From the IMG/VR virus record IMGVR_UViG_3300048865_000005: a stretch of 64,000 nt of DNA, one strand, 5' to 3'. How positions within the stretch are numbered: position 1 is the stretch's first letter; each line of letters starts with the position of its first letter. Origin of the DNA: a virus. Taxonomy: Duplodnaviria; Heunggongvirae; Uroviricota; Caudoviricetes. Below are positions 1-64,000 of this stretch, in pieces. Made by a program: the position numbers and the translations under genes. A model generated the notes under the pieces. That model was not told where the DNA came from, made no database searches, and worked only from the letters and a program-made list of their open reading frames with translations.

Positions 1-141
1 ATCATACACTACGGTTTCACCCTTTACCGGCTCTTTGCCATAGGGGAAGCTTTCTTGCTTTTCGCTGAATGACATAAGAAGTGCAAGACGTTCTGAGAAG
101 GTTTCCGGCTGTTTCGCAGTGTATTCAATAGCGTTGTACAT
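1..141 (-). CDS. hypothetical small early protein, partial (continues left of window)
   Basis: ATG at 139-141 on minus strand, open to window edge. Product MYNAIEYTAKQPETFSERLALLMSFSEKQESFPYG... shares an RLALL...SFPYG motif with the small ORF at 3558-3719. Immediately downstream of an early promoter at 174-202. Confidence 0.3.
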   Translation of the reverse strand, partial: MYNAIEYTAKQPETFSERLALLMSFSEKQESFPYGKEPVKGETVVYD

Positions 142-173
142 CTCTGGCGTTCCTGTTGTGTTCCGATTGCATC

Positions 174-202
174 ATTATAAGTGCTTATAATCTTATAGTC
201 AA
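174..202 (-). promoter_or_regulatory. sigma70-type early promoter (TTGACT-N17-TATAAT read on minus strand)
   Basis: Minus strand reads TTGACTataagattataagcactTATAAT. Member of a family with a conserved spacer (plus strand ATTATAAGTGCTTATAAT). Confidence 0.55.
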
Positions 203-238
203 CATATACAAAAAGCTTTACCGCCTATATTTAGGTTT

Positions 239-445
239 TTATTGTTGGTTTATTTCTGCGACTGTTAAGCTTTTAACGTGCCAACCATTAGGAAGAAAAG
301 CGGAGCGCCCCGACAACTTGCGGCAGTGCATCATACTTCCATCGCTGAAAGTGTATTTTGTTTCAAAATCAAAACGTTCTTTACGTACCGCTTGTTCTTG
401 AATTTTGGAAAGGCTTGCTTTCAATAGTTGTTCAGCTTTTGTCAT
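239..445 (-). CDS. hypothetical early protein
   Basis: ORF with ATG and a GGAGAtt RBS. In an operon with the 449-697 and 707-1159 genes. Confidence 0.5.
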   Translation of the reverse strand: MTKAEQLLKASLSKIQEQAVRKERFDFETKYTFSDGSMMHCRKLSGRSAFLPNGWHVKSLTVAEINQQ

Positions 446-448
446 CTT

Positions 449-697
449 TTAATCTCCTTTTGCTGTTAAGGTCTGAGAAAGCTTAGCATCGATAAAACCT
501 TTAGCATTGGCGAGCGTGACACGTTGAGAAATAACAAAGTATTGCCCGTCTCTGACTTCTACAACGTCAACCCAAGGATTGACAGTATAATGAAACAAAA
601 GGAATCCTTTATATTCTCTTGCGTCGGCTAGATTAGCTACATAGACACGCTTGGATACAGGGTTTTCTTCATTATAAAAAGTGTTGATGAGTTCCAT
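449..697 (-). CDS. hypothetical early protein
   Basis: 82-aa ORF, tightly packed with neighbours on the same strand. Confidence 0.55.
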   Translation of the reverse strand: MELINTFYNEENPVSKRVYVANLADAREYKGFLLFHYTVNPWVDVVEVRDGQYFVISQRVTLANAKGFIDAKLSQTLTAKGD

Positions 698-706
698 AAA
701 TTCACC

Positions 707-1159
707 TTATGCCTTTTTGCGGAAGTCCGCAAAGTTATAAATCTTAGCCGTCTGCACTGGCTTGGCTTCTTGCTGTGCTTCCTGCACTCCACCACGTACA
801 CAGGTACGGATTAGGTTTTTAATCTCTTCGAACTGGTCAGGCGTGAACAGGCTTTCACCTTCTTTCATCAACTCTGCTAGTGAATCGTTTTTCTTATCTT
901 CTAGGTATTCTGCATTTGCTTTGGCTTCTTTTTGCTCTTCAGTCAATACCATATCATCAGCACCGATAACAGGGCACATGCTATATTTACCCATTGGTCG
1001 CACTTGCTCGAAACCTTCGTATTCAAAGCAGCGGAGAGTTTTTCCACACTCTGTTTTGATAGTCTTAGCGGTACGGCTTACAACTGTAATAGAGAATACA
1101 GAATTTGAGTCACAGATTGAGCTAGTCGCGTATGTCTTGCCTACTTGAAACTGTACCAT
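707..1159 (-). CDS. hypothetical early protein (150 aa)
   Basis: ORF directly downstream of the consensus promoter at 1192-1220. No recognisable domain. Confidence 0.6.
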   Translation of the reverse strand: MVQFQVGKTYATSSICDSNSVFSITVVSRTAKTIKTECGKTLRCFEYEGFEQVRPMGKYSMCPVIGADDMVLTEEQKEAKANAEYLEDKKNDSLAELMKEGESLFTPDQFEEIKNLIRTCVRGGVQEAQQEAKPVQTAKIYNFADFRKKA

Positions 1160-1191
1160 TTTGTAAACTCCATTACGTTGTTGATGTGATA

Positions 1192-1220
1192 ATTATAAGT
1201 GCTTATAATCTATTTGTCAA
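1192..1220 (-). promoter_or_regulatory. sigma70-type early promoter (TTGACA-N17-TATAAT)
   Basis: Minus strand reads TTGACAaatagattataagcactTATAAT, a perfect consensus. About 35 nt upstream of the 707-1159 gene start. Confidence 0.65.
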
Positions 1221-1226
1221 ATAGTT

Positions 1227-1415
1227 TTAGAAAATTATTCTTTCTTTCTTCGGAGTTCTGAACAATCCTTTATAGCAGGATGTTTCGTGATATTTTTCTC
1301 TAATCTTTTGTTCGGCTCTTATGCAATCTTCATAAGATGCATACACAGCCGGGACTGACTCGTACCGTTCGCCGTTCACTAATACTACTACTAGAAGTCC
1401 GAACGCGGATACCAT
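1227..1415 (-). CDS. hypothetical early protein
   Basis: 62-aa ORF downstream of the early motif at 1464-1480. Confidence 0.45.
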   Translation of the reverse strand: MVSAFGLLVVVLVNGERYESVPAVYASYEDCIRAEQKIREKYHETSCYKGLFRTPKKERIIF

Positions 1416-1489
1416 TTTACTATTCCTTCAGGCTTACCGTTAAAGATAAGCCATTTTAAGGAAATTATAAGCACTTGTAAACAGGCTTA

Positions 1490-1678
1490 TTAAATTAATT
1501 TTCCTTCTCTTTCAAATCTTCTGTACTGTTTGAGTAGAATATATGCTTCACCTTTTGAACGTGTCGATGTGACGTATTTACCGACACTCTCACCTTCCTT
1601 CCCTTGGAAGTCCTCTATGTACCATAACGGAGCACCTTTCCGGCCTCTGTTCGCCATTTGATAGCGTGACTTCTTCAC
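1490..1678 (-). CDS. hypothetical early protein (basic)
   Basis: 62-aa ORF, Lys/Arg-rich. Confidence 0.45.
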   Translation of the reverse strand: MKKSRYQMANRGRKGAPLWYIEDFQGKEGESVGKYVTSTRSKGEAYILLKQYRRFEREGKLI

Positions 1679-1680
1679 CG

Positions 1681-1917
1681 TTAAGCTTCCATAAGCATTT
1701 TATAAAGATCATCTGTGTCTATATCTTCTAAAGGCTCTTTGTTGGCATTAACACCTTTAGACTTGAGGAATTCTATTTCTCTTTGAACTTCCTTTTCGCA
1801 CTGCGCAACCCAAACACTACGCTGAACAATTTCATCCGGCTTAGTTGCATTGGCTAGCCTTGCACGTTCATGTGAAAGGCGAAGCTGTAGAGTGTTTAAA
1901 TGGTCTGTGTTATACAT
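1681..1917 (-). CDS. hypothetical early protein
   Basis: 78-aa ORF. Overlaps the upstream 1910-2344 gene by 8 nt, typical of phage packing. Confidence 0.5.
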   Translation of the reverse strand: MYNTDHLNTLQLRLSHERARLANATKPDEIVQRSVWVAQCEKEVQREIEFLKSKGVNANKEPLEDIDTDDLYKMLMEA

Positions 1918-2344
1918 TTTCTGTACCTTCTAGTGACTTCAGGTCACTACGGAAAACGTATGGATTCATATTACTAAATGCCCACCGCTCAGGATTGTCC
2001 AGCTTAACGACAACACGTGAAGGATTGCCCGGTTCTGTTTGTTTAACTTCCACGCTATTGCCTAAATCGTCAAAATCTTCAAAGCCAATAACAGTACCAG
2101 TGCCTAAACCTTTCACCTCTACTCGCTCACCGACTTTATATGTTGTTTTAAACTTAGTATTAAAATCTTTCAGCAAGGTTTCAAAACGGTTTTCCAGTTT
2201 GTTCACCCAAAAATCTGCATTGTTGTCGTCTGCGGAAATTTCAAGCATATCAATACAGAAGGTGAACTTTTCCTCTGTTCTTTCGTATGCTTTCGCGTCG
2301 TTGAGTGTGGCATTATTGATAATATCTAAGAGTGTATTTGTCAT
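1910..2344 (-). CDS. hypothetical early protein (144 aa)
   Basis: ORF 33 nt downstream of the promoter at 2382-2410, with a GGAAGG RBS. Confidence 0.6.
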   Translation of the reverse strand: MTNTLLDIINNATLNDAKAYERTEEKFTFCIDMLEISADDNNADFWVNKLENRFETLLKDFNTKFKTTYKVGERVEVKGLGTGTVIGFEDFDDLGNSVEVKQTEPGNPSRVVVKLDNPERWAFSNMNPYVFRSDLKSLEGTENV

Positions 2345-2381
2345 TTTAAAACCTTCCGGGTTTGTCGATTTGATGAAAGAG

Positions 2382-2410
2382 ATTATAAGTACTTGTAATT
2401 ATAAAGGCAA
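2382..2410 (-). promoter_or_regulatory. sigma70-type early promoter (TTGCCT-N17-TATAAT)
   Basis: Conserved motif ATTATAAGTACTTGTAA on the plus strand. -10 TATAAT on minus. Confidence 0.5.
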
Positions 2411-2438
2411 GCACTTTTTGATACTTGCCTTTATATTT

Positions 2439-2558
2439 TTAGGCTTTGATTAGATAAAGCCCTAGTAAAGCAAACATAAGGATGAGAGAGCAGTTAGTAA
2501 ACCAAGCTAACACGTTCTCTTTACGCTTCGCTCTTTCTAAATCTTCTTGCCTTGTCAT
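2439..2558 (-). CDS. small membrane protein (39 aa)
   Basis: ATG with a GGAGCATATT RBS. Single hydrophobic helix (LILMFALLGLYLI). Below the ORF-track size cutoff. Confidence 0.3.
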   Translation of the reverse strand: MTRQEDLERAKRKENVLAWFTNCSLILMFALLGLYLIKA

Positions 2559-2614
2559 AATATGCTCCGATTGTCAAGCATCTAACTAATACTAGACTGA
2601 ATTGCTGGCTTTGT

Positions 2615-2905
2615 CTAGTGGAAAAGCTTATAAATCAAGACTAGCGAAGCGACTAAAGCCCCGGCACCTGTAGCGACCTGTACCGATCCGTACCACTTTA
2701 TTTCCTTTCTTGTTTTCTCTGCGGTTAGCGGTACTAGCATTGACTCTTCTAGAGTTTTTGCCGTCTCGACTTCCATTTTCGAGATTTCCTGAATCAGCTT
2801 TAATCGCTGTAACTCTTCGACGGATTGCCCTTTGTCTTCCATTTCTACCTCTCTGTGTGGTTGACGAGAGATATTATAAGTGCTTGTAACTGAAAGATCA
2901 AGCAC
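2615..2905 (-). CDS. hypothetical early protein with C-terminal transmembrane helix
   Basis: 96-aa ORF. C-terminal VQVATGAGALVASLVLIYKLF hydrophobic segment. Promoter at 2873-2901 lies upstream. Confidence 0.55.
   Translation of the reverse strand: MLDLSVTSTYNISRQPHREVEMEDKGQSVEELQRLKLIQEISKMEVETAKTLEESMLVPLTAEKTRKEIKWYGSVQVATGAGALVASLVLIYKLFH
2873..2901 (-). promoter_or_regulatory. sigma70-type early promoter (TTGATC-N17-TATAAT)
   Basis: Same conserved-spacer family. Confidence 0.5.
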
Positions 2906-2917
2906 TTATTAGGTATT

Positions 2918-3148
2918 TTATTTCAAAAGAACAATTTCTTTTATTTCGTCATCTTCGTTTGTGTCTGTCTCCTCTCCTATGACTTTTAATTCTTCGTTAT
3001 AGGTCGAATATTTGACAGATTCATACTGTGCGCGACGAATCGGTATAGCTAAAACATGTCTCCAATAATTTCCGGTGTGATGTTCAAAACATACTTCCAT
3101 ATCATCATCGAAACCATCTAATAATTTTTTCAGTTCAGCCACTTTCAT
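2918..3148 (-). CDS. hypothetical early protein (acidic)
   Basis: 76-aa ORF. Confidence 0.5.
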   Translation of the reverse strand: MKVAELKKLLDGFDDDMEVCFEHHTGNYWRHVLAIPIRRAQYESVKYSTYNEELKVIGEETDTNEDDEIKEIVLLK

Positions 3149-3149
3149 T

Positions 3150-3494
3150 TTATGCTCCGAAGTATTTAGCGGTATAAGCTTTCGCAGTTTCTAGAATTTT
3201 TTCTATTTCCGCATTGTCTGTATAATCTGCTATAACATCATATCCATCGTTCCCGTATACTAAATGTACAGTACCTACGGGTTCGCCTTTCTTCTCGCCT
3301 TCCGCATAACGGAACTTCAAAAAATCCCAATCAGTAGTTTGCACCGCTTCCATAACTTCTGTGACTTTAACAGAACGTTTTACCGTCCATGCCTCCCCAT
3401 CGTTGAGGCTGACTGTATAACCGATGGCAATAGCATTCTGTACAATCTTACGGACGATTCTTTTTTCTAGGTCTATGCGAGCTTGAACGTTCAT
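3150..3494 (-). CDS. hypothetical early protein (114 aa)
   Basis: ORF downstream of the promoter at 3533-3561. Confidence 0.55.
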   Translation of the reverse strand: MNVQARIDLEKRIVRKIVQNAIAIGYTVSLNDGEAWTVKRSVKVTEVMEAVQTTDWDFLKFRYAEGEKKGEPVGTVHLVYGNDGYDVIADYTDNAEIEKILETAKAYTAKYFGA

Positions 3495-3532
3495 TCTGAT
3501 TCCTTACCGTTACAGTAGCTTTGATATGTGGA

Positions 3533-3561
3533 ATTATAAGTATTTGTAATTAGGTAGTCAA
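3533..3561 (-). promoter_or_regulatory. sigma70-type early promoter (TTGACT-N17-TATAAT)
   Basis: Minus strand reads TTGACTacctaattacaaatactTATAAT. Confidence 0.55.
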
Positions 3562-3719
3562 GCAAAATTTTGTATATTTTTTGGAGAATTTCTCAGCTTA
3601 GCCACTGCCTCTACGTAAGCTTCGAAACCATACGGGAAGCTGGCATTATGCTCAAGACTCGGAGTTGCTTTGTGTACAAGCAGTGCCAGACGTTGTTTAA
3701 AGGATAATTGTTTTTTCAT
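3558..3719 (-). CDS. small hypothetical protein (53 aa), paralog of the partial ORF at 1-141
   Basis: ATG at 3717-3719. Product MKKQLSFKQRLALLVHKATPSLEHNASFPYG... shares the RLALL..SFPYG motif with the ORF at 1-141. Confidence 0.35.
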   Translation of the reverse strand: MKKQLSFKQRLALLVHKATPSLEHNASFPYGFEAYVEAVAKLRNSPKNIQNFA

Positions 3720-3781
3720 TGCTTCGCTTCCCGTTTATTCAGGGGAAGCTTCCGCCTCCCTTTAACTAGACTTAAATAAGA

Positions 3782-3997
3782 TTACAGGTAGATTTGAGAA
3801 TTGCAGAAGGTTGTAAACTCTTCCTCTGTTAGCTTTTCAGAGAGAGCCTGTAACATTGCATCAAACACAGAGTTTGGCAAGGCTGGTGACTTTGAGTCTT
3901 TGATGATCTCCGCCTTTAGATTCTCTACCGAAAGCTCAGATGCTTTATCAACCATTTGAGAAAAAATTATAGCTTGTTCACGGTTTACAGCAGTCAT
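3782..3997 (-). CDS. hypothetical early protein
   Basis: 71-aa ORF downstream of the promoter at 4053-4081. Confidence 0.5.
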   Translation of the reverse strand: MTAVNREQAIIFSQMVDKASELSVENLKAEIIKDSKSPALPNSVFDAMLQALSEKLTEEEFTTFCNSQIYL

Positions 3998-4052
3998 TTT
4001 CGATTCCTTCTTTTCGGTAGACTCGACTCTGTGTCTCGTCTTGATGAGATAA

Positions 4053-4081
4053 ATTATAATTACTTATAATATTGCAGTCAA
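4053..4081 (-). promoter_or_regulatory. sigma70-type early promoter (TTGACT-N17-TATAAT)
   Basis: Minus strand reads TTGACTgcaatattataagtaatTATAAT. Confidence 0.55.
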
Positions 4082-4095
4082 GCAGAATTTGCGAT

Positions 4096-4278
4096 TTATT
4101 TTACATGCTCAAAACAGCGCTCACAATTTCCCATCCGAGGAATTCTATTGACACTCCCTGCTATTGTGTGGCTGTGCCCACAAGAAAACGTTACGTTAAA
4201 AATCCCGCTTCCTACGTAGGATAGTTGAGTAATTTTTCTGCGCTTCATGCTTGATTTTTCCTGATGCACCAAGCACAT
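4096..4278 (-). CDS. hypothetical small Cys/His-containing protein
   Basis: 60-aa ORF with a CGHSH....C..C pattern, possibly zinc binding. Confidence 0.4.
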   Translation of the reverse strand: MCLVHQEKSSMKRRKITQLSYVGSGIFNVTFSCGHSHTIAGSVNRIPRMGNCERCFEHVK

Positions 4279-4521
4279 AAAATGCCTTTACTAATACCTA
4301 AACCACACTGCGCACAGGTTCCGTGACTCTTGCTATACATTTTCATCTTAAGCTCTTATGCCTGAACTTCCCGGATTATATGGACATACGAACCATATTG
4401 GCAATCTTTCTTATCGCGGGAACGAATGGCTCCGCTTTTTGTTTTGCAACGGGCAACAACTGCTTGAGTCAAGCGGTTTACGATGTAGTATGCAACTTCA
4501 GTACTTGCTGTATTCATTATC

Positions 4522-4719
4522 TTAAACCATCACAATGCCATAGAAAGGTTCGAAACGTGCAACTAGACGGGAAACGCCACTCCCTATAGTGTAGATATAA
4601 CCGAAACCGTTATTTTCCATAACCTTCTTGACTTGTTCGGATACTTCATTTCCAGAAGTACAGTAAATAGAGTTGCTACCGGGAGCCATGATTCTGTGCG
4701 TGATTTTCTTTGAGTTCAT
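4522..4719 (-). CDS. hypothetical early protein
   Basis: 65-aa ORF downstream of the promoter at 4752-4780. Confidence 0.5.
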   Translation of the reverse strand: MNSKKITHRIMAPGSNSIYCTSGNEVSEQVKKVMENNGFGYIYTIGSGVSRLVARFEPFYGIVMV

Positions 4720-4751
4720 TTTCTTATTCCTTTAGCTAGTTGATGGGAGAG

Positions 4752-4780
4752 ATTATAAGTACTTATAACCTCTCAGTCAA
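4752..4780 (-). promoter_or_regulatory. sigma70-type early promoter (TTGACT-N17-TATAAT)
   Basis: Conserved motif GATTATAAGTACTTATAA on the plus strand. Confidence 0.55.
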
Positions 4781-4787
4781 TAAATAT

Positions 4788-5105
4788 TTAATCTGCGTTT
4801 ACTGACATACTATAATTCAGTTCATCTATTTCTTCGTCTGACATATTGCCGTGACAGGCTCGAAGAGTTACATAAGCATTGTAACCATCGTCTCCGCCGT
4901 TGTCGCGGCCTTTATCGTCTATGTACTTCCAAGAACGCAGAATCACACCTTTTTCACTGACAACCTCGTCCAGCAACTCAAATGCTGCTAGGTCAGTAAA
5001 GTTTGAAGTGTGCTCTTCATTTGTTGCTATGTCGCGGTACTTGATGATTAGCATGATTCTCTTCCTCTTCCCTGAGAGGCTTTGTGCCTCTCTTGTGTGA
5101 TCCAT
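4788..5105 (-). CDS. hypothetical early protein (105 aa)
   Basis: ORF downstream of the early motif at 5114-5130. Confidence 0.55.
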   Translation of the reverse strand: MDHTREAQSLSGKRKRIMLIIKYRDIATNEEHTSNFTDLAAFELLDEVVSEKGVILRSWKYIDDKGRDNGGDDGYNAYVTLRACHGNMSDEEIDELNYSMSVNAD

Positions 5106-5138
5106 TCTAGCAAATTATAAGTACTTGTAAAGTATTTT

Positions 5139-5282
5139 TTATTGTTCTTCTAAAATTTTTTCTAACTCGTCTTCTAGGTCTAGCACTTCCCTGTCAGGCT
5201 CGAAACATTCCGGGCACATTCCCCGTTCCTTACTTAAATCGCTCCACAACTTAACGTCGCATTCGCTACATTGCGTCTTCAT
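5139..5282 (-). CDS. small zinc-ribbon protein (47 aa)
   Basis: ATG with a strong GAGGAGG RBS. CxxC...CxxC (CSECD...CPECF). Start overlaps the upstream ORF's stop (ATGA). Below the ORF-track cutoff. Confidence 0.45.
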   Translation of the reverse strand: MKTQCSECDVKLWSDLSKERGMCPECFEPDREVLDLEDELEKILEEQ

Positions 5283-5431
5283 AACTCAACCTCCTCAGCG
5301 AGATTCCAGTTCATTTGCTGGATGAGTTCTCTACAGTGTTTTTCGCTTGGACGTGTGCGGAGAATCTTTCCGCTTTTCGCTTCCAGTATACGCCAGAACT
5401 GCCGACTTTGTTGCTTAATGATAACTCTCAT
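5279..5431 (-). CDS. small hypothetical protein (50 aa)
   Basis: ATG with a GAGGGTTAT RBS, downstream of the promoter at 5471-5498. Translationally coupled to the 5139-5282 ORF. Confidence 0.4.
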   Translation of the reverse strand: MRVIIKQQSRQFWRILEAKSGKILRTRPSEKHCRELIQQMNWNLAEEVEL

Positions 5432-5470
5432 ATAACCCTCACACAGACGTTACTGCTCTTGATGCAAGTG

Positions 5471-5498
5471 ATTATAATCACTTGAAATATACAGTCAA
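5471..5498 (-). promoter_or_regulatory. sigma70-type early promoter (TTGACT-N16-TATAAT)
   Basis: Minus strand reads TTGACTgtatatttcaagtgatTATAAT. Confidence 0.5.
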
Positions 5499-5529
5499 TA
5501 GAAATTTATAATTATTTGAAATTTATTAC

Positions 5530-5557
5530 AAACACAAAAGCCCGCTTATTAGCGGGC
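5530..5557 (-). terminator. rho-independent terminator (hairpin GCCCGCT-TATT-AGCGGGC plus U-run)
   Basis: 7-bp GC-rich stem overlapping the stop of the 5549-5980 gene. On minus it is followed by TTTTGTGTTT. Confidence 0.45.
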
Positions 5558-5980
5558 TACAGTATTCGTTTTTTCAGATAGTAGACTGTCTCTGTATTGT
5601 TCAAGCTGAAGATTCAACACATCAACACCCGAGCCTAGAACGGTCTGAACTTTTTCATTGGTAGCCAGTGTCTCTACACCGTAGGCCGCAACCATTGCGT
5701 ACAACGTCTTTTCAGATGGGATCATTACACAAGTAAAACCCATAAGTACCGGGACAACCATTAAGAAAATACAACGCTTTCCCCATCTCACCATCGAAAG
5801 TTGTTTTTCTTGTGCCTCTTGTCTGTCTCCTCTGTAGTCGTATCTACTAGAGTTACCCTCTAGCAAGAGGAAGAGAGCAGAGCCGAAAAGCCCGACTGCT
5901 AGAACAAAAGCAAAGAAGCCTAACCACGAGGAGACTTGAGGAAGAACGCCAATCAAATAAACAATTAAAGCTAGTGTCAA
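5549..5980 (-). CDS. integral membrane protein (3-4 TM helices)
   Basis: 143-aa ORF with long hydrophobic stretches (LIVYLIGVLPQVSSWLGFFAFVLAVGLFGSALFLLL, LMVVPVLMGFTCVMI). TTG start. Confidence 0.55.
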   Translation of the reverse strand: MTLALIVYLIGVLPQVSSWLGFFAFVLAVGLFGSALFLLLEGNSSRYDYRGDRQEAQEKQLSMVRWGKRCIFLMVVPVLMGFTCVMIPSEKTLYAMVAAYGVETLATNEKVQTVLGSGVDVLNLQLEQYRDSLLSEKTNTVAR

Positions 5981-6144
5981 TTTAATGTAACCTCGGAAAT
6001 AACCTTTCCGCTTAATATCAACTCAATCTTGTCAACATCTTTTGTATTAAGCTGGTCGTTGTACCAGCCGATATATTCAGATGTTTTCCTGTGCTCCAAC
6101 TTTAGATTTTCTTTTAGATATTTGTTTAGTTCATCAATAGACAC
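5977..6144 (-). CDS. small hypothetical protein (55 aa, GTG start)
   Basis: GGAG RBS 7 nt before GTG. Stop overlaps the TTG start of the 5549-5980 gene (TTGA). Below the ORF-track cutoff. Confidence 0.3.
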   Translation of the reverse strand: MSIDELNKYLKENLKLEHRKTSEYIGWYNDQLNTKDVDKIELILSGKVISEVTLN

Positions 6145-6281
6145 TTATTGACTCCATATACTTTTCCGGGATTTTCTCAGGTCTCTAAGAGAACGATCTG
6201 AGCGCTTAAGCTCTTGGCGTACCTGATTGAATTCCCAAGGTTGGAGTGTTTGCGCGATTTTCTTTAGATTCGTTTTCATTC

Positions 6282-6467
6282 TTACTCTTCAATAATAAAT
6301 AATTCTTCAAGAAGTAGGGCTTGATAAGAGGATTGTTGCCGAAACCCTGCCGCTGCTACCTTATTTCCCATCAATTCAAGCGTTTCAGCCGTAGAATGAT
6401 TATCTTTTTCGGCTTTTTTCAGTGTGTTGTAGAGTTGTTCTGTACTGTATCTAAACTGGATGTCCAT
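6282..6467 (-). CDS. hypothetical early protein
   Basis: 61-aa ORF. Confidence 0.4.
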   Translation of the reverse strand: MDIQFRYSTEQLYNTLKKAEKDNHSTAETLELMGNKVAAAGFRQQSSYQALLLEELFIIEE

Positions 6468-6615
6468 GATTTGTTATGTAATTTGATAAAAATTCTTTGG
6501 ATTTTTCTCTAGGCGACAAAAAACCCTTCTGAATCAATGATATACCACACACCATCTTGACGGAATATTTTATGACGTACACCAACAGAAGCCAAAAGAA
6601 AAGACCGTTCGAACG

Positions 6616-7215
6616 CTACCTTACGAGACATGCAAAAATTCCCTTTAACTTTTTGATAGAAATTGTGAGGATTTTTTCAAAGGCGACAAAAAACATCATC
6701 AGGGAGTCTTGGTCTTCTACTCCTCGGAACATGCCGCCTTGTTGCCACTTTACGAAAGTATCGGAGGGCTTGTCAACTTTTTTCGAAAGTTTTTTAGGTT
6801 TTTCAGTAATTTCTTCAAATTCTTCAGAATTTTCTTCTGTCCAGCCGCGCTCTTTTGCCAGCCGTGCAAAACCTTTCTCTAGTCTTTCATCCATTTTCTG
6901 CCGAGCATACCAATAAACATCAGTAGGAATATTACCATTTTTATATTCCCGCTCTAGCTCAAGACTCATAGTCTCTAGACGGCTGTAATTACCTTCAGCC
7001 AAACAGACGCGCTCAACAATAGAACGCTTTTTTACACTTTTCTTTTCTGAAGGAGAGTCTGCATAAAAAGAAAGATTTGCAGAATTTCCTTTAAAATGGT
7101 TTTCATACTCGGATAAATTGACAGAACGTCCCGCTCTATTGCCAATCTGTTCACCGCTGTACTCATCACCAGCAGCAGCACCTACCCAAGACTGCACAAT
7201 ATACGTTCTAGCCAT
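6616..7215 (-). CDS. hypothetical early protein (199 aa)
   Basis: Long ORF, no domain recognised. Confidence 0.6.
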   Translation of the reverse strand: MARTYIVQSWVGAAAGDEYSGEQIGNRAGRSVNLSEYENHFKGNSANLSFYADSPSEKKSVKKRSIVERVCLAEGNYSRLETMSLELEREYKNGNIPTDVYWYARQKMDERLEKGFARLAKERGWTEENSEEFEEITEKPKKLSKKVDKPSDTFVKWQQGGMFRGVEDQDSLMMFFVAFEKILTISIKKLKGIFACLVR

Positions 7216-7226
7216 GATTACTTACC

Positions 7227-7553
7227 TCAAGCTGAAAAGTTACCAACAAAATACACAAAAACGCAGAACCCGGCAATCACAAAAAACCAGTATCTTACCC
7301 TTGCTGTTCGTTCTTCGTGAGCAAGCGCTGTTTTCTGTTCTTCTTCCGGTAAAGTTGCAATTGCGCAGGTATCAGCAATTCTTCTCTTGATTTTATTGTT
7401 ATGCGAATAAATCGTTAAACAATGAATAAAGAAGATTGGAAGCCATAATAGGGAAGTAAAAATACAGAGAAGCAAATGAAGAACAATTACACCTATTCCC
7501 ATTTTCTTTTTCTGATTTTCCAAAGTCATTAATGCAAAATATGCTTTGTCCAT
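7227..7553 (-). CDS. membrane protein (2-3 TM)
   Basis: 108-aa ORF with hydrophobic segments (IGVIVLHLLLCIFTSLLWLPIFFI, WFFVIAGFCVFVYFV). Confidence 0.5.
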   Translation of the reverse strand: MDKAYFALMTLENQKKKMGIGVIVLHLLLCIFTSLLWLPIFFIHCLTIYSHNNKIKRRIADTCAIATLPEEEQKTALAHEERTARVRYWFFVIAGFCVFVYFVGNFSA

Positions 7554-7587
7554 TATCCTTCCTTAGCTACTTCCTGCTTTATAATTA

Positions 7588-7791
7588 TTATTTACGACGT
7601 TTTGATTTAAAGGCAATAAAGTTGCCAATAATTTCAAGGTGGTCATTCAAGATTGCATGTAAATCCATTGCGTCTTCGATGGAAATTTTACTAAAATCTT
7701 TTTCCACTAATGCAGCTTCGATAATTGCAGCATGAGCTAAATAATCTTTAGGTATAATCTCCATCTGCCGACGAATTGTTCTTTCTTGCAT
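7588..7791 (-). CDS. hypothetical early protein
   Basis: 67-aa ORF. Confidence 0.45.
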   Translation of the reverse strand: MQERTIRRQMEIIPKDYLAHAAIIEAALVEKDFSKISIEDAMDLHAILNDHLEIIGNFIAFKSKRRK

Positions 7792-7882
7792 TTTCTCTAC
7801 TCCTTCCTCAAGGGGAACGTATCAAAAGATTAGTCCAAAATTGAAGCACTGTCAACGTCAGACAGCCACCCTTGACAAAAGT

Positions 7883-8200
7883 TTACACTCCAACTCGAAG
7901 TTCCATTTTAAACGGCTTACTTGTGCTAACTGGATCAACTGTTGAGTCTACTCGGAACCCTAAACGAAGCATCATTTCCATTAATACATCTACGGAAAAG
8001 AGGTCATAATGTCCTTTAACTAGCGTGTTCAGCCTTGGAGCGCTAACACCTAGAACTTTCGCTGCTTCGTTTTGCTTCCACCCACGCTGCTTAATAGCGT
8101 TAGTAATTGCAGACGCTAGCCGCTCTTTTAGAGTGTGCATCTGGTACTTAACAGGATCGGTAGTTACAAGTTCCAAGATTTTCGATACTTCTGTACTCAT
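7883..8200 (-). CDS. XRE-family helix-turn-helix protein (HigA/antidote-like)
   Basis: Motif QNEAAKVLGVSAPRLNTLVKGH....SVDVLMEMMLRLG is typical of XRE HTH antitoxin-like regulators. Confidence 0.55.
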   Translation of the reverse strand: MSTEVSKILELVTTDPVKYQMHTLKERLASAITNAIKQRGWKQNEAAKVLGVSAPRLNTLVKGHYDLFSVDVLMEMMLRLGFRVDSTVDPVSTSKPFKMELRVGV

Positions 8201-8520
8201 TACAACACCTTTAACCTTTTAGCAGGAGTTACACAATTAAGTAATCTCTCTAGCTTAATTCGTATTCTTTCAACTTCAGTATATGATAACACACCATCTT
8301 GTGTTTGTGCTATGTACGCTATACCGCCTATCCATGCTGAAACAGATAATTGATAAGCTGTTATCATATGCTCTTTATTCTGCAACTTCTTGAGCTTAAT
8401 TAATTCTTTAGTTTTTGTTTTATATTCTTTAAAAATCCTTTTTCTAACTAATTCAATATAAAATGAATTCCGTTTCAAGGTATTTTTCACTTTCTTGGAG
8501 CCTCTAAGGGACCACACCAT
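8200..8520 (-). CDS. hypothetical basic protein (upstream partner of the XRE gene)
   Basis: 106-aa Lys/Arg-rich ORF. Stop abuts the XRE gene start. No clear RBS. Overlaps the 8487-8681 ORF by 34 nt. Confidence 0.3.
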   Translation of the reverse strand: MVWSLRGSKKVKNTLKRNSFYIELVRKRIFKEYKTKTKELIKLKKLQNKEHMITAYQLSVSAWIGGIAYIAQTQDGVLSYTEVERIRIKLERLLNCVTPAKRLKVL

Positions 8521-8681
8521 AAAGTCTGTACGCTGAAATCCAAATCGTTCAGATTTCTATTAAACTTCTCGAAATATACAACACCATTATAAACTCTTAC
8601 AACTTTTGGAACATGGGTATAATTATCTAGTGTGAACCAGTAATAACCATTAACTTTCGGAACTATTCGTGACCATCTCAT
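8487..8681 (-). CDS. hypothetical early protein
   Basis: 64-aa ORF with ATG start, downstream of the promoter at 8745-8773. Confidence 0.4.
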   Translation of the reverse strand: MRWSRIVPKVNGYYWFTLDNYTHVPKVVRVYNGVVYFEKFNRNLNDLDFSVQTLWCGPLEAPRK

Positions 8682-8744
8682 TAAATCTCTGTCCGTCCTG
8701 ATGTGATAATTATCTAATATAGAAGAAATAACGTCAACAAATAT

Positions 8745-8773
8745 TTATAAGTATTTGTAACTTTATACTCAAC
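8745..8773 (-). promoter_or_regulatory. sigma70-type early promoter (TTGAGT-N17-TATAAA)
   Basis: Conserved motif TTTATAAGTATTTGTAA on the plus strand. Confidence 0.45.
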
Positions 8774-8774
8774 A

Positions 8775-8798
8775 AAAAGCCCCGACAAAAGCCGGGGC
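8775..8798 (-). terminator. rho-independent terminator (GCCCCG stem, U-run on minus strand)
   Basis: Hairpin gccccg-acaaaagc-cggggc. On minus it is followed by TTTTTGTTG. Lies just downstream of the 8842-9066 gene. Confidence 0.5.
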
Positions 8799-8841
8799 GC
8801 TCTGTGATAATGCCCGTATTTTAGGGCAAAATCTTTTCATG

Positions 8842-9066
8842 TTAGTTCAAGCGAGCGATAGACTTTTTCGCTTCTTCTAAAGTGCTCTTGATACGCTGCT
8901 TACCATCGCTGACACGATGTACACGGTATCCGCCTTCAGGACGCTTTGTGATAGTGCCTAAATAGTTACCGGAGGCATCGTACATACGGCGAACCCGCTT
9001 TGCAGCTTCTTCGTTTGCATCACTAAACCGACCAACTACTACCTTAGCCATAATTAACTTCCCCAC
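8842..9066 (-). CDS. small DNA-binding protein with integrase-arm/AP2-like domain
   Basis: Pattern GGYRVHRVSDGKQRIKSTLEEAKKS resembles integrase N-terminal arm-type / AP2-like DNA-binding domains. No catalytic domain present. Confidence 0.4.
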   Translation of the reverse strand: MGKLIMAKVVVGRFSDANEEAAKRVRRMYDASGNYLGTITKRPEGGYRVHRVSDGKQRIKSTLEEAKKSIARLN

Positions 9067-9219
9067 TTCTTAGTTATGAGAAGAAGTATTAAAACTCCTT
9101 CTTTCTTCCTGTACTGTTACGACGTAATTTTGAACAAAAAGTTCGAAACTATCTATCGGGCACAATAAAGGAATCTTCGTTTGTCAGTTAGCGGTGAAGT
9201 GCTAACTGGAATGTCGGCT

Positions 9220-9247
9220 ATCATAACAGCGGGCACAGCTATGTCAA
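9220..9247 (-). promoter_or_regulatory. sigma70-type promoter (TTGACA-N16-TATGAT)
   Basis: Minus strand reads TTGACAtagctgtgcccgctgtTATGAT. Would give a ~150-nt structured leader for the 8842-9066 gene. Confidence 0.45.
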
Positions 9248-9419
9248 TACCCTAAGTGAAAATATTTTCAGGGCATGCCGCAGGTTCGTAAGTGCTTGAT
9301 TGCAAACGAAGATTTGAGGAAAGAGCGCTAAGGCGTGTTTGACTAAAACGAAAAAATCGTTTATCGTTTTTGAACTGAACGAGGCTCCTCCGCAAAAGAA
9401 GCCCCTTCAGGTGACGAGC

Positions 9420-9722
9420 TTACAAAATATTAAAAAGCTCTAACTGCATGTCATCTGCAACCGCTGTAATCGTTTTTCCGTGCTTCTTGATTACACGCTT
9501 AGCCATTTTCGCATTCAGCATTGTCGTAGAATGCTGGATGTGAAGTGCTTTCGCTATGAGCCGTATCGTGCTTTCAGATACCGGCAAAATATCTACAATA
9601 TTCGTATCCACTTTGTAAAATCCATCTACACGCCCTATTACGGGTGTTCCATCTGATGTAAAGATAATCCTTACATTGTACTCTTTATCGTGTAATTCAT
9701 TTTCACGAGTCGGCATTTCCAA
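9420..9722 (-). CDS. hypothetical protein (100 aa), first gene left of the ori-like noncoding region
   Basis: ORF with ATG. Possible regulator, no motif confirmed. Confidence 0.5.
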   Translation of the reverse strand: MEMPTRENELHDKEYNVRIIFTSDGTPVIGRVDGFYKVDTNIVDILPVSESTIRLIAKALHIQHSTTMLNAKMAKRVIKKHGKTITAVADDMQLELFNIL

Positions 9723-10059
9723 AATACTCCTAGCCGTGTAAGGCTTTACGTGCTCGAACCTCTCCCCTTGTGAGAGACCTCCGGTCCTTCGAGCTATGCG
9801 GTTTTATGCCGCATCTGGTGACTATCAGCCGTCACTAGCTACTACTGAGCCTTATGTGACGTTCTGCGGCAGTATATTACCGTTCTGCGTCACTAAGATG
9901 GCATTTTACTACTATCCATTTGGTTTGCAAGCTACTTAACAAAATATTTTGATAATTTTTAGGAACTTTTTCTATTTGTATGATATTTGGGCGCGTGCTA
10001 ATCAGTATCACATCGCTATCATACCAATGCGCTGTACGTCTGTACAGTGCTTTTCCTCT

Positions 10060-10270
10060 AGTCTACCTCTCTACTTCTTTGCTTATTGAAGCAAGTGCTT
10101 CAATGCTTCAATGCTTGCTTGCTTAATGAACCAATGAATTGTGTGCTTGCGTTAGCACTTCAATACTTCAGTGCTTGCTGAAGTGCTTACTTAGGTATTT
10201 ACTTGCTTAAGTACGTACTTGCTCAACTGCTTGCTTCTGCGCATAAGGAAGTACTTACTATATCGGCCTC
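10060..10270. repeat. iteron array upstream of parA (TTGAAGCA / TGCTTCAA half-sites)
   Basis: More than 10 direct and inverted copies of GCTTCAAT/TTGAAGCA-like 8-mers. Includes the near-perfect inverted repeat ATTGAAGCAAGTGCTTCAAT at 10085-10104. Confidence 0.7.
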
Positions 10271-10297
10271 TCATTGATTAGCTTTAAGGATGGAATT

Positions 10298-10927
10298 ATG
10301 GAAGTTATCGCTATGGCTTCGCGGAAGGGTGGAGTAGGCAAGACGAACACGACCGAGAATTTAGGAGTGGAACTCTCTCGCCGGGGCTATAAAGTGATGC
10401 TACTAGATACTGACGATCAAGGGAGCCTTACGCAGTGGTGGAATGATCGTAAAGAGGAAGAACCCTCATTGATGCAGGTTGAGTTCCAAGAGCTTCCAAG
10501 GGCTTTACAATTGCTCGAAAGTAACGGCTTTGATTACGTGTTAATCGACACTCCCCCAATGGCTAACGAGGTAATACGCTTCGTTACTCGCTATGCGGAC
10601 CTAGTAGTAATTCCCTGTAAAGCTGGTTCCTCTGACCTAAAGGCAATAACCCAGACTATCTCTATCGTCAAAGAAGCCAAGAAGCCTTATGTTTTCCTGC
10701 TGAACGAAGTCATGCCCAACGCTAAAATCACAAAAGACGTAATGATAGCCCTGTCTCAACATGGCAAGCTCTGTCCGATCATCCCGGCACGGACTGTATA
10801 TAAGGAAGCAGGCTTCAGCGGTCTAACACCTATAGATATGCGCGTAAGCTCCCCTGCTTCATTGGAATTCAGACGTTTAGCGGATTACATCCTTAGCGAA
10901 ATTTCAACACTACAAGCAAGTGCTTGA
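10298..10927 (+). CDS. parA: ParA/Soj-family partition ATPase (type Ib-like, no N-terminal HTH)
   Basis: Deviant Walker A box ASRKGGVGKT. About 210 aa. ATG at 10298 with AAGGA RBS (the ORF track's TTG at 10274 is less likely). Flanked by iteron arrays. Confidence 0.8.
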   Translation: MEVIAMASRKGGVGKTNTTENLGVELSRRGYKVMLLDTDDQGSLTQWWNDRKEEEPSLMQVEFQELPRALQLLESNGFDYVLIDTPPMANEVIRFVTRYADLVVIPCKAGSSDLKAITQTISIVKEAKKPYVFLLNEVMPNAKITKDVMIALSQHGKLCPIIPARTVYKEAGFSGLTPIDMRVSSPASLEFRRLADYILSEISTLQASA

Positions 10928-11040
10928 GTGCTTATTGAAGCATTGATATATTGAAGCATTGATTGAAGCAAGCAGTGAAGCATTTGCTGAAGTACGTAAC
11001 CATGTATTGAAGTACATGCTTCTTTGCTTAAGTAAAGAAG
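10925..11040. repeat. iteron array downstream of parA (direct repeats ATTGAAGCA)
   Basis: ttattgaagcattgatatattgaagcattgattgaagcaagcagtgaagcatttgctgaagta... with at least 6 half-sites. Confidence 0.7.
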
Positions 11041-11050
11041 GAATGAATGA

Positions 11051-11332
11051 ATGACCAAGAAAGCTTACCAGTTGGAAGACTTAACTAAGTCCCTAAATGC
11101 TCAGCCTGTAGTGACTACAGCGGCTCAGTTGGCAGTAGTTGAGCCAACACCAGCAACACAGTCCACACCATCAGCGGATCAAATTTTTGCAGGTGCCCAT
11201 AAGACGCTCAGTGTGCGTACCGATCCAGCACGCTATAAGAAGCTTCGCCGGGCTTGCTTGGACTATGACAAGACAGGGCAAGATATTTTTATTGAAGCCC
11301 TAGACGACTGGTTCAAAAAACATAACCTATAA
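11051..11332 (+). CDS. small centromere-binding protein candidate (ParG-like ribbon-helix-helix)
   Basis: 93 aa: Ala/Thr/Pro-rich N-terminus, then C-terminal KTLSVRTDPARYKKLRRACLD...GQDIFIEALDDWFKK, consistent with a beta-strand plus two helices (RHH). Sits immediately downstream of parA. Confidence 0.5.
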   Translation: MTKKAYQLEDLTKSLNAQPVVTTAAQLAVVEPTPATQSTPSADQIFAGAHKTLSVRTDPARYKKLRRACLDYDKTGQDIFIEALDDWFKKHNL

Positions 11333-11337
11333 GACTA

Positions 11338-11365
11338 AGCCCCTTCACAGGGGCTTCATTGTTTC
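11338..11365 (+). terminator. rho-independent terminator (AGCCCCT-TCAC-AGGGGCT then T-rich)
   Basis: 7-bp GC stem after the par operon. Possibly bidirectional, since the convergent 11369-12031 gene ends here. Confidence 0.5.
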
Positions 11366-11368
11366 TGT

Positions 11369-12031
11369 TCACCGTATAACATCAAGTATCACGATATTGT
11401 TGTAGCCGTTCGCTACTGCTGCCTTGATTGCTGCCTCTACTGCTTCGGTCTCGTTGCGTGTCTCTTCTGTATGTTCAAACTGTACGTTAAACCCGCTTCC
11501 ATCCTTCGGACGGCATGAGAGCTTTACACGGATTTTGTGCGGCTTAGCTCCACGACGAGGCTTGTTCTCAACAGGTATAAGCTGAAAGTCATCATTGCTT
11601 GAATCATTCACTGCTTGAGCGGGTACTTCAGTAGTTACTTCAGCAAATGCTTCGGTAGGCACTTCCTTTGGCAATTCATTCAGTGCTTCCTTCTGTACTT
11701 CTTGAGGCGTTGAAGTGCTTGCTTCTTTGCTTATTGAAGCACTTGCTTCAATACTTGCCTGCTTACTTGCTTTCGTCGGCTTTTTAGTCGTCGGCTTCTT
11801 TTCTGCCGCTTTCTTTTCTACTGGCTTATCTGCTGCTTTGGTTGTAGCAGGCTTCTTTGCCGGGGTTTTCTTCGGAGTAGGGGAGGTCTTTTCCTCCTTC
11901 TTCGCAGGCGTACCAAACGCTTCAGCAAAAGCGCGCTCAGCCTCTTCTTTCTGTGCTCTTCTTATCATCTCAGCCTCATGCGCGGATTGTTCTTTTTTAG
12001 AAATACGAGAGTGGTTTTGACGGTACTGCAT
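11369..12031 (-). CDS. K/P/A/T-rich basic protein (histone H1/AlgP-like low complexity) with structured C-terminal domain
   Basis: Repeats of the KKPxxxK type (TPKKTPAKKPATTKAADKPVEKKAAEKKPTTKKPTK). An iteron palindrome lies in its coding sequence at 11733-11752, encoding ASIEASAS. Confidence 0.6.
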   Translation of the reverse strand: MQYRQNHSRISKKEQSAHEAEMIRRAQKEEAERAFAEAFGTPAKKEEKTSPTPKKTPAKKPATTKAADKPVEKKAAEKKPTTKKPTKASKQASIEASASISKEASTSTPQEVQKEALNELPKEVPTEAFAEVTTEVPAQAVNDSSNDDFQLIPVENKPRRGAKPHKIRVKLSCRPKDGSGFNVQFEHTEETRNETEAVEAAIKAAVANGYNNIVILDVIR

Positions 12032-12213
12032 GTCCGCTCCTTATCACAGAGATATTTTTAACTATAGCTATTCACTAGAGATGTGCCAGTTAGAGAGGCT
12101 GGCACACACATTAAGAGTGTTCTCACTCTAGATAATCGTCATAGATTTTTAAATTGAGCATACCGTTAAGATTGGCAGAAATTACACAACTTCCATGTTC
12201 GTTTGTATAAAGA

Positions 12214-12576
12214 TCATTCTTCAAGCTCGGTGTATTCGCGCGGCGGCGGCGGTGTATCACCGTTGTAGCCGTCCACTTCATCATCATGCGGCAGAACGTA
12301 CAGCTTTTTGAATTTGATCAAGTCGGTGATCGTCGCATAGCTGCCAACCGACATACCGTGAACCACCTGACCGCATTCATTCACATAGGTGGCATGCGCC
12401 TGCCAAGCCCGAACATCGAACATCGCACGGCGGGAGCGCCAAGCGCCTTTCACCGGATAGACGCTCTCAGGCGACCAAGTGAGCGCTTGCCCGTTACGCT
12501 CAGGGAACGCCGCTTGAAGCATCGCGCACAGCTTTCTGACCTTGTAGCCTGCCGGTTTACGCTTTTCCATTTTCAT
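12214..12576 (-). CDS. hypothetical protein encoded by a GC-rich island (moron-like)
   Basis: ORF of about 120 aa with GGGAG RBS. Local GC is clearly higher (about 55-60% by eye) than the flanks (about 38-42%). No domain recognised. Confidence 0.55.
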   Translation of the reverse strand: MKMEKRKPAGYKVRKLCAMLQAAFPERNGQALTWSPESVYPVKGAWRSRRAMFDVRAWQAHATYVNECGQVVHGMSVGSYATITDLIKFKKLYVLPHDDEVDGYNGDTPPPPREYTELEE

Positions 12577-12591
12577 CTCCCGTTGACGGCT

Positions 12592-12951
12592 CTACAGGCC
12601 GTCTATCTCATTGACTTTAGAAAGAACATCTACAGCCTGCTCCTCAGCCTTAACAAGTAAGGCGACAGCCTTGGCTATATCTACGTTCGTATTTGCAGCG
12701 GAACGTTTAGCTTCTTGGGCCTGAACGAACGACTGCAATGCAGATACTAAAACTTCACGCTCTTGCTTCCATTCTTCCAGTACATCACGTCTCATGTCTT
12801 CTTGACGTTGTATTTCTTTCTGCAACTCTATGTTGTCTTTTCGAAGCTCTTCTATCGTTTGGCCGCGTTGAGTTTTGTGGTAGTTAGCTTGATCTTTCAG
12901 AGCCTTCTCATTACTCAGGTCGTGCTCAAGCTGAGCAATACGCTCTTTCAA
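12592..12951 (-). CDS. coiled-coil protein
   Basis: 119-aa highly charged E/K/Q-rich heptad-like sequence. The in-frame region upstream of the TTG start encodes IEASIEASASIS from the iteron palindrome, so the true start is uncertain. Confidence 0.5.
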   Translation of the reverse strand: MKERIAQLEHDLSNEKALKDQANYHKTQRGQTIEELRKDNIELQKEIQRQEDMRRDVLEEWKQEREVLVSALQSFVQAQEAKRSAANTNVDIAKAVALLVKAEEQAVDVLSKVNEIDGL

Positions 12952-13039
12952 ATCACTTATTGAAGTACTTCCTTCATTGCTTATTGAAGCGCTTGCTTCA
13001 ATGCTTGCTTCAATAACGGGTTTTCAGATTTTGCCATTT

Positions 13040-13345
13040 TTAAAAATTCTCTATCTTTGCGAGCCGCCAAAGCTCTGATGTGAACCATTCTACAAGGGAA
13101 TTCTGTTCAATAATAGTGTCAATATTATAAATATCTGTAATTTTCTCTATCGTATTACAAGGGCTTATAATTTCTATCAATGTACATCGCCATTCCATCT
13201 CCTCTGTACCTGCATAGTCCCAATCACTCGCCCATGTGGTAGGGGAGGGAGGTATGCGAATTATTGAACAAATTTCTAAGGAAAATGTTGCAGGCACGTC
13301 AATATATCGATCCGTTGAGATCGTTGCTTTTATGTCATAAAACAC
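13040..13345 (-). CDS. hypothetical protein
   Basis: 101-aa ORF. Confidence 0.45.
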   Translation of the reverse strand: MFYDIKATISTDRYIDVPATFSLEICSIIRIPPSPTTWASDWDYAGTEEMEWRCTLIEIISPCNTIEKITDIYNIDTIIEQNSLVEWFTSELWRLAKIENF

Positions 13346-13367
13346 TGCCGACTTTTAACCTTTCACC

Positions 13368-13550
13368 TTACGCTTCCATCCATTCCACTGCCTCATCTAC
13401 ACCAGCGAATAGCTTAGAATTTTTACTGTCCTTTGAAACTCGTTTTTCACCTTTCTGACCAACTTCTTTTACAATAAAAGCTTTTGGAGTTTCCCGTAAT
13501 ATCTGAACTGCAATAAGCCAGCCGGATTTAGTTGCTAATATCCTTCTCAA
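13368..13550 (-). CDS. hypothetical protein
   Basis: 60-aa ORF. Confidence 0.4.
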   Translation of the reverse strand: MRRILATKSGWLIAVQILRETPKAFIVKEVGQKGEKRVSKDSKNSKLFAGVDEAVEWMEA

Positions 13551-13656
13551 CCATTAATACTTTTCCTTATACTTACCTGAACGTTTTGCTTCTTTCTTTC
13601 TATCTACAAATGTAGCAGGCTTATTGAAGCTATTAAAGAACTTAGCAACTGTGTTT

Positions 13657-14031
13657 TTAACCTTTGTATTCATGCCCGACAATACCTCCGTGACCTACAA
13701 TTACCGCTTCAATGATGCCTTTAGGGACATACGGGTATACTGTTTGTGTAGGCTTATCAGACTCTTCTGCATAAGGTAGAAGCTCTTCGATACACTCAGA
13801 AGGAAAGCCAATCTCGAACGATTCATACTCCGCATATGGTAGCGTCTCCCTTGGCATACAATAGTGATATTGGGAAGCCTGAATAGATAACGAAATACCA
13901 TCTCCTAATACTATTCGCTCTGTATGGCGTAGCCTGTAAGCTGAAGAAATGTCTGGTAATGTAGCCGGGAATGGACCATTCGACTCAACACCTTCTTCTA
14001 ACCACTCAGCCAAACTTTTTTCTCTGTTCAT
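13657..14031 (-). CDS. hypothetical protein (124 aa)
   Basis: ORF with GGAG RBS. Promoter-like motif at about 14046-14090 upstream. Confidence 0.5.
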   Translation of the reverse strand: MNREKSLAEWLEEGVESNGPFPATLPDISSAYRLRHTERIVLGDGISLSIQASQYHYCMPRETLPYAEYESFEIGFPSECIEELLPYAEESDKPTQTVYPYVPKGIIEAVIVGHGGIVGHEYKG

Positions 14032-14096
14032 TTCTATCTCTCCTTAGCGATTTTTACCAATGTTATCAGTGTTTATAATTTTATGCAAGTGGTATT

Positions 14097-14309
14097 TTAT
14101 TCTTCTTCATCTTTAGCTAATAACTCAATTTCTTCAGCTTCCTCTAACTCTCGCTCTAATTGTTCCCACCGCTCTTGTTGAGCCTTCTTGAACTCTTCTT
14201 TCTCTGCTTCTGACATAGCATCCCATTCTTCTTGTTGTTGGGCTAACCGCTCTTCGCGTGCTTTCATAGCACGTTCGTATTCTCTTTTCTTAAATTCTTC
14301 GAGATTCAT
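14097..14309 (-). CDS. highly acidic coiled-coil protein
   Basis: 70 aa dominated by E/K/Q (EEWDAMSEAEKEEFKKAQQERWEQLERELEEAEE). Confidence 0.45.
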   Translation of the reverse strand: MNLEEFKKREYERAMKAREERLAQQQEEWDAMSEAEKEEFKKAQQERWEQLERELEEAEEIELLAKDEEE

Positions 14310-14983
14310 ATATAACTATTTATCCTATCTACACTTAATTCCTGAATCATCAGATGCTCAAATAATCTAAAATAATCTCTTTCTATAGTAATCATTTGTA
14401 GATTATCTGAAACATCCCCTCGTCCACCAAATACATTAAAGCCTCCTCTTGCTTGAGGAATGTCGTAGATAATATGGAAGTCGTCTATCTTAGACGCCCA
14501 ATACACGCTCTTATTTCCTACGAATACTAAATATTTTTTATTATCAAAGAAATAAACATCACACTCTTGCATTGCTCCAACTACTAGACGAATTGCCTCG
14601 TAAGGCCACTGATAACAGAACGTATCATATACTCTAGGTTTTCTCGGTGCCCTAGGTTTTTTCAACTTTTGAACTATCTCTTTATTTTCAATAATTTTTA
14701 TATTATCGATCATTACTGAGATAGTATGCAGAACGTCTTCATGAAACCACTCTGAATACCCATCTTCTTTTTCTAAAATCTCATATTTCCTAGGAAGAAA
14801 TGCTTTATGTAGTTTCTTCTCTAAAGCTAAAGCGGAAGATTCGTCTTCGCACTCTTTATAAAAGCTCTCTTGGAAGTTGAAGCAATTTCCTAACTGATTC
14901 CAGCGATTTTCAAGATTTACAGCTTTCCCAATTTTAACTCTAGGTTCAGTTAAATGTTTCATGAAATAAACAAATGCAGTCAT
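14306..14983 (-). CDS. T5orf172 / GIY-YIG-like domain protein
   Basis: N-terminus FVYFMKHLTEPRVKIGKAVNLENRWNQL matches the T5orf172 (GIY-YIG superfamily) signature. 225 aa. Confidence 0.55.
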   Translation of the reverse strand: MTAFVYFMKHLTEPRVKIGKAVNLENRWNQLGNCFNFQESFYKECEDESSALALEKKLHKAFLPRKYEILEKEDGYSEWFHEDVLHTISVMIDNIKIIENKEIVQKLKKPRAPRKPRVYDTFCYQWPYEAIRLVVGAMQECDVYFFDNKKYLVFVGNKSVYWASKIDDFHIIYDIPQARGGFNVFGGRGDVSDNLQMITIERDYFRLFEHLMIQELSVDRINSYI

Positions 14984-16255
14984 TTACGTACAAACCTTAT
15001 CTTCTTGGACAACACCGTCTAATCTGTATTTGATACCGACTGGAACAACACCAGCAGTACCGAACCGTTCCCTGAATTTACCGCCCATCGTATTACACAG
15101 AAGATTGAGATGTTCCAGCGGCACAATAAACGAGTCGTGCACCGGCAAACATGGAACGCCCCTCTCAACCATAGTAGACAAAACATCGCTAGCTAGATGA
15201 CTATCGGCATTTTGTAAAACTCTTCCAAACGAACCTTCTCGGCAAAACAAGTGCCTAAAGGTAGGGTATGCCCGGTACACCAGTTCCATGACTTGTGTTG
15301 CTGTACCAAGAGAAAACTTAAATTTTTCTTCATTTTTTAAATAATTAATTTCTTTTTGGATTGCTGCACGTGCTTTCTTCTCGTTATCGCAGTTGAACAT
15401 CATGTTCACAGCGAGCTTCACGATACGTCGATCTATTGGATTTTTCTCGTCTTCTAAAATTCCTGAGTAAACATCTAGAGGAATTTCATTGGAGTCTAAG
15501 CCTTCCATTGCAGCGGCAATACGAAAATGTAGGTTTGAGTAGTCGATTTCGACGACTGGCTTACCGTCTATCGTAATGTCTAGCCTTGCGTTATCATCCC
15601 TGTTCTTTATTGCCAACACATCGGCATGATAGAAGCGACCACCATGCTCGAAAGATTCATTGAAAATTCTGCAATAAATATTTGTTAGTAATTTTCCTGT
15701 ACCGTCTCGAATTTCTGAAGATTCATTCAATTTATTCAGATTTCTTACAGATTCCGACATTCTCTCAATATGTTCAGAATTTCTATAGGAAATACTTTTT
15801 TTATCAGAATCTCGTAATTCGATGACTTCTACTTGTTCTAGATAATCTTGTTCAGCTAATTCAACAATTTCTTGAAACCCCCATTCATTCAGGAATTTAT
15901 CTGTAGGTTCGATCCAAGATGATGACCTATTGTTAAGAAATACTGAAGATTTACCAATATGGTTGGTTATAAGACCCTGATTTTCAAGGAAATTTACAGC
16001 TTTTATAACTCTTTCAGGATTTATCTTCTTTCTACCGACACCGTAAGCAGAATTCTTACTACGACAGTAGGCAAGAGTACTCCCTTTCCGTAGGCAAGCT
16101 ATGAGGTTATATACAACAACAGACAACACTTCATTGTCTTTGTACGGATACCAACGAACCCGGTTACTTACTGACTTTCTGACACGCAATCTGTATGTCA
16201 GTAATCGACTATACCGCATAGCATCAGAACCACTCTCCATCCTCACATCCTGCAT
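14984..16255 (-). CDS. large early protein of unknown function (423 aa), possible DNA-binding/replication initiation role
   Basis: First gene of the leftward early block. GGAGG RBS. No confident motif (PVHDSF, NLHFRIAAA noted). Confidence 0.6.
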   Translation of the reverse strand: MQDVRMESGSDAMRYSRLLTYRLRVRKSVSNRVRWYPYKDNEVLSVVVYNLIACLRKGSTLAYCRSKNSAYGVGRKKINPERVIKAVNFLENQGLITNHIGKSSVFLNNRSSSWIEPTDKFLNEWGFQEIVELAEQDYLEQVEVIELRDSDKKSISYRNSEHIERMSESVRNLNKLNESSEIRDGTGKLLTNIYCRIFNESFEHGGRFYHADVLAIKNRDDNARLDITIDGKPVVEIDYSNLHFRIAAAMEGLDSNEIPLDVYSGILEDEKNPIDRRIVKLAVNMMFNCDNEKKARAAIQKEINYLKNEEKFKFSLGTATQVMELVYRAYPTFRHLFCREGSFGRVLQNADSHLASDVLSTMVERGVPCLPVHDSFIVPLEHLNLLCNTMGGKFRERFGTAGVVPVGIKYRLDGVVQEDKVCT

Positions 16256-16396
16256 ACCGGGCCTCCATATCAGGGTGTTTTTTCTCTAGAACCCACGTGG
16301 CACTAAGGCTAGAGGGCTATTTTCATCGACATTTTCTGTCAATTCGAAGCGAATCCTACAGGAAAAAATAAATTCCTCAAGAATTTCTAAAAATTT

Positions 16397-16456
16397 AAGT
16401 TTTTTGAAAATTTCTAAAAAATCTTGTTGACGCTCTCGTTAGGCGATGGCAGTATG
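16397..16456 (+). promoter_or_regulatory. divergent control region: degenerate copy of the TTTTTTGAAA motif plus a weak sigma70-like promoter (TTGACG-N17-CAGTAT)
   Basis: AAGTTTTTTGAAAATTTC at 16397-16414. TTGACG at 16427-16432. Start of the rightward gene block. Confidence 0.3.
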
Positions 16457-16491
16457 CCGTCCCATCGAGCCTTGAGAAAAATGTCAACTTT

Positions 16492-16698
16492 TTGGAGAAC
16501 ATTGCTGTGAGAAGGGCTGTAGAGCTTGTAGGTGCAGGGTTAACGCTAGAGCTTTCCAAAGTGACGGCAGTTAGGACAAAACAAAAAATGATCCATTTTG
16601 ATGAATTACCAGATGGGACGTGGAGACTCATTTACAACGGAGAACAAATTCCAGATTTTTCGAAAATTACAGAATTTAAGATAGTTCGAGAAAATTAA
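16492..16698 (+). CDS. hypothetical protein
   Basis: 68-aa ORF. The real start may be GTG at 16507. Confidence 0.45.
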   Translation: MENIAVRRAVELVGAGLTLELSKVTAVRTKQKMIHFDELPDGTWRLIYNGEQIPDFSKITEFKIVREN

Positions 16699-16701
16699 AA
16701 A

Positions 16702-16908
16702 ATGGAAGTAATCCGTCAGCACGTAGGAATAATGAGTAAAGACGAATTTCAAGATTGGGTTGCTGGGCAAGAAGCTATCCGCGAGATAAGTAAATTTCTA
16801 TTCGGTGTCCGTGATGGTATCAGTGGTCGGGTGTTCGGTTACTACGCTCTGCTTGATTTGAGTCCCTTAGTTAAAGGTCAGAAGATAGTAGAGGTCGGTG
16901 GCCTGTGA
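16702..16908 (+). CDS. hypothetical protein
   Basis: 68-aa ORF. Confidence 0.5.
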   Translation: MEVIRQHVGIMSKDEFQDWVAGQEAIREISKFLFGVRDGISGRVFGYYALLDLSPLVKGQKIVEVGGL

Positions 16909-17318
16909 GAATTCCAGTACATTATTTGCCAAACCCATTCGAAGTGAACATTTTGGGAACGACTGAACAGCTTACTCGCTGGCACGTTTCTGAAGCAATC
17001 CGTAAGGGCATACAGAAGAGCTTACCTTTGCTACTAGACGAGGATTATTCTAATGTCTGGCTACATGCGTACAGAATTTCTTATTTCGTTTTAAACGCTG
17101 AAAAGCTACCGAAGGAACCTATTAAGGTAGACATTCAGCTCGCCCATGATGCGCTATCGTACACTTTGCCTGTAGATGGGTGGTATATTTTAGCAAAATC
17201 TATTTATGTGCTTGACAAGAGCATTGATGTAGTAGATGATAGGGAACTCTTGAGCCGAGTAATTAACCTACAAATTCTTGGGAGTTATGAAGAAATGTGC
17301 TTTCGGGGTGTAGTATGA
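16905..17318 (+). CDS. hypothetical protein (137 aa)
   Basis: ORF whose start overlaps the upstream stop. Confidence 0.55.
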   Translation: MRIPVHYLPNPFEVNILGTTEQLTRWHVSEAIRKGIQKSLPLLLDEDYSNVWLHAYRISYFVLNAEKLPKEPIKVDIQLAHDALSYTLPVDGWYILAKSIYVLDKSIDVVDDRELLSRVINLQILGSYEEMCFRGVV

Positions 17319-17485
17319 CTAGCTTTGTGCCCGTACCGCAGACGGAAAAGGTACAAGAGGTTGTGTGCATGACTCTAGCTGAGTTGAACGCGAAGCTGGA
17401 ACAGTCGAAACGGGAGGGGTATTCCGCAGGCTATTCGATTGGCTTTGAGGATGCAGTAGAGGAGTTTTCTAAATTTGGAGCGTAG
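17315..17485 (+). CDS. hypothetical protein
   Basis: ATG at 17315 overlaps the previous stop (ATGA). The ORF track gives a 17297 alternative start. Confidence 0.4.
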   Translation: MTSFVPVPQTEKVQEVVCMTLAELNAKLEQSKREGYSAGYSIGFEDAVEEFSKFGA

Positions 17486-17653
17486 TAGTTGGAGCATTTA
17501 ACAAAAGAAGAGTTACGCGGAATTCTTAATAAATTCCCGATTGAAGAATTAATGGCGATACAAGAGATAATCGAAACGATCCTAGAAGAACGTAATGCAG
17601 GTTTGTACCTGATAATGAAAGACGTTCTAAGCGGTATCAATTCGTCTGAAGAA

Positions 17654-17679
17654 AAATCCTAACTTTTTTGAAACATTTG
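17654..17679 (+). promoter_or_regulatory. conserved middle-block motif copy 1 (CCTAAC-TTTTTTGAAACATTT)
   Basis: One of 6-7 near-identical ~26-nt motifs preceding plus-strand genes. Confidence 0.5.
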
Positions 17680-17689
17680 AGTATAGGAT

Positions 17690-17929
17690 TTGAAGAAGAA
17701 GATTATTCATGTAAACCAACACAAAATTAGATCAAACGCAAAAGACGGAAAGACAGAACCAGTACTTACCGTCAAAACCTATAACAGCAATCAATATGCA
17801 CACGAAGTTGACATTATTGAAGCTGGTAAGGTTGTAGCAACAGTTAAGTATTCCCCTGATAAGCCTCTACCATGTGGAGCTAGAGTTTGGATTGAAACTC
17901 AGGCGGATGTGCTATTGCGTTTAATTTAA
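17690..17929 (+). CDS. hypothetical protein
   Basis: 79-aa ORF with TTG start and weak SD spacing, 10 nt after the motif. Confidence 0.45.
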   Translation: MKKKIIHVNQHKIRSNAKDGKTEPVLTVKTYNSNQYAHEVDIIEAGKVVATVKYSPDKPLPCGARVWIETQADVLLRLI

Positions 17930-17952
17930 TCTCAACTTTTTTGAAACATTTA
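17927..17952 (+). promoter_or_regulatory. conserved middle-block motif copy 2 (CTCAAC-TTTTTTGAAACATTT)
   Basis: Followed by AGGAG and GTG at 17962. Confidence 0.5.
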
Positions 17953-17961
17953 GGAGCTATT

Positions 17962-18276
17962 GTGCAAATTAGTTATGGTCTGCTGTCGGCTAGATTTTTT
18001 GTAAATAATGTTGGAAATCTTGTCCCTATAACTTTAAGCGAAAAGATTATTTATACCTACATGAAGGAACGTTGGATTACGTTCAACAGGAACGGTGACG
18101 AGTTCCTTGATACTGTAAACGAAATTGCAGAAGCTCTTAATGTGGACAGAAAGACCGTCATGTCAACAATCAAGAAGCTTACAGAGAACGGGGTGGTAGA
18201 AGGCTATAAGGGAAGATTAGGAAGTAGCAATAAGTGGATTTGGAATAATTTTAACGAGTTTACCCTGAGAGGCTAA
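17962..18276 (+). CDS. hypothetical protein, possible winged-helix DNA-binding
   Basis: GTG start with AGGAG RBS (the ORF track's TTG at 17941 lies inside the motif). KTVMSTIKKLTENGVVEGYK resembles a wHTH recognition helix. Confidence 0.45.
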   Translation: MQISYGLLSARFFVNNVGNLVPITLSEKIIYTYMKERWITFNRNGDEFLDTVNEIAEALNVDRKTVMSTIKKLTENGVVEGYKGRLGSSNKWIWNNFNEFTLRG

Positions 18277-18293
18277 CAGGAGCATTTAGAGGA

Positions 18294-18503
18294 GTGATTA
18301 TGCAGATTGATATTCGTGAAACAGAAGAAGAAATTAATGAGATTGTGTTTGCCGATGAGGGTTCCCATGCCCATACATTAACAAAGAGCCATTACACATC
18401 TATTCGAGATAACTGTGATTATGTGAATCTTTGTAATAAAGAACACGCTCTTAATTTGATTAAAGCTATCGAAAAAGCTATTGAGCTTGATTGGTTTGAG
18501 TAA
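18294..18503 (+). CDS. small protein, tandem paralog A
   Basis: IDIRETEEEINEIVF...NLIKAIEKAIELDWFE aligns with the next ORF. Confidence 0.55.
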   Translation: MIMQIDIRETEEEINEIVFADEGSHAHTLTKSHYTSIRDNCDYVNLCNKEHALNLIKAIEKAIELDWFE

Positions 18504-18512
18504 GGATTAATT

Positions 18513-18743
18513 ATGGAAATCGATATTAGAGAACATAAAGAAGAAGGAGAAATAACTAAGATTGTTTTTAGTGAAGACGATCCTTGTGTTTTTGCTGCAA
18601 GTTATATTGAAAACTACGGAAAAGCTTTTCCGCGTATATATGACGAAATGGGAGAACATCTTATGCTTCCATCTTCCGTCGAAGGTGTGGAGAACCTAAT
18701 TAAAGCGCTTGAAAAAGCTAAACAACTTGGTTGGTTTAAATAA
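18513..18743 (+). CDS. small protein, tandem paralog B
   Basis: IDIREHKEEGEITKIVF...NLIKALEKAKQLGWFK. Confidence 0.55.
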   Translation: MEIDIREHKEEGEITKIVFSEDDPCVFAASYIENYGKAFPRIYDEMGEHLMLPSSVEGVENLIKALEKAKQLGWFK

Positions 18744-18753
18744 AGAGATGTAA

Positions 18754-20484
18754 ATGGCACACGTTGTAGGGAAGGAACAATGTTGGAAATGTGCTAAAGA
18801 AGGTCGGGACAGGTCACAAAATAATGCAGCGGTTTATTCTGATGGTGGAATTTATTGTTGGAGTGGGCATGGCCTACTTAAGCCGGGTACTGAATCGCAA
18901 TTCTACAAAAAGGAAGAGGAAGCTTACGTAGAGATTATGGGTAGTATTTTTAACGAAGAGGTTCATGAGGAGTTAAAAGCAGTTACAGGTGTAGACCCGG
19001 CAGGGTTCCGGGGACTAACAAGAGAAACGTGTGCTTATTTCGGTGTGCGTCACGAGTACGATGCGACTACAGGTGAAGTCACTCGTCAGGTTTACCCAAC
19101 AACTATTAACTACGAAATTAGCGGTTATAAAAGTCGTCATATTCCTAAAGATTTTAGCAAACCTATCGGCATTACTGGTAGGGATTGCGAGCTTTTCGGA
19201 CAATTCAGATTCAAAAACTCTGTAGGTAAGTATGCTTTGTTGGTTGCTGGTGAGATTGACCAGTTATCCGGCTTCCAGATGTTACGTAACTATCAAAAGC
19301 AACGCGGCAATGATGCTTATGAAGCAATTCCGGTAGTTAGTGCAACATGTGGCGAAACAGGCGGTATTAACCAAGTACAAAAGCAATATGAATGGTTTGA
19401 CCGATTCGAACGTATTATCGTCTGTTATGACGCAGACCCAGCGGGAGAGGAAGCAACACAAAAGCTCTTGAAAGTTCTTCCGAAAGGTAAAGTATACATT
19501 ATGCGCTTGCCAGCCGGAGATAGTAATAAATATCTCGTGAATGGAAAAGAGAAAGAGTGGGTAGCAGCGTTTTTCAATGCACGGAAATTCGTTCCTGAAG
19601 GCGTTACTTCAAGTCTCGACTTAGAAGATAAGATGCTTGAGTACCTTAGTACTCCTCGTCTCAGTCTTCCGCCATTCATGCACAAGTTGCAAAACATGCT
19701 GTGTGGTGGTTTTCCTTATGACAGTATCGTTAATATTCTTTCGGCTTCTGGTACTGGTAAGTCCACTATTACAGACGCTCTAATCCTTCACTGGATTACG
19801 AATGAGAACGTTACTGTTGGTATTGTTTCGCTTGAAGCTTCTGAAGGGGAATATGCAGTTAACTTGAGTAGTCAATACTTGAAGTTCAAGATTAACTTAC
19901 TCGAAACTCCTGAAGAACGTATTGAGTTTATTAGTCGCCCTGAAAACATTGAGCGACGTAAACAACTTTGGCAGAAAGAGAATGGAGACCCGCGTTTCTA
20001 TCTGGTTGATGCTGATATTGATAACTTAAAGGCTAAGGTTGAATACCTTGTCCGTGGTTTAGGATGTAAAGTAATCGTGCTTGATCCATTACAAGATATC
20101 TTCGATGCACTGCCGGAAGATGAACAAGCTAAGTTCATGAAGTGGCAGAAAGACCTACGTAAGAGTGAAGGTATTATTTTCATCAATATCAACCACTCCC
20201 GTAAGTCTAGTAAGGGACAAAAAGCAAACAGTGCCGGTGCTGAACTTCATGAAGAAGATATGCACGGTCACAGCAGTATTTTTAAATCCGGCTCCATCAA
20301 CTTGATTGCGACCCGCGATAAAGAAAATGCAGACCCTATGATTAGGAATACGACAAAGCTAAAGCTAACAAAAGCTCGTGGTATTGGTAACACAGGGAAT
20401 GCAGGCGAACTTCTATATGTTAATGAAGAACATCAACTATATGACAAAGACGACTACATGTTAACTATGCAGGTAGAGTTTTAA
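18754..20484 (+). CDS. bifunctional DNA primase-helicase (T7 gp4-like, DnaB-family)
   Basis: N-terminal Cys cluster (CWKCAKEG...CWSGHG). TOPRIM-like acidic motifs (LVAGEIDQ, CYDADPAGEE). Walker A SASGTGKST. Walker B VIVLDPLQD. 576 aa. Confidence 0.8.
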   Translation: MAHVVGKEQCWKCAKEGRDRSQNNAAVYSDGGIYCWSGHGLLKPGTESQFYKKEEEAYVEIMGSIFNEEVHEELKAVTGVDPAGFRGLTRETCAYFGVRHEYDATTGEVTRQVYPTTINYEISGYKSRHIPKDFSKPIGITGRDCELFGQFRFKNSVGKYALLVAGEIDQLSGFQMLRNYQKQRGNDAYEAIPVVSATCGETGGINQVQKQYEWFDRFERIIVCYDADPAGEEATQKLLKVLPKGKVYIMRLPAGDSNKYLVNGKEKEWVAAFFNARKFVPEGVTSSLDLEDKMLEYLSTPRLSLPPFMHKLQNMLCGGFPYDSIVNILSASGTGKSTITDALILHWITNENVTVGIVSLEASEGEYAVNLSSQYLKFKINLLETPEERIEFISRPENIERRKQLWQKENGDPRFYLVDADIDNLKAKVEYLVRGLGCKVIVLDPLQDIFDALPEDEQAKFMKWQKDLRKSEGIIFININHSRKSSKGQKANSAGAELHEEDMHGHSSIFKSGSINLIATRDKENADPMIRNTTKLKLTKARGIGNTGNAGELLYVNEEHQLYDKDDYMLTMQVEF

Positions 20485-20495
20485 AGGAGAGACAT

Positions 20496-22931
20496 TTGAT
20501 TATAACGTGGGACCGGGAAACAACAGGACTACTAGACGAAACAGCGATTGATTACACAGCTATTCCGTATAAGCTTCGAGATTCATTCAAGACACATGTA
20601 ATTGTTGTTGAAGAGCACGAAACTAGAAAACTAATTGCTTTCTATGACGGTCCTACGTATATCTTGGACGGTCGCAAGTACGATGAAACTGATGGTGTAA
20701 ATCAATATGTTCTAGAGGACTACCAGCCTCTAGAGTATGAACACCGACCTCTTAAAGAATTTAAACCTTATATCGAAAGTAGTCCAATTGTTAAAGTTGT
20801 AGCCCATAACCAAATCAACTTCGACTTGCTTGTTGGAAAGCTCGAAGAGGGGATGGAATACACAATAGGGGAGGATACTTGGTGCGGTAAGCCAGTAGAG
20901 TTCGTAGACACGCTTGTAATGTCGAAGACGCTCAATCCTGATAGATACGGTGGGCACAGCCTTGACAAGCTGTCCGAAAAGGCAGGTGTACGTAAGGTCT
21001 CGTTCCGTAAGGAGGTACACGAGAGCGAGCGATTCAAGTTTTTTGCCGCTGACATGCTCTACTACTGTCTGTATGACGTAAAAGCCAATACAGCGGTCTA
21101 CATGATGCTTGAGGCCGAGAAAGGTAATTGGCCGTGGGCTGGTCCTATAGCTCTAGAGAAGGCTGTAGCCGATGTTATTACCCGGCAGAGTCATAGGGGC
21201 TTTTTCTTCGATAAGGACTTGGCTGAAAGCAACATACGTGAGTTGGATGCGCTTATGGAAGAGCGTAGGCAGCGGGTAGAACCTATCCTACCTAAACGCC
21301 CAGCTACACAGAAGTTCATGAAGGACTTTACGCCTCCGAAATTGCAGTTCAAGCAAAACGGAGAACCAACGTCGAACCTTCTAAAATTTGTTGAAAAACA
21401 TGGTGGAGAGTTCCTAGAAGGAAGGCAGGTAAAGCTTTGGGGGAACGTCTACAAGCTCCCACTCCCGAATGAGCCTTTAATCACGGAAATGGACGCCACA
21501 ATTGACGATACGACCCACATTAAGAATTGGCTTGTCGGTCTAGGTTGGAACGTCTCAGAGTACAAAGAGAAAGACCTGTCTGTAAACACTAAGAAAGAGC
21601 AACTTACTCTAACGAAGTTGGAAGAGGCTATTGATAGATATGTTGAACAGACTTTAAACAGTAACTTTTGTAAGGACCGATGCGACCACTTAGAAACAAC
21701 TCCTAAAAACCTCAAAAAGAAGTTGATGAGTTTTAGAGAGGGGCGGAAAATCAAAGTACTGACCAATCCAAGCTTCACAGTTGGTCAAGACAAGGAAATG
21801 GACCCAAATCTAAACGATATTATTAAGAATTTCCCATTTGCTAAAGATGTAGTTGAATACCTAACCTATAAACATCGTCGGAATAGTATTCTTGGTGGTG
21901 GTATTGATTGGGACGAGGATGAAGAACCAGAAAAAGGATATGTCGCTAACGTAAGGGAAGATGGACGTATTCCAACACCGGCAGATACTTGCGGTGCTGC
22001 AACTTCCCGGATGAAACATAAATCAGTTGCTAACATTCCTCGTGTTACTTCGTTATATGGTCCGAAGATGCGTGCATTGTTCGGTACGGATGACGATTGC
22101 CTTCAAATTGGATACGACTTCGATAGCTTAGAAGCTAAAGAGGAAGCCCATTATTGTTGGAGATACGATCCAGATAAAGAGTATTGCCATTCTCTTACAA
22201 TGGATAAGCCAAACGATGTACACACTAAAATGGCAGCACGTATTAGTGAGATTATCGGTCGTAAGTTCGCACGTTCTCCTGCAAAGAATGTGAAATATGG
22301 TTGCACTTATGGAGCACAGGCGGCAAAAGTAGCTAAGACGATTGGTAGCGACTTAACAACGGGTAATATTGTTTTCGAAGCGTTCTGGCAAGCAGCCTTC
22401 CCACTGAAGGAGCTAAAAGACCGTCTTAAGCATTATTGGGAAACTACAGGCGAGAAAAAATTTATCCTTGGGATTGATGGTCGTAAAGTTCCGACACGTT
22501 CTGCACATGCGATTCTGAACAGTTTGTTCCAGTCCGCAGGCGTTATTTGTGCAAAGCGTGCAATGGTGTTGCATGACCGTAAACTGAAGGCTGAAGGGTT
22601 ATCTGTAGACTTCTTTAGGGAGGATTGGAGACAGAAGGAATTCTGTCAACAGTTGATTGCGTATCACGACGAAGCTCAGCTTGAGGTATCAAAACGGTCT
22701 GTCCGTTTTAAGACTTTTGCAACTGAAGAAGAGGCTAAGAATTTTAAAGAATCGGAAAACAAGATTTGGTCAGACATTAAGCCAGCCAAAAACGGCGGTT
22801 TTTACGTTGCATACTGCCGTGCAGGTGAATTAGCTATCGAATCTGTAGTAGAAGCAGGTAGATACTATAATTTAAATGTTGACCTTTCCGCTGGTTATAT
22901 GCTAGGTCGAAATTGGAGAGATTGCCACTAA
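20496..22931 (+). CDS. family A DNA polymerase with 3'-5' exonuclease domain
   Basis: Exo I WDRETTGL. Exo motif YCLYDVKA. Pol motif A DFDSLEAK. Motif B K..KYGCTYGA. Motif C YHDEAQLEV. 811 aa. Confidence 0.85.
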   Translation: MIITWDRETTGLLDETAIDYTAIPYKLRDSFKTHVIVVEEHETRKLIAFYDGPTYILDGRKYDETDGVNQYVLEDYQPLEYEHRPLKEFKPYIESSPIVKVVAHNQINFDLLVGKLEEGMEYTIGEDTWCGKPVEFVDTLVMSKTLNPDRYGGHSLDKLSEKAGVRKVSFRKEVHESERFKFFAADMLYYCLYDVKANTAVYMMLEAEKGNWPWAGPIALEKAVADVITRQSHRGFFFDKDLAESNIRELDALMEERRQRVEPILPKRPATQKFMKDFTPPKLQFKQNGEPTSNLLKFVEKHGGEFLEGRQVKLWGNVYKLPLPNEPLITEMDATIDDTTHIKNWLVGLGWNVSEYKEKDLSVNTKKEQLTLTKLEEAIDRYVEQTLNSNFCKDRCDHLETTPKNLKKKLMSFREGRKIKVLTNPSFTVGQDKEMDPNLNDIIKNFPFAKDVVEYLTYKHRRNSILGGGIDWDEDEEPEKGYVANVREDGRIPTPADTCGAATSRMKHKSVANIPRVTSLYGPKMRALFGTDDDCLQIGYDFDSLEAKEEAHYCWRYDPDKEYCHSLTMDKPNDVHTKMAARISEIIGRKFARSPAKNVKYGCTYGAQAAKVAKTIGSDLTTGNIVFEAFWQAAFPLKELKDRLKHYWETTGEKKFILGIDGRKVPTRSAHAILNSLFQSAGVICAKRAMVLHDRKLKAEGLSVDFFREDWRQKEFCQQLIAYHDEAQLEVSKRSVRFKTFATEEEAKNFKESENKIWSDIKPAKNGGFYVAYCRAGELAIESVVEAGRYYNLNVDLSAGYMLGRNWRDCH

Positions 22932-22963
22932 GAGAAATAAATCCAAAATAGCTAAGAATATTG

Positions 22964-22992
22964 TTGACCATGCGGAAGTACATCTGTATCAT
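22964..22992 (+). promoter_or_regulatory. sigma70-like promoter (TTGACC-N17-TATCAT)
   Basis: ttgaccatgcggaagtacatctgtatcat, located between pol and the next gene. Confidence 0.45.
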
Positions 22993-23026
22993 TCATAACT
23001 TCGGTTAGGAAAAAAGTGGAACAATT

Positions 23027-23422
23027 TTGAGTAAAATAGTTAGCATTAAAGAAACAAGCTTTCCGCTTATCCCTTCAGGGCGTGACGAGTATGACGGCTA
23101 TGTGATCTCGCTAGAAGACGGGGAGCAAGTCAAGATGGGAATCAGCAACACTCAAAGTTGCTGTGAGAATTGGGGATACCTGACTTCAGAAGATAATCTT
23201 GAGGAGTTTGTAGGTGCTGAGCTTATCTCTGTTGGAGTTGTTGATGAGGCTCTAAACGTTAAAGACATACCAGCAGTATATGACGGTGGAGTAATGTTTA
23301 TTAACGTCTATACAAGCAGTGGGATGTTTCAATTCATAGCTTACAACGAACACGACGGGTATTACAGTCACGATGCTGTTTTGATCGTGAGAGATAGAGT
23401 CGAAGGGAGTGAGTATCTTTGA
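23027..23422 (+). CDS. hypothetical protein (131 aa)
   Basis: ORF with TTG start. Confidence 0.5.
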   Translation: MSKIVSIKETSFPLIPSGRDEYDGYVISLEDGEQVKMGISNTQSCCENWGYLTSEDNLEEFVGAELISVGVVDEALNVKDIPAVYDGGVMFINVYTSSGMFQFIAYNEHDGYYSHDAVLIVRDRVEGSEYL

Positions 23423-23577
23423 GTGATGATGTTGTAGTTATTTCAGAAGATAGATACGACCAGCTATTAGGTCGTGAAATGTTTCTAGGATGCCTTGAGG
23501 CAGCAGGCGTAGATAATTGGGATGGTTATAGCTTCGCACAGGATATGTTTAACGAAGCATACGGGGAAGAAGATTAA
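23419..23577 (+). CDS. small hypothetical protein (52 aa, TTG start)
   Basis: GGGAG 9 nt upstream. Overlaps the previous stop. Below the cutoff. Confidence 0.3.
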   Translation: MSDDVVVISEDRYDQLLGREMFLGCLEAAGVDNWDGYSFAQDMFNEAYGEED

Positions 23578-23589
23578 CAGGAGAAGAAA

Positions 23590-23769
23590 ATGCAAGCGAT
23601 TAAATATGAGTACGCAGTAGTAGATAAAAGTAATGAAACAGTGGTCGAGATTCTTAATACTCGTTCGCAAGCTCGGGAAGCAAAGAACTTCTACAAAGAG
23701 AATTATGAAATGCCAGCGGCAATCTTGCAGCGTAAATACCAACTCACTGAAGAGCGAGTGATTCGATAA
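23590..23769 (+). CDS. small hypothetical protein (59 aa)
   Basis: ATG with GGAGAAG RBS. Stop overlaps the next start (TAATG). Confidence 0.4.
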   Translation: MQAIKYEYAVVDKSNETVVEILNTRSQAREAKNFYKENYEMPAAILQRKYQLTEERVIR

Positions 23770-24068
23770 TGGGTGCAGTAACTTGTTTAGAGCAAGTAGG
23801 TGATGTTCAAAAGTTCATCCACTTTGAAGTGTTCACTGATTTCATGAAGTACGAAGAAATGATGCTAGAACGTCTAGCAGCAAATGAGTCAACAATTGAC
23901 GACGATGGTTGGCATGATAATCCGGGGTATATGCCGGTACTCGGCGGAACCCACGTAGCTGTAAAGTTCCGTAATGGAGACATGGACAGTACTGAGTATG
24001 CATCTTATTGGAACTGGTGCATCAGTGATTCAGGGTATTCTGTTACGAAATACAAGGTGATTAACTAA
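23769..24068 (+). CDS. hypothetical protein
   Basis: 99-aa ORF. Confidence 0.55.
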   Translation: MGAVTCLEQVGDVQKFIHFEVFTDFMKYEEMMLERLAANESTIDDDGWHDNPGYMPVLGGTHVAVKFRNGDMDSTEYASYWNWCISDSGYSVTKYKVIN

Positions 24069-24247
24069 TGTATTATCTATATTTCGCTATCTTCCTAATT
24101 TTTCTGACTCTGAAACTTGTAGGTATTGGGATTGTAGCAACTTGGTCATGGGTTTGGATATTTGCTCCTTTGTGGATTCCATTCTTGTTAGGTGTTGTAT
24201 TTTTGACAGTTTACTGGCTGATTCTCGGCGTAATTTTAAAGCGATAG
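24068..24247 (+). CDS. small membrane protein (59 aa, 2 TM)
   Basis: Hydrophobic throughout (YFAIFLIFLTLKLVGIGIVATWSWVWIFAPLWIPFLLGVVFLTVYWLILGVIL). TAATG-coupled to the upstream gene. Confidence 0.4.
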   Translation: MYYLYFAIFLIFLTLKLVGIGIVATWSWVWIFAPLWIPFLLGVVFLTVYWLILGVILKR

Positions 24248-24256
24248 GAGAAATAA

Positions 24257-24466
24257 TTGAATCAAAAGAAAGCAAAGCTTCTGCGTCGTGAAGCTAAACA
24301 ATTAGCTGGTATGTTGTCCGGTAAGATGGGTAGCGAAGTAGTAGATAAGGCGTATCAAGCAACTACTATTATGAAGCACGGTCAAGTAAAACATACTTTC
24401 CAACTAGCTCCGCACACCACACGATCTATCAATCAGAAATTAAAAGATATCGTAAAAGCGCGATAA
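24257..24466 (+). CDS. hypothetical basic protein
   Basis: 69-aa ORF. Confidence 0.45.
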   Translation: MNQKKAKLLRREAKQLAGMLSGKMGSEVVDKAYQATTIMKHGQVKHTFQLAPHTTRSINQKLKDIVKAR

Positions 24467-24511
24467 ACTCTATTTGTAAAAATCTCTATAATTAAAAGGT
24501 AAATAATTTAA

Positions 24512-25504
24512 ATGTCATTTGAAGTATACGGTGCTGCCCAAAATAACTCTTCCAGTCAAGTTCAAGTTGATTTCGATGAACTGAATAAGTATGTAGTTGA
24601 TACAGCACAACTCCAACAGCGTGAAACTCTTGTTGGTCACGTTGCAATGCTAGTCGATCTTGGTACACAAGAACTACCAGACGCAGAGAATGTTTTTAAT
24701 GGTACTGAAGAGGACGAACGCAAGACTATTGCAGAGTATCCAGATACCTATTTTAAAGACGGTATTGACCCTGAAACCAAGAAGCCAGTACGCCTAAAGT
24801 GCTACCCGCAGAAGCCGGTACAGTGTGCAGCGTTAGGTATTGATTTTACCGATATCATGATTGATAAAGGCATCTTCTTTGGTGAATCCAAGCCGCTCCC
24901 TCTACGTCTCTGGTTGGGTGGTCAGTTCTACATTCAAGATCAAGGCATGGTGATTGGCCGTCCTACTCCTCTGAAGGTGAACAAGAAGCTGGGCGATTGG
25001 AGTTTGGATCAGAAGAACCTGTTCTACAAAATGGCTGTAGCAGATAAAGCAATCCAGCCGGGACAAGTATACAAACCACAACGTATTAGCGAGCTGTTGG
25101 GTAAAGCTTTCCAATTTGAAGCTCAAGTGTTTTTTAAAGAAAGTAAAGGTAAGCAGTACTATACCGAATATGTAAAGTTCGTTTCAGGTTTGGGCCGTGG
25201 TCAGGTAGCTCCTGAAATGCTCACAACTCCTATGATGATTCAGTTCAACAAAGAGAACGAACCTACCGCAATTAAAGAATTGCGTGCTCACGTAGTAAAC
25301 ACTATTAAAAGGGCAAGTAACTACGAAGGCAGCGTTATTCAGAAGCAGATTGAAGAGGTTCGCGGTACAAAGCCTGCCCAAGAGAAGCCGGAAGCAGATA
25401 CGCAACAACAGGAACAGGAAGCTCCTAAGCCGACTAAGACTACTAAGTCGAAGCCAGCCACGAAGCCGGTGCCTGATAACCTTGACGACGATATTCCGTT
25501 CTGA
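24512..25504 (+). CDS. single-stranded DNA-binding protein candidate (T7 gp2.5-like) with E. coli SSB-type C-terminal tip DDDIPF
   Basis: Acidic/Pro-rich tail ending ...DNLDDDIPF is identical to the bacterial SSB C-terminal interaction motif. Body is loosely similar to gp2.5 (VRLKCYPQKP). Adjacent to replication genes. Confidence 0.5.
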   Translation: MSFEVYGAAQNNSSSQVQVDFDELNKYVVDTAQLQQRETLVGHVAMLVDLGTQELPDAENVFNGTEEDERKTIAEYPDTYFKDGIDPETKKPVRLKCYPQKPVQCAALGIDFTDIMIDKGIFFGESKPLPLRLWLGGQFYIQDQGMVIGRPTPLKVNKKLGDWSLDQKNLFYKMAVADKAIQPGQVYKPQRISELLGKAFQFEAQVFFKESKGKQYYTEYVKFVSGLGRGQVAPEMLTTPMMIQFNKENEPTAIKELRAHVVNTIKRASNYEGSVIQKQIEEVRGTKPAQEKPEADTQQQEQEAPKPTKTTKSKPATKPVPDNLDDDIPF

Positions 25505-25525
25505 TGGTTTTTGTTCGTCCGCAAT

Positions 25526-25552
25526 AAATTCCTAACTTTTTTGAAACATTTA
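25526..25552 (+). promoter_or_regulatory. conserved middle-block motif copy 3 (CCTAAC-TTTTTTGAAACATTT) followed by a UUCG-tetraloop hairpin (25553-25570)
   Basis: Motif, then GCCCTTC-TTCG-GAAGGGC stem-loop, then AAGGAG RBS, then TTG at 25588. Confidence 0.5.
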
Positions 25553-25587
25553 GCCCTTCTTCGGAAGGGCACTTTAAGGAGAGTTAC

Positions 25588-26157
25588 TTGAGTAAGACTA
25601 AACAAAAAGAAGCAGTTGAGATTTTCGCAATTATTGACCGTAGTGGCTCTATGCGTCCACTTACAGCAGAAGCTATCGGCGGTTTCAATGCCTTCCTCGC
25701 AGAACAGAAAGCAGTTAAAGGTAAGGCCAATCTTACCCTTGTATTGTTCGACCATGAGTATCTAGTCGTTGAAGACCAGACTGATATTCAAGACGTTAAA
25801 GAGTTGACTCTTGAAACCTACGTACCTCGTGGTATGACTGCGCTGAATGACGCTCTCGGTATGTCTCTAGTTAAGCTAGAAGAGATCAATCCGAAGAAAG
25901 CAATCATCTGTGTACTTACAGACGGTGCAGAAAATTCAAGCAAGGAATTTACCGGACTTCAAGTTAAAGAGTTGATGACGAAAGCAGAAGATAAGGGCTA
26001 TCAGACAGTCTTCCTAGCCGCAAACATCGATGCCAATCTTGTAAGTAAATCTCTCGGTGTAACTCGCGGAGTTGTACAAGGTTTTGGAGCTGATGCGGAC
26101 GGTATGCACACCGCTTACGCCACAATGGGCCTTTGTGCTTCTGCTTATCGGGCTTAA
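25588..26157 (+). CDS. von Willebrand factor A (vWA) domain protein
   Basis: MIDAS motif DRSGSM, then TALNDAL and LTDGAEN. 189 aa. Confidence 0.65.
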   Translation: MSKTKQKEAVEIFAIIDRSGSMRPLTAEAIGGFNAFLAEQKAVKGKANLTLVLFDHEYLVVEDQTDIQDVKELTLETYVPRGMTALNDALGMSLVKLEEINPKKAIICVLTDGAENSSKEFTGLQVKELMTKAEDKGYQTVFLAANIDANLVSKSLGVTRGVVQGFGADADGMHTAYATMGLCASAYRA

Positions 26158-26159
26158 TT

Positions 26160-26336
26160 ATGAAGTACGAAGAAGCTAGAAAAGTACTTCAAAAAGCATG
26201 GGGAGCCTTCTTTGACAGTATAAAAGAGGCAGGTATCGATCACTATGCGGTAGATGATGCAATCGACTGTAAAGACGGTTTCAATCTAGTGGACGATGCT
26301 TTTATGGAAGTTGCACTTTCAAGGAGTGAAGATTAA
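26160..26336 (+). CDS. hypothetical protein
   Basis: ATG at 26160 (the ORF track's 26133 is an alternative). Confidence 0.4.
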   Translation: MKYEEARKVLQKAWGAFFDSIKEAGIDHYAVDDAIDCKDGFNLVDDAFMEVALSRSED

Positions 26337-26644
26337 TGGGAGTAGAGTGTACAGCTTATTTGTGTATCGGGACGTATGCTGAGGATGCAGAGCAATATCT
26401 AATCGAACACGGTCTTCTTCAAGTTGGAGAGCTTGAAGATAAGTATGGCGGTGATATTGAATTAGTAGATCACTTAGAAGTTAAACCTGCTAGTCGTTAC
26501 TCAGATAGCGGTTATTACGTTGGTTTCTTCGTATATAAAGGCGAGGTAAAAGATTTTGCAACAGAAGTAGTCGCCTCAGCAAATATCTTCAAAGCACTTA
26601 CAGGTGAAGAAGCAACAGTAAACTTATTCGAGCATTGGCACTGA
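26336..26644 (+). CDS. hypothetical protein
   Basis: 102-aa ORF. Confidence 0.5.
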   Translation: MGVECTAYLCIGTYAEDAEQYLIEHGLLQVGELEDKYGGDIELVDHLEVKPASRYSDSGYYVGFFVYKGEVKDFATEVVASANIFKALTGEEATVNLFEHWH

Positions 26645-26811
26645 TGAAATATGTATATGTAGTAACTTCAAGAGATTTGGGGTGGGATAATGTTGTAGGT
26701 GTATTTGATGCTTCGACAATTACTCTTGAAGAGTTACAAGCAGTATTCCGTGAACCTCCTTACTATATCGACCATCGCCGCGTAGAAGTTGATTTCGAGA
26801 ATTACGAATGA
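26644..26811 (+). CDS. small hypothetical protein (55 aa)
   Basis: ATG overlapping the previous stop (TGATG). ATGA-coupled to the next gene. Confidence 0.35.
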   Translation: MKYVYVVTSRDLGWDNVVGVFDASTITLEELQAVFREPPYYIDHRRVEVDFENYE

Positions 26812-27044
26812 AGCCTACGGATTACGCTTTCTTCTTAGAAATGGCAAAGAAACATGAGAACGATGGAACAATTCAACACTTCGTTCTCAATACTAATCCA
26901 AACAGTAACTTTGAATCAGTATTAAAAGAAATGGTTGATAGATTGTTAGCCGATAAACGCGGGACTATTCAAGAGAATCAGAAAATGTCTTCAATACTGA
27001 AAAAGCACGGACTATATTATTTAATTTTAGAGGAGGATATTTGA
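26808..27044 (+). CDS. hypothetical protein
   Basis: 78-aa ORF. Confidence 0.5.
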   Translation: MKPTDYAFFLEMAKKHENDGTIQHFVLNTNPNSNFESVLKEMVDRLLADKRGTIQENQKMSSILKKHGLYYLILEEDI

Positions 27045-28033
27045 GTCTAAAAGCAATTGTAGATACCGATTTTATAAAATATGCAGTAGCTTGTGCAGGC
27101 GAAAAAAGATCGATCCAAGTAATCCATAAGCAAAGCGGTAGAGAAAAAGAGTTCAAAACCCGTACAGAGTTTTACGGAAGAGATAAAAAGAAGTCAGGTG
27201 GTTGGTTAGGCGAGCTTAATAAGAATCGAACCTCCCCGTTTATGTTAGACGAATTCGAAATCGTCGATGTACAAACTCCCGAACCTCTAAACAACGTTCT
27301 CCACTCTGCAAAGTTAATGTTTCAGCGAACATTAGAGAAAGTCGGTACAACTAAATATAAAGGCTATATTGGAAAGGGTGATAGCTTCCGGGTAAACCTT
27401 TCCACCATCATTAAATACAAAGGCAATCGTGAAGAGACACTTCGTGCAGTATACATGCAGGAAGTTGAAGACTATCTAATTAAGAAATTTAATTTAGAAA
27501 CAGTAAGAGATTACGAAGCTGACGATGTATGTGTAATGGATTGCTATAAGAATCCTGATAATGTACTTGTCGGAGTAGATAAAGATTACGCTGGGCAACC
27601 GGTAAGGTGGTTTAATCCTAATAATCCTGATGTTGGTATTCAAGATTGCGATTGCTTCGGCAAGTTGTTCTTAAGTGCTAAAGGTCATGTTAAGGGAATT
27701 GGAAGAGCTTTCCTCTACCATCAGATAGGTAGCGGAGACTCTAGCGATAATTATAAAGCCAACTCTGCCAGTGAGCGTGCATGGGGAGATAAGAGTTCAT
27801 TCGATATTCTTAGCCAAGCCACAAACGATAAGGAAGCTCTAGAGGGGTTGGTTCGAATCTACAAGGAAGAACTCTACCCTGAACCCGTAATGATTAAGGG
27901 TTGGCGTGGTGACGAGTTCGAAGTCGATTGGCTGTACGTTCTCGAAGAAAACTTTCAAATGGCACGCATGAAGCGATTTGAAGGCGATGATGTGTACATT
28001 AAAGAAGTTCTGCAAAGGTTCGGTCTCTTATGA
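27041..28033 (+). CDS. 5'-3' exonuclease / flap endonuclease (FEN, RNase H-like)
   Basis: N-terminal AIVDTDFIKYAVA (compare LLVDGSSLAFRA). YEADDV (GYEADDVIA motif). VLVGVDKDYAG (TxDKD motif). Confidence 0.65.
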   Translation: MSLKAIVDTDFIKYAVACAGEKRSIQVIHKQSGREKEFKTRTEFYGRDKKKSGGWLGELNKNRTSPFMLDEFEIVDVQTPEPLNNVLHSAKLMFQRTLEKVGTTKYKGYIGKGDSFRVNLSTIIKYKGNREETLRAVYMQEVEDYLIKKFNLETVRDYEADDVCVMDCYKNPDNVLVGVDKDYAGQPVRWFNPNNPDVGIQDCDCFGKLFLSAKGHVKGIGRAFLYHQIGSGDSSDNYKANSASERAWGDKSSFDILSQATNDKEALEGLVRIYKEELYPEPVMIKGWRGDEFEVDWLYVLEENFQMARMKRFEGDDVYIKEVLQRFGLL

Positions 28034-28611
28034 TTCCGAGCCAAGCAGATATTGAGAAACGGCAAGCCAATCTCGCTAAGTTTCTGAAGCAAATCGATCC
28101 AGTCACAGGCAAAGCCCCTGAAAAGACAATGGTACAGGTTGTACGCAGTGCCATACGTCAAGCATGGATGAAGAGTCCGACAAAGTTAGCGTATCTGTAT
28201 CAACACACAGAGGCAGATATGGATAACAACACACGTACTAAATGGAAAGTACGGTGTGAGATTTGCGGTGAACATTTCAAAGTAAATGAAGTTGAGATTG
28301 ACCACATCAGAGGCAATCACTCATTCACGCGTGTTGAAGATTTTGAAGATTATTTTAACAACATTTTGATGGTTGGTTTTGATGATCTTCAGGTTCTATG
28401 TAAAGACGGTTGCCATGCAATCAAAACATTATCTGAACGTCTTGGTATTACTTTCGAAGAGGCAAAAGTGGAGAAGGAAGTAATCGAAATATGTAAGACG
28501 AAGAAAGATAAAGACTTCATTAAAAAGAATGGCCTAATTCCTGAATCGAATGCAGATAAGAGGAGGGCACAAGTAAGGAGAATACTTAGTGACAGTACGG
28601 AGAAAAAGTAA
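28030..28611 (+). CDS. HNH endonuclease (homing-endonuclease-like)
   Basis: CEICGEHF...EIDHIRGNH...DGCHAIK matches the HNH CxxC/DH/N/CxxCH arrangement. Confidence 0.6.
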   Translation: MIPSQADIEKRQANLAKFLKQIDPVTGKAPEKTMVQVVRSAIRQAWMKSPTKLAYLYQHTEADMDNNTRTKWKVRCEICGEHFKVNEVEIDHIRGNHSFTRVEDFEDYFNNILMVGFDDLQVLCKDGCHAIKTLSERLGITFEEAKVEKEVIEICKTKKDKDFIKKNGLIPESNADKRRAQVRRILSDSTEKK

Positions 28612-29221
28612 ATTAATTTTTGGCGTTGGAATTAATGATGCTGATTATGTAGTTGCAACGAATGTACAAATTGATGGAAAGCATAAGAGATTACGGATTT
28701 GTCCTTTCTACGCTAGATGGAAGAAAATGCTTGAGCGGTGCTACTCAGGAAGTTGGCACACACTCAAACCAACGTACAAAGATTGTTACGTTTGTGAAGA
28801 GTGGAAAACTTTCTCAAACTTTAAATCTTGGATGGAGAAGCAAGATTGGGAAGGTAAGCAGTTAGATAAAGACATACTCTTCCGTAACAATAAAGAATAT
28901 TCGCCGCTGACGTGTGTTTTTGTTGACTCTCATGTAAATAGCTTCCTGATTGAAAGAGACAGTAAGCGTGGTGAATACATGATTGGCGTCCACTGGCATA
29001 AGCGAGACAAAAGGTTTACTTCCGCTTGTGGTGATGGTCTAGGTAAGACAACTTATCTAGGTAATTTCAATACAGAACTTGAAGCTCATCTTGCTTGGCT
29101 TTCATATAAATTAGAACGAGCTAAAGAATTAGCAGCAAAACAAACTGATTCACGAGTCGCAAAAGCACTTATTGATCGTTACCAAAATTATCATGTATTT
29201 CAAGAAGCAGAGGCAGCATGA
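28589..29221 (+). CDS. HNH-family / AP2-domain endonuclease-like protein
   Basis: N-terminal RICPFYARWKKMLERCYS...DCYVCEEWKTFSNFKSWM (HNH_3-like). C-terminal YIGVHWHKRDKRFTSACGDGLGKTTYLGNFNTELEAHLAW (AP2-like). Confidence 0.55.
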   Translation: MTVRRKSKLIFGVGINDADYVVATNVQIDGKHKRLRICPFYARWKKMLERCYSGSWHTLKPTYKDCYVCEEWKTFSNFKSWMEKQDWEGKQLDKDILFRNNKEYSPLTCVFVDSHVNSFLIERDSKRGEYMIGVHWHKRDKRFTSACGDGLGKTTYLGNFNTELEAHLAWLSYKLERAKELAAKQTDSRVAKALIDRYQNYHVFQEAEAA

Positions 29222-29577
29222 GTAAAGATAAGAAGTATTCTCTATATATTATCCGCCACAAGACTACTGGTGAGGTTTTCCGGGCACCTTCAGGAAAAAC
29301 AAGTTGGCGAGCAGCTAACCATGCTAAAGCTGCATTTGCACGTATTCACCGTTGGCAGTGTGAGTCGTATGGACTCCCCCTAATTGCAGAACGTATTTCG
29401 CCACGAGCACCTAAGTTCGATGAACAAGATGTTTACGAATTAGTAGAGCTTGTCGGTACTGCCGAAGATCGACTGAAGCAGGCTGAAGACCTTTTGGAAC
29501 ATGTGTATGCACTGAAGCCAGACCTGCCCACTGAACTAGCGAGACTTATTAAGGAGTTTTTAAAAATTGAAGAATAA
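29218..29577 (+). CDS. hypothetical protein
   Basis: 119-aa ORF. Confidence 0.5.
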   Translation: MSKDKKYSLYIIRHKTTGEVFRAPSGKTSWRAANHAKAAFARIHRWQCESYGLPLIAERISPRAPKFDEQDVYELVELVGTAEDRLKQAEDLLEHVYALKPDLPTELARLIKEFLKIEE

Positions 29578-29691
29578 AGTAATGGAGTGTCTATTTGAAC
29601 TCTACAAAGAAGGCTTTTTTCTCTTGTGTGAGAAGTGTGTAGAGCTACAAGTGTTCTGGTATGTATTCGTAAATCAATTAGGGTTGAATTA

Positions 29692-29886
29692 ATGTCCGCT
29701 CAAATAATTAGCCTTTTTAGTACTGTCGAATCTCAGTGGAATCCTGAAGAGCATATCGAGATGTTGCAACGCCTACAGAGCGATTTTCACAAACTATCAG
29801 TAATTCAGAAACAACAAGTTTTCGACAATGTTTCAAATTCCTTGATTCAAATATTTTCTAAAGTTAAACTTACAAAGGAGAGTTAA
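29692..29886 (+). CDS. hypothetical protein
   Basis: ATG at 29692 (the ORF track's 29635 is an alternative). Confidence 0.4.
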   Translation: MSAQIISLFSTVESQWNPEEHIEMLQRLQSDFHKLSVIQKQQVFDNVSNSLIQIFSKVKLTKES

Positions 29887-30818
29887 TGCAAATTAAGCAA
29901 TGGCATAAGTACGCAGATGAGCTAAAAGCCAAAGGATACCCAAGCCGTAAAATCTCTAAGATGATCGGTAAAAGCAAATCAGCAATTAACGATTATTTCG
30001 CAAAAAAGAAAGCAACTAATTTTGGTAGCCTGCCGATTAACGCAGATGTTAACGGTCCTAAAATTCTCTTTATTGATATCGAATTAAAACCAATTCTTGC
30101 CCAAGTGTGGCAACTTTGGGATAACAATGTAGGACTTCCGCAGATACAAGAAGATTGGAGTATTCTTTCTTTCTGTGCTAAGTGGGGACACTCAGAAGAG
30201 ATTATTTATCATGACCTCTCTGAAGCTGAAGATTTCGAAGATGACTATGAGCTTCTAGAAATTTTGTGGGACTTACTTAACGAAGCAGATTTTGTAGTAG
30301 GTCAGAACTCTAAACGTTTCGATGTTAAGAAGATCAATGCACGGTTGATCCTGAACGGGTTCCCTAAGCCGTCTTCTTTCCGCCAGATTGATACATTTGA
30401 GATAGCAAAACGCCAGTTCGGATTTACAAGCAACAAACTCCAATACATGACAGAGAAGCTATGCAAGATGTACAAGAAACGTACACATCAGCAATTCCCC
30501 GGTCATTTGTTGTGGTCGGAATGTCTGAAGGGTAATCCTGAAGCTTGGAAAGAGATGCGTGACTATAACATCGATGACGTTCGGTCTCTCGAAGAGTTGT
30601 ACGGAATTTTGGCGTCATGGGATAATACCCTACCGAATTTTGACGTTTATATAGACGCTGTACCTGATATGTCTGAGTGGATCGAAGATGGATTCGTGTA
30701 TACAAACCTTGGAAAGTTCCAGCGTTACAGGAACTTGCGAACAGGTGTACAGCGGAAGGGGAGAACAAACCTCCTTTCGAAAGAAAAAAGAACATCTTTG
30801 CTTGCAAACATTACTTAA
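29886..30818 (+). CDS. DEDD-family 3'-5' exonuclease-like protein with N-terminal HTH
   Basis: ILFIDIE (Exo I DxE). GQNSKRFDV (Exo II). YNIDDV (Exo III Y..D). N-terminal KISKMIGKSKSAINDY. Confidence 0.45.
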   Translation: MQIKQWHKYADELKAKGYPSRKISKMIGKSKSAINDYFAKKKATNFGSLPINADVNGPKILFIDIELKPILAQVWQLWDNNVGLPQIQEDWSILSFCAKWGHSEEIIYHDLSEAEDFEDDYELLEILWDLLNEADFVVGQNSKRFDVKKINARLILNGFPKPSSFRQIDTFEIAKRQFGFTSNKLQYMTEKLCKMYKKRTHQQFPGHLLWSECLKGNPEAWKEMRDYNIDDVRSLEELYGILASWDNTLPNFDVYIDAVPDMSEWIEDGFVYTNLGKFQRYRNLRTGVQRKGRTNLLSKEKRTSLLANIT

Positions 30819-30910
30819 CCCTGTATACTTCACCACAAGCACTGCTGATTCAAATTCATTTCCGTGGCTGGTCTTGATGATGACGCAGTGCTAGTTTTTG
30901 CCTAAAGAAA

Positions 30911-30938
30911 AATAAGGACTTTTTTGAAACAATTTAAT
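30911..30938 (+). promoter_or_regulatory. conserved middle-block motif copy 4 (AAGGAC-TTTTTTGAAACAATTT)
   Basis: Variant upstream half. An ORF start (TTG 30924) lies inside the motif. Confidence 0.45.
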
Positions 30939-31184
30939 CCGAGAGATTATGTCATTATTATAGACGATGTTGGGAGTTTTCAGGGTGTACCTGTTGAGCC
31001 TCTACCTGTGACTGGTAGGGCTAGAATCTTCTCCGCTGAATACGGCATAGAAAATATGTTGGACTTGGAAGAAGATTTACATGAAGCCTTTGGCAAATAT
31101 CATAATATTTTACCTAGAGATAAGAATGGCTTTGTTCGCGGAAGCATCAAGGTCGAAGTTACTTGGACGGATAGTACTGCCTAA
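30924..31184 (+). CDS. hypothetical protein (start uncertain)
   Basis: 86-aa ORF whose only in-frame start is TTG inside the conserved motif. Confidence 0.35.
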   Translation: MKQFNPRDYVIIIDDVGSFQGVPVEPLPVTGRARIFSAEYGIENMLDLEEDLHEAFGKYHNILPRDKNGFVRGSIKVEVTWTDSTA

Positions 31185-31257
31185 GTAGCAACCAAACATT
31201 AAATAGCATAGCTATGTATCCTCAGATTAAGAGGGAGGAATAACTGTGCCTGATAGA

Positions 31258-31285
31258 AAAAACTCAACAATTTTGAAACATTTTA
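31258..31285 (+). promoter_or_regulatory. conserved middle-block motif copy 5 (CTCAAC-AATTTTGAAACATTTT)
   Basis: Followed by AAGGAG and GTG at 31301. Confidence 0.5.
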
Positions 31286-31300
31286 AAGGAGATATACAAA

Positions 31301-31837
31301 GTGGCACTTGAATATAAAGTTGGCGATACAGTGAAGATTAAAAATACGGTAGGTGTTATCGATCTTCGACTAGGTGAAGTTTGTGTGGTAGATGCGGTAG
31401 ACACCTCTGATTCAACGTACTTCCCCTACCGTCTAGTTTCATTTACTCGAAACGCTGCTGAGTGGGTTCCAATTTCGAGTATCGGCCCTGTAGAGGATTC
31501 CGCTGTCCCTGCAAAGTTTACGTTTGCTATACCACATACAGACGTAGAGAGTGAAGCAAGCATTGAAGCAAGTGCTTCAGAGGTTGACTATGTAAATGCT
31601 CCGCCTCATTACATGTTGATTGAAGACTTCGAAGTAAAAGACCTTATGAAGCTTCTGTTGGATCGAATTGAAACGAGTAGTGTTGTTCACTTCTCCCACT
31701 TCCAAAGCTCTTGCTACAAGGAAGCAGTTCAATATCTGGTTCGCTGCATGAATAAGAACGGTATCGAAGATATCCGTAAGGCACAGTATTACATCAACGA
31801 AGTGTTGAAGCTTGAGGATTCAAAAGTTGGGGCCTAA
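31301..31837 (+). CDS. hypothetical protein (178 aa) containing iteron-encoded SIEASAS
   Basis: GTG start with AAGGAG RBS. Internal DNA palindrome-like ATTGAAGCAAGTGCTTCAG at 31562-31580. Confidence 0.55.
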   Translation: MALEYKVGDTVKIKNTVGVIDLRLGEVCVVDAVDTSDSTYFPYRLVSFTRNAAEWVPISSIGPVEDSAVPAKFTFAIPHTDVESEASIEASASEVDYVNAPPHYMLIEDFEVKDLMKLLLDRIETSSVVHFSHFQSSCYKEAVQYLVRCMNKNGIEDIRKAQYYINEVLKLEDSKVGA

Positions 31838-32393
31838 GCGTTTAATTGGAGTAGACGTAGATATCACTCTAGTTTCTAGTGAGTTGGGCTGGTTAGATTG
31901 GTTAAACAGTCAAGATTCAGCGTATACGTGTGATCTGGAAGGATGGAAGCTAATAAAGAATGGAGTTCTTCCTTACAATCTAGGTGCTCTTTATCCAGAC
32001 CTAGAAGACACACTGCAATATTGGCGTGAACTAGATTACTCACAGTTTCAACCACATGCAGGAAGTGTAGAGGCTCTGAAAGAACTTTCTGAATACTTCG
32101 GTATTGTATTCATTAGCAGTGTTAAGGGTAATCACAATAAATCGAAGTACTATTGGCTAAAAGAACACTTTCCGTTTATGGAAGGCTACATTGCTACTAA
32201 AGAGAAGTACCTAATGGCTAACTCTCTCGTTGCAATGATAGATGACCGCAACGAACAGCTAGCAGGTTTCAACATGCTACAGCGCGTACTGTTCGAGAGC
32301 CATTATGACCAAAATGTTGAATGCTTTTCACCATTTAAAATTAAAAGCTGGGAAGACTTCTCAGTTAAAAAGTTTTGCCGAAAATACTTATAA
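31812..32393 (+). CDS. HAD-superfamily hydrolase (putative deoxyribonucleotidase)
   Basis: HAD motif I IGVDVDITL (DxDxT). Motif IV MIDDRNE. Confidence 0.5.
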   Translation: MRIQKLGPKRLIGVDVDITLVSSELGWLDWLNSQDSAYTCDLEGWKLIKNGVLPYNLGALYPDLEDTLQYWRELDYSQFQPHAGSVEALKELSEYFGIVFISSVKGNHNKSKYYWLKEHFPFMEGYIATKEKYLMANSLVAMIDDRNEQLAGFNMLQRVLFESHYDQNVECFSPFKIKSWEDFSVKKFCRKYL

Positions 32394-32401
32394 GGAGATA
32401 T

Positions 32402-32764
32402 ATGACAATTAGATTTGAACACATGGTTGCAGCACTGGCTAAAGACGGCCAAGCAATCTTGAATGAACTGACGCCTGATAAGGCACATGCTCTACACATG
32501 GCTGTAGGCGTAAGCGGTGAAGCAGGAGAGCTTCTAGACGCTGTTAAGAAATCCGTAATCTACAACAAACCACTAGACCGTGAGAACGTTGTCGAAGAGC
32601 TGGGAGACCTTGAGTTCTATATGCAGGGTTTGCGACAAGGCTACGGCATTACTCGTGAAGAGACGATTACAGCAAACATTTTGAAGCTAGGTAAGCGTTA
32701 CTCTTCTGGTACGTATAGCAACCAGCAAGCACAAGAACGTGCAGATAAGTTTGATGTTGTTTAA
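32402..32764 (+). CDS. MazG-like nucleoside triphosphate pyrophosphohydrolase
   Basis: ATG at 32402 with AAGGAG RBS. EELGDLEFY motif (EExxE/D metal-binding helix). Confidence 0.6.
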   Translation: MTIRFEHMVAALAKDGQAILNELTPDKAHALHMAVGVSGEAGELLDAVKKSVIYNKPLDRENVVEELGDLEFYMQGLRQGYGITREETITANILKLGKRYSSGTYSNQQAQERADKFDVV

Positions 32765-32914
32765 ATCATTATGGTTTACAACACATATCATGAAGCTCTA
32801 GCAAAGAAAGAAGAGTTAGAGCGAATAGAAGATAATGAATACTACGTGTGGGAGTTCTATTTATTGGGAGTTCCTTTCTACGAAGTTTGTGTCGTTATTA
32901 TTTAAAGGAGATAC

Positions 32915-33184
32915 ATGCTTTATTTCAAATCCGAAGATCATTACAAAGAATGGTGTAAGAACAATGATTATTCCGCCGAAGAAGAGTTTGATCTAGAAAA
33001 AATTCCTGAGAAAAGAGAAGTTTTCATGGAGTTCTGTATTTATAACTCCAAGATCGACCGTTATGCCCGTGTAGGGTGTACCTATACATATGATTGGGGA
33101 CGAGATAACTACTACGTAGTTGCAGAAGGTTTGAAGCGTATAGAGAAGCAAGTAACTGTTGTTGACTATGTGAGGGCAATTTAA
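32915..33184 (+). CDS. hypothetical protein
   Basis: 89-aa ORF. Confidence 0.5.
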   Translation: MLYFKSEDHYKEWCKNNDYSAEEEFDLEKIPEKREVFMEFCIYNSKIDRYARVGCTYTYDWGRDNYYVVAEGLKRIEKQVTVVDYVRAI

Positions 33185-33185
33185 G

Positions 33186-33407
33186 GTGGAAATTAAACTA
33201 ATTAGCGCTGTATGGTGCAGCGGTTGCAAACAACTTAAGGAAATGTTTGATAGTCGCGGCATTAAGTACGAGGTGATTGACTTTGATACTGACGAAGGCT
33301 TCAAGCTTGCAAGTGAACTTAATGTCCGTTCATTACCTACTGCCGTTGTAAATGGTGAAGTTGCTACAGGTGTTTTGGATATTCTACGTCTGGTTAAGGT
33401 TCAATAA
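33186..33407 (+). CDS. glutaredoxin/NrdH-like redoxin
   Basis: 73 aa. CxxC active site (WCSGCKQ). Thioredoxin-fold pattern (SLPTAVVNGE). Confidence 0.65.
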   Translation: MEIKLISAVWCSGCKQLKEMFDSRGIKYEVIDFDTDEGFKLASELNVRSLPTAVVNGEVATGVLDILRLVKVQ

Positions 33408-33596
33408 ATGGGAGAGCTTGGGGCGGTTATATTTATAACTCTGGCTATTGTATTTGGCATGGTCAGTTGTGAAAGAGAACGCACTAAAGAGGCTTATATA
33501 GAAATGGTTAAACACTGCCAAGAAGTTAAAGGTCAATTCTATTCTGAGAGCGGCAGTGGCGGTATTAAATTTGGTTGTATCGGAGGGAAAGATTGA
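33408..33596 (+). CDS. small membrane protein
   Basis: 62-aa ORF with hydrophobic N-terminus AVIFITLAIVFGMV. Confidence 0.4.
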   Translation: MGELGAVIFITLAIVFGMVSCERERTKEAYIEMVKHCQEVKGQFYSESGSGGIKFGCIGGKD

Positions 33597-34540
33597 TTTC
33601 AGCGGTAATTATTGCACATAGCATTTGTGCACTCAGTGGTAAACAGATTGTAACATTCGAATTAGAATATCCTCGCTTAATCCATTCTGAATTGATGACA
33701 CATCGCCTCTTCAGCCGTAACGCTGCAAGTAGTCGAGCTATTCCTATCTCTAAAGTTATTGAGATGGTTCGTAACGATCCTGCGATGCCTGTGCATTGGG
33801 GAAAGAATCAGCCGGGAATGCAGGCCAATGAAGAGCTGGACGACTCCGCAAAAAGTGCGGTTATTGGGGAGTGGTGTTCCGCAGCTTTAAATGCCTGCGA
33901 TAGTGCTGAATTCATGATGAATGAAGGAGCACATAAACAGGTTGCTAATCGTCTCCTAGAGCCGTTCCAGAGGATGAAGACAGTTCTTACCTTCACAGAA
34001 GGAGATAACTGGTTCTGGCTACGTAGACATACAGATGCAGACCCCACCATTAAAGCGTTAGCTGATGCTATGTGGGAGCAGCTTAAGCGGAGTGTTCCAG
34101 ACCTTCTATATCCGGGCCAATGGCATATGCCGTATGTGTCTACAGATTGGGACGACGAAGGCAACTTTGAATACTGGCTAGACGATGAACAATTGACGCT
34201 AGAACAAGCGTTGATGGTTAGTTCTAGTTGCTGTGCTCAAGTCAGCTACAGGCGTTTGGATGGGAGCCTAGAAAAGGCCGAGATTGTTTATAAGCGACTT
34301 GTCGAGAGTGAGCCTGTACATGCAAGCCCGTTCGAGCATCAAGCAACGCCCATGCGACATATTAGAGCAACAACAAAGATGGGTAAGTTCTCTGACTCTG
34401 TAATCGATGTTGGTATTGTTTTCGAAGATGGAGCTACGCATTTAGATAAGCATGGTTTCTACTGGTCAGGGAATTTCAAAGGATGGATACAGCACCGTCA
34501 ATTGATTAATAAAAATACGTGCTGGGATTACGAGGAGTAA
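33593..34540 (+). CDS. thyX: flavin-dependent thymidylate synthase ThyX
   Basis: ThyX signature THRLFSRNAASSRA (RHR-x7-S). Start probably TTG at 33593 with GGAGG RBS (ORF track gives 33575). Confidence 0.75.
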   Translation: MISAVIIAHSICALSGKQIVTFELEYPRLIHSELMTHRLFSRNAASSRAIPISKVIEMVRNDPAMPVHWGKNQPGMQANEELDDSAKSAVIGEWCSAALNACDSAEFMMNEGAHKQVANRLLEPFQRMKTVLTFTEGDNWFWLRRHTDADPTIKALADAMWEQLKRSVPDLLYPGQWHMPYVSTDWDDEGNFEYWLDDEQLTLEQALMVSSSCCAQVSYRRLDGSLEKAEIVYKRLVESEPVHASPFEHQATPMRHIRATTKMGKFSDSVIDVGIVFEDGATHLDKHGFYWSGNFKGWIQHRQLINKNTCWDYEE

Positions 34541-34546
34541 ATAATA

Positions 34547-34930
34547 ATGGATAAGGCAATTAGCTTTTATACACTAATGCAATACCCGCCTTTTAAGGAG
34601 GCGGTAGAGAAAGAAGATACAGAAACATTTAATAAGATTATTCATGCATCAGGTATCGATACAGACCTACCTTTCGAAATAGTTGTATGCACTCATCGAC
34701 CTAATGCAGAGAAGCCTTTCACGTGGAATGGCCCACGTGTTGAAGGTATTGAACGTACCGATGAAGTCTGGATGAAGAGTAGTAACTGTTCCTTTGAAAA
34801 CAAAGTAGAGCAATCCGACGATAAGTCACTACGTGTAGAACTTAAGGTAATGAGTCGTGAAGGAAACTTTACAGGAAATATTATCGATCACATGAAGCGT
34901 CACCGAAAAGTATTAGCAAAAGGTTTTTAA
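34547..34930 (+). CDS. hypothetical protein
   Basis: 127-aa ORF between thyX and the RNR genes. Does not look like NrdI. Confidence 0.5.
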   Translation: MDKAISFYTLMQYPPFKEAVEKEDTETFNKIIHASGIDTDLPFEIVVCTHRPNAEKPFTWNGPRVEGIERTDEVWMKSSNCSFENKVEQSDDKSLRVELKVMSREGNFTGNIIDHMKRHRKVLAKGF

Positions 34931-35931
34931 TGGATTTTAATCGTAAAACAAAGATTCAAACAAAAACAGAAAGTTACGCAAGACACTATCCCACTATTGT
35001 TGAATTAGCAAACAAGCAACTAGAAGATCAATTATGGTTTAACTCTGAGATGATTGTAGAGTTAGACAAAATGCAACTTCTTTATGAATTGACACCAGCA
35101 CAATTACATGCTGTTAAATACGTACTTCAGCTTTTCCTACGGTATGAACTTATCGTAGGTGAAGAATTCTGGAACTCTCTTGTAATTAAAGAGTTCCCAC
35201 GTCCTGAAGTAAAACTTGCTGCAAGTATTGTAGGCATGATGGAGCTTGCAGTTCATGCAGAGTTCTACAACCAAATTAATATTGTATTAGGACTAGATAA
35301 AGACGAAGACTATGTAGCTTATACGAACGATCCTGAGCTAGCCTCTCGTGTTGAATGGTTGGACGAGATTCTTACAGGGGAAGATAAGGTACTAGCTACA
35401 ATCATCTTCTCTCTGACTGAAACTGCACTTCTGTTTAGTTCGTTCGCTATTCTGAAGAGCTTCCAGTCTAACGGCTTTAACTTGATTCCGGTTATTGCTC
35501 GTGGAGCGAATCAGTCTGCAATTGATGAAGACCTGCACGGCATTATCAGTGCGGAAATTATTAATACACGTTATGCAGAACTTGGTGCAGCTCTAAAGGA
35601 TGACAAGAGACGTGTAGATAAGATTTATGAGGCTGTGTTCTTTGTATATGGGCACGAAAGCCGGATTATTGATAAGGCAATTATTGAAGACTCTTTTAAT
35701 GGAGTTAAAAAGCAAGAGTATAAAGAGTTCGTAAAGAGACGCCTAAATATCTATTTGGAGCGTCTTGGCCTCCCCCCTGCATTTGAAGAAGGCGATTGCA
35801 GTATTAAGGATTGGTTCGAAACTAATACTTACGCCTACAAAGTTATTGATTTCTTCTCTCCCGGTCTCGGTATGGAGTACGAAATGGGCTGGAAGAAGGA
35901 ACTGTTTACATCTGCATGGGAGGATAATTAA
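34930..35931 (+). CDS. ribonucleotide reductase small subunit (R2, ferritin-like)
   Basis: Iron-ligand motifs MMELAVHAEFY (E..H), SLTETALLFSSFA (E), AIDEDLHGIIS (E..H). Confidence 0.75.
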   Translation: MDFNRKTKIQTKTESYARHYPTIVELANKQLEDQLWFNSEMIVELDKMQLLYELTPAQLHAVKYVLQLFLRYELIVGEEFWNSLVIKEFPRPEVKLAASIVGMMELAVHAEFYNQINIVLGLDKDEDYVAYTNDPELASRVEWLDEILTGEDKVLATIIFSLTETALLFSSFAILKSFQSNGFNLIPVIARGANQSAIDEDLHGIISAEIINTRYAELGAALKDDKRRVDKIYEAVFFVYGHESRIIDKAIIEDSFNGVKKQEYKEFVKRRLNIYLERLGLPPAFEEGDCSIKDWFETNTYAYKVIDFFSPGLGMEYEMGWKKELFTSAWEDN

Positions 35932-35933
35932 GA

Positions 35934-37667
35934 GTGATTGATTTTAGTGAGATGCGTAAACGCCAACAAGCGGAAGGAGAAGTTCCGCCTTGGTTTACTA
36001 CAGGCGGTTTACAGCTTTTCCATAATAAATACGCGTACAAGGGCGAGACGGTTAGTAGCCGCTTCCGCACTATTGCAAAAGCAATGGCAAAACATGCTCC
36101 AAAAGTCATGCCTTCGTTTTGGGATACAGACCCATATACAGCCGGTAAGAGTTGGGAAGATGTTTTCTTCAATACTATGTGGGATGGCTTTATTAGCTGT
36201 TCTACTCCACTATTGGCAAACGGAGGATTAAGACAGCGTGGAACTACGGTTAGTTGTGCAGGTGGTTATGTTGGTAATAATTTATTTGATCGTTATAACG
36301 CTATAACCGAAGCTGCGATTCTTACGAAACACAGTCATGGTACAAGCTATAGTATCGATCATTGGCCGCACGAAGGGGCCGAACTGCGTCGTGGTGGTCG
36401 TAGTCAAGGTGTAATGCCTATCGTTCATTCCTTTATTGATGTAATGGAAGACGTTACACAGGGAAGTCGTCGCGGTAGTTTGGCCTATAGTATTCGTCCG
36501 CAACATCCAGATTTCGAGAAAGTATTAGATCACCTATACAAGCGTACTGAGTCTAATAATGTCGGCTGGTTGATTGATGATGAGTTTCGTCGCCTCCTGA
36601 ACGACAAAGACCCAGAGATTTTCGATAAATTCCAAAAGATTCTTGGCGTTAAGATGCCTCGCGGTAAGGGTTACTTTACTTTCATCGATAAAATGAATCG
36701 CCACCTTGCCGAAGCATTCCGTCGAAAGGGTTTGACTGTCAAAGCTTCAAACTTGTGTCAGGAGACATGTCTAGGTTCGGATGAGCGTTACACCTTTAGT
36801 TGTGTGATTCTTAACTACAACTTGGAGCTATACCGTTCGTGGCCTAAGTATCTGGTGTTTATTGGTCAGGTAATGTCTGACTGCAATATTTCAGAATACT
36901 TGGAAACGATGGATGAGATGAGCGAGCTTGACCGCATTGCTCTGACCAAAATCTACCGTTTTACTAAAGAGTTCCGGGCACTCGGTAGTGGTGTTCTTGG
37001 CTGGCATACGTTGATGCAGAAAGAGCGTATCAGCGTAAGTAGCTTGCAGTGCATGTTTTTGAACGATGAAATCTTCCGTCATCTGGACGAAGAATCGCTA
37101 AAGGCTTCCCGTTGGCTAGCGGGTGTGCTGGGAGAGCCTGAAGGTTGTGCTGGTTTGGGTATCCGTAACGCTACCCGGCTAATGATGCCTCCGACGAAAT
37201 CTACCGCTGAAATCATGGCGGGGGCTTCTGAGGGTATCGGCCTTGATCTAGGGATGGCTTTTACAAAGCAATCAGCAGGCGGTGAGTTCTTCCGTATCAA
37301 CAAAGTGTTGCTTGAGTTGATGAAAGAGAAGGAAGTGTTCTCTGATGAGAACGTTAGACAGATCGTAGACGCCAAAGGCAGCGTACAGCAAGTCGATTGG
37401 TTGACAGATGATGAGAAAGCAGTATTCCGAACGGCTTTTGAAGTCCCGATGGAAGACTACCTACGCCTGTGTTCTCGGCGGCAGAAGTACATTGACCAAG
37501 CACAGTCAATCAACCTGTACTTTACGTCTAATGACTCCGAAGAATACATCAGCAAAATTCATAAATTGGCTTTTGAGGATGAGGGCATTCTGAGCCTGTA
37601 TTACATCTATTCCATGCGTGGGGCAGGTCAAATTACCCGCGTAACGGACTGCGAAATGTGTCAATAA
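35934..37667 (+). CDS. ribonucleotide reductase large subunit (short form without obvious ATP-cone)
   Basis: Catalytic NLCQE motif (NxCxE). C-terminal CEMCQ cysteine pair. 577 aa. Immediately downstream of R2. Confidence 0.65.
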   Translation: MIDFSEMRKRQQAEGEVPPWFTTGGLQLFHNKYAYKGETVSSRFRTIAKAMAKHAPKVMPSFWDTDPYTAGKSWEDVFFNTMWDGFISCSTPLLANGGLRQRGTTVSCAGGYVGNNLFDRYNAITEAAILTKHSHGTSYSIDHWPHEGAELRRGGRSQGVMPIVHSFIDVMEDVTQGSRRGSLAYSIRPQHPDFEKVLDHLYKRTESNNVGWLIDDEFRRLLNDKDPEIFDKFQKILGVKMPRGKGYFTFIDKMNRHLAEAFRRKGLTVKASNLCQETCLGSDERYTFSCVILNYNLELYRSWPKYLVFIGQVMSDCNISEYLETMDEMSELDRIALTKIYRFTKEFRALGSGVLGWHTLMQKERISVSSLQCMFLNDEIFRHLDEESLKASRWLAGVLGEPEGCAGLGIRNATRLMMPPTKSTAEIMAGASEGIGLDLGMAFTKQSAGGEFFRINKVLLELMKEKEVFSDENVRQIVDAKGSVQQVDWLTDDEKAVFRTAFEVPMEDYLRLCSRRQKYIDQAQSINLYFTSNDSEEYISKIHKLAFEDEGILSLYYIYSMRGAGQITRVTDCEMCQ

Positions 37668-37675
37668 CCCTTGCA

Positions 37676-37708
37676 CCCTGCATCGAAAGATGCGGGGTTT
37701 TCTTGTTT
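37676..37708 (+). terminator. rho-independent terminator after the RNR operon
   Basis: CCCTGCATC-GAAA-GATGCGGGG hairpin followed by TTTTCTTGTTT. Confidence 0.6.
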
Positions 37709-37817
37709 GCGTAAAAAATCACAAAAAACCTGTATTAACCTATTGACCGATTCGCTTTCCATCTCTATCATTGCACGACTGTTAAGCGAAATATCCCGAC
37801 TTTTTATTGGAAATTAC

Positions 37818-38024
37818 ATGACAATTCAAATACGACCTTCCTTACGGGAGGGGTTAACGTCCTACTTAGTATCTTTAAGCAGCAGCATGAGCTATTACGA
37901 TAAGGAAATTGATGAGGCACGATTCGCTTGCAATTATGTTTATGCTAATAAATTAGAAGTGGAAAAGACCTTACTTAAGGCTCATATAAGCACATTGGCA
38001 AATCTCATGAAGCGTTGTGCTTAA
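37818..38024 (+). CDS. hypothetical protein
   Basis: ATG at 37818 (the ORF track's 37671 alternative would read through the terminator hairpin). Confidence 0.4.
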   Translation: MTIQIRPSLREGLTSYLVSLSSSMSYYDKEIDEARFACNYVYANKLEVEKTLLKAHISTLANLMKRCA

Positions 38025-38218
38025 TGGTACAGATAGTTTCTCCGCCTAAGTTAAGGCAAGCGACATGTAACAGATGTGAGGCTGTAATGACTTACGACCG
38101 AAATGAAGTTCGCTACTTTGATAGAAAGGATTACACAGGAGATAACGAGCGCTGCCATTATATTGTTTGCCCATGTTGTACAAACTCGGTAATTGTTGGT
38201 AGAGGTTATTATTACTAA
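38015..38218 (+). CDS. zinc-ribbon protein
   Basis: CNRCEAV...CPCCTNS, two CxxC pairs. Confidence 0.45.
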   Translation: MCLMVQIVSPPKLRQATCNRCEAVMTYDRNEVRYFDRKDYTGDNERCHYIVCPCCTNSVIVGRGYYY

Positions 38219-38409
38219 TGGGTAGGATTATTTGTATAACTGGTAACTTCCCAATTATCAAAAATGGGTACATAACCCAACTGACAGAGTTCGTTGTATC
38301 TCATGGTGTTGATGAAGATACATTCGAAAATGTCTGTCTTCCATGCGAGCATCCTAAGAATCTAGGAGCTAAATTTGATCAAAATATCGGAGAGTGGGTT
38401 CTAGAGTAA
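38218..38409 (+). CDS. hypothetical protein
   Basis: 63-aa ORF. Confidence 0.45.
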   Translation: MGRIICITGNFPIIKNGYITQLTEFVVSHGVDEDTFENVCLPCEHPKNLGAKFDQNIGEWVLE

Positions 38410-38563
38410 ATGTATCCCTTAGAGGACTTCATACCTTTCGATGGTACGGTTAAAGACGGTAATCAAGTAGTGCTGGTTTGGAGTCAACGGACAGGTTACT
38501 ACTTTGTACAATACGGCTTTACCGCTCTTTCAGATTTAAAAATTATTGCCAAACAGAAATAGA

Positions 38564-38806
38564 ATGCACCATACATCATTAAGTCATCCGAACACACAAG
38601 CTAAAATAGAAACAGCGATTATTAATTGTCTTTGTCTAGCAGAAGAATACGAAGAAAAAGGTATTGATTCAGTACGAAACAGGAAAGGTAAAGAGTTCCT
38701 TCGTATTGTAGCGCATCCAAGTAAAGAAATATTTGCATATGATCTAGACGGGAATGAAGTTACAGAGTACATTTCTGAACTTATTGAACATATAGAAAGG
38801 CATTAA
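38564..38806 (+). CDS. hypothetical protein
   Basis: ATG at 38564 (ORF track 38546). Confidence 0.45.
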   Translation: MHHTSLSHPNTQAKIETAIINCLCLAEEYEEKGIDSVRNRKGKEFLRIVAHPSKEIFAYDLDGNEVTEYISELIEHIERH

Positions 38807-38811
38807 ATTTC

Positions 38812-39147
38812 GTGAAGAATTCTCAGCAAATCCAGCATCTCTTAGGTATGGCTAGAAGTGTCAGACTATTTGATAAAGGAGACATGACGCAGTTGCGTAG
38901 AAACTTCATAGCGAAGGCAATACAGTTGCGTAATGATCGAATGGGAGTTGTATCGAAGCCAGTAATTAAAACCGAGTCTACGAAGTCGGTTGTAGTGAAA
39001 CCTGTAGAGCCTGTAGTAGAGGAAGAAGTAGTAGAAGCTCCTCCTGCAAAATCTCTAGCTCAGCAGATTGCAGAGCAGGCACTAAATAAAGCCAAACGTA
39101 AGCAGAGAGCTAAACGCGGTGAAGAACAATTAGGATTTGATGTATGA
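38812..39147 (+). CDS. hypothetical protein
   Basis: 111-aa ORF. Confidence 0.45.
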   Translation: MKNSQQIQHLLGMARSVRLFDKGDMTQLRRNFIAKAIQLRNDRMGVVSKPVIKTESTKSVVVKPVEPVVEEEVVEAPPAKSLAQQIAEQALNKAKRKQRAKRGEEQLGFDV

Positions 39148-39362
39148 ACATAAATTCTTTAAAAAGATTTATAAACCTTCCAGACGAAGACACTCAAGAT
39201 ATCTATAAGATAATCATAGAAGATGCAGAACAAGATAAAAGCGTCTGTGCTTGTCCAGACCTTCTTGAATATCAAATACAATTACTCATAGAGGACGGTT
39301 ATACGGTAAAGAAAGGAAAGAAAGACCGTGAAACTCAATGGTATTTGATAAGTGGCTGGTAG
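39144..39362 (+). CDS. hypothetical protein
   Basis: 72-aa ORF. Confidence 0.45.
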   Translation: MNINSLKRFINLPDEDTQDIYKIIIEDAEQDKSVCACPDLLEYQIQLLIEDGYTVKKGKKDRETQWYLISGW

Positions 39363-39385
39363 ATGAGGATGTAACATCTTAATAA

Positions 39386-39616
39386 ATGACTTACGAAGAA
39401 TTTAAGAAAGCTTGGATCAGTCAGTCACTAGAAGAGCATGTAGCATTAAGTAAAGGCTACGTAGACACTTCAAACAAAGATAGTTTAACGAAATGTTTTT
39501 CAAGTCTTTTTGATTGGATATATCCTGCACAATTTAAAGAAAACTATGAAGCTAGTTTAGCAACTGGTGAATTACAAGAAAGAATACTTAGGGGGTTTCT
39601 TGAAACAATCAATTGA
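39386..39616 (+). CDS. hypothetical protein
   Basis: 76-aa ORF. Confidence 0.45.
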   Translation: MTYEEFKKAWISQSLEEHVALSKGYVDTSNKDSLTKCFSSLFDWIYPAQFKENYEASLATGELQERILRGFLETIN

Positions 39617-39947
39617 AGTTGATTTGAAGTGGTATCATTTCAGTCAAAACAACAGTGGTGGCTATTTCATCCAAAACGATACAGTAGCAGAAGATGTATT
39701 TATTCAGGCTACATGTGAAGAAGAAGCTTGTCGGATAGCTTCAGATTTGTTCGAAGACTATTCAGATTATTGTGAATGCTGCGGAGAGCGTTGGTCGTAT
39801 TACTATATCGAAGAGGCTGATGTTCCTTCGCGTTATGGTGTCCCGATTACAGAAAAGTACGACCGTTGGGGAGAAGATGCTTACGCAGTATTGCACCACT
39901 ACGACAACACAGTAACTAAGTTCTACCCAAATCAGAAGGAGATTTAA
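39600..39947 (+). CDS. hypothetical Cys-rich protein
   Basis: TTG at 39600 with GGGGG RBS (ORF track 39567). CxC/CC cluster CECCGERW. Confidence 0.4.
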   Translation: MKQSIEVDLKWYHFSQNNSGGYFIQNDTVAEDVFIQATCEEEACRIASDLFEDYSDYCECCGERWSYYYIEEADVPSRYGVPITEKYDRWGEDAYAVLHHYDNTVTKFYPNQKEI

Positions 39948-39948
39948 T

Positions 39949-40287
39949 TTGGATATACGCAAGTCAAAGTTTCGGGTAAGCAGTTCTGAGCAAAGCGAAG
40001 AGGTGCAAAAGTGGTTGTTTACCCAAGGCTGTGCATGGTTCTTGGATACACAAGATTGCCGCCCTAATACCGTAAGACATATTAATGGAGAGTTTCTGTA
40101 TGTTTGTGATGAAAAGTATATTACTTATGGAGGTTGTGAAGACCAATTCTACAAAAAACCTTATAAAGAATTGTCTTTGGTCATAACATATACACCGCAC
40201 TATACAATAGTAGAAACAGAAACAGTTAAAGTGTTAGGTAAAGTAGTTAATAAAAAATTTCTTGAACAGTTCCTATCCCAATTCTGA
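39949..40287 (+). CDS. hypothetical protein
   Basis: 112-aa ORF. Confidence 0.5.
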   Translation: MDIRKSKFRVSSSEQSEEVQKWLFTQGCAWFLDTQDCRPNTVRHINGEFLYVCDEKYITYGGCEDQFYKKPYKELSLVITYTPHYTIVETETVKVLGKVVNKKFLEQFLSQF

Positions 40288-40295
40288 GTAATTAA

Positions 40296-40982
40296 ATGAA
40301 TAGTAATAAAGTGTTCAACTCTCAAATAAGAGAAGTTGGTAGCTTCGCTACGCATGTAAGTAATGAACAAATTAAATTAGAACCAATGTTCTTTAATTGT
40401 GATTTGGATTATGCCTACAGTAACGGAGGACTAATTACAAAAGCATTCATAGATACACTTCCAGCTTATTGGTTTCTAGAAGATTGTGTCTTTGATAGTC
40501 GTGTACACATGCTAATGCCGGGGTGGTATCCGGCGATTCCGGGATTTCACCACGACGACGTACCACGTCCAGATATTCCAGTAGGGCAGCACTTTATTAC
40601 AGCAGGGCAACCAGACTACGACAATCCACGATACTACTCGGAACACATCTTAGGGTTAGTTAACGCGGACGTTTGCCCGACAGAGTTTGCTCTAGGTACT
40701 GCCGAGTTCTCACGTATCCCGGATGGTGAATTGATCTACCGGAAATGGCACGAAGAGGTATTGAATCATCTCGAAGCGGGACGAATGGAGCGCTACACCG
40801 CAAAAGACCGCACGCTAATTGAAATGGACTGGCAAACATTCCACCAAGGGACGGCAGCAGTAAGTAACGGTTGGCGATGGTTTGGACGAGTGAGCCGACA
40901 CACCAATAGGGTGAAGAAAGTAACTAACGAAATGAGGCAGCAGGTACAAGTGTACTTGGAGTTTCCTATGGAGGGATGGTAA
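40296..40982 (+). CDS. hypothetical protein, possibly cupin/2OG-Fe(II) oxygenase-like
   Basis: H-x-D (GFHHDD) and a distal His (TFHQG) about 110 aa apart, plus RVSRH. Speculative. Confidence 0.4.
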   Translation: MNSNKVFNSQIREVGSFATHVSNEQIKLEPMFFNCDLDYAYSNGGLITKAFIDTLPAYWFLEDCVFDSRVHMLMPGWYPAIPGFHHDDVPRPDIPVGQHFITAGQPDYDNPRYYSEHILGLVNADVCPTEFALGTAEFSRIPDGELIYRKWHEEVLNHLEAGRMERYTAKDRTLIEMDWQTFHQGTAAVSNGWRWFGRVSRHTNRVKKVTNEMRQQVQVYLEFPMEGW

Positions 40983-41008
40983 ATCCCAACTTTTTTGAAA
41001 CAATTTGG
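40983..41008 (+). promoter_or_regulatory. conserved middle-block motif copy 6 (CCCAAC-TTTTTTGAAACAATTT)
   Basis: Followed by GGAGG and TTG at 41016. Confidence 0.5.
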
Positions 41009-41015
41009 AGGTCTC

Positions 41016-41201
41016 TTGGAAGACTTGTTGAAGCGATACGCTGATGTAGCAAAAAGCTCTGTTGAGTTCATAGAGGCATTACGAGAAGAGAATGGAAAAC
41101 TTAAACAGGAGTTGAGCAAAGTTCGTAAAGAGTTGGATGAGGCAAATAATCGGTTATCTGATTATGCATGGGAAATTTATCCACAACAGGGGGCATACTA
41201 A
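41016..41201 (+). CDS. small coiled-coil protein
   Basis: TTG at 41016 with GGAGG RBS 4 nt upstream (ORF track 40995 lies inside the motif). Confidence 0.45.
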   Translation: MEDLLKRYADVAKSSVEFIEALREENGKLKQELSKVRKELDEANNRLSDYAWEIYPQQGAY

Positions 41202-41252
41202 TGTCAATTAACAAATTAAACATTGTAAAAGTAGTACTTTAAAAGGAGATAT

Positions 41253-41645
41253 ATGGAGTTTCGTAAGTTCAATAGTTTGGAAAATACCTATCGTCAAAAC
41301 CTTATCGAAAAGGTGTTGTTCGAAGGTAAGGGGAAGGGAGAGTGGATTGTAAGTGAGAAGATTCATGGAGCTAATTTTAGCTTCTGGTGCGATGGTAACG
41401 AAGTTAAGGTTGCTTCTCGGACACAATTTGTAGACGGTACTTTTTTCAACTGCCAATCAGTAATTAATAAGTATCACGATGGAATTCTTAAGTTTCACCG
41501 GGAGCGTCTTGAGAAAGGAGATTTGTTGGTAATTTATGGGGAGTTATACGGGAAGAGTGTTCAAAAGGAAGTCGATTACGGTCCAAAAGATTTTAGAGCA
41601 TTCGATGTGCGTCTTATCCGTCAACAAGAGGAGGATGTAGCATGA
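41253..41645 (+). CDS. RNA ligase 2 (T4 Rnl2-like), N-terminal fragment with motifs I and III
   Basis: KFNSLENTYRQNLIEKV...GEWIVSEKIHGANFSF...VIYGELYGKSVQKEVDYGPKDFRAFDV closely parallels the T4 Rnl2 N-terminus. KIHG is the lysine-adenylate motif. Confidence 0.7.
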   Translation: MEFRKFNSLENTYRQNLIEKVLFEGKGKGEWIVSEKIHGANFSFWCDGNEVKVASRTQFVDGTFFNCQSVINKYHDGILKFHRERLEKGDLLVIYGELYGKSVQKEVDYGPKDFRAFDVRLIRQQEEDVA

Positions 41646-42199
41646 TTTTAAGTAAAGATGAAGCATGTCGTGTAAGTCTTGGATGTGGTATTCAATTCAC
41701 ACCTGTATTGTTCATTGGTACGTTCGAAGAGTGCTTGGAAGTAGAGCATGTATTTCGATCCAAACTCACTCCTGAAGATTTTGAAGGGGAGAATGAAGCA
41801 GAGGGGGTAGTAATCGAACCTGTAATTCCGACCTACTTCGATAACGGTAATCGTATTTACTTCAAAAAGAAAACTGAAGCATTCACAGAACGTAAGAAAG
41901 TTCCACGAGTAAAACAAGTAACCCAACTGAACGAAAGAGAGAATGAACTCCTGACTTTGTTGCTTGAATACAGCACAACTCAGCGGGTAAGCAATGTAAT
42001 TAGTAAGTTTGGTACTGTAACTAATAAAGACTTTAATAAGCTTGTCGGTTTAACTATTCAAGATGTTCTCGAAGAGTTCCACAAAGAGAACGATATCGAC
42101 TTGAAAAAAGAAGCTGAAGAGAATTGGCAACGTTTTAATAAGATGTTTGCGGCTGAAGTTGGTAAGACAGTACGCGAGCAATTTCTAAAAGTAATCTAA
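41642..42199 (+). CDS. RNA ligase 2 (T4 Rnl2-like), C-terminal fragment with motifs IV and V plus C-terminal domain
   Basis: AEGVVIEP (motif IV). RIYFKKKTEAF (motif V). NVISKFGTVTNKDFNKLVGLTIQDVLEE parallels the Rnl2 C-domain. Starts at an ATGA overlap with the previous fragment, in a different frame. Confidence 0.7.
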   Translation: MILSKDEACRVSLGCGIQFTPVLFIGTFEECLEVEHVFRSKLTPEDFEGENEAEGVVIEPVIPTYFDNGNRIYFKKKTEAFTERKKVPRVKQVTQLNERENELLTLLLEYSTTQRVSNVISKFGTVTNKDFNKLVGLTIQDVLEEFHKENDIDLKKEAEENWQRFNKMFAAEVGKTVREQFLKVI

Positions 42200-42216
42200 G
42201 GTTATATAGGTAAGAA

Positions 42217-42507
42217 GTGTACAAACTTAACCCAAGGCAAATTACAATTGACTTCACAGTATCTAACTACGATCTAAAAATGAATCATAGGGTGGTAGAT
42301 TACAAACTAGCCCAAGCCAGAGATGCAATTTTAAAAAGTACTTTCGAGAAAGAATCTCTAAAGAAAACTGAAGATGAGTTCAGTACCAACTATAGAATCT
42401 CTTTATATGTAGCAACACCCGAAGAATTCGAAGCAATGATACATGAGCGTGCTAAACGCATAGCTAAAGATATGGTTTGTAAGATGCCGGGGTGCTATTT
42501 TGACTGA
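42217..42507 (+). CDS. hypothetical protein
   Basis: 96-aa ORF. Confidence 0.5.
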   Translation: MYKLNPRQITIDFTVSNYDLKMNHRVVDYKLAQARDAILKSTFEKESLKKTEDEFSTNYRISLYVATPEEFEAMIHERAKRIAKDMVCKMPGCYFD

Positions 42508-42919
42508 GTTTAAGTCTCTAGTTAAGATCGAAGATAGAAGGTTACTGGTTAAGGCTCTACATAACTACAGAGTTGCAAAAGATATAGAACCTAAACTTAT
42601 TGAGAAGGGTATTAATCTTTACTACTTAGACTGGAAGGAGAAGGCTAATAAGTTCGAGATATGGTGGTACAGGAATTACACGCCAAAGGAACTTGCTAGT
42701 CATCATCTAAGAATGTTCACTCCTTGGTACAAACTATTCTCTGAGGATTGGTTTACTTCATTTGAGTATGAAGTTCTTGAGGATATGGCATGGGATGCCA
42801 GTAGGGAAAGTGCAATAGTAGTTAAAAATATCTTGGAAACAGGAGCTACCGAAATATATGTAGATGTACGTGTAATGCGATTTATAAACAAATGGAAGAA
42901 CTTTAAATGTTATATCTAA
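42500..42919 (+). CDS. hypothetical protein
   Basis: 139-aa ORF. Confidence 0.5.
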   Translation: MTEFKSLVKIEDRRLLVKALHNYRVAKDIEPKLIEKGINLYYLDWKEKANKFEIWWYRNYTPKELASHHLRMFTPWYKLFSEDWFTSFEYEVLEDMAWDASRESAIVVKNILETGATEIYVDVRVMRFINKWKNFKCYI

Positions 42920-43209
42920 GTTGGAGCATTGTTAGGTTAATACTGGTATCTGTGATGTTCTTGCTTCCTCTACTAGCTGCACTTTATTTTAAGAAGGTAA
43001 AGCCAAAGACATTCGTAATATCTGTTGTAGTTGGGTATATGTTTATTGCTTATCTGGCAATTAACGTAGGTGTAAGGCAAGAGAACTTAGGAAGAGAAAG
43101 GTTCGATCAAGTAATAACAGAAACTCAAATAGAAAAGAAACAAGTTACACGATATAACGCTGAAAAAGCACAAGACAATTTTGAAAAAACTTTAAAGGAA
43201 ATTAATTAA
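42907..43209 (+). CDS. membrane protein (2 TM), possible partner of the SPFH protein
   Basis: LILVSVMFLLPLLAALYF and VISVVVGYMFIAYLAINVGV helices. Stop overlaps the SPFH gene start. Confidence 0.5.
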   Translation: MLYLSWSIVRLILVSVMFLLPLLAALYFKKVKPKTFVISVVVGYMFIAYLAINVGVRQENLGRERFDQVITETQIEKKQVTRYNAEKAQDNFEKTLKEIN

Positions 43210-44072
43210 TGAAAAAGCTATTATCTGTATTTGCAATCACCCTAGCTCTAGTTGGCTGCGACCGCGTAACTGTTCCACCAGCAGCGAAGGGAAAAGTCAT
43301 GTCAACGGACGGCTACTCAGCGGACGTTAAAGAGACTGGTCGTTACTGGCTGTTTGGTAGCGAAAAAATGATTATTCTCGACACTTCTACGCAAACGTAT
43401 GGCGAGAGAATGTCGGTTAAAATGGCTGATGATTTAGCACTAGATTTTACTGTTTCCTTCCGTACACGAATTGCAGGAAACGATAAAGTCATTAATGCGA
43501 TGTTCAACGATATTCGTCCTCAACAATCTGAGGAGAGTAATGTGCTGGAAGTAAGCCTGCCTGCCGTATACAAGGTCTATGGTAGTGCTGTAGTACAAAA
43601 CGCTGCACGTTCCATTGTAAGTAAGTATCGTACCGAAGAGGTAGCAGCTAATTTTGACAAGATTACTGAAGATATGCAGGCTCTTCTCACAAAACGTATG
43701 GTTAACAGTCCTCTTGAGGTAAGCAACATTACGTTAGGGAATCTCGAATATCCTGAAGTGATTGTTAAAGCAATCAATGCACAACAAGAACGAGAGCTAG
43801 CAATTAAGACGGAAAGTAATAATCAAGCTGTCAAGATGGTAGAGAAGACGAATGAACTTAAGTTGGCTCAAGCTGATTATGAGATTCGTATGACACGAGC
43901 ACGTGCATTGCGTGATGAGAATAAAACTACTGCCGAAGGTTTGAACCCTATGCTTCTTGAGTATCGCAAACTAGAAGTCATGGAACAGATGACGAAGAAT
44001 AACAACGCGGTATTTGTCCCTTATGACGCTCTTGGTAGCTCTGGACTATCCAACCGTATTTTCAACAAGTAA
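43209..44072 (+). CDS. SPFH/band-7 (prohibitin/flotillin-like) domain lipoprotein
   Basis: Signal peptide with lipobox LALVGC. Long A/E/K/R-rich helix after a beta-rich region (EVIVKAINAQQERELAIKTESNNQAVKMVEKTNELKLAQADYEIRMTRARA), typical of SPFH. Confidence 0.55.
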   Translation: MKKLLSVFAITLALVGCDRVTVPPAAKGKVMSTDGYSADVKETGRYWLFGSEKMIILDTSTQTYGERMSVKMADDLALDFTVSFRTRIAGNDKVINAMFNDIRPQQSEESNVLEVSLPAVYKVYGSAVVQNAARSIVSKYRTEEVAANFDKITEDMQALLTKRMVNSPLEVSNITLGNLEYPEVIVKAINAQQERELAIKTESNNQAVKMVEKTNELKLAQADYEIRMTRARALRDENKTTAEGLNPMLLEYRKLEVMEQMTKNNNAVFVPYDALGSSGLSNRIFNK

Positions 44073-44092
44073 TAGGATTTAACGTAGTTTTT

Positions 44093-44611
44093 ATGGAAGC
44101 GATATTAGTAACAATCATAGTATTCACAGTACTCACATTGCTTTTTATGCTTGTCGGGCATAATCGGGATGCAAGCCAGCGCCGAAAGGCGCTACAGAAT
44201 TTAAAAAAGCTGGAATCAAGGAAGGAACCAATCCTTGTCGAACCTAAACGGAGGGAAGTAGTAAAGAAGCCTCTCAATACCGTTAAGGCTCCTGAAACAC
44301 CACGTAAGGTTGAGGCTTCTCCCTTGTTCGAAAAGCCTTATAGTACTTGTAGTGACCGTTCAGCAGTCAGTAAGGAAGACAATACGGCTAGTCAGTTATT
44401 GTATACGCACATGTTGCTATCTACTGTAGATGACGAGCCTAGTCGTTCTAGTAGTAGCCGTGACGATGATTGTCGAACGAGTTCTTCTAGTTCGCATAGT
44501 TCATTAGATGATGACAACAAGCGTAGCTACTCTTGTAGTACAAGTAGTTGGGGCAGCTCTGATAGCAATTCCTCTACTTCCTATGATAGCGGTTCCAATA
44601 GTTACGATTAA
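44093..44611 (+). CDS. membrane-anchored Ser/Asp-rich low-complexity protein
   Basis: N-terminal TM (ILVTIIVFTVLTLLFMLV). C-terminal SSSSRDDDCRTSSSSSHSSLDDDNKRSYSCSTSSWGSSDSNSSTSYDSGSNSYD. Confidence 0.5.
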   Translation: MEAILVTIIVFTVLTLLFMLVGHNRDASQRRKALQNLKKLESRKEPILVEPKRREVVKKPLNTVKAPETPRKVEASPLFEKPYSTCSDRSAVSKEDNTASQLLYTHMLLSTVDDEPSRSSSSRDDDCRTSSSSSHSSLDDDNKRSYSCSTSSWGSSDSNSSTSYDSGSNSYD

Positions 44612-44629
44612 ATCGTAGGCAATAAAAAA

Positions 44630-44661
44630 GCCCCTACTTCGCTGGCTAGACGAAGAGGGGC
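44630..44661 (-). terminator. strong rho-independent terminator ending the leftward late operon (between convergent blocks)
   Basis: GCCCCTACTTCG-loop-CGAAGAGGGGC stem. On minus it is followed by TTTTTTATT. A-run on the plus side. Confidence 0.65.
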
Positions 44662-44727
44662 TAAACTTGAGGATTATATTTTAAGTTGCGTTTAACGCTT
44701 ATTATTATTTTAGCTGAATTACCTTTG

Positions 44728-45012
44728 TTACTTTCCCTTCTTTTCTAGAGAGTCTTCAAGATTCTTTAGCCTCTCATTATAGAGCACTACCCTTTGCTCT
44801 CTGGTATTTTGATAGTTCATCAAACTATTATCTATTCGATTAATCTTTCCCTCAAAATACGCCCTATCGGAATCCATACGCTCCGTAATTCTTTTATCTA
44901 AATCGTTAAGAGCGCCGTAGTACACACGTTCTTTAGTGATTTGAACCATCATAAGAATAGCGAGAGTTATAATTACAAGTTGGGCTAACGCGCTGATATA
45001 TCGTAACCACAT
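44728..45012 (-). CDS. small membrane protein (lysis-associated?)
   Basis: 94 aa, with TM YISALAQLVIITLAILMMVQI followed by a coiled segment. Confidence 0.45.
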   Translation of the reverse strand: MWLRYISALAQLVIITLAILMMVQITKERVYYGALNDLDKRITERMDSDRAYFEGKINRIDNSLMNYQNTREQRVVLYNERLKNLEDSLEKKGK

Positions 45013-45033
45013 AACACTCCCTCACAATATTCT

Positions 45034-45297
45034 TTACTTCTTCTCACTCATCGCTTTAACAAGTTGTACAAGGAAGTCAACACGTCCACCAAGATCATTA
45101 AATCTATTGTCCATATTCTTATTTAGACGATCTTCTAGTGCTTGAGCTTTTGTATCTGTCATTGCTGTAGCAGACAGTGTAAACACGCGCTCTTCTAACT
45201 TCTGTTGTTCCTGCCATTGCCAGCCAGCAATAAGAAATAACACTCCAAATAATACGTTCTTTAACCCTTCGTAGCGGTTATCATTGTTGGAAGCCAT
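45034..45297 (-). CDS. small membrane protein (lysis-associated?)
   Basis: 87 aa, with TM LKNVLFGVLFLIAGWQW. Confidence 0.45.
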   Translation of the reverse strand: MASNNDNRYEGLKNVLFGVLFLIAGWQWQEQQKLEERVFTLSATAMTDTKAQALEDRLNKNMDNRFNDLGGRVDFLVQLVKAMSEKK

Positions 45298-45594
45298 TTA
45301 TTCTTTCTCATATATTTGTTTTTGTTCTAATTTCCACTCCCGAAGGGACTGCTTATCTTCGTTACATTTTGCTAGGTTGTATGTTTGTGAGACATACGCA
45401 CCTACTAACGCTCTCTTGTCTTCGAAAGAATCTCCTGTAAGAACAGGAGGAGCTTCTACAGCACAATCCATCAGAAGCATATCACTTGGAGTTATTAGTA
45501 CCGGGCTTGGCTGTTTGGTAAGCTGAGTTGAGCAACCGCTGAAACTCAGTATCAGCATCAGACAGGCTACCGGGTACAGGCTCTTTAGATTCAT
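45298..45594 (-). CDS. o-spanin (Rz1-like outer-membrane lipoprotein), overlapping the i-spanin
   Basis: Signal plus lipobox LILSFSGC. Pro-rich mature part. Its 5' end overlaps the 3' end of the i-spanin gene in another frame. Confidence 0.65.
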   Translation of the reverse strand: MNLKSLYPVACLMLILSFSGCSTQLTKQPSPVLITPSDMLLMDCAVEAPPVLTGDSFEDKRALVGAYVSQTYNLAKCNEDKQSLREWKLEQKQIYEKE

Positions 45595-45937
45595 TGTTGT
45601 TGACCTGTATAGGTTTGTTAAACGCTGGTTCTTTGATTCCAGCTAACGTAGCCTTCGCCTCTGTAGCCTTATCACTTATCGTCTGCTTGGCTTTGACGTT
45701 GTTCAAGTCAATTGTCTGCGTAACTTCACACGACTTCGTTTGCTTCTCTTGAGAGGCTTTTAAATTCGCATAGTCGCTAGTCAATGTGCTTATCTCGGCT
45801 TTAGCTTTCACTAGAGCTTTATGCTCATAAGCAGCGAACAAACTAACTCCGAGACACAACAGTAACAAACCCATTATCAGATGCATAGATATTGCAGATA
45901 ATCCAGAGGTGAAGAGTGAAGTTATTTTACTTATCAT
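45482..45937 (-). CDS. i-spanin (Rz-like inner-membrane protein)
   Basis: N-terminal TM (MHLIMGLLLLCLGVSLFAAY) followed by a coiled-coil periplasmic domain. Precedes and overlaps the lipoprotein gene. Confidence 0.65.
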   Translation of the reverse strand: MISKITSLFTSGLSAISMHLIMGLLLLCLGVSLFAAYEHKALVKAKAEISTLTSDYANLKASQEKQTKSCEVTQTIDLNNVKAKQTISDKATEAKATLAGIKEPAFNKPIQVNNNESKEPVPGSLSDADTEFQRLLNSAYQTAKPGTNNSK

Positions 45938-46166
45938 CTTCTTCCCAAAACATTTTTCCGTTGTCGGCTAAGTCTTGTTTGATATACCTACCAACAAAAC
46001 CCAAAATACCTAACACACAAGCACTCCCTATCACCGTCCACATCGCCATATATGTACTTACAACTCCGAGAACTGTAAGACCGGCAGTAGACAGGGCAAC
46101 GAAGATGTTAGCTATGTGGGCAAGATTTATGTAATTCTTGAATCCTTCATTTCTTTGCTTGCTCAT
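45927..46166 (-). CDS. holin (pinholin-like, 2 TM)
   Basis: 79 aa. Two TM helices (IANIFVALSTAGLTVLGVV, TVIGSACVLGILGFVG). Charged C-terminus. Adjacent to the SAR endolysin. Confidence 0.6.
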   Translation of the reverse strand: MSKQRNEGFKNYINLAHIANIFVALSTAGLTVLGVVSTYMAMWTVIGSACVLGILGFVGRYIKQDLADNGKMFWEEDDK

Positions 46167-46698
46167 AGAAATCCTTTACTTCTTGTGGCGGATTACCCAT
46201 ACACCATTGCCACTCATTAGTTCTACGTATAACCAAGCCGTTAAGCTTCTTATTCCCGGCATATACCCACCGAGTAAGTTGGTCACATGCTAATCCGTAC
46301 TGCTTATTGTTTAGTCGCTTTATCAGCGTAGAGGATCGGACATTACCTATACCTACGTTGAAAGTGAATGAAACCAATGCAGCGTGCATATAATCAGACT
46401 TATACGGAACCTGAACTACACGAGATAATTCATTGTCATGCTTCTTAACATCATCAGCTAAGAGCTTGACACATTGTTCGTCAGTAAAGACTTTCTTAGT
46501 ATCTAAGCCTCTGTCCATGTGTCCATAACAAACAGTCGGCAAACCTACTGCATCTAAATATGGCTTATTTCTTAGCCCCTCACTTGGAGCAATTAAGAAT
46601 GCACCGGACAGTGCTAAAGCTCCCGAAAGTCCGTAGGTTGCTAATTTCTTATATAGCGTATTATTAAGTGCCATGATTGCCTTCTTATTATTATGCAC
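46147..46698 (-). CDS. SAR endolysin, glycoside hydrolase family 24 lysozyme
   Basis: T4-lysozyme-like catalytic triad context E-G-LRNKPY-LD-AVGLPTV-CYGH. N-terminal weakly hydrophobic Gly/Ala-rich signal-anchor-release segment (LATYGLSGALALSGAFLIA). Confidence 0.75.
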   Translation of the reverse strand: MHNNKKAIMALNNTLYKKLATYGLSGALALSGAFLIAPSEGLRNKPYLDAVGLPTVCYGHMDRGLDTKKVFTDEQCVKLLADDVKKHDNELSRVVQVPYKSDYMHAALVSFTFNVGIGNVRSSTLIKRLNNKQYGLACDQLTRWVYAGNKKLNGLVIRRTNEWQWCMGNPPQEVKDFYEQAKK

Positions 46699-46717
46699 TT
46701 CCTTGTGCTTATTATTA

Positions 46718-47335
46718 TTAAGAGATATCTTTGAAAGGGTTTATTTCAAAAGTAAAACCTGCAAGATATTTGTACTCTTGTTCTTTTGTATACACCGTAG
46801 TGTTATCTTTAACTTTAAGCTTGTTACCTAACTGCATAACTAAAGCTCTGTTTGACTTTCCATAACGCCATACTCCATAGAACATATAGAAGTGACCACA
46901 CTTCAAGAACTGAGTACCAGTGTTATTAAAGTCATCACGTACATAGTCTTGACCATGTAGTTTCACAACTTCGTTCTTTCTTACATCGCAAGATAGAATG
47001 AATCGTTTGAAATAGTTAAATGGATTACGAACAGCAGTCCACCAAAACTGCCCCATAAAGCTAGTGTTCTTCATTCCGAAAGGAATATCTCTACCAGCCC
47101 AACGGTAAGATGTATCGCCAAGCAACCCATCTACTGAGTTGTTCCACCACTTAGCCCAAGAGGGGAGTTGACGGAACCACCACTCGTTTTTACCATCTGT
47201 TTGATATGTAGCTTCTTTTTGGCTATCGTCTGGCTTCAGTAGTGCGAGAGGTACAATAACGAAACCCAAAAGGATTCCAATCAGTTGTACAATCACCTGA
47301 AAGAACCAAATAAAGCCCGCTCGAATGTAGTTCAT
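46718..47335 (-). CDS. membrane-anchored protein of unknown function (Trp-rich)
   Basis: N-terminal TM (FIWFFQVIVQLIGILLGFVIVPLALL). 205 aa. Confidence 0.5.
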   Translation of the reverse strand: MNYIRAGFIWFFQVIVQLIGILLGFVIVPLALLKPDDSQKEATYQTDGKNEWWFRQLPSWAKWWNNSVDGLLGDTSYRWAGRDIPFGMKNTSFMGQFWWTAVRNPFNYFKRFILSCDVRKNEVVKLHGQDYVRDDFNNTGTQFLKCGHFYMFYGVWRYGKSNRALVMQLGNKLKVKDNTTVYTKEQEYKYLAGFTFEINPFKDIS

Positions 47336-47346
47336 AATTATTATTC

Positions 47347-47769
47347 TTATAGTATGGAGTTGTTATCGTGAAGGACGCGAAGAGCTAAGTCACCGGGGCT
47401 ATATTGAGAGGGATTGTCATAGCCTAACAAGTAGGCACAAATTTCACTACAGAACCACTTAGTATCCGACTGAATACCCAAGTGGAATATCTGTGTACCT
47501 ATGATTCCCTTCCAGTCGTACTCTTTGCCACACTCTTTGTAGAACTTCTTAATAATCTCAGATTGGTCTGTATAAGGTAGCGGGATGAAATCCCACTTGG
47601 AAGAATCTACTTCCTGTCTCTTTGCCCTAACTCCACCATCACGTGGGGAGCTAGACAAGAACAAACCATCATCAGTTACAAGTTCACAATGACTGTAAGG
47701 GCTTTGAGTCCATGTACGTATAGCCTTATCGAATAACCTCCCTGCACCCTTATAGAGTGCAAGTTTCAT
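47347..47769 (-). CDS. putative permuted papain-fold (NlpC/P60-like) peptidase
   Basis: His-then-Cys order (SPYSHCELV ... WFCSEICAYL), consistent with permuted NlpC/P60-type hydrolases. Tentative. Confidence 0.35.
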   Translation of the reverse strand: MKLALYKGAGRLFDKAIRTWTQSPYSHCELVTDDGLFLSSSPRDGGVRAKRQEVDSSKWDFIPLPYTDQSEIIKKFYKECGKEYDWKGIIGTQIFHLGIQSDTKWFCSEICAYLLGYDNPSQYSPGDLALRVLHDNNSIL

Positions 47770-47772
47770 CAG

Positions 47773-48477
47773 CTATTCCTTCCAGCTAATAGCGTTAACA
47801 GCCTCTACTGTAGTAGCAGAATCAATGCTAGCGTTCAGCGCATCTTTAGTAGCAATGATCTTTAATTTCAGCTTAGCGAAAGTAGCACCAACTGTCTGAA
47901 TCTGCTTAGCAGTGTGTGGAACCTTAGACCAGACGCCTTTAGAGTCTGCACAAGCAAAGTATGTGCTCCAACCGTCTACAAGTTCGATCAAAGACAACTG
48001 AATAAGACCAGTCAAGTTCAATTGATCTTCTTGTGTAGAGGGATAGGTGTGTGTGGAACCTAAAGCATCACTTTCGAAACCACCAACAATTGCAGCAGAG
48101 CAAGCTAGGTTGATTTCAGCTTTCTTCCTTACCTTTGCTTCAGCTAGTGTTTCAGCAGGAGCGTCAACAATAAGTACCTTGTCACCTACTACGTTAAGAA
48201 CCTTCCCAGCTACAGCCTTAGCAGCAACATCGCGGTATTTTCTGTATTGCTCGTCAGTGATTTCTATAAGTTCAGAAGCAGCCGGAAGTTTGCAATCAGG
48301 GTTATCAATTACAACCATCTTAGGCATTGCTTCTTTATCTTCTACTTCCTTACCATCTTCATCTTTTACTTTAGGACGAACCCAATTAGGGTCGATGACT
48401 TCCTTGGTACGCTCTCCGAAGAGAGACGTACAGTAGAAGTTCATATCTTTTCTATGAATGTAAAATGTATCTAGCAT
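47773..48477 (-). CDS. putative tail fiber assembly/chaperone protein
   Basis: Immediately downstream of the tail fiber gene. 234 aa. Confidence 0.4.
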   Translation of the reverse strand: MLDTFYIHRKDMNFYCTSLFGERTKEVIDPNWVRPKVKDEDGKEVEDKEAMPKMVVIDNPDCKLPAASELIEITDEQYRKYRDVAAKAVAGKVLNVVGDKVLIVDAPAETLAEAKVRKKAEINLACSAAIVGGFESDALGSTHTYPSTQEDQLNLTGLIQLSLIELVDGWSTYFACADSKGVWSKVPHTAKQIQTVGATFAKLKLKIIATKDALNASIDSATTVEAVNAISWKE

Positions 48478-48480
48478 TTA

Positions 48481-50586
48481 TTAATACCCCCATGCTTCCC
48501 AAGTACAAGCACCCGCTGTAGCATCCTGTACAATTAAGAATGTGCTTCTTGAGAAGTTATATGCTGCAAAGTTTGAACCGTTAGTTGGGTCCACTGGTTT
48601 GTTTGAAGTTACAGTTGCTCCGACCATTGCATTCGGGAATGTAATTGGTAGAGTGATAGTGACATTACCGTCTGTTGGGATAGCGTTAGGGACTCGGCCC
48701 CACTGTCGAATCAATCCAGTATCGGAACACTTCCACCAGCCAGTTTCACCTAAAGAAGCAGTGTTCTTAGCCATGTTGCCGGAATGCCACATAGTGTAAG
48801 CAGCATTACCCATAGACCAGCCGCCAACTTTTAGAACGTTGTCAGTATCAAGCCCGAAGTTAATTGCGTATTGACCTTCCCGCAGGAAAGACATAATGGC
48901 AGAGGCAGCGGTATTCGCATTGTTACTTACAACTAATGGAGCTTGAGCGTCGTATTTCCCGTCAGAGGTAGCTGTAGCTGCAATGTTAGGCATCAGTCCG
49001 TTAGCTAACTTACCACCGTAAACAACGCCTCCGTTTAGTAGTGGCTTTAAACCTCCAATCGTTGCAGAAGGAATAGTTACACTGTTGGAGAAGTTGACGT
49101 TGTTAGCAATAACATCAAGATTACCTGCACCGACTTTACCATTACCACCTAAACCGAGAATACGAGCGTCATAATCGATTTCAGTAGCGCCCGAGTGGAA
49201 ATCAATATAAGGCACCTTAGAAATTGTACCTAGTTCCATAGAACCAGTAGCATTCAAAGAACCTGTAACTGTTGGGTTACTAATTGTTGGGCTTGTGGAG
49301 TTAGCTTTACTGGAAACGGCATTGGCTACCGCTGTATTTACAAATGCAGTGTTCGCTAATTGAGTGTTGTTAGTTCCAACGGCAGCAGTCGGAGCAGTCG
49401 GAGTACCAGTGAACGCTGGCGAGGCAAGATTCGCGCTTTCCCACCAGCCCGACCAAGAGTTCGCGTCGATAGCATAAGAAGTGAATATACGCTGTTGAGT
49501 TTGGAAAGTACGAACACATGAAGCCAGAGCGGTAGTGTCTTTGTACTGCACGTTATAAGTGAGCGAACCGTATACGGTAGTGCCTGAAGGGATAACGTTT
49601 AACCCATTACTCCCACCGTTGACGAAGCCAGAACGCATACCATGACCGGCAGAAATAATGCTTGCCGGAGTTGCCGCAGGATCAGCGTAAACTGTTCCAC
49701 GGAAGTCAGAGTAAGCCCCGATACCGTAGCTAGTTAACTGGTTCTGTACAAACTCTGTAGTAGCTAGCTGTGAAGTGGCTGTGTTTACAGCGGCTGTATC
49801 CGCTGTAGGAGTACCGACCAAACGAAGGTTTGTGGCTTCGTTAAAGCCGACCATAATCCAAGAACTATTCGAATAAAATGTTGACTGCCGACCTTGTGTT
49901 AGAACAATCCCCGCATCTGTAGTACCTCCTTTAAGAGTTACCTTAAAGTTTCCTGCTGTACGGTTGAAGACGGTCCAAGTGCCAGAGATAGGGAACATGA
50001 CGCTAACGTTAGCAGTCAACGTACCTTGAAGGATGATAGTACCGCGCCCTAGTTCGGCAGCAGTAAGGGTTACATCGGAACTTGCAAGGTTTTTGTATAC
50101 AGTTCCATTAACAAGAGTCTGTACAAACTGCGTAGTAGCTAAGCTTGTATCGTTATCACCGTCCGCAGGAGTTGGTGCTTTCGGATCACCTGTGAACGTC
50201 GGAGAAGCGATAGGAGCAAACTTCTTGCTTGCATCTGCTTCGCTGTAACCTACTGGCTTCCAGTATTTTGCAGCGCTATCTGTAGTCGGGTCTTGTACTG
50301 TAGTTGCCGGACCACTAGCTGCAACAGAGCGATAAAGATTACCGTCATTACCTACAACGTATGAAAGACCGCCTGCAACATAATTGACAGACTTATCGTA
50401 AGTCGGGATACCGTGTTGAAACAGATATGCAAATGCAGTATCCACACGGTTCATGAACCAGTTGAACCACTGACGCGGAGGAACTTCAACTTCCCATCCG
50501 GTTTGAATTTTAGTTGACGAAGGAGTAACAGTGTCCCCGCCGGATGCCCATAGAGAGGTAAAATCCGGTTTAGTAATTTCAGCCAT
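48481..50586 (-). CDS. tail fiber protein
   Basis: 701 aa, Gly/Thr/Ser/Asn-rich with repeated beta-rich segments (TAAVNTATSQLATTEFVQ and TGTPTAPTAAVGTNNTQLANTAFVNTAVANA repeats). Follows the baseplate I-like gene. Confidence 0.7.
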   Translation of the reverse strand: MAEITKPDFTSLWASGGDTVTPSSTKIQTGWEVEVPPRQWFNWFMNRVDTAFAYLFQHGIPTYDKSVNYVAGGLSYVVGNDGNLYRSVAASGPATTVQDPTTDSAAKYWKPVGYSEADASKKFAPIASPTFTGDPKAPTPADGDNDTSLATTQFVQTLVNGTVYKNLASSDVTLTAAELGRGTIILQGTLTANVSVMFPISGTWTVFNRTAGNFKVTLKGGTTDAGIVLTQGRQSTFYSNSSWIMVGFNEATNLRLVGTPTADTAAVNTATSQLATTEFVQNQLTSYGIGAYSDFRGTVYADPAATPASIISAGHGMRSGFVNGGSNGLNVIPSGTTVYGSLTYNVQYKDTTALASCVRTFQTQQRIFTSYAIDANSWSGWWESANLASPAFTGTPTAPTAAVGTNNTQLANTAFVNTAVANAVSSKANSTSPTISNPTVTGSLNATGSMELGTISKVPYIDFHSGATEIDYDARILGLGGNGKVGAGNLDVIANNVNFSNSVTIPSATIGGLKPLLNGGVVYGGKLANGLMPNIAATATSDGKYDAQAPLVVSNNANTAASAIMSFLREGQYAINFGLDTDNVLKVGGWSMGNAAYTMWHSGNMAKNTASLGETGWWKCSDTGLIRQWGRVPNAIPTDGNVTITLPITFPNAMVGATVTSNKPVDPTNGSNFAAYNFSRSTFLIVQDATAGACTWEAWGY

Positions 50587-50615
50587 TTATTATAATCCTA
50601 TTATTATTCTTTTAT

Positions 50616-51353
50616 TTAGTAGAGCGTTGCGAAAGTACCGCCAACTGAGGGTTTATTAATATCCCCAAACCCTTTAACACCGGATGCACCCTGAAAGCCA
50701 AAATAATTATTAGATTGGAATTCACCGTACTTAACAGATACACCGACAGGTTTAGGAAGTAATCGGGAAGGGTAGCCGTCTGTGTAAGTTACGTAATTCA
50801 GTAGTGCTTTTTCAAAGCTAGTTAAACCTCTTCCGAAGTAGACCAGTAGTCCAGCCGTATCTTCATAGATATAAATTTGATCTACGTCGAAGATGAGTTT
50901 TACAATTTTGATATATTCTTCAGGGGTACATGCAGTAACGTTTTTATAGATTTTTGCTTTGATAAACTTTCGATAAGTAATGTCGTCTAACTTAACATTG
51001 CCTCCCATTGATTGACCTAAATCATAGAACCAACCACCAGCAGAACTAATATTTAAATCTCCGAAAGTTTGAGCATCTGTAACACCTTGCATAGCAAAGT
51101 ATTTGTAAATCTCTGCTTCGATAAGTGTTCGTTCTTGTCCAACAATATTACCGATTAAATCTAACTGAGCACCTGTAGCAGTATCTACGCTACGTAGCTG
51201 CATCAAGTCTTTGAAAACTCCTTGTAGTTCTTCTTGTCCGTGCAATAGTAGTTGTAGGAACTTGTCGAATACAGGTTTGTTTTTAAATTGCTCAGTTACT
51301 CGGCTTCTTGCTTGTTCTAGATAGTCTACTTCTTCAAATTCGTTAACTGCCAT
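50616..51353 (-). CDS. baseplate protein (gpI/Mu gp48-like)
   Basis: Position after the J-like gene and before the fiber. 245 aa. Confidence 0.5.
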   Translation of the reverse strand: MAVNEFEEVDYLEQARSRVTEQFKNKPVFDKFLQLLLHGQEELQGVFKDLMQLRSVDTATGAQLDLIGNIVGQERTLIEAEIYKYFAMQGVTDAQTFGDLNISSAGGWFYDLGQSMGGNVKLDDITYRKFIKAKIYKNVTACTPEEYIKIVKLIFDVDQIYIYEDTAGLLVYFGRGLTSFEKALLNYVTYTDGYPSRLLPKPVGVSVKYGEFQSNNYFGFQGASGVKGFGDINKPSVGGTFATLY

Positions 51354-51361
51354 GATGTACC

Positions 51362-52804
51362 TTATGTATTAATTGTTATATTGGCAGAAGAAAGAGAAGC
51401 AATAGAATCAAACGCAATATTTACGTTTGCACTACTTAGTGTCTTAGCAGAAGTACCAATCTTTAAGTCGTCAATCTGATGACCAGCGATAGAGTTAATC
51501 GGTGTATACAATCGGCTAAAAATTACTGGTTCACCTACCTTAAATTTACTCTCAGCGTAGTTAATCAAGGCAGTACGAATGTCGTCTGGCCCTGTTGCTG
51601 GAAAGTCATTGTCTGTAGTCAAGCTGAGCGTGATATACAGAGGGACTTGAGTAGGACGTTTAAAAGCGATACGACGTGTGAATCCTTCGCTATCTGTGAC
51701 GTCTACGAATGTATCCCCATAACTCTTAATTCCAGAAGGCTTCTTACTCCAAATAGCCTTTGCAATTGCAGAGCTTAATCCACCTACTACAACTGGCATG
51801 AATGAGTGTGGAGGGATACCGTAAGCATCCACTGTTTCACCTTCATTCTCATAGATGTAAACTTGCTGGACAGAGTGAACGCTAATCAGAGCAGAGTAGA
51901 GAGATTCTAAACTGTTAACAGCTTTCTCGAACTTAGTATTCTTAAAGCGTCGTCTCAGTTCTTCATCTGTTTCTTCATATGCGCCTTCAGATGCAGCGGC
52001 AGGATTGTAAACGCTGTCCCATCCGAGAACTGGTGTCAAAATGCTTGTGATTGTTTTTGCTTCTGCCGAGTTGGGGCCGGGAGTTGTTGCCAACGCCTCT
52101 CCAATCTTCTGGCATTTAGTGATATTTAAGTTATTACTTACAGCGAAGTTTACAGAGCTAAGTACATCGACTTTAGTAATCCGTAAAACACCGTTAGAAA
52201 CCGTTGCGGTTAGAGATGCATGGCTACTTGAAATGCTATCAAGCAAGCCTTGAAGGATTACTGCTTCTGTAGCTGTAGCACCACTGGTAAATGTGATCGC
52301 GTTAGTTGTATAAGCTGTAGCGTAGGTAATTGTGTAAGCCGTCTTTGCAGCTACCGTACCAATCTTGACACTAATACCAACAGCATTAGAAGGGGAGAGA
52401 GCTACAGATGATGCTGTTTGCCATTGCACATTTGACGTGGAGCTTTGAACTGTCTTGCCCGTTGAGATAGTAGTCCCGTTATCACCTTCAAAAACAAGGG
52501 GGACTGTAGAATAACTATCTGAGTTACGAGTCTCGCCACCAAGGAATACTAGATTCTCTAATGCAATCCCTGTTGCAGAGTTAACGTCAAATGCTGAATA
52601 GTCGTGTTGTGCAGCTTCCCATAAGTCATGTAAGGAAGGAGCGATAAGCCCGATTTGACGCCCAATAGCCGTACTATCTGAAGTATCGACTGCCTCGCCT
52701 TCCGGCACTAAATCCTTAAATAACTCTACAGCTTTAGAGCGTAGAGAAGTAATAATTTCATCTAGACGTTTTACTACAAAGCCTGTATCTGAAAGACCAG
52801 CCAT
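51362..52804 (-). CDS. baseplate wedge protein (gpJ/gp6-like)
   Basis: 480 aa, between the W/gp25-like and I-like genes. Conserved Mu/P2 synteny. Confidence 0.55.
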   Translation of the reverse strand: MAGLSDTGFVVKRLDEIITSLRSKAVELFKDLVPEGEAVDTSDSTAIGRQIGLIAPSLHDLWEAAQHDYSAFDVNSATGIALENLVFLGGETRNSDSYSTVPLVFEGDNGTTISTGKTVQSSTSNVQWQTASSVALSPSNAVGISVKIGTVAAKTAYTITYATAYTTNAITFTSGATATEAVILQGLLDSISSSHASLTATVSNGVLRITKVDVLSSVNFAVSNNLNITKCQKIGEALATTPGPNSAEAKTITSILTPVLGWDSVYNPAAASEGAYEETDEELRRRFKNTKFEKAVNSLESLYSALISVHSVQQVYIYENEGETVDAYGIPPHSFMPVVVGGLSSAIAKAIWSKKPSGIKSYGDTFVDVTDSEGFTRRIAFKRPTQVPLYITLSLTTDNDFPATGPDDIRTALINYAESKFKVGEPVIFSRLYTPINSIAGHQIDDLKIGTSAKTLSSANVNIAFDSIASLSSANITINT

Positions 52805-52816
52805 TTATTAACCTCA

Positions 52817-53182
52817 TTACGAAGACGTATTTATTGTTATTGTGTCTGTCTCGTCACCTGAAGTTACTTTTACCTTAAACTCCAAAGAGTATCCTCTACC
52901 CTCAAAAGTAGAGGAGAACGAAGTAATTTCCGAAACACCTTTTTCTTCTAATATCTTTTCTTGGAAGATATTATCAATAGCGCTCTTCGATACCTTACGC
53001 CCTAAAATTCTTTGCCAGTATGGAATTCCGTATTCAGTATCTAGAAACCATTCACCGCGAAATGTTTTAAGTTTTATAAGTAAACGTTGAGCTACTGCTT
53101 CAGTACGATTTGATGTGACCGGACAAGAACCATTTACGAAGACAATATCGTGATTGTCACCAAGTAGAATATCCATGAGCAC
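52817..53182 (-). CDS. baseplate protein gpW / gp25-like
   Basis: 121 aa with TFRGEWFLDTEYGIPYW (compare T4 gp25 TRKGSRPFDPEFGCDL). Confidence 0.65.
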   Translation of the reverse strand: MLMDILLGDNHDIVFVNGSCPVTSNRTEAVAQRLLIKLKTFRGEWFLDTEYGIPYWQRILGRKVSKSAIDNIFQEKILEEKGVSEITSFSSTFEGRGYSLEFKVKVTSGDETDTITINTSS

Positions 53183-53194
53183 CCATTATTATTA

Positions 53195-53908
53195 TTATTT
53201 TGGTCCGCTTGTTGTAGCTGGGCCTGCTTGAACACCACCATGTACGTGAGTATTCATCTTGATACCATCAAGCGTATAAGTACCTGATTGACTAATATTA
53301 CCGTTCCAAGTGATATTTCCATTCCACGTAGTATTAGGAACGTTGAACGTCATAGACTCTGCGTTAATTTCAACACCTTGTTTAGTGTTGATAATCAAGT
53401 TTCCAGAATCTTTAAATCTTATCTCTACCTCTACACCTGTACCAACATTGTGTACAAGAACTGCATCTTTAGTTGTATGTGCCCATGTACGTTTAATAGG
53501 ATTGTTAATTGCATTCTGTGTAGGGAATAAGCCCGGAATAGCAATGCAATCACCCTTGTCAAACTTGGCGTTGTTTGCCGGAGGTGTAGGACGCCCACTT
53601 GATGATTTAAACGCATCCAAGTTCCGCATAGAGAAGACACCTAATACGGTATCTCCAACGTTTACAGGAAATGTAAATCCTGACGTAGATGACGCGGGAA
53701 AGATAACAGGGACACCGGGAATTACAGGTCGCTCTTTTACTGTACCATCAGTAAACTTCTGACTAATACACGGTTGAACGTCTACCATTTGTGTTGTTAG
53801 TGAATCCCGCACAGCGACAACAATACAAGGAATCGCTGTATAGAAGTTATTATGTTTACTATCTAAGAAGCTCTCAAGGACTTCTTGTAATCCCGGAGGC
53901 GACTTCAT
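53195..53908 (-). CDS. baseplate spike/assembly protein V-like
   Basis: 237 aa. C-terminal Gly-rich tip (MNTHVHGGVQAGPATTSGP). Position between the hub and W. Confidence 0.55.
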   Translation of the reverse strand: MKSPPGLQEVLESFLDSKHNNFYTAIPCIVVAVRDSLTTQMVDVQPCISQKFTDGTVKERPVIPGVPVIFPASSTSGFTFPVNVGDTVLGVFSMRNLDAFKSSSGRPTPPANNAKFDKGDCIAIPGLFPTQNAINNPIKRTWAHTTKDAVLVHNVGTGVEVEIRFKDSGNLIINTKQGVEINAESMTFNVPNTTWNGNITWNGNISQSGTYTLDGIKMNTHVHGGVQAGPATTSGPK

Positions 53909-54783
53909 TTCACTACCTTCTCAATTGCTGAGCATCTTAGCTCTGTGTACCAAGGAGTTGCCCGGAATCCACCTGTATGACGCAAAGCATCTACTTTGTA
54001 CCAACCGTCTAGTTGAGTATCTTCGAGCTTAATAATATCTCCTGCGATAATGTCAGGGTTAAGTAACATCTTCCATTGAATAGCTTGTTTCTTTTCGGGA
54101 GTTTTCTTAGAGAGCCTTCCGTAAGTCACTCGGTATGGAGCTTCAATCAGTCCTGTGTATTTAGAAACAACATAAGCTTGAGAGAAATTTTCTCTGTTAC
54201 CTCTGTCTGCATCGTGTACGTAGAGTGCGTCATCTTCAATTTGCCACTCAAGGTTATATTTATGAGATAGTTCGTCCAACATCTCTTTTGGTGTACCCAT
54301 CAACGGATACCCATAGATAATCGGACTGGATAAGTTAGTACCGTTATATAATCCACGAGAGACACCCGGTAGATTCTTTCGAATATCCTCTAGAACGTCT
54401 TTTACTGTTCTGCCGGGAGAAGTTAATTCACTCAAGACTTGATGATTAAGGCTTGTGTAGCCTGTACCCATCTGAATTTGTGTAACTCTATCTGTACGTT
54501 GTTTACGTGTTGTAACTAGATTGACTTGCCCTGAGAATAATTGCTTAATGCCAATATCGACATAACCAGCAGAGAAGTAAGCAGCAGGGAAGTCTGTATC
54601 TAATATCTTTAGAGATTCATCGCTTAGGTTGTAAATCTCAATTGCACAAGAGTTTGTTTCTTTCTTGTTGTCTGTGTTTTTACTAATATCGAAAGTAATC
54701 TGAAGGTTATTTATAAGTAGACCGTTACCAGATTTATAGTCTCCAACCCTCAGTTCGTATTTTCTGTTTTTTTGGAAAATCAT
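53905..54783 (-). CDS. baseplate hub protein candidate
   Basis: 292 aa, between the tape-measure-proximal genes and the spike. Synteny only. Confidence 0.4.
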   Translation of the reverse strand: MIFQKNRKYELRVGDYKSGNGLLINNLQITFDISKNTDNKKETNSCAIEIYNLSDESLKILDTDFPAAYFSAGYVDIGIKQLFSGQVNLVTTRKQRTDRVTQIQMGTGYTSLNHQVLSELTSPGRTVKDVLEDIRKNLPGVSRGLYNGTNLSSPIIYGYPLMGTPKEMLDELSHKYNLEWQIEDDALYVHDADRGNRENFSQAYVVSKYTGLIEAPYRVTYGRLSKKTPEKKQAIQWKMLLNPDIIAGDIIKLEDTQLDGWYKVDALRHTGGFRATPWYTELRCSAIEKVVK

Positions 54784-54805
54784 AAATAACCTTAGATTCT
54801 TATTC

Positions 54806-55138
54806 TTATTTTGTTTCGTAGTAGTACGCGAATGTGTAGTACTGATTAATCTTGTCAGGGTAAGTCTTATATGGCTGAACGTTTGTGTTTGCTACGTTGG
54901 AAAGCCAAAAGAACCCACTAAGGTTCTTGATGTTGTAGTTACTGAGTATTGGATATTCTGGAACTACTGCTTCACATTGAACGAGTGGCTTGCCTTCTGA
55001 GTCGTAAAGATACAGAAAATATAACTTGGCTCTTTCATTGTAGATAAACTGTAAGGTATAAGAGTTACCTTCAAGACTAACTGTGTACTTATAATTTGCA
55101 TCCGAGTACAACGGCAAAGATACGTAGCTGATTTTCAT
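54806..55138 (-). CDS. tail/baseplate protein (unknown)
   Basis: 110-aa Tyr-rich ORF. Confidence 0.4.
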   Translation of the reverse strand: MKISYVSLPLYSDANYKYTVSLEGNSYTLQFIYNERAKLYFLYLYDSEGKPLVQCEAVVPEYPILSNYNIKNLSGFFWLSNVANTNVQPYKTYPDKINQYYTFAYYYETK

Positions 55139-55932
55139 CTTGCCCTCTTAGCTTTTAATTCTTCTTCTACGTGAGCAGTATTCCTTTTAGGATCGATATC
55201 GTCTGGAACTTCTTCTTCTTGAACAGTACTATCTGTTTTGCCTTTTTCTGAAACAGAAGATGCAGATTTTTTAGTACTGGAACCAACACTCTTTGGAATA
55301 TCTTCTTTCTTCAGATAAGCGAAAGTTACTTGTTCAAAACTGATTGTGAACTGAAGTAGATATCCAGTATCAGGAGTTTCTTGGAATGAAACTGAAGTGA
55401 CTACGAGATTAGGACGAGCTTTTATGAGGCTTCCACCGTCATATTCAAAGAGCTTTACAAGCTGAACATTGCTATCAAACTGACCTGTATTTTCGTTGTA
55501 CTTAGTACCAGAAACTAAATCGATAAATTGGTCTCTGATAGATTCCATATCAAAAGCGCGTCTTGGTTCTGTAGTTACTTCTACCGTAGGGTCAGAAAGG
55601 AACTGTGAAACGCTATCTGGCAATAAACCACCAAGCAAAGATGTTTTGCCAGTGTTGATATCTACCCTTCGAGTAGGCTTATTGATATTGGTAGGGGACC
55701 GGCCTTCTTCATCAGCGATTAGATACGAGCCGTGAGTAATGTCCGCACCTGTCATAACACCGGAAACTGTAAACTTAGGATTGTCCTTGAAGAAGTGGTC
55801 CGTAATAGAACCACCTGCATCTATTGGATGTTTAGTTACTTGTCCCGTATATGATTGTGTGTAGTTAGTTACAGCATCGAAATAAAGAAAGCCTCCCGTT
55901 GTTTCATCGCCCCAACGTAAGGCTAACGACAT
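55135..55932 (-). CDS. tail protein downstream of the tape measure (distal tail/DNA-circulation-like position)
   Basis: 265 aa. Synteny only. Confidence 0.4.
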   Translation of the reverse strand: MSLALRWGDETTGGFLYFDAVTNYTQSYTGQVTKHPIDAGGSITDHFFKDNPKFTVSGVMTGADITHGSYLIADEEGRSPTNINKPTRRVDINTGKTSLLGGLLPDSVSQFLSDPTVEVTTEPRRAFDMESIRDQFIDLVSGTKYNENTGQFDSNVQLVKLFEYDGGSLIKARPNLVVTSVSFQETPDTGYLLQFTISFEQVTFAYLKKEDIPKSVGSSTKKSASSVSEKGKTDSTVQEEEVPDDIDPKRNTAHVEEELKAKRAR

Positions 55933-55934
55933 AT

Positions 55935-58385
55935 TTAACTTCCTTTTGGTACTGATTGGAGAATTGCTTTAGAGAAGATATCGCCAAGATGCTGTTCAAA
56001 CTGTGCCTTAAATCCGTCAAAGTTCTCTGATGTGATATGAGCACTAACATCTACATTGATCTTCATCTCTCCCGGTTGCGGAGCAATTTGGTATTGATTC
56101 AAAGAGCCATACAGGGTAAGCATGTCTTGAGAAGTTAGTCCTACCGGAGCAGGAGCAGGATTGCCACCATCAGGCGCATACAATCTCATCGAGCTTTCGG
56201 TAGAGCCTTTGGCTGTGTATCGGCGTCTAGCTTCAATGGCTTCACGATCTAACCTAGCCGCAAAAGCGTTGTCAGCTAGAGTCTTATCGTTACCAGTGTT
56301 CATGTCGAAGGGAGCATTTAAGACAGGATCGGTAATTATCCTAGTACCTTCAATCTCCTTGCCTGCAAATGGTGTAGATTTGCTGAGGCGACTATTGAAC
56401 CATTCCAGACCACTCTTAAACGGTGCAGAACCCATTACGGCGTTAGCACCGCCCCTACCATAACTGGTTATGTAGTTGATGTAGTGTTTACCACCAGCTA
56501 CAGCCATGTCTCCCGCGTCTTTATACCTACCTTCTACAAAAGCGTTCATAGCTCCTGCACCGTTGCGGATAGAAGAGAGAACTTGGTTCATCTTTTCCAT
56601 AACGGTATTCTTATCGAAAATATCAAGAAGCTCAGACCAGCCAGTCTTAATATTGCCGACCAATCCTTTAATCTCTTCTAAACTTCCTTTAAAGTTCTCT
56701 AGGAATTCGAAAGCTTTTTGCTTATCTTCTTCAGTAGGAAATAACTTATCGCCAAGATAACTATCACGTCCTTGGAAGAAACGTTGAATAGATTGGAAAC
56801 TTAGTAAGGCATCTTCAGCGTACTTAGTGGTTTCATTAAATGCATTAGCCAACCACTCTACTTGTGGACCTGATTCGCGTACCGAAGCATTTAGTGTTCT
56901 AAATATACGGGCAAAACCCTCTTCGACACCACGAGAACTAGCAAACTCTGACATATCGCTAAGTGCGTTCTGAAAGCGAGCCTCTTCAGATTGTGAGGTA
57001 TGTGCAGCATGTTCTAACGTCCCTTTGGAACGCTCATGCATAATATCGGCAACATGAGGCATAATGTCTTTAGTCATTACGTTGCCTTTCTGCATCGCAT
57101 CTGCTAATTCTTTAGCTGCTTCCGCACCGACTTTACCGCCACCCTTACCGGATTTTGCTAAGTACCGTTGCCAAGCTAGAGCGAAAATATCTTTTGCTCC
57201 CGGCAAACTGTTTGCTAGCTGTTTAGTAAGTTCTTCAGCTTGTACTTTCTGCTTACCGTACATCTGCGAAATTGCGTTATAAACAAGCTTCTGTCTCGCT
57301 GAACTTACGTGCATTACACGAGAGTATTCCGACAATGCAGAAAACTCTTTCAGACTCTGTTGGGTAGTGTTACCTACACCATAAGAGTTGGACATGAACG
57401 TGTTGAAGTCATTTGCGTTATCAAGGTAGTTGAAACCGATTCGATCACCTTGCTTCTTCAACCAATTAAAGTTGTCATTCCCTGTCTGGACGCCATGACC
57501 GGCAGCATCAGCTACCGCTTGAGATGTTAAGCGTGCAGACTGTACTTCCTGATTCTTCTTGTTAAGCTCAGATAGTCCGTAACCACCTAGTGCCAGAGCA
57601 ACAGCTTTATGGTAGAAACCACCACCAAATAAACCACCATGACTACCTAAACTGTGAGCAGCCCTTTGAGCTGATTTCTCGCTACGTAGCTTGAGCATCC
57701 GTTCTGCATGTGCAAACTGTGCCTTCTGACGCTCCGCAAACATCGCGGATTGCTTTTCCCTATCTAGGTTCTCTAGCTTACGTCTACGGTCCCATTCGGC
57801 ACCGGAGATTCCGCCAATCCCACCACCTATACCAAGTCTGTTGTTTGCGCGTAGGGCAGCATTTAAAGCACCCTGATTAACCTTGAACTTAGCTAACTCA
57901 AAAACCGTAGCACGGCTAGCTACGTCTAATGCATGGCCGATGTGGGCATTGAATTCGCGTTGATCTATACGCACATGCCCAAGTTTCAGTGTCGCGGAAG
58001 AGCCAACACCAGCAAGAGCAATCTTGAGCGCTCTTTGAAGGTCTCTGTAGTCTGCCGTGAAGCGACCGACTTTGAACGACAACTCACGTGAAGCAGAATT
58101 AAGAGCGTGCTCTACGGTTCCTTTAACCTGCTTTTGATCTACTTTGAAATTCTTGACGTGGACTGTTAATGTTTCAGAGAGCTTCTTTGTCGAAGCCTCT
58201 ACAGCCGTCTTTAGAGCCTTATTATCTACACTAAACCGCTGAATCTTTAACGAAGGAATCTTCAGGTTATCAGCGGCTTTCTTTAGCTTAGCTTGTAATT
58301 GTTTAAGAGCAGCATCGACTTTAGCTACTTCAGCTTTGTTAATCTCATAGCCGACTGATACCGTATATTTAGCGATTTGTGTCAT
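55935..58385 (-). CDS. tail tape measure protein
   Basis: 816 aa, Ala/Gly/Lys/Gln-rich with long predicted helices. Sits directly after the chaperone pair and before the baseplate genes. Confidence 0.8.
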   Translation of the reverse strand: MTQIAKYTVSVGYEINKAEVAKVDAALKQLQAKLKKAADNLKIPSLKIQRFSVDNKALKTAVEASTKKLSETLTVHVKNFKVDQKQVKGTVEHALNSASRELSFKVGRFTADYRDLQRALKIALAGVGSSATLKLGHVRIDQREFNAHIGHALDVASRATVFELAKFKVNQGALNAALRANNRLGIGGGIGGISGAEWDRRRKLENLDREKQSAMFAERQKAQFAHAERMLKLRSEKSAQRAAHSLGSHGGLFGGGFYHKAVALALGGYGLSELNKKNQEVQSARLTSQAVADAAGHGVQTGNDNFNWLKKQGDRIGFNYLDNANDFNTFMSNSYGVGNTTQQSLKEFSALSEYSRVMHVSSARQKLVYNAISQMYGKQKVQAEELTKQLANSLPGAKDIFALAWQRYLAKSGKGGGKVGAEAAKELADAMQKGNVMTKDIMPHVADIMHERSKGTLEHAAHTSQSEEARFQNALSDMSEFASSRGVEEGFARIFRTLNASVRESGPQVEWLANAFNETTKYAEDALLSFQSIQRFFQGRDSYLGDKLFPTEEDKQKAFEFLENFKGSLEEIKGLVGNIKTGWSELLDIFDKNTVMEKMNQVLSSIRNGAGAMNAFVEGRYKDAGDMAVAGGKHYINYITSYGRGGANAVMGSAPFKSGLEWFNSRLSKSTPFAGKEIEGTRIITDPVLNAPFDMNTGNDKTLADNAFAARLDREAIEARRRYTAKGSTESSMRLYAPDGGNPAPAPVGLTSQDMLTLYGSLNQYQIAPQPGEMKINVDVSAHITSENFDGFKAQFEQHLGDIFSKAILQSVPKGS

Positions 58386-58397
58386 GAGTCAGACGCC

Positions 58398-58954
58398 TTA
58401 CTTATTATTTTTATTTTCTTCGATAGCCCTCTTTCGGGCAGATTCTTTGTATGTATCGTGTGCATCCATGACTTCAATCATGTCGTACAAATCAGATATC
58501 GTATATTTGGTTCGCATGTCTGAGAGAAGATGGATACCGCCTAACTCATGTGTTGCTACTCTGTACAGCATCCAGTTTTGAGAAAACTCTTCTTGTACTT
58601 TCTTTTCTGCCGTTGAGACAGTTGGTACAGCGTCAGGATTTACTCTGTCTCGTCTGTACCGCTTTCGGTAAAAACATCTTCAAAGTTGTATTTAACTACC
58701 TCTTGAGCAAGCTTATTCAAATGACGAGTGCGACGGGCAAAGATAATGTCAAACGATGCAGGAGTAATCTGCTTATTGTCTTTGGAGACAGTACCGCAAA
58801 TAAGTTTTTTCAGAGTTTCATTCGAGAGTTTGAAATCGGATTCCAACAGTTCTTCTTGCAGAACCAAAGCATCAGTAGCACCCAATGCAGTAATCAGATA
58901 TTCGTCTTCACCAACTGTAATTGTCTCTTGGGGTAGAACTTGAATTTTAGCCAT
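58398..58954 (-). CDS. tail assembly chaperone G-T fusion candidate via -1 programmed frameshift (extension in -1 frame from ~58670 down to 58398)
   Basis: After the G ORF stop (58640), the -1 frame is open for ~90 codons down to a TAA at 58398-58400, just before the tape-measure ATG. U-rich slip candidate GAUGUUUUUACC at ~58666-58678. Confidence 0.4.
58640..58954 (-). CDS. tail assembly chaperone (gpG-like)
   Basis: 104 aa, acidic. Immediately upstream of the tape measure gene. Confidence 0.6.
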   Translation of the reverse strand: MAKIQVLPQETITVGEDEYLITALGATDALVLQEELLESDFKLSNETLKKLICGTVSKDNKQITPASFDIIFARRTRHLNKLAQEVVKYNFEDVFTESGTDETE

Positions 58955-58979
58955 TTTTAATCCTCAATTTTTATTATTC

Positions 58980-59516
58980 TTATTTAAAGATACTGCTAGC
59001 AGTATCTATAATGGAGCTTGTAGTGCGAGATATCCCATTAACAATACTGTCGAATACACCTGTACTCGGTCTGACGTTATCACCAACTACGAAGTCTGTA
59101 GTTGTCTGACAGAAGAACCGCCAAGTACGATATTCAAAACCGCCTGAGAAAGATGTTTCGGGGTAGCCGACAATATAAGCTTCACTTGATTGAAACCTAC
59201 TGTTTCCTGAATTATCTTTAAGCAGTAAATCTAGTCTTGCAGTACCGTTGGAACTATCAGCTTCTAAGATCGATGAGAGTACCAAGTTACTAAGGGATGT
59301 TTGTACTAATGAGATTGCAAGATTTGCAGAAGAGTCTAGAGTCTCAGCACGAGCATGTTTTCCTCTAATGCCGCGTATTGGTCTAAATACTTGAGAACTT
59401 CTTGCGATTGTTATTTTGTCCCAGCCTGTAAGTGTGTATCCACTAATGACCAACTTCACATCGCTAGGAGAGTATGTGTTAATTGTGTTTGCGTTAGCCA
59501 TTGGAGAAGATACCAT
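58980..59516 (-). CDS. tail tube-like protein, tandem paralog 3
   Basis: LLKDNSGNSRFQSSEAYIVGYPETSFSGGFEYRTWRF aligns with the two upstream paralogs. Confidence 0.5.
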   Translation of the reverse strand: MVSSPMANANTINTYSPSDVKLVISGYTLTGWDKITIARSSQVFRPIRGIRGKHARAETLDSSANLAISLVQTSLSNLVLSSILEADSSNGTARLDLLLKDNSGNSRFQSSEAYIVGYPETSFSGGFEYRTWRFFCQTTTDFVVGDNVRPSTGVFDSIVNGISRTTSSIIDTASSIFK

Positions 59517-60006
59517 TTAAAGAAGGCATGACAGATGTAGCCATGTTTGTTAGATCAGTAATGAGACCAGAAGCAGTTTCATTACTACCGACATTGATAG
59601 TCGCCTGAGAGCTTTTAAGTATCCATGTACGGCTTTCAAATTCGTTACTCTTAACAATCGCTGGAATATCTGTAATCCATGTTGTTGCAGAGAAAAATAA
59701 ATCTGTTCCGCTATTGTCTTTAATGAGCAAAGGGAATTTTGCAGCTTGGGTAATTTCGTCTAGTTGCCAGAGCTTAGTTAGAAAGTCGTTACTAGAGCTA
59801 CCACTATAAATGGTAATGCTTATGGTATAGCTTGAATCTTTGTCGTAGAGTCTTGCGATAGTTCCATCAGGAGTACGTACAGATTTATAAGGCTGTACAT
59901 CTTTGGAGATTTCAATGAACTTACCGTCAATAAACCCTTGTACTTTTAACATACCTGCTACAAGGCAGGTTACTTGCTCGGGAATATATGTTGCTAAAGT
60001 AGTCAT
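59494..60006 (-). CDS. tail tube-like protein, tandem paralog 2
   Basis: LLIKDNSGTDLFFSATTWITDIPAIVKSNEFESRTWIL. Confidence 0.5.
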   Translation of the reverse strand: MTTLATYIPEQVTCLVAGMLKVQGFIDGKFIEISKDVQPYKSVRTPDGTIARLYDKDSSYTISITIYSGSSSNDFLTKLWQLDEITQAAKFPLLIKDNSGTDLFFSATTWITDIPAIVKSNEFESRTWILKSSQATINVGSNETASGLITDLTNMATSVMPSLNGIFSNG

Positions 60007-60056
60007 ACTCTCTCCTTTTAAGAGGAGGGGCTTACGCCCCTCTATTTACAGGAGGT

Positions 60057-60578
60057 TTACGCCTTCCATTTTTCATCTACGTCAACACCAAGTACAGACA
60101 ATACGCTTACTGCGGCTTCGTCCATCGGAGTGTTACCGCCTACTGTAGATTGGAGGCTAACTGCGGAGATAGTCCAAGCACGTGTTTCAGCAGTGGTAGC
60201 GAAAGTAGTGTCAGGAACTTTAGCGATGAACGCTTGACTTGCAGAGAAAAGTGTCTGACCAGACAAATCTTTAAGAGTCATAGCAAACACATACTTGTTA
60301 CCGTTATCTTCTTCGTCTGCCCGTTGAATAGCCTGAAGAACTGTATTCGATGGGCTAAACTGGTGAAGAGTTACATCGATATTGCTTGATTTGTTACGTC
60401 GCTTAACACGACCGGCTGACAGATCAGCACCGACATATAATTCAGAAGCAGGAGTTTGACGAGTTACAGTAATGAAAGTACCATCAGCAAAACCTGAAAC
60501 TGTATGAACGAACTCGCTATTAGAGAGTACAAGCACTACAGCCTCGGGACTGTATGTACCTAAAAGTGCATCGGACAT
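60057..60578 (-). CDS. tail tube-like protein, tandem paralog 1 (likely the major tube protein, next to the sheath)
   Basis: MTLKDLSGQTLFSASQAFIAKVPDTTFATTAETRAWTI. N-terminal YSPEAVVLVLS motif shared with the paralogs. Confidence 0.5.
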   Translation of the reverse strand: MSDALLGTYSPEAVVLVLSNSEFVHTVSGFADGTFITVTRQTPASELYVGADLSAGRVKRRNKSSNIDVTLHQFSPSNTVLQAIQRADEEDNGNKYVFAMTLKDLSGQTLFSASQAFIAKVPDTTFATTAETRAWTISAVSLQSTVGGNTPMDEAAVSVLSVLGVDVDEKWKA

Positions 60579-60619
60579 TAGTTATGTTCCTATTTTTATT
60601 ATTGTGAATGCCCGTCTGA

Positions 60620-61648
60620 TTAAACGGTAAGTGTTCCTTCAATACCAACTTTACGCATACTGCCAGCAAGACGAGCTTTGAACTTAAAGCCAGTAGCGAT
60701 ACGCTTAGCACGGTTGTTCATGCCGATTTGAGCCAAAGTAGGTACGCTAACTGTCCAACCCTTAGCAATCAGTTTGTTGGCTTCAGCAGTAGCTAAAACA
60801 GCACGGATTTCATTTTCGATAATTACTAGACCGTCTTCTGTCATATCGATTTTCAAACTATTGATATAACGACCGAAGATTTGTTCTTGCAGACGAGCAT
60901 ATAGCCAGTCAATACCAATTACTTCGTCAATAGGAGTACCATCAAACATATTCCCGTCTTGGAATACATTAACTCCACCGACTTCCGTATACATGTTCCA
61001 GTTCTTAGAACGAAGGTTAGTGCGTGCAGTGTCGTCTATGAAGGAAACAGTAGCACCAGTGCCGCGTTTGAAGTCCCAATCGTTCGAACCCGGCGTATAA
61101 CCAAGTTGGCTACCAATCCACACAGCCTCGGGATATTCAGCATCAGCCGTAGGCAGATAAACACCAAATGTCCGGCCTGCACTCTTGGCTTTCAGCTTCG
61201 CACCGATATCTGTATTTGCAGTAGTGATACAAGCCTTCTCTTGCGAGCTAATGCCCATGATTCTACGACGAGCACCTACAGCGTCACTCAGAGCTTCTTG
61301 AGCAGCAGCATCGTGTGTAGCAGCAACAAGGGCATACCACTTACTATTTGAGCTGTTTACAGCAGCTAGAGCGTCTACCCATGATTCAGCAGCTTCTTTA
61401 CGTCCGACGATAATCTCAGGAGGGACGGAACCGTTAAGCTTCTGACCGAAGAGTTGTGTAGCAAGTTTGTGTACTACATCAGAACTGGCAAAGTCTGCTT
61501 CAACCGCATCAAGGTCTGAATAAATACGAGTACGTTCAGTGAACTTAGTAGTTTCAGCAAGAATCAATGGAATATTGAAAGCGGCTGTACCGACAGCGGT
61601 AGATTCACGAGAGATTGTAATACTTACAATACTGTCTAATTCTGCCAT
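60620..61648 (-). CDS. tail sheath protein (short form) candidate
   Basis: 342 aa, upstream of the tube paralogs. N-terminus ITISRESTAVGTAAFNIPLIL resembles the P2 FI sheath N-terminus (VISTVSTAIVG...PL..PVLI). Alternative: major capsid. Confidence 0.45.
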   Translation of the reverse strand: MAELDSIVSITISRESTAVGTAAFNIPLILAETTKFTERTRIYSDLDAVEADFASSDVVHKLATQLFGQKLNGSVPPEIIVGRKEAAESWVDALAAVNSSNSKWYALVAATHDAAAQEALSDAVGARRRIMGISSQEKACITTANTDIGAKLKAKSAGRTFGVYLPTADAEYPEAVWIGSQLGYTPGSNDWDFKRGTGATVSFIDDTARTNLRSKNWNMYTEVGGVNVFQDGNMFDGTPIDEVIGIDWLYARLQEQIFGRYINSLKIDMTEDGLVIIENEIRAVLATAEANKLIAKGWTVSVPTLAQIGMNNRAKRIATGFKFKARLAGSMRKVGIEGTLTV

Positions 61649-61677
61649 TTTTATTATTATCCTGTTATTGTTATTAT

Positions 61678-62214
61678 TTAGTGTGTCAAATCAAAGGTAT
61701 AAATCTTTCCGGTAAGCTCATCAGTGAGTTCAACGGAATCAATAACATCAACAATTTGTTGTGTATTGACTAGGTAGGAGAACGTAACAGTAATGTTATG
61801 ACTATCAATCCACTGTGTTTCTCTTTTTTGGGGTATATGGGTAATATTATTTTTCCGCATAAATCCCAACTTGTTCTTTCTATATGTTTCACTCGAAGCA
61901 GGAGTGTTTCCAACTCTGTTTTGGAAACTATATGCAATATCTCCGCTACCACTACCAATGAATGTGAAACGAACATCAACCTCATACATAGATTGTATGG
62001 TTAGTTCGTTTGCCTTATTTGATAATGTAGATCGGTAGGATTGGGATAGTTGGTCTATATCTCTAATCTCAATTACTGCATATGTCTCAGCAGGTTCTTT
62101 ACCGTTAGAGTTAGAGAAAATAACAGGAGCAGTTTTAGGATTAGGGAAGAAATCTCTTAATACTTCACACGTACCGCTCCTGATTGCTGTACGCAAATCA
62201 GAATATATACTCAT
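61678..62214 (-). CDS. head-tail joining / tail completion protein candidate
   Basis: 178 aa, between the capsid-proximal genes and the sheath. Confidence 0.4.
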   Translation of the reverse strand: MSIYSDLRTAIRSGTCEVLRDFFPNPKTAPVIFSNSNGKEPAETYAVIEIRDIDQLSQSYRSTLSNKANELTIQSMYEVDVRFTFIGSGSGDIAYSFQNRVGNTPASSETYRKNKLGFMRKNNITHIPQKRETQWIDSHNITVTFSYLVNTQQIVDVIDSVELTDELTGKIYTFDLTH

Positions 62215-62222
62215 ACAGCCTC

Positions 62223-62603
62223 TCAGTTAGGAGTAAGCTCTATACGTACCGCTAGGGATGAGTAGTGGTCTAAGTTGCCCATTGCAAAGTTTCTGACTTG
62301 CATAACTTTGAATCTATCGCCTTGCCACTCGAACTCATCAGCTTCCCAACCGTTATTACCTTCTCTGTCTTCCCTTACTTCTTCCTCTGTAATCAGCTTC
62401 ATCCACTTCTTAGTGCGTAAGCTTTCAGGAAACATTTTTGTCTCGGAATATTTGAGAGGTTGTACGTTAGCTTTTATTGTTAATGTTTGGTCTGCATCAG
62501 CTTCTACCCATTCACCATCAGAGTAATAGCCGTCTGAAGACTTACGGAAGATAGGTAGTTGGACAGTACCGATTCTGAAGAACTTAGGTCTGCTTTTAAT
62601 CAT
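62223..62603 (-). CDS. head-tail joining protein candidate
   Basis: 126 aa. Synteny. Confidence 0.4.
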   Translation of the reverse strand: MIKSRPKFFRIGTVQLPIFRKSSDGYYSDGEWVEADADQTLTIKANVQPLKYSETKMFPESLRTKKWMKLITEEEVREDREGNNGWEADEFEWQGDRFKVMQVRNFAMGNLDHYSSLAVRIELTPN

Positions 62604-63081
62604 TCTTTTTATATATTTTCCAATCTACGGAATCTCTCATATGTCCCGTATCGACTAGAGGATCGTTACGACCTTTCTCTTCAATAGTTTTGTTTGAGTT
62701 TGGAGGTTCACTCCAATCAATAATTATTCGACGCAACATACGCTTGAATTGTGGTCCAAGCTGGGAGAGTTCTTCTGTTTCTGTTGAAGTGCCTTCGAGA
62801 ATACGTTTAGCACTTTCTTTCAGTTGTCTTTGTACTCGACGATTAACCCTTACTTCACTTTTGAAACCATCTGTCATAAATGGTCGTGCTGGATAATCTT
62901 TATCGTGACCATCATTCATCCACTTAGCGACTGTCGCTACTGGAAGATTCCCATTCTCAGGACCATATACAGCATCCTCAAAGAATCCGACTTCTAATTT
63001 TGTATTGGTCTTTTGCGGGATGTTTTCTTTAAGTTTTTCCCAAATTGAGGTATCTATCTTTAAAGACAATGTATACCTCAC
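62596..63081 (-). CDS. head-tail joining protein candidate
   Basis: 161 aa. Synteny. Confidence 0.4.
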   Translation of the reverse strand: MRYTLSLKIDTSIWEKLKENIPQKTNTKLEVGFFEDAVYGPENGNLPVATVAKWMNDGHDKDYPARPFMTDGFKSEVRVNRRVQRQLKESAKRILEGTSTETEELSQLGPQFKRMLRRIIIDWSEPPNSNKTIEEKGRNDPLVDTGHMRDSVDWKIYKKND

Positions 63082-63518
63082 ATATCAAACAATTCGTCGC
63101 GGTTCCAAACATAGTGACGATAAGGGCAACGTGATAAGTGCGGAAGTCCTAAACCTACGCGGTCACGGTTATAATGACTTTGGCGTAGTTCTTCTCTTGA
63201 AGTACCACCGGCAAGAGGAATTGCATTTATGCTTCCATCAGTGCCGCTAATTACTGCATCAAGAGCTTTTGTATAAAGTTGTGCAAACTGATTCCACTCT
63301 TCCATTTCACCGGCAGTTTCACGATGAGGATATTGTGCAATCTGAAATTTTAGTACCTTAGCTGCATCAACAGCCGCTAGGCGTTCATTTTTCTTGTTCT
63401 TATCAATTAGGTACTGGTATGTATTGTCATCCAGTATTTCAAAGTCAGCGAAAACGTCACCAACTGTTAGCCGCACTCTATCAGTAGCAGAAGTTGCGGG
63501 ACTATTAGAGTAAGGCAT
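63078..63518 (-). CDS. head-tail connector/adaptor candidate
   Basis: 146 aa. Synteny. Confidence 0.4.
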   Translation of the reverse strand: MPYSNSPATSATDRVRLTVGDVFADFEILDDNTYQYLIDKNKKNERLAAVDAAKVLKFQIAQYPHRETAGEMEEWNQFAQLYTKALDAVISGTDGSINAIPLAGGTSREELRQSHYNRDRVGLGLPHLSRCPYRHYVWNRDELFDM

Positions 63519-63580
63519 TTGTAATCCTTATAAAGCTTTAGAGATGAAAAAGGGGAACCCGAAGATTCCCCATATCCGTA

Positions 63581-64000
63581 TTACTTCTTCAAGAGGTAAG
63601 AACGAACGATTTCTTGCGGACGACTTACGAAGTTCAGCAAGTTAGTTTCGGTCTCAACTTCAATAATCTCGTCTTTCGGATCACGGTATTCCCAAGCGTA
63701 AGAAGCCTGAGCCGTTTTGTTGATCGAAGAGAACTTATTAGCAGTTGCGTAGTAAGTTTTGAACAGATCATCAACACCCAGCGGCAGGAAGTATGCGTCA
63801 CCAGCAGGGATGAAAGTGTAATTCGCTTGCGGACGAACTTCATAGAAAGTTACGCCTTGGAATTCGAACGAACGATACAGAACACCGAACTGACCAGTTA
63901 CACGGTCCAACAGCAGGTTACGTACACCGCCTGCAAGCTGAGCTTTCAGGATATCAGTTACATAAGCATTGCTGATTAGCGCGTGGAAGTAAGCCGGGGA
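63581..64000 (-). CDS. partial CDS, C-terminal part of a larger structural protein (possibly major capsid protein)
   Basis: The reading frame stays open on minus all the way to the window edge, beyond the ORF-track TTG start. Position upstream of the head-tail genes. Confidence 0.4.
   Translation of the reverse strand, partial: SPAYFHALISNAYVTDILKAQLAGGVRNLLLDRVTGQFGVLYRSFEFQGVTFYEVRPQANYTFIPAGDAYFLPLGVDDLFKTYYATANKFSSINKTAQASYAWEYRDPKDEIIEVETETNLLNFVSRPQEIVRSYLLKK

Follow-up and report, generated by a model that had tools for sequence, protein, structure and literature searches.

The repeat and the genes around it

The window considered here is a 64-kb stretch of an uncultured phage genome, which was rebuilt in full (88,311 bp) and is about 91% covered by open reading frames (ORFs). 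In the gaps between these ORFs, within two rightward blocks of nucleotide-metabolism and replication genes and nowhere else, lies a repeat of approx. 28 nt, GAAAAATCYCAAC-TTTTTTGAAACAWTT. It comprises 18 contiguous near-invariant bases and a conserved A-rich left half, contains the invariant string GAAACAWTT, and has 13 positions that are identical in all copies. Scanning the complete genome with a position weight matrix (PWM) yielded exactly eight sites, which score 29-46 bits, with the next-best site at 13 bits; no copy was found inside genes or on the opposite strand. Six copies fall within the window, and the other two lie outside it, at window positions -11629 and -7600. All eight are on the plus strand, in blocks of plus-strand genes and upstream of such genes, which bears out the strand-specific, gene-proximal signal proposed from the sequence-only reading and answers the whole-genome search that it called for. 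The six near-identical copies it described are present at the positions it gave, all on the plus strand. Its estimate of approx. 26 nt was slightly short of the actual 28 nt or so, beyond which weak conservation reaches another 10 nt upstream, and its seventh, "degenerate" copy (16397..16414, plus strand) does not belong to the family, since it scores 8.9 bits, i.e., background.

The copies are dispersed, with 273 nt to approx. 25 kb between them. Within the window, the 13-mer TTTTGAAACAWTT has exactly six occurrences, each on the plus strand; with up to two mismatches there are 20 matches versus 10.8 ± 3.5 in shuffled sequences, none of 100 shuffles reaching 20. With up to one mismatch, the 12-mer TTTTTTGAAACA has 8 matches versus 1.5 expected, and a repeat search groups the six window copies into a single 38-nt family (D2).

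Each copy fills the gap from a stop codon to the next ribosome-binding site (RBS). Copy 1 (GAAAAATCCTAACTTTTTTGAAACATTT, 17651..17678, plus strand, as are all features below) is followed 11 nt on by TTG 17690, at which a 79-aa phrog_8676 gene starts. Copy 2 (ATTTAATCTCAACTTTTTTGAAACATTT, 17924..17951) starts at the stop codon of the ORF before it and is followed by AGGAG and GTG 17962, the start of a gene for a 104-aa winged-helix protein (17962..18276). Copy 3 (25524..25551), which has a 1-nt insertion in its left half, precedes a hairpin (GCCCTTCTTCGGAAGGGC, 25553..25570), AAGGAG and TTG 25588, where a 189-aa VWA-like accessory gene starts. Copy 4 (GAAAAATAAGGACTTTTTTGAAACAATT, 30907..30934) lies downstream of a conserved gene for an SbcD/Mre11-like exonuclease subunit and in front of ATG 30949; copy 5 (GAAAAAACTCAACAATTTTGAAACATTT, 31256..31283) is followed by AAAGGAG and GTG 31301 of a 178-aa DUF3310 gene; and copy 6 (GGTAAATCCCAACTTTTTTGAAACAATT, 40978..41005) overlaps the TAA stop of the gene at 40296-40982 and is followed by GGAGG and TTG 41016. 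The genes directly behind the copies are accessory, lack homologues in related phages and are set between conserved core replication genes, so that the motif appears to serve mostly lineage-specific genes inserted among conserved ones.

The start codon lies 10-17 nt from the end of the motif in six of the eight copies and 26 and 36 nt from it in the other two. A GGAG-type RBS immediately behind the motif had been noted in three cases, and it is indeed seen at copies 2, 5 and 6. The TTG starts once placed inside the motif (17941, 30924 and 40995) turned out to be artefacts of a first-start rule, as better starts with a Shine-Dalgarno sequence lie downstream (GTG 17962, ATG 30949 and TTG 41016). 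Because the RBS begins 0-3 nt past the motif in half of the copies, the motif very probably determines the leader, or 5' end, of the messages behind it, as had been surmised.

Two neighbouring elements deserve mention. The hairpin behind copy 3 may stabilise the 5' end or may be what is left of a terminator; at about the same junction, relatives carry a hairpin followed by a T-run. A weak look-alike (GAGAAAAATGTCAACTTTTTGGAGAACATTG, 16474..16504; 10.8 bits), with a 1-nt indel in its core, is located just downstream of the promoter that heads its block; what it represents is uncertain, and it probably does not function as a copy of the motif.

Comparison with established signal classes

Sigma70 consensus scans flag none of the copies, in keeping with the earlier remark that the motif does not fit -35/-10 spacing. 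If TTGAAA is taken as a -35 element, no conserved -10 is found 15-19 nt further on, and transcription would begin only past the start codon. An extended -10 geometry (TG-A-AACAWT) fits all eight copies and would place the start 6-8 nt on, which in three of them (copies 2 and 6 and the copy at window -7600) is on or after the GGAG. The T4-type late promoter sequence TATAAATA, which sits at -10, is absent from the motif. A middle or late activator site, the other alternative raised earlier, cannot work in its classical upstream form because the start codon is too near for a -10 to fit after the motif.

Read as an intrinsic terminator, the motif offers a T6 run with no conserved hairpin before it, and a terminator scan flags copy 6 only, with a 5-bp stem. 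RNAalifold found no consensus pairs among the copies, and Rfam at gathering thresholds gave no match to the motif, the genome's only matches being two tRNAs elsewhere. Origin iterons were likewise rejected, since the copies are dispersed over two blocks and not clustered with helical-phase spacing beside an initiator gene.

Sigma70-like promoters and related phages

The leftward early genes of the phage carry approx. 11 stereotyped sigma70 promoters in the form of TTGACT-N17-TATAAT cassettes. In the rightward block, sigma70-like sites are under-represented, and three such promoters head or punctuate it. The first (TTGACG-N17-CAGTAT, 16427..16455), a member of this other signal class, heads the rightward replication block, and the former "degenerate copy" is an AT-rich, UP-like stretch upstream of it. 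The second (TTGACC-N17-TATCAT, 22964..22992) follows the DNA polymerase gene, in a gap where relatives also have a sigma70-like promoter, and the third (TTGACC-N17-TATCAT, 37743..37771) lies just past an intrinsic terminator (37675-37698) located behind the genes for ribonucleotide reductase (RNR).

The relatives L054, L055 and Barbavirus Barba35A carry TTGACA-N17-TAnnnT promoters in the gaps of their replication modules, including the gap after the phosphoesterase gene, where the present phage has copies 4 and 5. The nearest relatives are approx. 60% identical in protein and are without the motif; indeed, no counterpart was found in the relatives or in IMG/VR and metagenome scans. Every available sample of this phage is 100% identical. 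A phage-specific promoter, the likeliest identity of the motif, would be a familiar kind of signal, and its sequence is without match elsewhere.

A candidate reader

No recognisable RNA polymerase, sigma factor, MotA or AsiA was found among the approx. 150 ORFs of the complete 88-kb genome with Pfam or PHROGs; the MotA_activ, MotCF and AsiA families gave no match at E <= 1e-3, a threshold that very divergent analogues might escape. The search for a polymerase, sigma or activator gene elsewhere in the genome, as the sequence-only reading had advised, therefore returned no homologue of these proteins, and its suggestion of a phage-encoded RNA polymerase as the reader of the motif appears unlikely on the gene content of the complete genome. 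The largest proteins of unassigned function comprise 432, 423 and 330 aa.

The 104-aa protein encoded behind copy 2 matches HTH_36, DUF6945 and DnaD_N, as well as the N-terminal portion of families that PHROG lists as "replication initiation protein". Its longer paralogue, an initiator-like protein of 162 aa, is encoded outside the window; the short paralogue and the motif are both specific to this lineage, the relatives encoding a single winged-helix copy. The long paralogue adjoins its own iterons, spaced at 23 nt, and is also found beside its own iterons in Barba35A; in both phages, the family has phage-specific repeats directly in front of its own gene. Iterons and motif share a weak core, TGAAA-NN-WTT. 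The stricter form TGAAA-NN-WTTT has 12 matches in the genome versus 4 expected; it is found in just four of the eight copies of the motif and in three of the four iterons. The structure model of the 104-aa protein is of middling quality (mean pLDDT 65), and its matches are limited to generic winged-helix regulators (E >= 0.1). From its adjacency and paralogy, we tentatively consider this protein a candidate reader of the motif.

Interpretation of the motif

We give an even chance to the motif being a compact, phage-specific transcription-initiation signal, i.e., a second, probably "middle", class of promoters; we infer the label "promoter" from the arrangement of the sequence. The position of the RBS 0-3 nt after half of the copies implies that the RBS-bearing message starts within or a few bases past GAAACAWTT, perhaps at the C-A step. 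The motif would then span roughly -24 to +4, a compact and contiguous promoter that unmodified sigma70 holoenzyme would not be expected to read. As no recognisable RNA polymerase or sigma factor is encoded, the host enzyme would have to be redirected by a phage factor produced from the sigma70-driven genes. The 104-aa winged-helix protein might be this specificity factor, or else a repressor bound at the start site, and a reader encoded behind copy 2 would control its own gene too. The full version of this proposal appears improbable: host polymerase would read the approx. 28-bp element (-24 to +4) in place of most internal sigma70 promoters of the replication and nucleotide-metabolism modules, by means of a new kind of specificity factor, possibly a truncated duplicate of the phage's own replication-initiator winged-helix domain that has been recruited as a transcription factor and is autoregulated from copy 2.

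In favour of a promoter we counted the copy number, strand and position of the repeat, the gap in score (at least 29 versus at most 13 bits), the tight order of stop codon, motif, RBS and start codon, the absence of a consensus RNA structure and of an Rfam family, the lack of a sigma70 fit, the stereotyped early promoter cassettes of the same genome, the sigma70-like promoters of the relatives, the accessory nature of the genes behind the motif, the winged-helix gene behind copy 2, the iterons beside its long paralogue, the single copy of this protein in relatives, and the precedent of phages 14-1 and YuA (see below). Counted against it were the missing sigma, RNA polymerase, MotA and AsiA homologues, the near-constant distance of 10-17 nt to the start codon, which would suit a translational or leader signal too, the hairpin after copy 3, which is odd straight behind a promoter, and the extended -10 alternative (TG-n-AACAWT), although the latter would start transcripts at or after the RBS.

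The same geometry can be read at the level of RNA. Long polycistronic messages would arise from sigma70-like promoters, of which those at 16427, 22964 and 37743 could supply read-through transcripts, and the single-stranded AAC-UUUUUUGAAACAWUU beside the Shine-Dalgarno sequence would act as a translational enhancer or operator (e.g., for ribosomal protein S1 or a phage RNA-binding protein), as an endonuclease processing site, or as a conserved 5' leader. The motif is strictly sense-oriented, U/A-rich and predicted to be unstructured, and it stops 0-3 nt short of the RBS in half of the copies and 10-17 nt short of the start codon in six of the eight, all of which is consistent with such a role. 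However, 18 near-invariant bases with an A-rich left half are far more specific than the known S1 enhancers or T4 RegA-type operators, and occlusion of the RBS would not be uniform, as two copies lie 26 and 36 nt from the start, one of them ahead of a hairpin. No RNA-binding regulator was identified, nor does any Rfam family match, and we regard this explanation as rather unlikely.

It is also conceivable that the motif is solely an operator, a DNA site of the 104-aa paralogue or of another phage regulator with no promoter inside it, at which the bound protein blocks or modulates passing transcription as a timer or autorepressor. The winged-helix gene directly behind copy 2, the habit of the family of keeping phage-specific repeats immediately upstream of its own gene (here and in Barba35A), the joint restriction of short paralogue and motif to this lineage, and the weak TGAAA-NN-WTT core in common with the iterons point in this direction. 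Nonetheless, 28 asymmetric base pairs are more than a winged-helix monomer or dimer needs, and a roadblock requires neither strict orientation nor placement just before an RBS. The common core is weak (the longer TGAAA-NN-WTTT is present in only four of eight copies and three of four iterons), and the model and fold matches indicate a generic winged helix and nothing more. We consider an operator without a promoter improbable. Finally, the repeat might mark where accessory cassettes are inserted or shuffled among the core replication genes, and may promote such events, resembling T4-type promoter-stem-loop cassettes; this would be compatible with the repeat also being a promoter. Its restriction to this lineage and the accessory genes without homologues in relatives that sit directly downstream of the copies, amid core genes, agree with such a function. 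However, the repeat occurs only on the upstream side of each gene cluster, extended flank homology and target-site duplications are absent, no recombinase accompanies the repeat, and the genes for GIY-YIG and HNH homing endonucleases are not adjacent to its copies. We consider a boundary or recombination sequence very improbable.

Comparison with known phage systems

As a second promoter class, the motif would be comparable to T4 middle promoters, which combine a MotA box at -30 with a sigma70 -10 and depend on sigma appropriation by MotA and AsiA. In T4, replication and nucleotide-metabolism genes have a class of their own, read by host polymerase that early phage proteins redirect, and the same is proposed here. 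A YAACTT hexamer, which keeps A at position 2 and T at position 6 in six of the eight copies, is preceded by a weak TGCCT-like element approx. 12 nt away. However, the strongest conservation is contiguous and located at or after the predicted start rather than at -30, the -10-like hexamer is poor, and no MotA or AsiA homologue was detected. Promoters of T7/phiKMV-type RNA polymerases likewise form one contiguous, high-information block of approx. 20-28 bp, present in few copies along the genome, with the start in its 3' part, as we infer for the present motif; their sequence is unrelated, however, and the complete 88-kb genome has no recognisable RNA polymerase gene. The middle promoters of SPO1, a phage of a Gram-positive host, are recognised by gp28 (AGGAGA-N17-TTTNTTT). 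They would share with the motif a T-run at the place of the -10, provided that transcription starts at the C-A of GAAACA; here, however, there is neither an AGGAGA-like -35 nor a gp28-like sigma factor, and the early promoters are of the classical TTGACT-N17-TATAAT type.

A precedent comes from the Pseudomonas phages 14-1 and YuA, which lack an RNA polymerase and in which ONT-cappable-seq revealed non-sigma70 motifs at mapped start sites (PMC10914365). These motifs are short and conserved, unlike bacterial promoters, occur in approx. 9-11 copies per genome and lie near the transcription start; the two 14-1 promoters tested were inactive in E. coli reporters, and a phage factor is presumed to be needed (PMC10914365). 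The present phage resembles them in having few copies of a short, conserved motif of non-bacterial type and no RNA polymerase of its own. The phages are, however, unrelated, as are the sequences (the 14-1 core is CTGGG, approx. 5 bp from the start), and their start sites were mapped experimentally, whereas the one proposed here is deduced from sequence. In Pseudomonas phage phiPMW, nine weak 26-nt intergenic "operon promoter" candidates have been described, and no sigma or polymerase-modifying factor was identified (PMC5587285). They differ from the present motif in sequence (TAGTTTCNNATATCAANAGANNCTTG) and in strength, with only 3 invariant positions versus 13 in the eight copies here. The winged-helix protein has a homologue in phiPMW (33% identity), and one of the candidate motifs of that phage lies 22 nt upstream of the gene for this homologue.

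Genome organisation and host-type promoters

An 88.3-kb metagenomic contig (Logan SRR35925424_36083) contains the window unchanged, at positions 18575-82574, and recovery of both missing ends gave a rebuilt genome of 88,311 bp. This myovirus is without close relatives in culture, and its genome divides into five blocks: first a short one running leftward, then one of nucleotide-metabolism genes running rightward (among them HD-domain, dCMP deaminase and cpYpsA genes), a long leftward early block, a rightward replication block (16.4-44.6 kb of the window) and a leftward structural block. The early block, composed of small genes, carries approx. 11 copies of a stereotyped promoter, TTGACT-N17-TATAAT, on the minus strand between 170 and 8780 (e.g., 5498-5471, 4780-4752, 4081-4053, 3561-3533, 1220-1192 and 202-174), with a near-palindrome, TTATAAGTRCTTRTAA, lying across the -10 element and a conserved CATCAA downstream. 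These consensus promoters indicate that the host polymerase is an ordinary sigma70 enzyme. The palindrome resembles the operator of a dimeric repressor, and the gene for a Cro/C1-type HTH_37 protein lies at 7883-8200 (minus strand). The replication block contains three sigma70-like promoters on the plus strand (16427-16455, 22964-22992 and 37743-37771), the last of which comes after a clear terminator. Homing-endonuclease-like genes occur in both blocks, i.e., a GIY-YIG/T5orf172 gene at 14306-14983 (minus strand) in the early block and an HNH gene at 28030-28611 (plus strand) in the replication block. Between 10074 and 13022, CTTATTGAAGCAAGTGCTTCAATGCTTGCTT-like repeat units lie on both sides of a ParA-like gene (10274-10927, phrog_164), near which a Lys/Ala-rich protein of 220 aa is encoded (11369-12031, minus strand); these repeats may mark a partition site or some other array bound by protein.

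A conserved motif in minimal intergenic gaps

The six near-identical copies of a plus-strand repeat listed in the sequence-only reading are present where they were placed (copies 1-6 at 17651, 17924, 25524, 30907, 31256 and 40978), all within the replication block. A 13-mer, TTTTGAAACAWTT, has exactly six matches in the window, each on the plus strand, and a repeat search assigned the copies to one 38-nt family. When the search was extended to the complete genome, as that reading had proposed, a position weight matrix built from the copies found exactly eight sites, scoring 29-46 bits, with the next-best site at 13 bits. The two additional sites lie beyond the window, at window positions -11629 and -7600, in the nucleotide-metabolism block. 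The motif consensus is GAAAAATCYCAAC-TTTTTTGAAACAWTT, with 13 invariant columns in the alignment, and a weak, GC-containing TGCCT-like element is found approx. 10 nt farther upstream. The seventh, degenerate copy proposed at 16397 does not belong to this set: it scores only 8.9 bits and is an AT-rich stretch in front of the sigma70-like promoter at 16427-16455. In copy 1 (17654-17690), the left-half sequence AAATCCTA is complementary to TAGGATTT just downstream, and this pairing, which is not common to the other copies, could give an 8-bp stem around the motif core. A 43-nt duplication on the minus strand (6481-6514 and 6651-6684) precedes two small early ORFs, one copy before each. The left part of the duplication, GCCTNNRAAAAATCC, is similar to the motif's left half plus the flank upstream of it, and the right part, TTTYTATCAAA, is unlike the motif; the duplication may be a diverged or related signal.

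Each copy of the motif occupies a minimal gap between genes, and at copies 2 and 6 the stop codon of the upstream gene overlaps the left edge. A Shine-Dalgarno sequence follows the right edge by 0-3 nt in half of the eight copies, and the start codon lies 10-17 nt away in six, with distances of 26 and 36 nt in the other two. The motif also corrects the start-codon calls of at least three genes. The TTG starts previously placed inside the motif are artefacts of a first-start rule, and the start of the winged-helix gene behind copy 2 at GTG 17962 is backed by domain coverage and by alignment to its paralogue. Because the ribosome-binding site is so close, its message must start in the invariant right part, GAAACAWTT, or a few bases beyond. 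This leaves no room for a -10 element downstream, which rules out both the classical activator site considered earlier and TTGAAA as a -35 element; on our own reading, TTGAAA also lacks a conserved partner at the correct spacing and would place starts past the start codons. By the same reading, an ECF-type pairing of TGAAAC with a CGTA-type -10 and the sigma32, sigma28 and sigma54 consensuses likewise lack a conserved partner at the correct spacing, and their starts would overshoot the start codons; the motif also fits the IHF, UP-element and Fis consensuses poorly. More generally, the motif matches none of what we take to be the consensuses of sigma32, sigma28, sigma54, ECF, T4 late promoter and IHF/UP sites. 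TG-n-AACAWT fits an extended -10 element formally, but transcripts would then begin on or after the GGAG. Nor is the motif a terminator (its T-run has no conserved hairpin before it) or a set of origin-type iterons, as its copies do not form such a cluster. A literature search with the core as a string returned only unrelated primer sequences.

Distribution among related phages

No close relative was found in the deposited phage collection. The DNA polymerase shares approx. 60% identity with its counterparts in Otagovirus-like Pseudomonas phages and 57% with those in rV5/phi92-like phages; its best protein match is at 61%. The gene order also agrees with Rheinheimera Barbavirus phages. The nearest relatives compared were Barba35A and L054, L055 and L049, the last three with approx. 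60-66% protein identity, and a search for intermediates with the exonuclease protein gave next-best matches of merely 61-62%. None of these four genomes contains the motif, and k-mer discovery together with reading of intergenic gaps found no analogous repeat in them, only sigma70-like promoters. The gaps in the relatives' replication modules hold ordinary TTGACA-N17-TAnnnT promoters. The gap after the SbcD/Mre11-like phosphoesterase gene contains such a promoter in the relatives, whereas copies 4 and 5 occupy it here; the gap after the DNA polymerase gene has a sigma70-like promoter in both. An exact-motif scan of IMG/VR gave 42 matches, none more than once per contig; the contigs are unrelated and for the most part very AT-rich, and the matches inspected appeared to be coding (FFETF). 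Among metagenome contigs there were at least 120 matches, and those listed were again single-copy, unrelated and mostly very AT-rich. Taken together with the relatives, these scans (for metagenomes, among the matches listed) indicate that the motif is specific to this phage lineage. Contigs from all other samples were 100% identical to the phage, whose source samples include runs SRR359251xx-SRR359254xx.

Which protein might recognise the motif?

The sequence-only reading had proposed looking for a polymerase, sigma or activator gene elsewhere in the genome; Pfam and PHROG searches of approx. 150 non-structural ORFs, of roughly 190 ORFs in all, revealed no RNA polymerase, sigma, MotA or AsiA. 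The one notable match came from the gene right behind copy 2 (17962-18276, plus strand). Its product, a winged-helix protein of 104 aa, matches HTH_36, DUF6945 and DnaD_N, as well as PHROG replication initiation protein families over their N-terminal part. The structure model of this protein, of mediocre quality, resembles generic winged-helix regulators only. A 162-aa paralogue, 33% identical, is encoded outside the window (3284-3772, minus strand, of genome stretch L056). Its gene adjoins four iterons, TACAYATGAAAWWWTTYC; three follow one another in tandem, spaced 23 nt apart, and the last is approx. 180 nt off, beside the gene start. This divergent region (L056 3780-4033) is likely a replication origin or control region; it also holds the short repeats TCTGTATTACTAT (three times) and GGAYTCATACCAAA (twice). 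Barba35A has the same layout, with the long form and its own iterons at 23-nt spacing in an array upstream of gp083. Each of the 143 matching phage records has a single copy, so the short paralogue is a lineage-specific addition, as is the motif. Since members of this family tend to have their binding sites directly upstream of the gene that encodes them, the 104-aa protein is a reasonable, if tentative, candidate for binding the motif. Sequence similarity between iterons and motif is weak.

A 423-aa early protein of unknown function (14984-16255, minus strand, phrog_4756), the first gene of the leftward block, was considered as a cryptic polymerase and rejected, as it has no Pfam or PDB match. 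Barba35A, the only homologue-bearing phage examined, lacks the motif. The homologues are confined to Vibrio, Aeromonas, Rheinheimera, Pseudoalteromonas and ICP1-type phages, which hints at an aquatic gammaproteobacterial host. The structure model of a 137-aa first-operon protein (pLDDT 34) was too poor to use.

Promoter or other signal?

The most likely reading, to which we give an even chance, is that the motif is a compact, phage-specific class of middle promoter that needs a phage factor and would span roughly -24 to +4. Pseudomonas phages 14-1 and YuA, which have no polymerase of their own, are precedents, with non-sigma70 motifs at mapped start sites (PMC10914365); here, starts are predicted from sequence. 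phiPMW, which has a distant homologue of the winged-helix protein, offers only weak 26-nt promoter candidates without a known factor (PMC5587285). It is rather unlikely that the motif acts instead in RNA, as a leader, translational or processing signal: it lies next to ribosome-binding sites, yet it would be unusually sequence-specific for a leader signal. No consensus RNA structure is predicted across the copies, and Rfam gives no match. More doubtful still is that it serves only as an operator for the winged-helix protein, for which the position of copy 2 speaks; the motif's likeness to the paralogue's iterons is weak. A cassette-boundary repeat is improbable, and would be compatible with a promoter; the genes straight after the copies are mostly accessory, without homologues in the relatives, and lie between conserved core genes.

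Should the motif prove to be a promoter, it would define which genes form the temporal middle class in an uncultured lineage of myoviruses distantly akin to Barbavirus, Otagovirus-like and rV5-like phages. As relatives with approx. 60% protein identity use host-type promoters at comparable places, this would be a clean natural replacement of a promoter class. The main appeal lies in such a replacement of sigma70 promoters inside one virus family and in the question of its reader; a promoter would also point to a route by which a phage that encodes neither sigma factor nor polymerase can redirect the RNA polymerase of its host. As a sharply delimited element of 28 bp, it would, if silent without phage factors, also be a useful orthogonal expression part.

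Other signals in the genome

Highly expressed structural genes (tail fibre, tube, sheath, capsid and terminase) have in front of them an A/T-rich leader of similar sequence, AATAAYAGGATAATAATAAAA, together with a weak Shine-Dalgarno sequence, AGGA (50587-50615, 60579-60619, 61649-61677 and, beyond the window end, in genome stretch L043). This leader may act in the translation of late genes or as their promoter. Two sigma70 promoters outside the window (L056 1967-2624, minus strand) are very strong and have an extended -10 element (TTGACA-N17 ending in TGn, TATAAT); each precedes 200-280 nt without an ORF, which may correspond to small RNAs or long leaders. Genes for tRNA-Tyr (GTA), tRNA-Asn (GTT) and tRNA-Ser (TGA) adjoin the terminase end of the contig (L056 44-209 and L043 60-147, outside the window).

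What the first reader, a model, noticed from the sequence alone, without database searches (positions are those of the whole stretch)
41253..42199. T4 Rnl2-type RNA ligase split into two overlapping ORFs in different frames (ATGA junction)
The first ORF carries nucleotidyltransferase motifs I (EKIHGAN) and III. The second, starting at an ATGA overlap, carries motifs IV (EGVVIEP) and V (YFKKKTE) and the C-terminal domain. Joined, they align end to end with T4 Rnl2, with the break between motifs IIIa and IV. This is either a frameshift pseudogene, a one-base sequencing error, a programmed frameshift, or a genuinely split enzyme whose halves are translationally coupled. An RNA-repair ligase in a phage suggests defence against host anticodon nucleases, so whether it is intact matters.
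Basis: partly seen in the sequence, partly recalled or inferred. Interest (0 to 1): 0.6.

Follow-up and report, generated by a model that had tools for sequence, protein, structure and literature searches.

The report
RNA ligase gene split in two
An uncultivated phage carries a well-preserved T4 Rnl2-type RNA ligase gene that a one-base frame change cuts into two pieces joined like ordinary coupled phage genes, so it is probably made as a two-piece enzyme, though a recent gene death is not excluded.

Summary
ORF1 (41253-41645, 130 aa) carries ligase motifs I, Ia, III and IIIa. ORF2 (41642-42199, 185 aa, -1 frame) carries motifs IV and V plus the Rnl2 C-domain. They overlap as ATGA, and joined they align end to end with T4 Rnl2. 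The break lies in a surface beta-hairpin whose length varies across the family (9-16 residues).

A sequencing error is unlikely. The exact 130-aa and 185-aa products are each called on four contigs from at least two runs. The 23-nt interval where the frame must change has no homopolymer longer than 2 nt.

A programmed frameshift is unlikely: no slippery site, no RNA structure, no Rfam hit, and all relatives have one ORF.

No decay is visible. All catalytic residues are kept, and the two halves are the most conserved proteins shared with the nearest GenBank phage (66% and 59%, against a median of 41%).

The junction looks like a genuine coupled gene boundary, with AGGAGG 7 nt before the ATG. 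Only about 0.5% of simulated one-base deletions in intact homologues give anything comparable.

Best reading (about 0.45): a two-piece ligase made by translational coupling. Main rival (about 0.35): a recent pseudogene. No closer relatives exist to decide between them. Interest is moderate.

The parts
41243..41248 (+). Shine-Dalgarno AAGGAG of ORF1, 4 nt before its ATG
41253..41645 (+). ORF1, N-terminal ligase piece (130 aa, 15.3 kDa): nucleotidyltransferase motifs I, Ia, III and IIIa
41355..41375 (+). Motif I EKIHGAN: the lysine nucleophile K36 and the Rnl2-signature His at +2
   Evidence: motif definition from PMC1807946
41592..41609 (+). Motif IIIa FRAFDV (F117, D118 equivalent to T4 F119, D120)
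41619..41641 (+). Interval in which the reading frame must change (cgtcaacaagaggaggatgtagc). It encodes the tip and second strand of a length-variable beta-hairpin and has no homopolymer longer than 2 nt and no slippery heptamer
41629..41634 (+). Shine-Dalgarno AGGAGG (within GAGGAGGA, 41628-41635), 7 nt before the ORF2 ATG. It is built from a GAG-GAG codon pair that is rare in this genome
41642..41645 (+). ATGA: ORF2 start overlapping ORF1 stop (termination-reinitiation junction)
41642..42199 (+). ORF2, C-terminal ligase piece (185 aa, 21.5 kDa): the rest of the nucleotidyltransferase domain plus the Rnl2 C-domain
41801..41821 (+). Motif IV EGVVIEP
41858..41878 (+). Motif V YFKKKTE (K205, K207 equivalent to T4 K225, K227)
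41924..42145 (+). Rnl2-specific alpha-helical C-terminal domain (PF18043, ORF2 residues 95-168)

Best explanation
The split is a real feature of the phage genome. An Rnl2-type RNA ligase gene lost one base net, inside the codons of a surface beta-hairpin between motifs IIIa and IV. The old frame now stops at TGA, and an ATG in the new frame overlaps that stop (ATGA). A strong ribosome-binding site (AGGAGG, from the Glu-Glu-Asp codons of the hairpin tip) sits 7 nt upstream of the ATG. Ribosomes finishing ORF1 therefore terminate and restart, or fresh ribosomes initiate, at ORF2. This would give a 15-kDa piece carrying the AMP-accepting lysine and a 21-kDa piece carrying motifs IV and V plus the C-domain. 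The two pieces would co-fold into a two-piece ligase. Shown: the split, its reproducibility, the homology, the intact catalytic residues, the start signals, and the lack of recoding signals. Inferred: that both pieces are made, that they associate, and that the complex ligates.
For: (1) Reproducible. The exact 130-aa and 185-aa products are each called on four contigs, and JGI holds two of them. The Logan SRR35925424 contig (88,310 bp) is 100% identical to the window over 20.5 kb. A separate run, SRR35925184, has a 32,762-bp contig spanning window ~26246-59007, which matches the single '20-50 kb' contig counted as carrying both products. (2) The frame change is confined to 41619-41641, where the longest homopolymer is 2 nt. 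(3) No decay. The window keeps 119 of 132 columns that are at least 95% conserved, including all catalytic residues (K36, H38, N41, R56, E97, F117, D118, E184, K205, K207, R245, D271). (4) The halves are 66% and 59% identical to phage vB_PsaM_M1, the highest of 33 shared proteins (median 41%). A relative-rate test against five outgroups shows no consistent acceleration. (5) The junction has AGGAGG at 7-nt spacing, as strong as or stronger than the seven other 4-nt-overlap gene junctions in the neighbouring 20 kb. GAG-GAG is a rare codon pair here, 6 of 105 Glu-Glu pairs. (6) Among 9,511 distinct one-base deletions simulated in 15 intact homologue genes, 46 (0.5%) give a nearby start plus a Shine-Dalgarno match of at least 5 nt, 1 gives at least 6 nt, and none gives an ATG overlapping the stop with at least 6 nt. 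(7) The break is at the only strongly length-variable spot nearby: the hairpin is 9 residues in 121 sequences, 14 in T4, 15 in L024 and 16 here. In the AlphaFold model it is a loop (residues 123-130) after strand 113-122, and the model matches T4 Rnl2 structures best. (8) Direct precedent: in Pfu DNA polymerase a single dA deletion put a TGA stop immediately downstream of an ATG initiation site, and the split enzyme made by coupled translation behaved like wild type. Natural bicistronic gp43 splits also exist in T4-like phages (PMC3061061). (9) No promoter-like or terminator-like site lies between the halves.
Against: No expression or activity data exist. The split is unique: all 119 best database homologues and about 30 complete homologue loci are single ORFs. 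No relative closer than 62% identity exists, so purifying selection after the split cannot be measured. The break lies inside the nucleotidyltransferase fold, whose sheets draw strands from both pieces, and no natural ligase split there is known to me or was found in the literature. The Shine-Dalgarno sequence and the Met codon may simply pre-date a very recent deletion. The C-half deviates more often at conserved columns (11 deviations against 2 in the N-half) and is among the farthest from two of five outgroups. The simulation criteria were chosen after I had seen the junction.
Confidence: 0.45

Rival explanations
1. Recent pseudogene. The frameshift is real but it inactivated the ligase. 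The gene is dispensable in this lineage and has not yet had time to decay. The good start signals are leftovers of the hairpin's Glu-Glu-Asp and Met codons.
For: Every relative examined has a single ORF. All contigs of this phage are 100% identical, so the event could be very young. Rnl2 is an accessory gene absent from many phages (established knowledge). Given the reconstructed ancestor, 5 to 31 of 628 deletions would give this layout, so once the sequence context exists it is not vanishingly rare. The C-half shows slightly more departures from family consensus. Another metagenomic Rnl2 (L058) is also frameshifted.
Against: There is no second lesion in 945 nt and all catalytic residues are intact. 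The gene is the most conserved one shared with the nearest known phage. The junction quality arises in at most 0.5% of random deletions. The contrast case L058 shows what an unselected frameshift looks like: a G5 run, a 35-nt overlap and no Shine-Dalgarno sequence with ATG at the break.
Confidence: 0.35
2. Sequencing or assembly artefact. The true genome has one more base in 41619-41644 and encodes an ordinary intact Rnl2 of 315-316 aa.
For: 100 of 104 possible single-base insertions in that interval restore one ORF. All relatives are intact. The JGI and Logan assemblies may derive from the same reads, and read pile-ups could not be inspected.
Against: The identical split is called on four contigs, including contigs from two different SRA runs assembled separately. 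The interval has no homopolymer longer than 2 nt. Among the 33 window proteins with a vB_PsaM_M1 counterpart, no other gene is broken, so the assembly is not error-prone. An error site would carry a Shine-Dalgarno sequence plus an overlapping ATG only by rare coincidence.
Confidence: 0.08
3. Programmed recoding. Ribosomes shift -1 (or hop) near the end of ORF1 and make a single full-length ligase.
For: The ORF2 frame is open from 41597, so a 49-nt overlap window exists for a -1 shift. A Shine-Dalgarno-like sequence lies upstream, and such sequences can stimulate frameshifting in some bacterial genes (established knowledge of dnaX and prfB).
Against: There is no X_XXY_YYZ slippery heptamer and no run where P-site re-pairing could occur in 41597-41645. 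Folding of 41590-41720 gives z = 0.19 against shuffles. No Rfam match reaches E up to 1. No homopolymer exists for transcriptional slippage. The feature is not conserved in any relative.
Confidence: 0.04

Closest known systems
Bacteriophage T4 RNA ligase 2 (Rnl2, gp24.1; PDB 2HVQ, 2HVR, 1S68)
   Same: All six nucleotidyltransferase motifs, with Lys and His in motif I, and the Rnl2-specific helical C-domain. The joined sequence aligns end to end (E 4e-45). The model's best structural matches are T4 Rnl2. Length is similar (315 vs 334 aa).
   Different: It is encoded as two overlapping ORFs in different frames, broken opposite T4 T131|Y132. It is only about 30-35% identical to T4 Rnl2. Motif IV has EGVVIEP where T4 has EGYVLKP (Glu instead of Lys209), as in its whole clade.
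Single-ORF Rnl2 genes of ~85-93 kb myoviruses (Pseudomonas phage vB_PsaM_M1, OP714164, Ounavirinae; many metagenomic contigs)
   Same: These are the nearest relatives, at 55-62% identity over the full length, with similar genome size and a shared structural gene module.
   Different: All are one ORF of 305-317 aa with a 9-residue hairpin. The window has a 16-residue acidic hairpin and the split.
Split Pfu DNA polymerase 4C11 and natural bicistronic gp43 of T4-like phages (PMC3061061)
   Same: A single-base deletion puts a TGA stop next to an ATG start at a surface tip. Two fragments made by coupled translation form a fully active enzyme. This is the same proposed mechanism.
   Different: It is a different enzyme family. 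The Pfu case arose in the laboratory and was tested biochemically, and the gp43 splits are conserved across several phages. Here the split is seen in one phage only and is untested.
Genes in pieces created by mobile elements (Aeh1 nrdA split by mobE, PMC3045599; intein-containing Rnl2 in related contigs)
   Same: An essential-fold enzyme gene in a phage is interrupted yet presumably functional. The Rnl2 gene of this phage group is demonstrably a target of mobile elements: an intein sits in motif I in L027, L042 and L043.
   Different: There is no inserted endonuclease gene, intron or intein at the window's break. The halves abut directly.

Membership tests
Rnl2-type RNA ligase | Motif I KxHGxN with the lysine nucleophile and a His two residues downstream (the Rnl2 signature, PMC1807946) | tested here: met
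   EKIHGAN, with K36 and H38 aligned to T4 K35 and H37
Rnl2-type RNA ligase | Motifs Ia, III, IIIa, IV and V, with residues aligned to the T4 positions I recall as essential | tested here: met
   S55-R56, E97, F117-D118, E184, K205 and K207 are all present. Which T4 residues are essential is from my own knowledge of the Shuman laboratory's mutagenesis, not tested here
Rnl2-type RNA ligase | Rnl2-specific alpha-helical C-terminal domain | tested here: met
   PF18043, E 2e-17, ORF2 residues 95-168. Helices 228-314 in the model. R245 and D271 align with T4 R266 and D292
Rnl2-type RNA ligase | Fold match to solved Rnl2 structures | tested here: met
   Foldseek top hits are 2HVR, 2HVQ and 1S68 (E 3e-20 to 4e-15) for the model of the joined sequence, mean pLDDT 78.9
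Rnl2-type RNA ligase | Both domains on one polypeptide of about 300-340 aa | tested here: not met
   Two ORFs of 130 and 185 aa in different frames. All relatives are single ORFs
Rnl2-type RNA ligase | ATP-dependent sealing of nicks in duplex RNA through a lysyl-AMP intermediate | not testable with these tools
   Needs biochemistry
Translationally coupled gene pair | Stop and start codons overlapping or adjacent, on one strand | tested here: met
   ATGA at 41642-41645. Seven other 4-nt overlaps occur in the neighbouring 20 kb
Translationally coupled gene pair | Ribosome-binding site at proper spacing before the downstream start | tested here: met
   AGGAGG, 7 nt before the ATG. Only 19 of 123 crude gene starts have a match of at least 6 nt
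Translationally coupled gene pair | Both cistrons on one transcript | tested here: inconclusive
   No promoter-like or terminator-like site lies inside 41253-42199, but this was a consensus scan only
Programmed -1 ribosomal frameshift | Slippery heptamer X_XXY_YYZ in the frame-overlap region | tested here: not met
   None in 41597-41645 (read directly)
Programmed -1 ribosomal frameshift | Downstream stimulatory RNA structure or a known recoding element | tested here: not met
   Fold z = 0.19. No Rfam hit
Programmed -1 ribosomal frameshift | Conservation of the two-frame layout in relatives | tested here: not met
   All relatives are in a single frame
Naturally split (two-subunit) phage enzyme | Break at a surface element that tolerates insertions and deletions | tested here: met
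   Hairpin length is 9-16 residues across the family. It is a loop in the model
Naturally split (two-subunit) phage enzyme | Split retained across diverged relatives under purifying selection | not testable with these tools
   Only 100%-identical copies of this phage exist in the collections

The most novel reading that the evidence does not exclude
This would be a natural two-subunit Rnl2 ligase whose nucleotidyltransferase fold is assembled from two separately translated polypeptides. The lysine nucleophile and motifs III and IIIa would sit on one chain, and motifs IV and V plus the C-domain on the other. It would have been created in one step by a single-base deletion at a hairpin that already carried Shine-Dalgarno-like Glu codons. 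As far as I know and could find, it would be the first natural split inside the catalytic fold of a covalent nucleotidyltransferase ligase.
Probability: 0.45. Interest if true: 0.5.

Novelty: new variant of a known kind. Interest (0 to 1): 0.35.

Why it matters
If the halves work together, this shows how a single-base deletion can turn a one-chain enzyme into a two-subunit one without loss, provided it lands at a permissive loop with start signals already in place. It would also mark a permissive split site in Rnl2, a widely used laboratory enzyme, for split-ligase engineering. If the halves do not work, it is an ordinary young pseudogene. For annotation, the two ORFs should be labelled as halves of one Rnl2, not as two ligases.

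Tried and rejected
1. Looking for strain variants or close relatives found nothing. Megablast of the locus against GenBank phages gave no match. The exact junction pattern is absent from IMG/VR. An anchor pattern allowing an intervening gap of 40-52 nt (46 in the window, 47 if one base were restored) is absent from the metagenome contigs.
2. Using the upstream 228-aa gene as bait for closer relatives failed, because it is a widely spread gene that is ~75% identical in T4-like phages.
3. I considered that a ~20-nt insertion, perhaps the footprint of a mobile element, created the split, because the nearest homologues have a hairpin 7 residues shorter. I dropped this after seeing that long acidic hairpins occur in frame in T4, L024 and L056.
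4. Programmed frameshifting or transcriptional slippage: no slippery site, homopolymer, structure or Rfam element.
5. Recurrent natural splits: six C-half-only representatives of 169-192 aa turned up. Of the four I checked, three were contig-edge artefacts. The fourth (L058) is a frameshift in a G5 run, about 15 residues further into the gene than the window's break, with no start signals at the break.
The Pfam labels on the called genes across the window showed no kinase-phosphatase.
Its alignment was confirmed with the deposited 2HVQ sequence.

Full report
**What is there**

The window holds ORF1 at 41253-41645 (130 aa) and ORF2 at 41642-42199 (185 aa), both on the + strand. ORF2 is in the -1 frame relative to ORF1. 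The ORF2 ATG overlaps the ORF1 TGA as ATGA at 41642-41645.

- Pfam places the first ~100 positions of the RNA_ligase domain (PF09414, E 4e-16) in ORF1 and the Rnl2 C-terminal domain (PF18043, E 2e-17) in ORF2.
- PHROG 548 'RNA ligase' is matched at profile positions 1-130 by ORF1 and 149-338 by ORF2.
- The concatenated 315 residues align with T4 Rnl2 (PDB 2HVQ) at E 4e-45. One aligned stretch runs straight across the junction, putting window A130|M131 opposite T4 T131|Y132.
- An AlphaFold model of the joined sequence (mean pLDDT 78.9) finds T4 Rnl2 structures as its best matches.

**Where the frame changes**

Homology to intact relatives holds in the ORF1 frame up to ...FDVRLI (ending at 41618) and in the ORF2 frame from MILSKDEA (starting at 41642). 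The frame change therefore lies in the 23 nt cgtcaacaagaggaggatgtagc (41619-41641).

- This stretch encodes the tip and second strand of the beta-hairpin that follows motif IIIa.
- Hairpin length varies in the family: 9 residues in 121 sequences, 14 in T4, 15 in L024 and 16 here.
- Long acidic tips also occur in frame in L024 and L056.
- In the model the junction sits in a loop (residues 123-130) after strand 113-122.
- A net loss of one base explains the layout. 100 of 104 possible single-base insertions in 41619-41644 restore a single 315-aa ORF.

**Is it an artefact?**

- The exact 130-aa and 185-aa products are each called on four contigs, and JGI holds two of them.
- The Logan contig from SRR35925424 (88,310 bp) is 100% identical to the window over 20.5 kb.
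- A separately sequenced and assembled run, SRR35925184, contains the same phage in pieces. One piece is a 32,762-bp contig spanning window ~26246-59007. It matches the single '20-50 kb' contig that carries both products.
- The critical interval has no homopolymer longer than 2 nt.
- None of the other 33 proteins shared with the nearest GenBank phage is broken.

I could not inspect reads, and the JGI and Logan assemblies may share data, so I leave about 8% for an artefact.

**Is it programmed recoding?**

- The 49-nt region where both frames are open (41597-41645) has no X_XXY_YYZ heptamer and no run that would allow transcriptional slippage.
- The local RNA folds no better than shuffled sequence (z = 0.19).
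- No Rfam family matches.
- No relative shares the layout.

I give this about 4%.

**Relatives**

- Nothing in GenBank phages is close at the DNA level.
- The nearest named phage is Pseudomonas phage vB_PsaM_M1 (89 kb, Ounavirinae). Its RNA ligase is one ORF of 311 aa, 58% identical.
- In the 5.8-billion-protein collection, 119 of the 120 best hits listed (55-61% identical, 305-317 aa, many on 85-93 kb contigs) are full-length homologues. The remaining one is ORF2 itself.
- About 30 complete homologue loci from IMG/VR and metagenomes are in a single frame.

The split is therefore unique to this phage, and no closer relative exists that would allow a dN/dS test.

**Signs of decay: none**

- The window keeps 119 of the 132 columns that are at least 95% conserved in the clade. 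Most of the 13 departures are conservative.
- All catalytic positions are intact: K36, H38, N41, R56, E97, F117, D118, E184, K205, K207, R245 and D271.
- Against vB_PsaM_M1 the two halves are 66% and 59% identical, the highest values among 33 shared proteins (median 41%).
- Distances to five outgroups show no consistent acceleration. The N-half is typical. The C-half is among the farthest for two outgroups and average or closer for three.

Either the break is very recent or both halves remain under constraint.

**The junction looks like a real gene boundary**

- AGGAGG (41629-41634) lies 7 nt before the ATG. Only 19 of 123 crude gene starts in the window have a match that long.
- Four-base stop/start overlaps are the house style of this phage: there are seven others in the neighbouring 20 kb. 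The ligase junction has a Shine-Dalgarno sequence as strong as or stronger than all of them.
- The sequence is built from a GAG-GAG codon pair, which is avoided here (6 of 105 Glu-Glu pairs, against 51 GAA-GAA).
- I simulated every distinct one-base deletion in 15 intact homologue genes (9,511 in all). Of these, 15% leave some start codon near both the lesion and the new stop, 0.5% also have a Shine-Dalgarno match of at least 5 nt, one has at least 6 nt, and none has an ATG overlapping the stop with at least 6 nt.
- By contrast, the one other frameshifted Rnl2 I found (L058, a 1-kb contig) breaks in a G5 run, with a 35-nt overlap and no start signals at the break.

These numbers favour a lesion that survived because it permits both pieces to be made. 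The criteria were chosen after I had seen the junction. Given this lineage's hairpin sequence, the layout is reachable by 1-5% of deletions.

**Mechanism proposed**

One base was lost in the hairpin codons. For example, GCA ATG ATT becoming GCATGATT would make the joined sequence exactly the ancestral protein. ORF1 translation ends at TGA. The same or a new ribosome starts at the overlapping ATG, helped by AGGAGG. The 15.3-kDa piece carries motifs I, Ia, III and IIIa. The 21.5-kDa piece carries motifs IV and V and the C-domain. Made side by side, they would co-fold into an Rnl2-like ligase.

The precedent is exact in kind. A single dA deletion in Pfu DNA polymerase put a TGA stop immediately downstream of an ATG start site at the finger tip. 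The split enzyme, made by coupled translation or reconstituted from purified fragments, behaved like wild type. T4-like phages also carry natural bicistronic gp43 genes (PMC3061061). Expression, association and activity are all inferred here, not shown.

**Main rival**

The main rival is a young pseudogene of an accessory gene whose good start signals are inherited hairpin codons. I cannot exclude this, because all copies of the phage are identical and no ligase split inside the nucleotidyltransferase fold is known. I put the two-piece enzyme at about 0.45 and the pseudogene at about 0.35.

**Function**

Rnl2-type enzymes seal nicks in duplex RNA, and their C-domain is needed for the nick-adenylylation step (PMC1807946). 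No tRNA genes and no Pnkp-like partner (weak test; Pfam labels) are present in the window. About 24 kb of the 88-kb genome lies outside the window.

**Verdict**

This is a real and reproducible split of a well-preserved Rnl2 gene at a permissive hairpin, with the signals of a coupled gene pair. It is a new variant of a known enzyme if functional and an ordinary pseudogene if not. Interest is moderate (0.35). A simple co-expression and adenylylation assay would settle it.

Noticed in passing
L027 1846-3825 (IMGVR_UViG_3300025728_000009, the same contig as L043 Ga0207655_1000236); also L042 (TARA_R100001143, 91.7 kb) and L041: Related ~91-kb phage contigs carry an intein inside motif I of their Rnl2 gene (EKLHG|C...HN|CNFSF), giving a 659-aa ORF. 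L027 was read directly and has Pfam Intein_splicing (E 1e-11) plus a LAGLIDADG_2 endonuclease (E 2e-13). L043 is the same contig, L042 shows the same two-piece match, and in L041 only the piece from residue 37 on is seen. No paper in the library pairs 'Rnl2' with a natural intein.
   Followed up: partly
window 40296-40982 (+): The 228-aa protein just upstream of the ligase has no Pfam domain (PHROG 1843, unknown function). It is ~75% identical to proteins of T4-like coliphages and 64-70% identical to proteins of Aeromonas, Klebsiella and Stenotrophomonas phages. That is far more than this phage's backbone proteins share with its nearest named relative (median 41% to vB_PsaM_M1). It looks like a widely exchanged, strongly constrained accessory gene.
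   Followed up: partly
L058 87-1023 (Logan SRR33299910 contig, 1063 bp): This is a second frameshifted Rnl2, with 141-aa and 181-aa ORFs. The break is in a G5 run (atgggggttt) after the helix, with a 35-nt overlap and no Shine-Dalgarno sequence with ATG at the break. It looks like an error or an unselected lesion and serves as a useful contrast.
   Followed up: partly
window, all genes: Glu-Glu codon pairs are strongly skewed: GAA-GAA 51, GAA-GAG 41, GAG-GAA 7 and GAG-GAG 6. This is consistent with avoidance of internal Shine-Dalgarno-like GAGGA inside genes.
   Followed up: no
window 41253-42199 compared with OP714164 33429-34364: The ligase is the most conserved protein between this phage and vB_PsaM_M1 (59-66% against a median of 41%; DNA polymerase is 27% and helicase 23%). 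This suggests either unusually strong constraint or lateral exchange of the ligase gene.
   Followed up: partly
window 10298-10927 (+) and 14306-14983 (-): The window encodes a ParA/CbiA-type ATPase (209 aa) and a T5orf172/GIY-YIG-like protein (225 aa) in what otherwise looks like a lytic myovirus genome. There are no tRNA genes in the 64-kb window, whereas vB_PsaM_M1 has at least three.
   Followed up: no
ORF2 residues 97-154 (window 41930-42103): PHROG 27723 is an 88-position profile annotated 'RNA ligase' that matches only the Rnl2 C-domain. This suggests that stand-alone or fragmentary C-domain ORFs are annotated in other phage genomes.
   Followed up: no
L004/L005 (OP714164, whole genome): vB_PsaM_M1 is annotated with many endonuclease genes: three ~1-kb 'endonuclease' CDS plus HNH, intron-associated and other homing endonucleases. 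It also has two separate 'DNA polymerase' CDS far apart in the record. Gene fragmentation by mobile elements may be common in this phage group.
   Followed up: no
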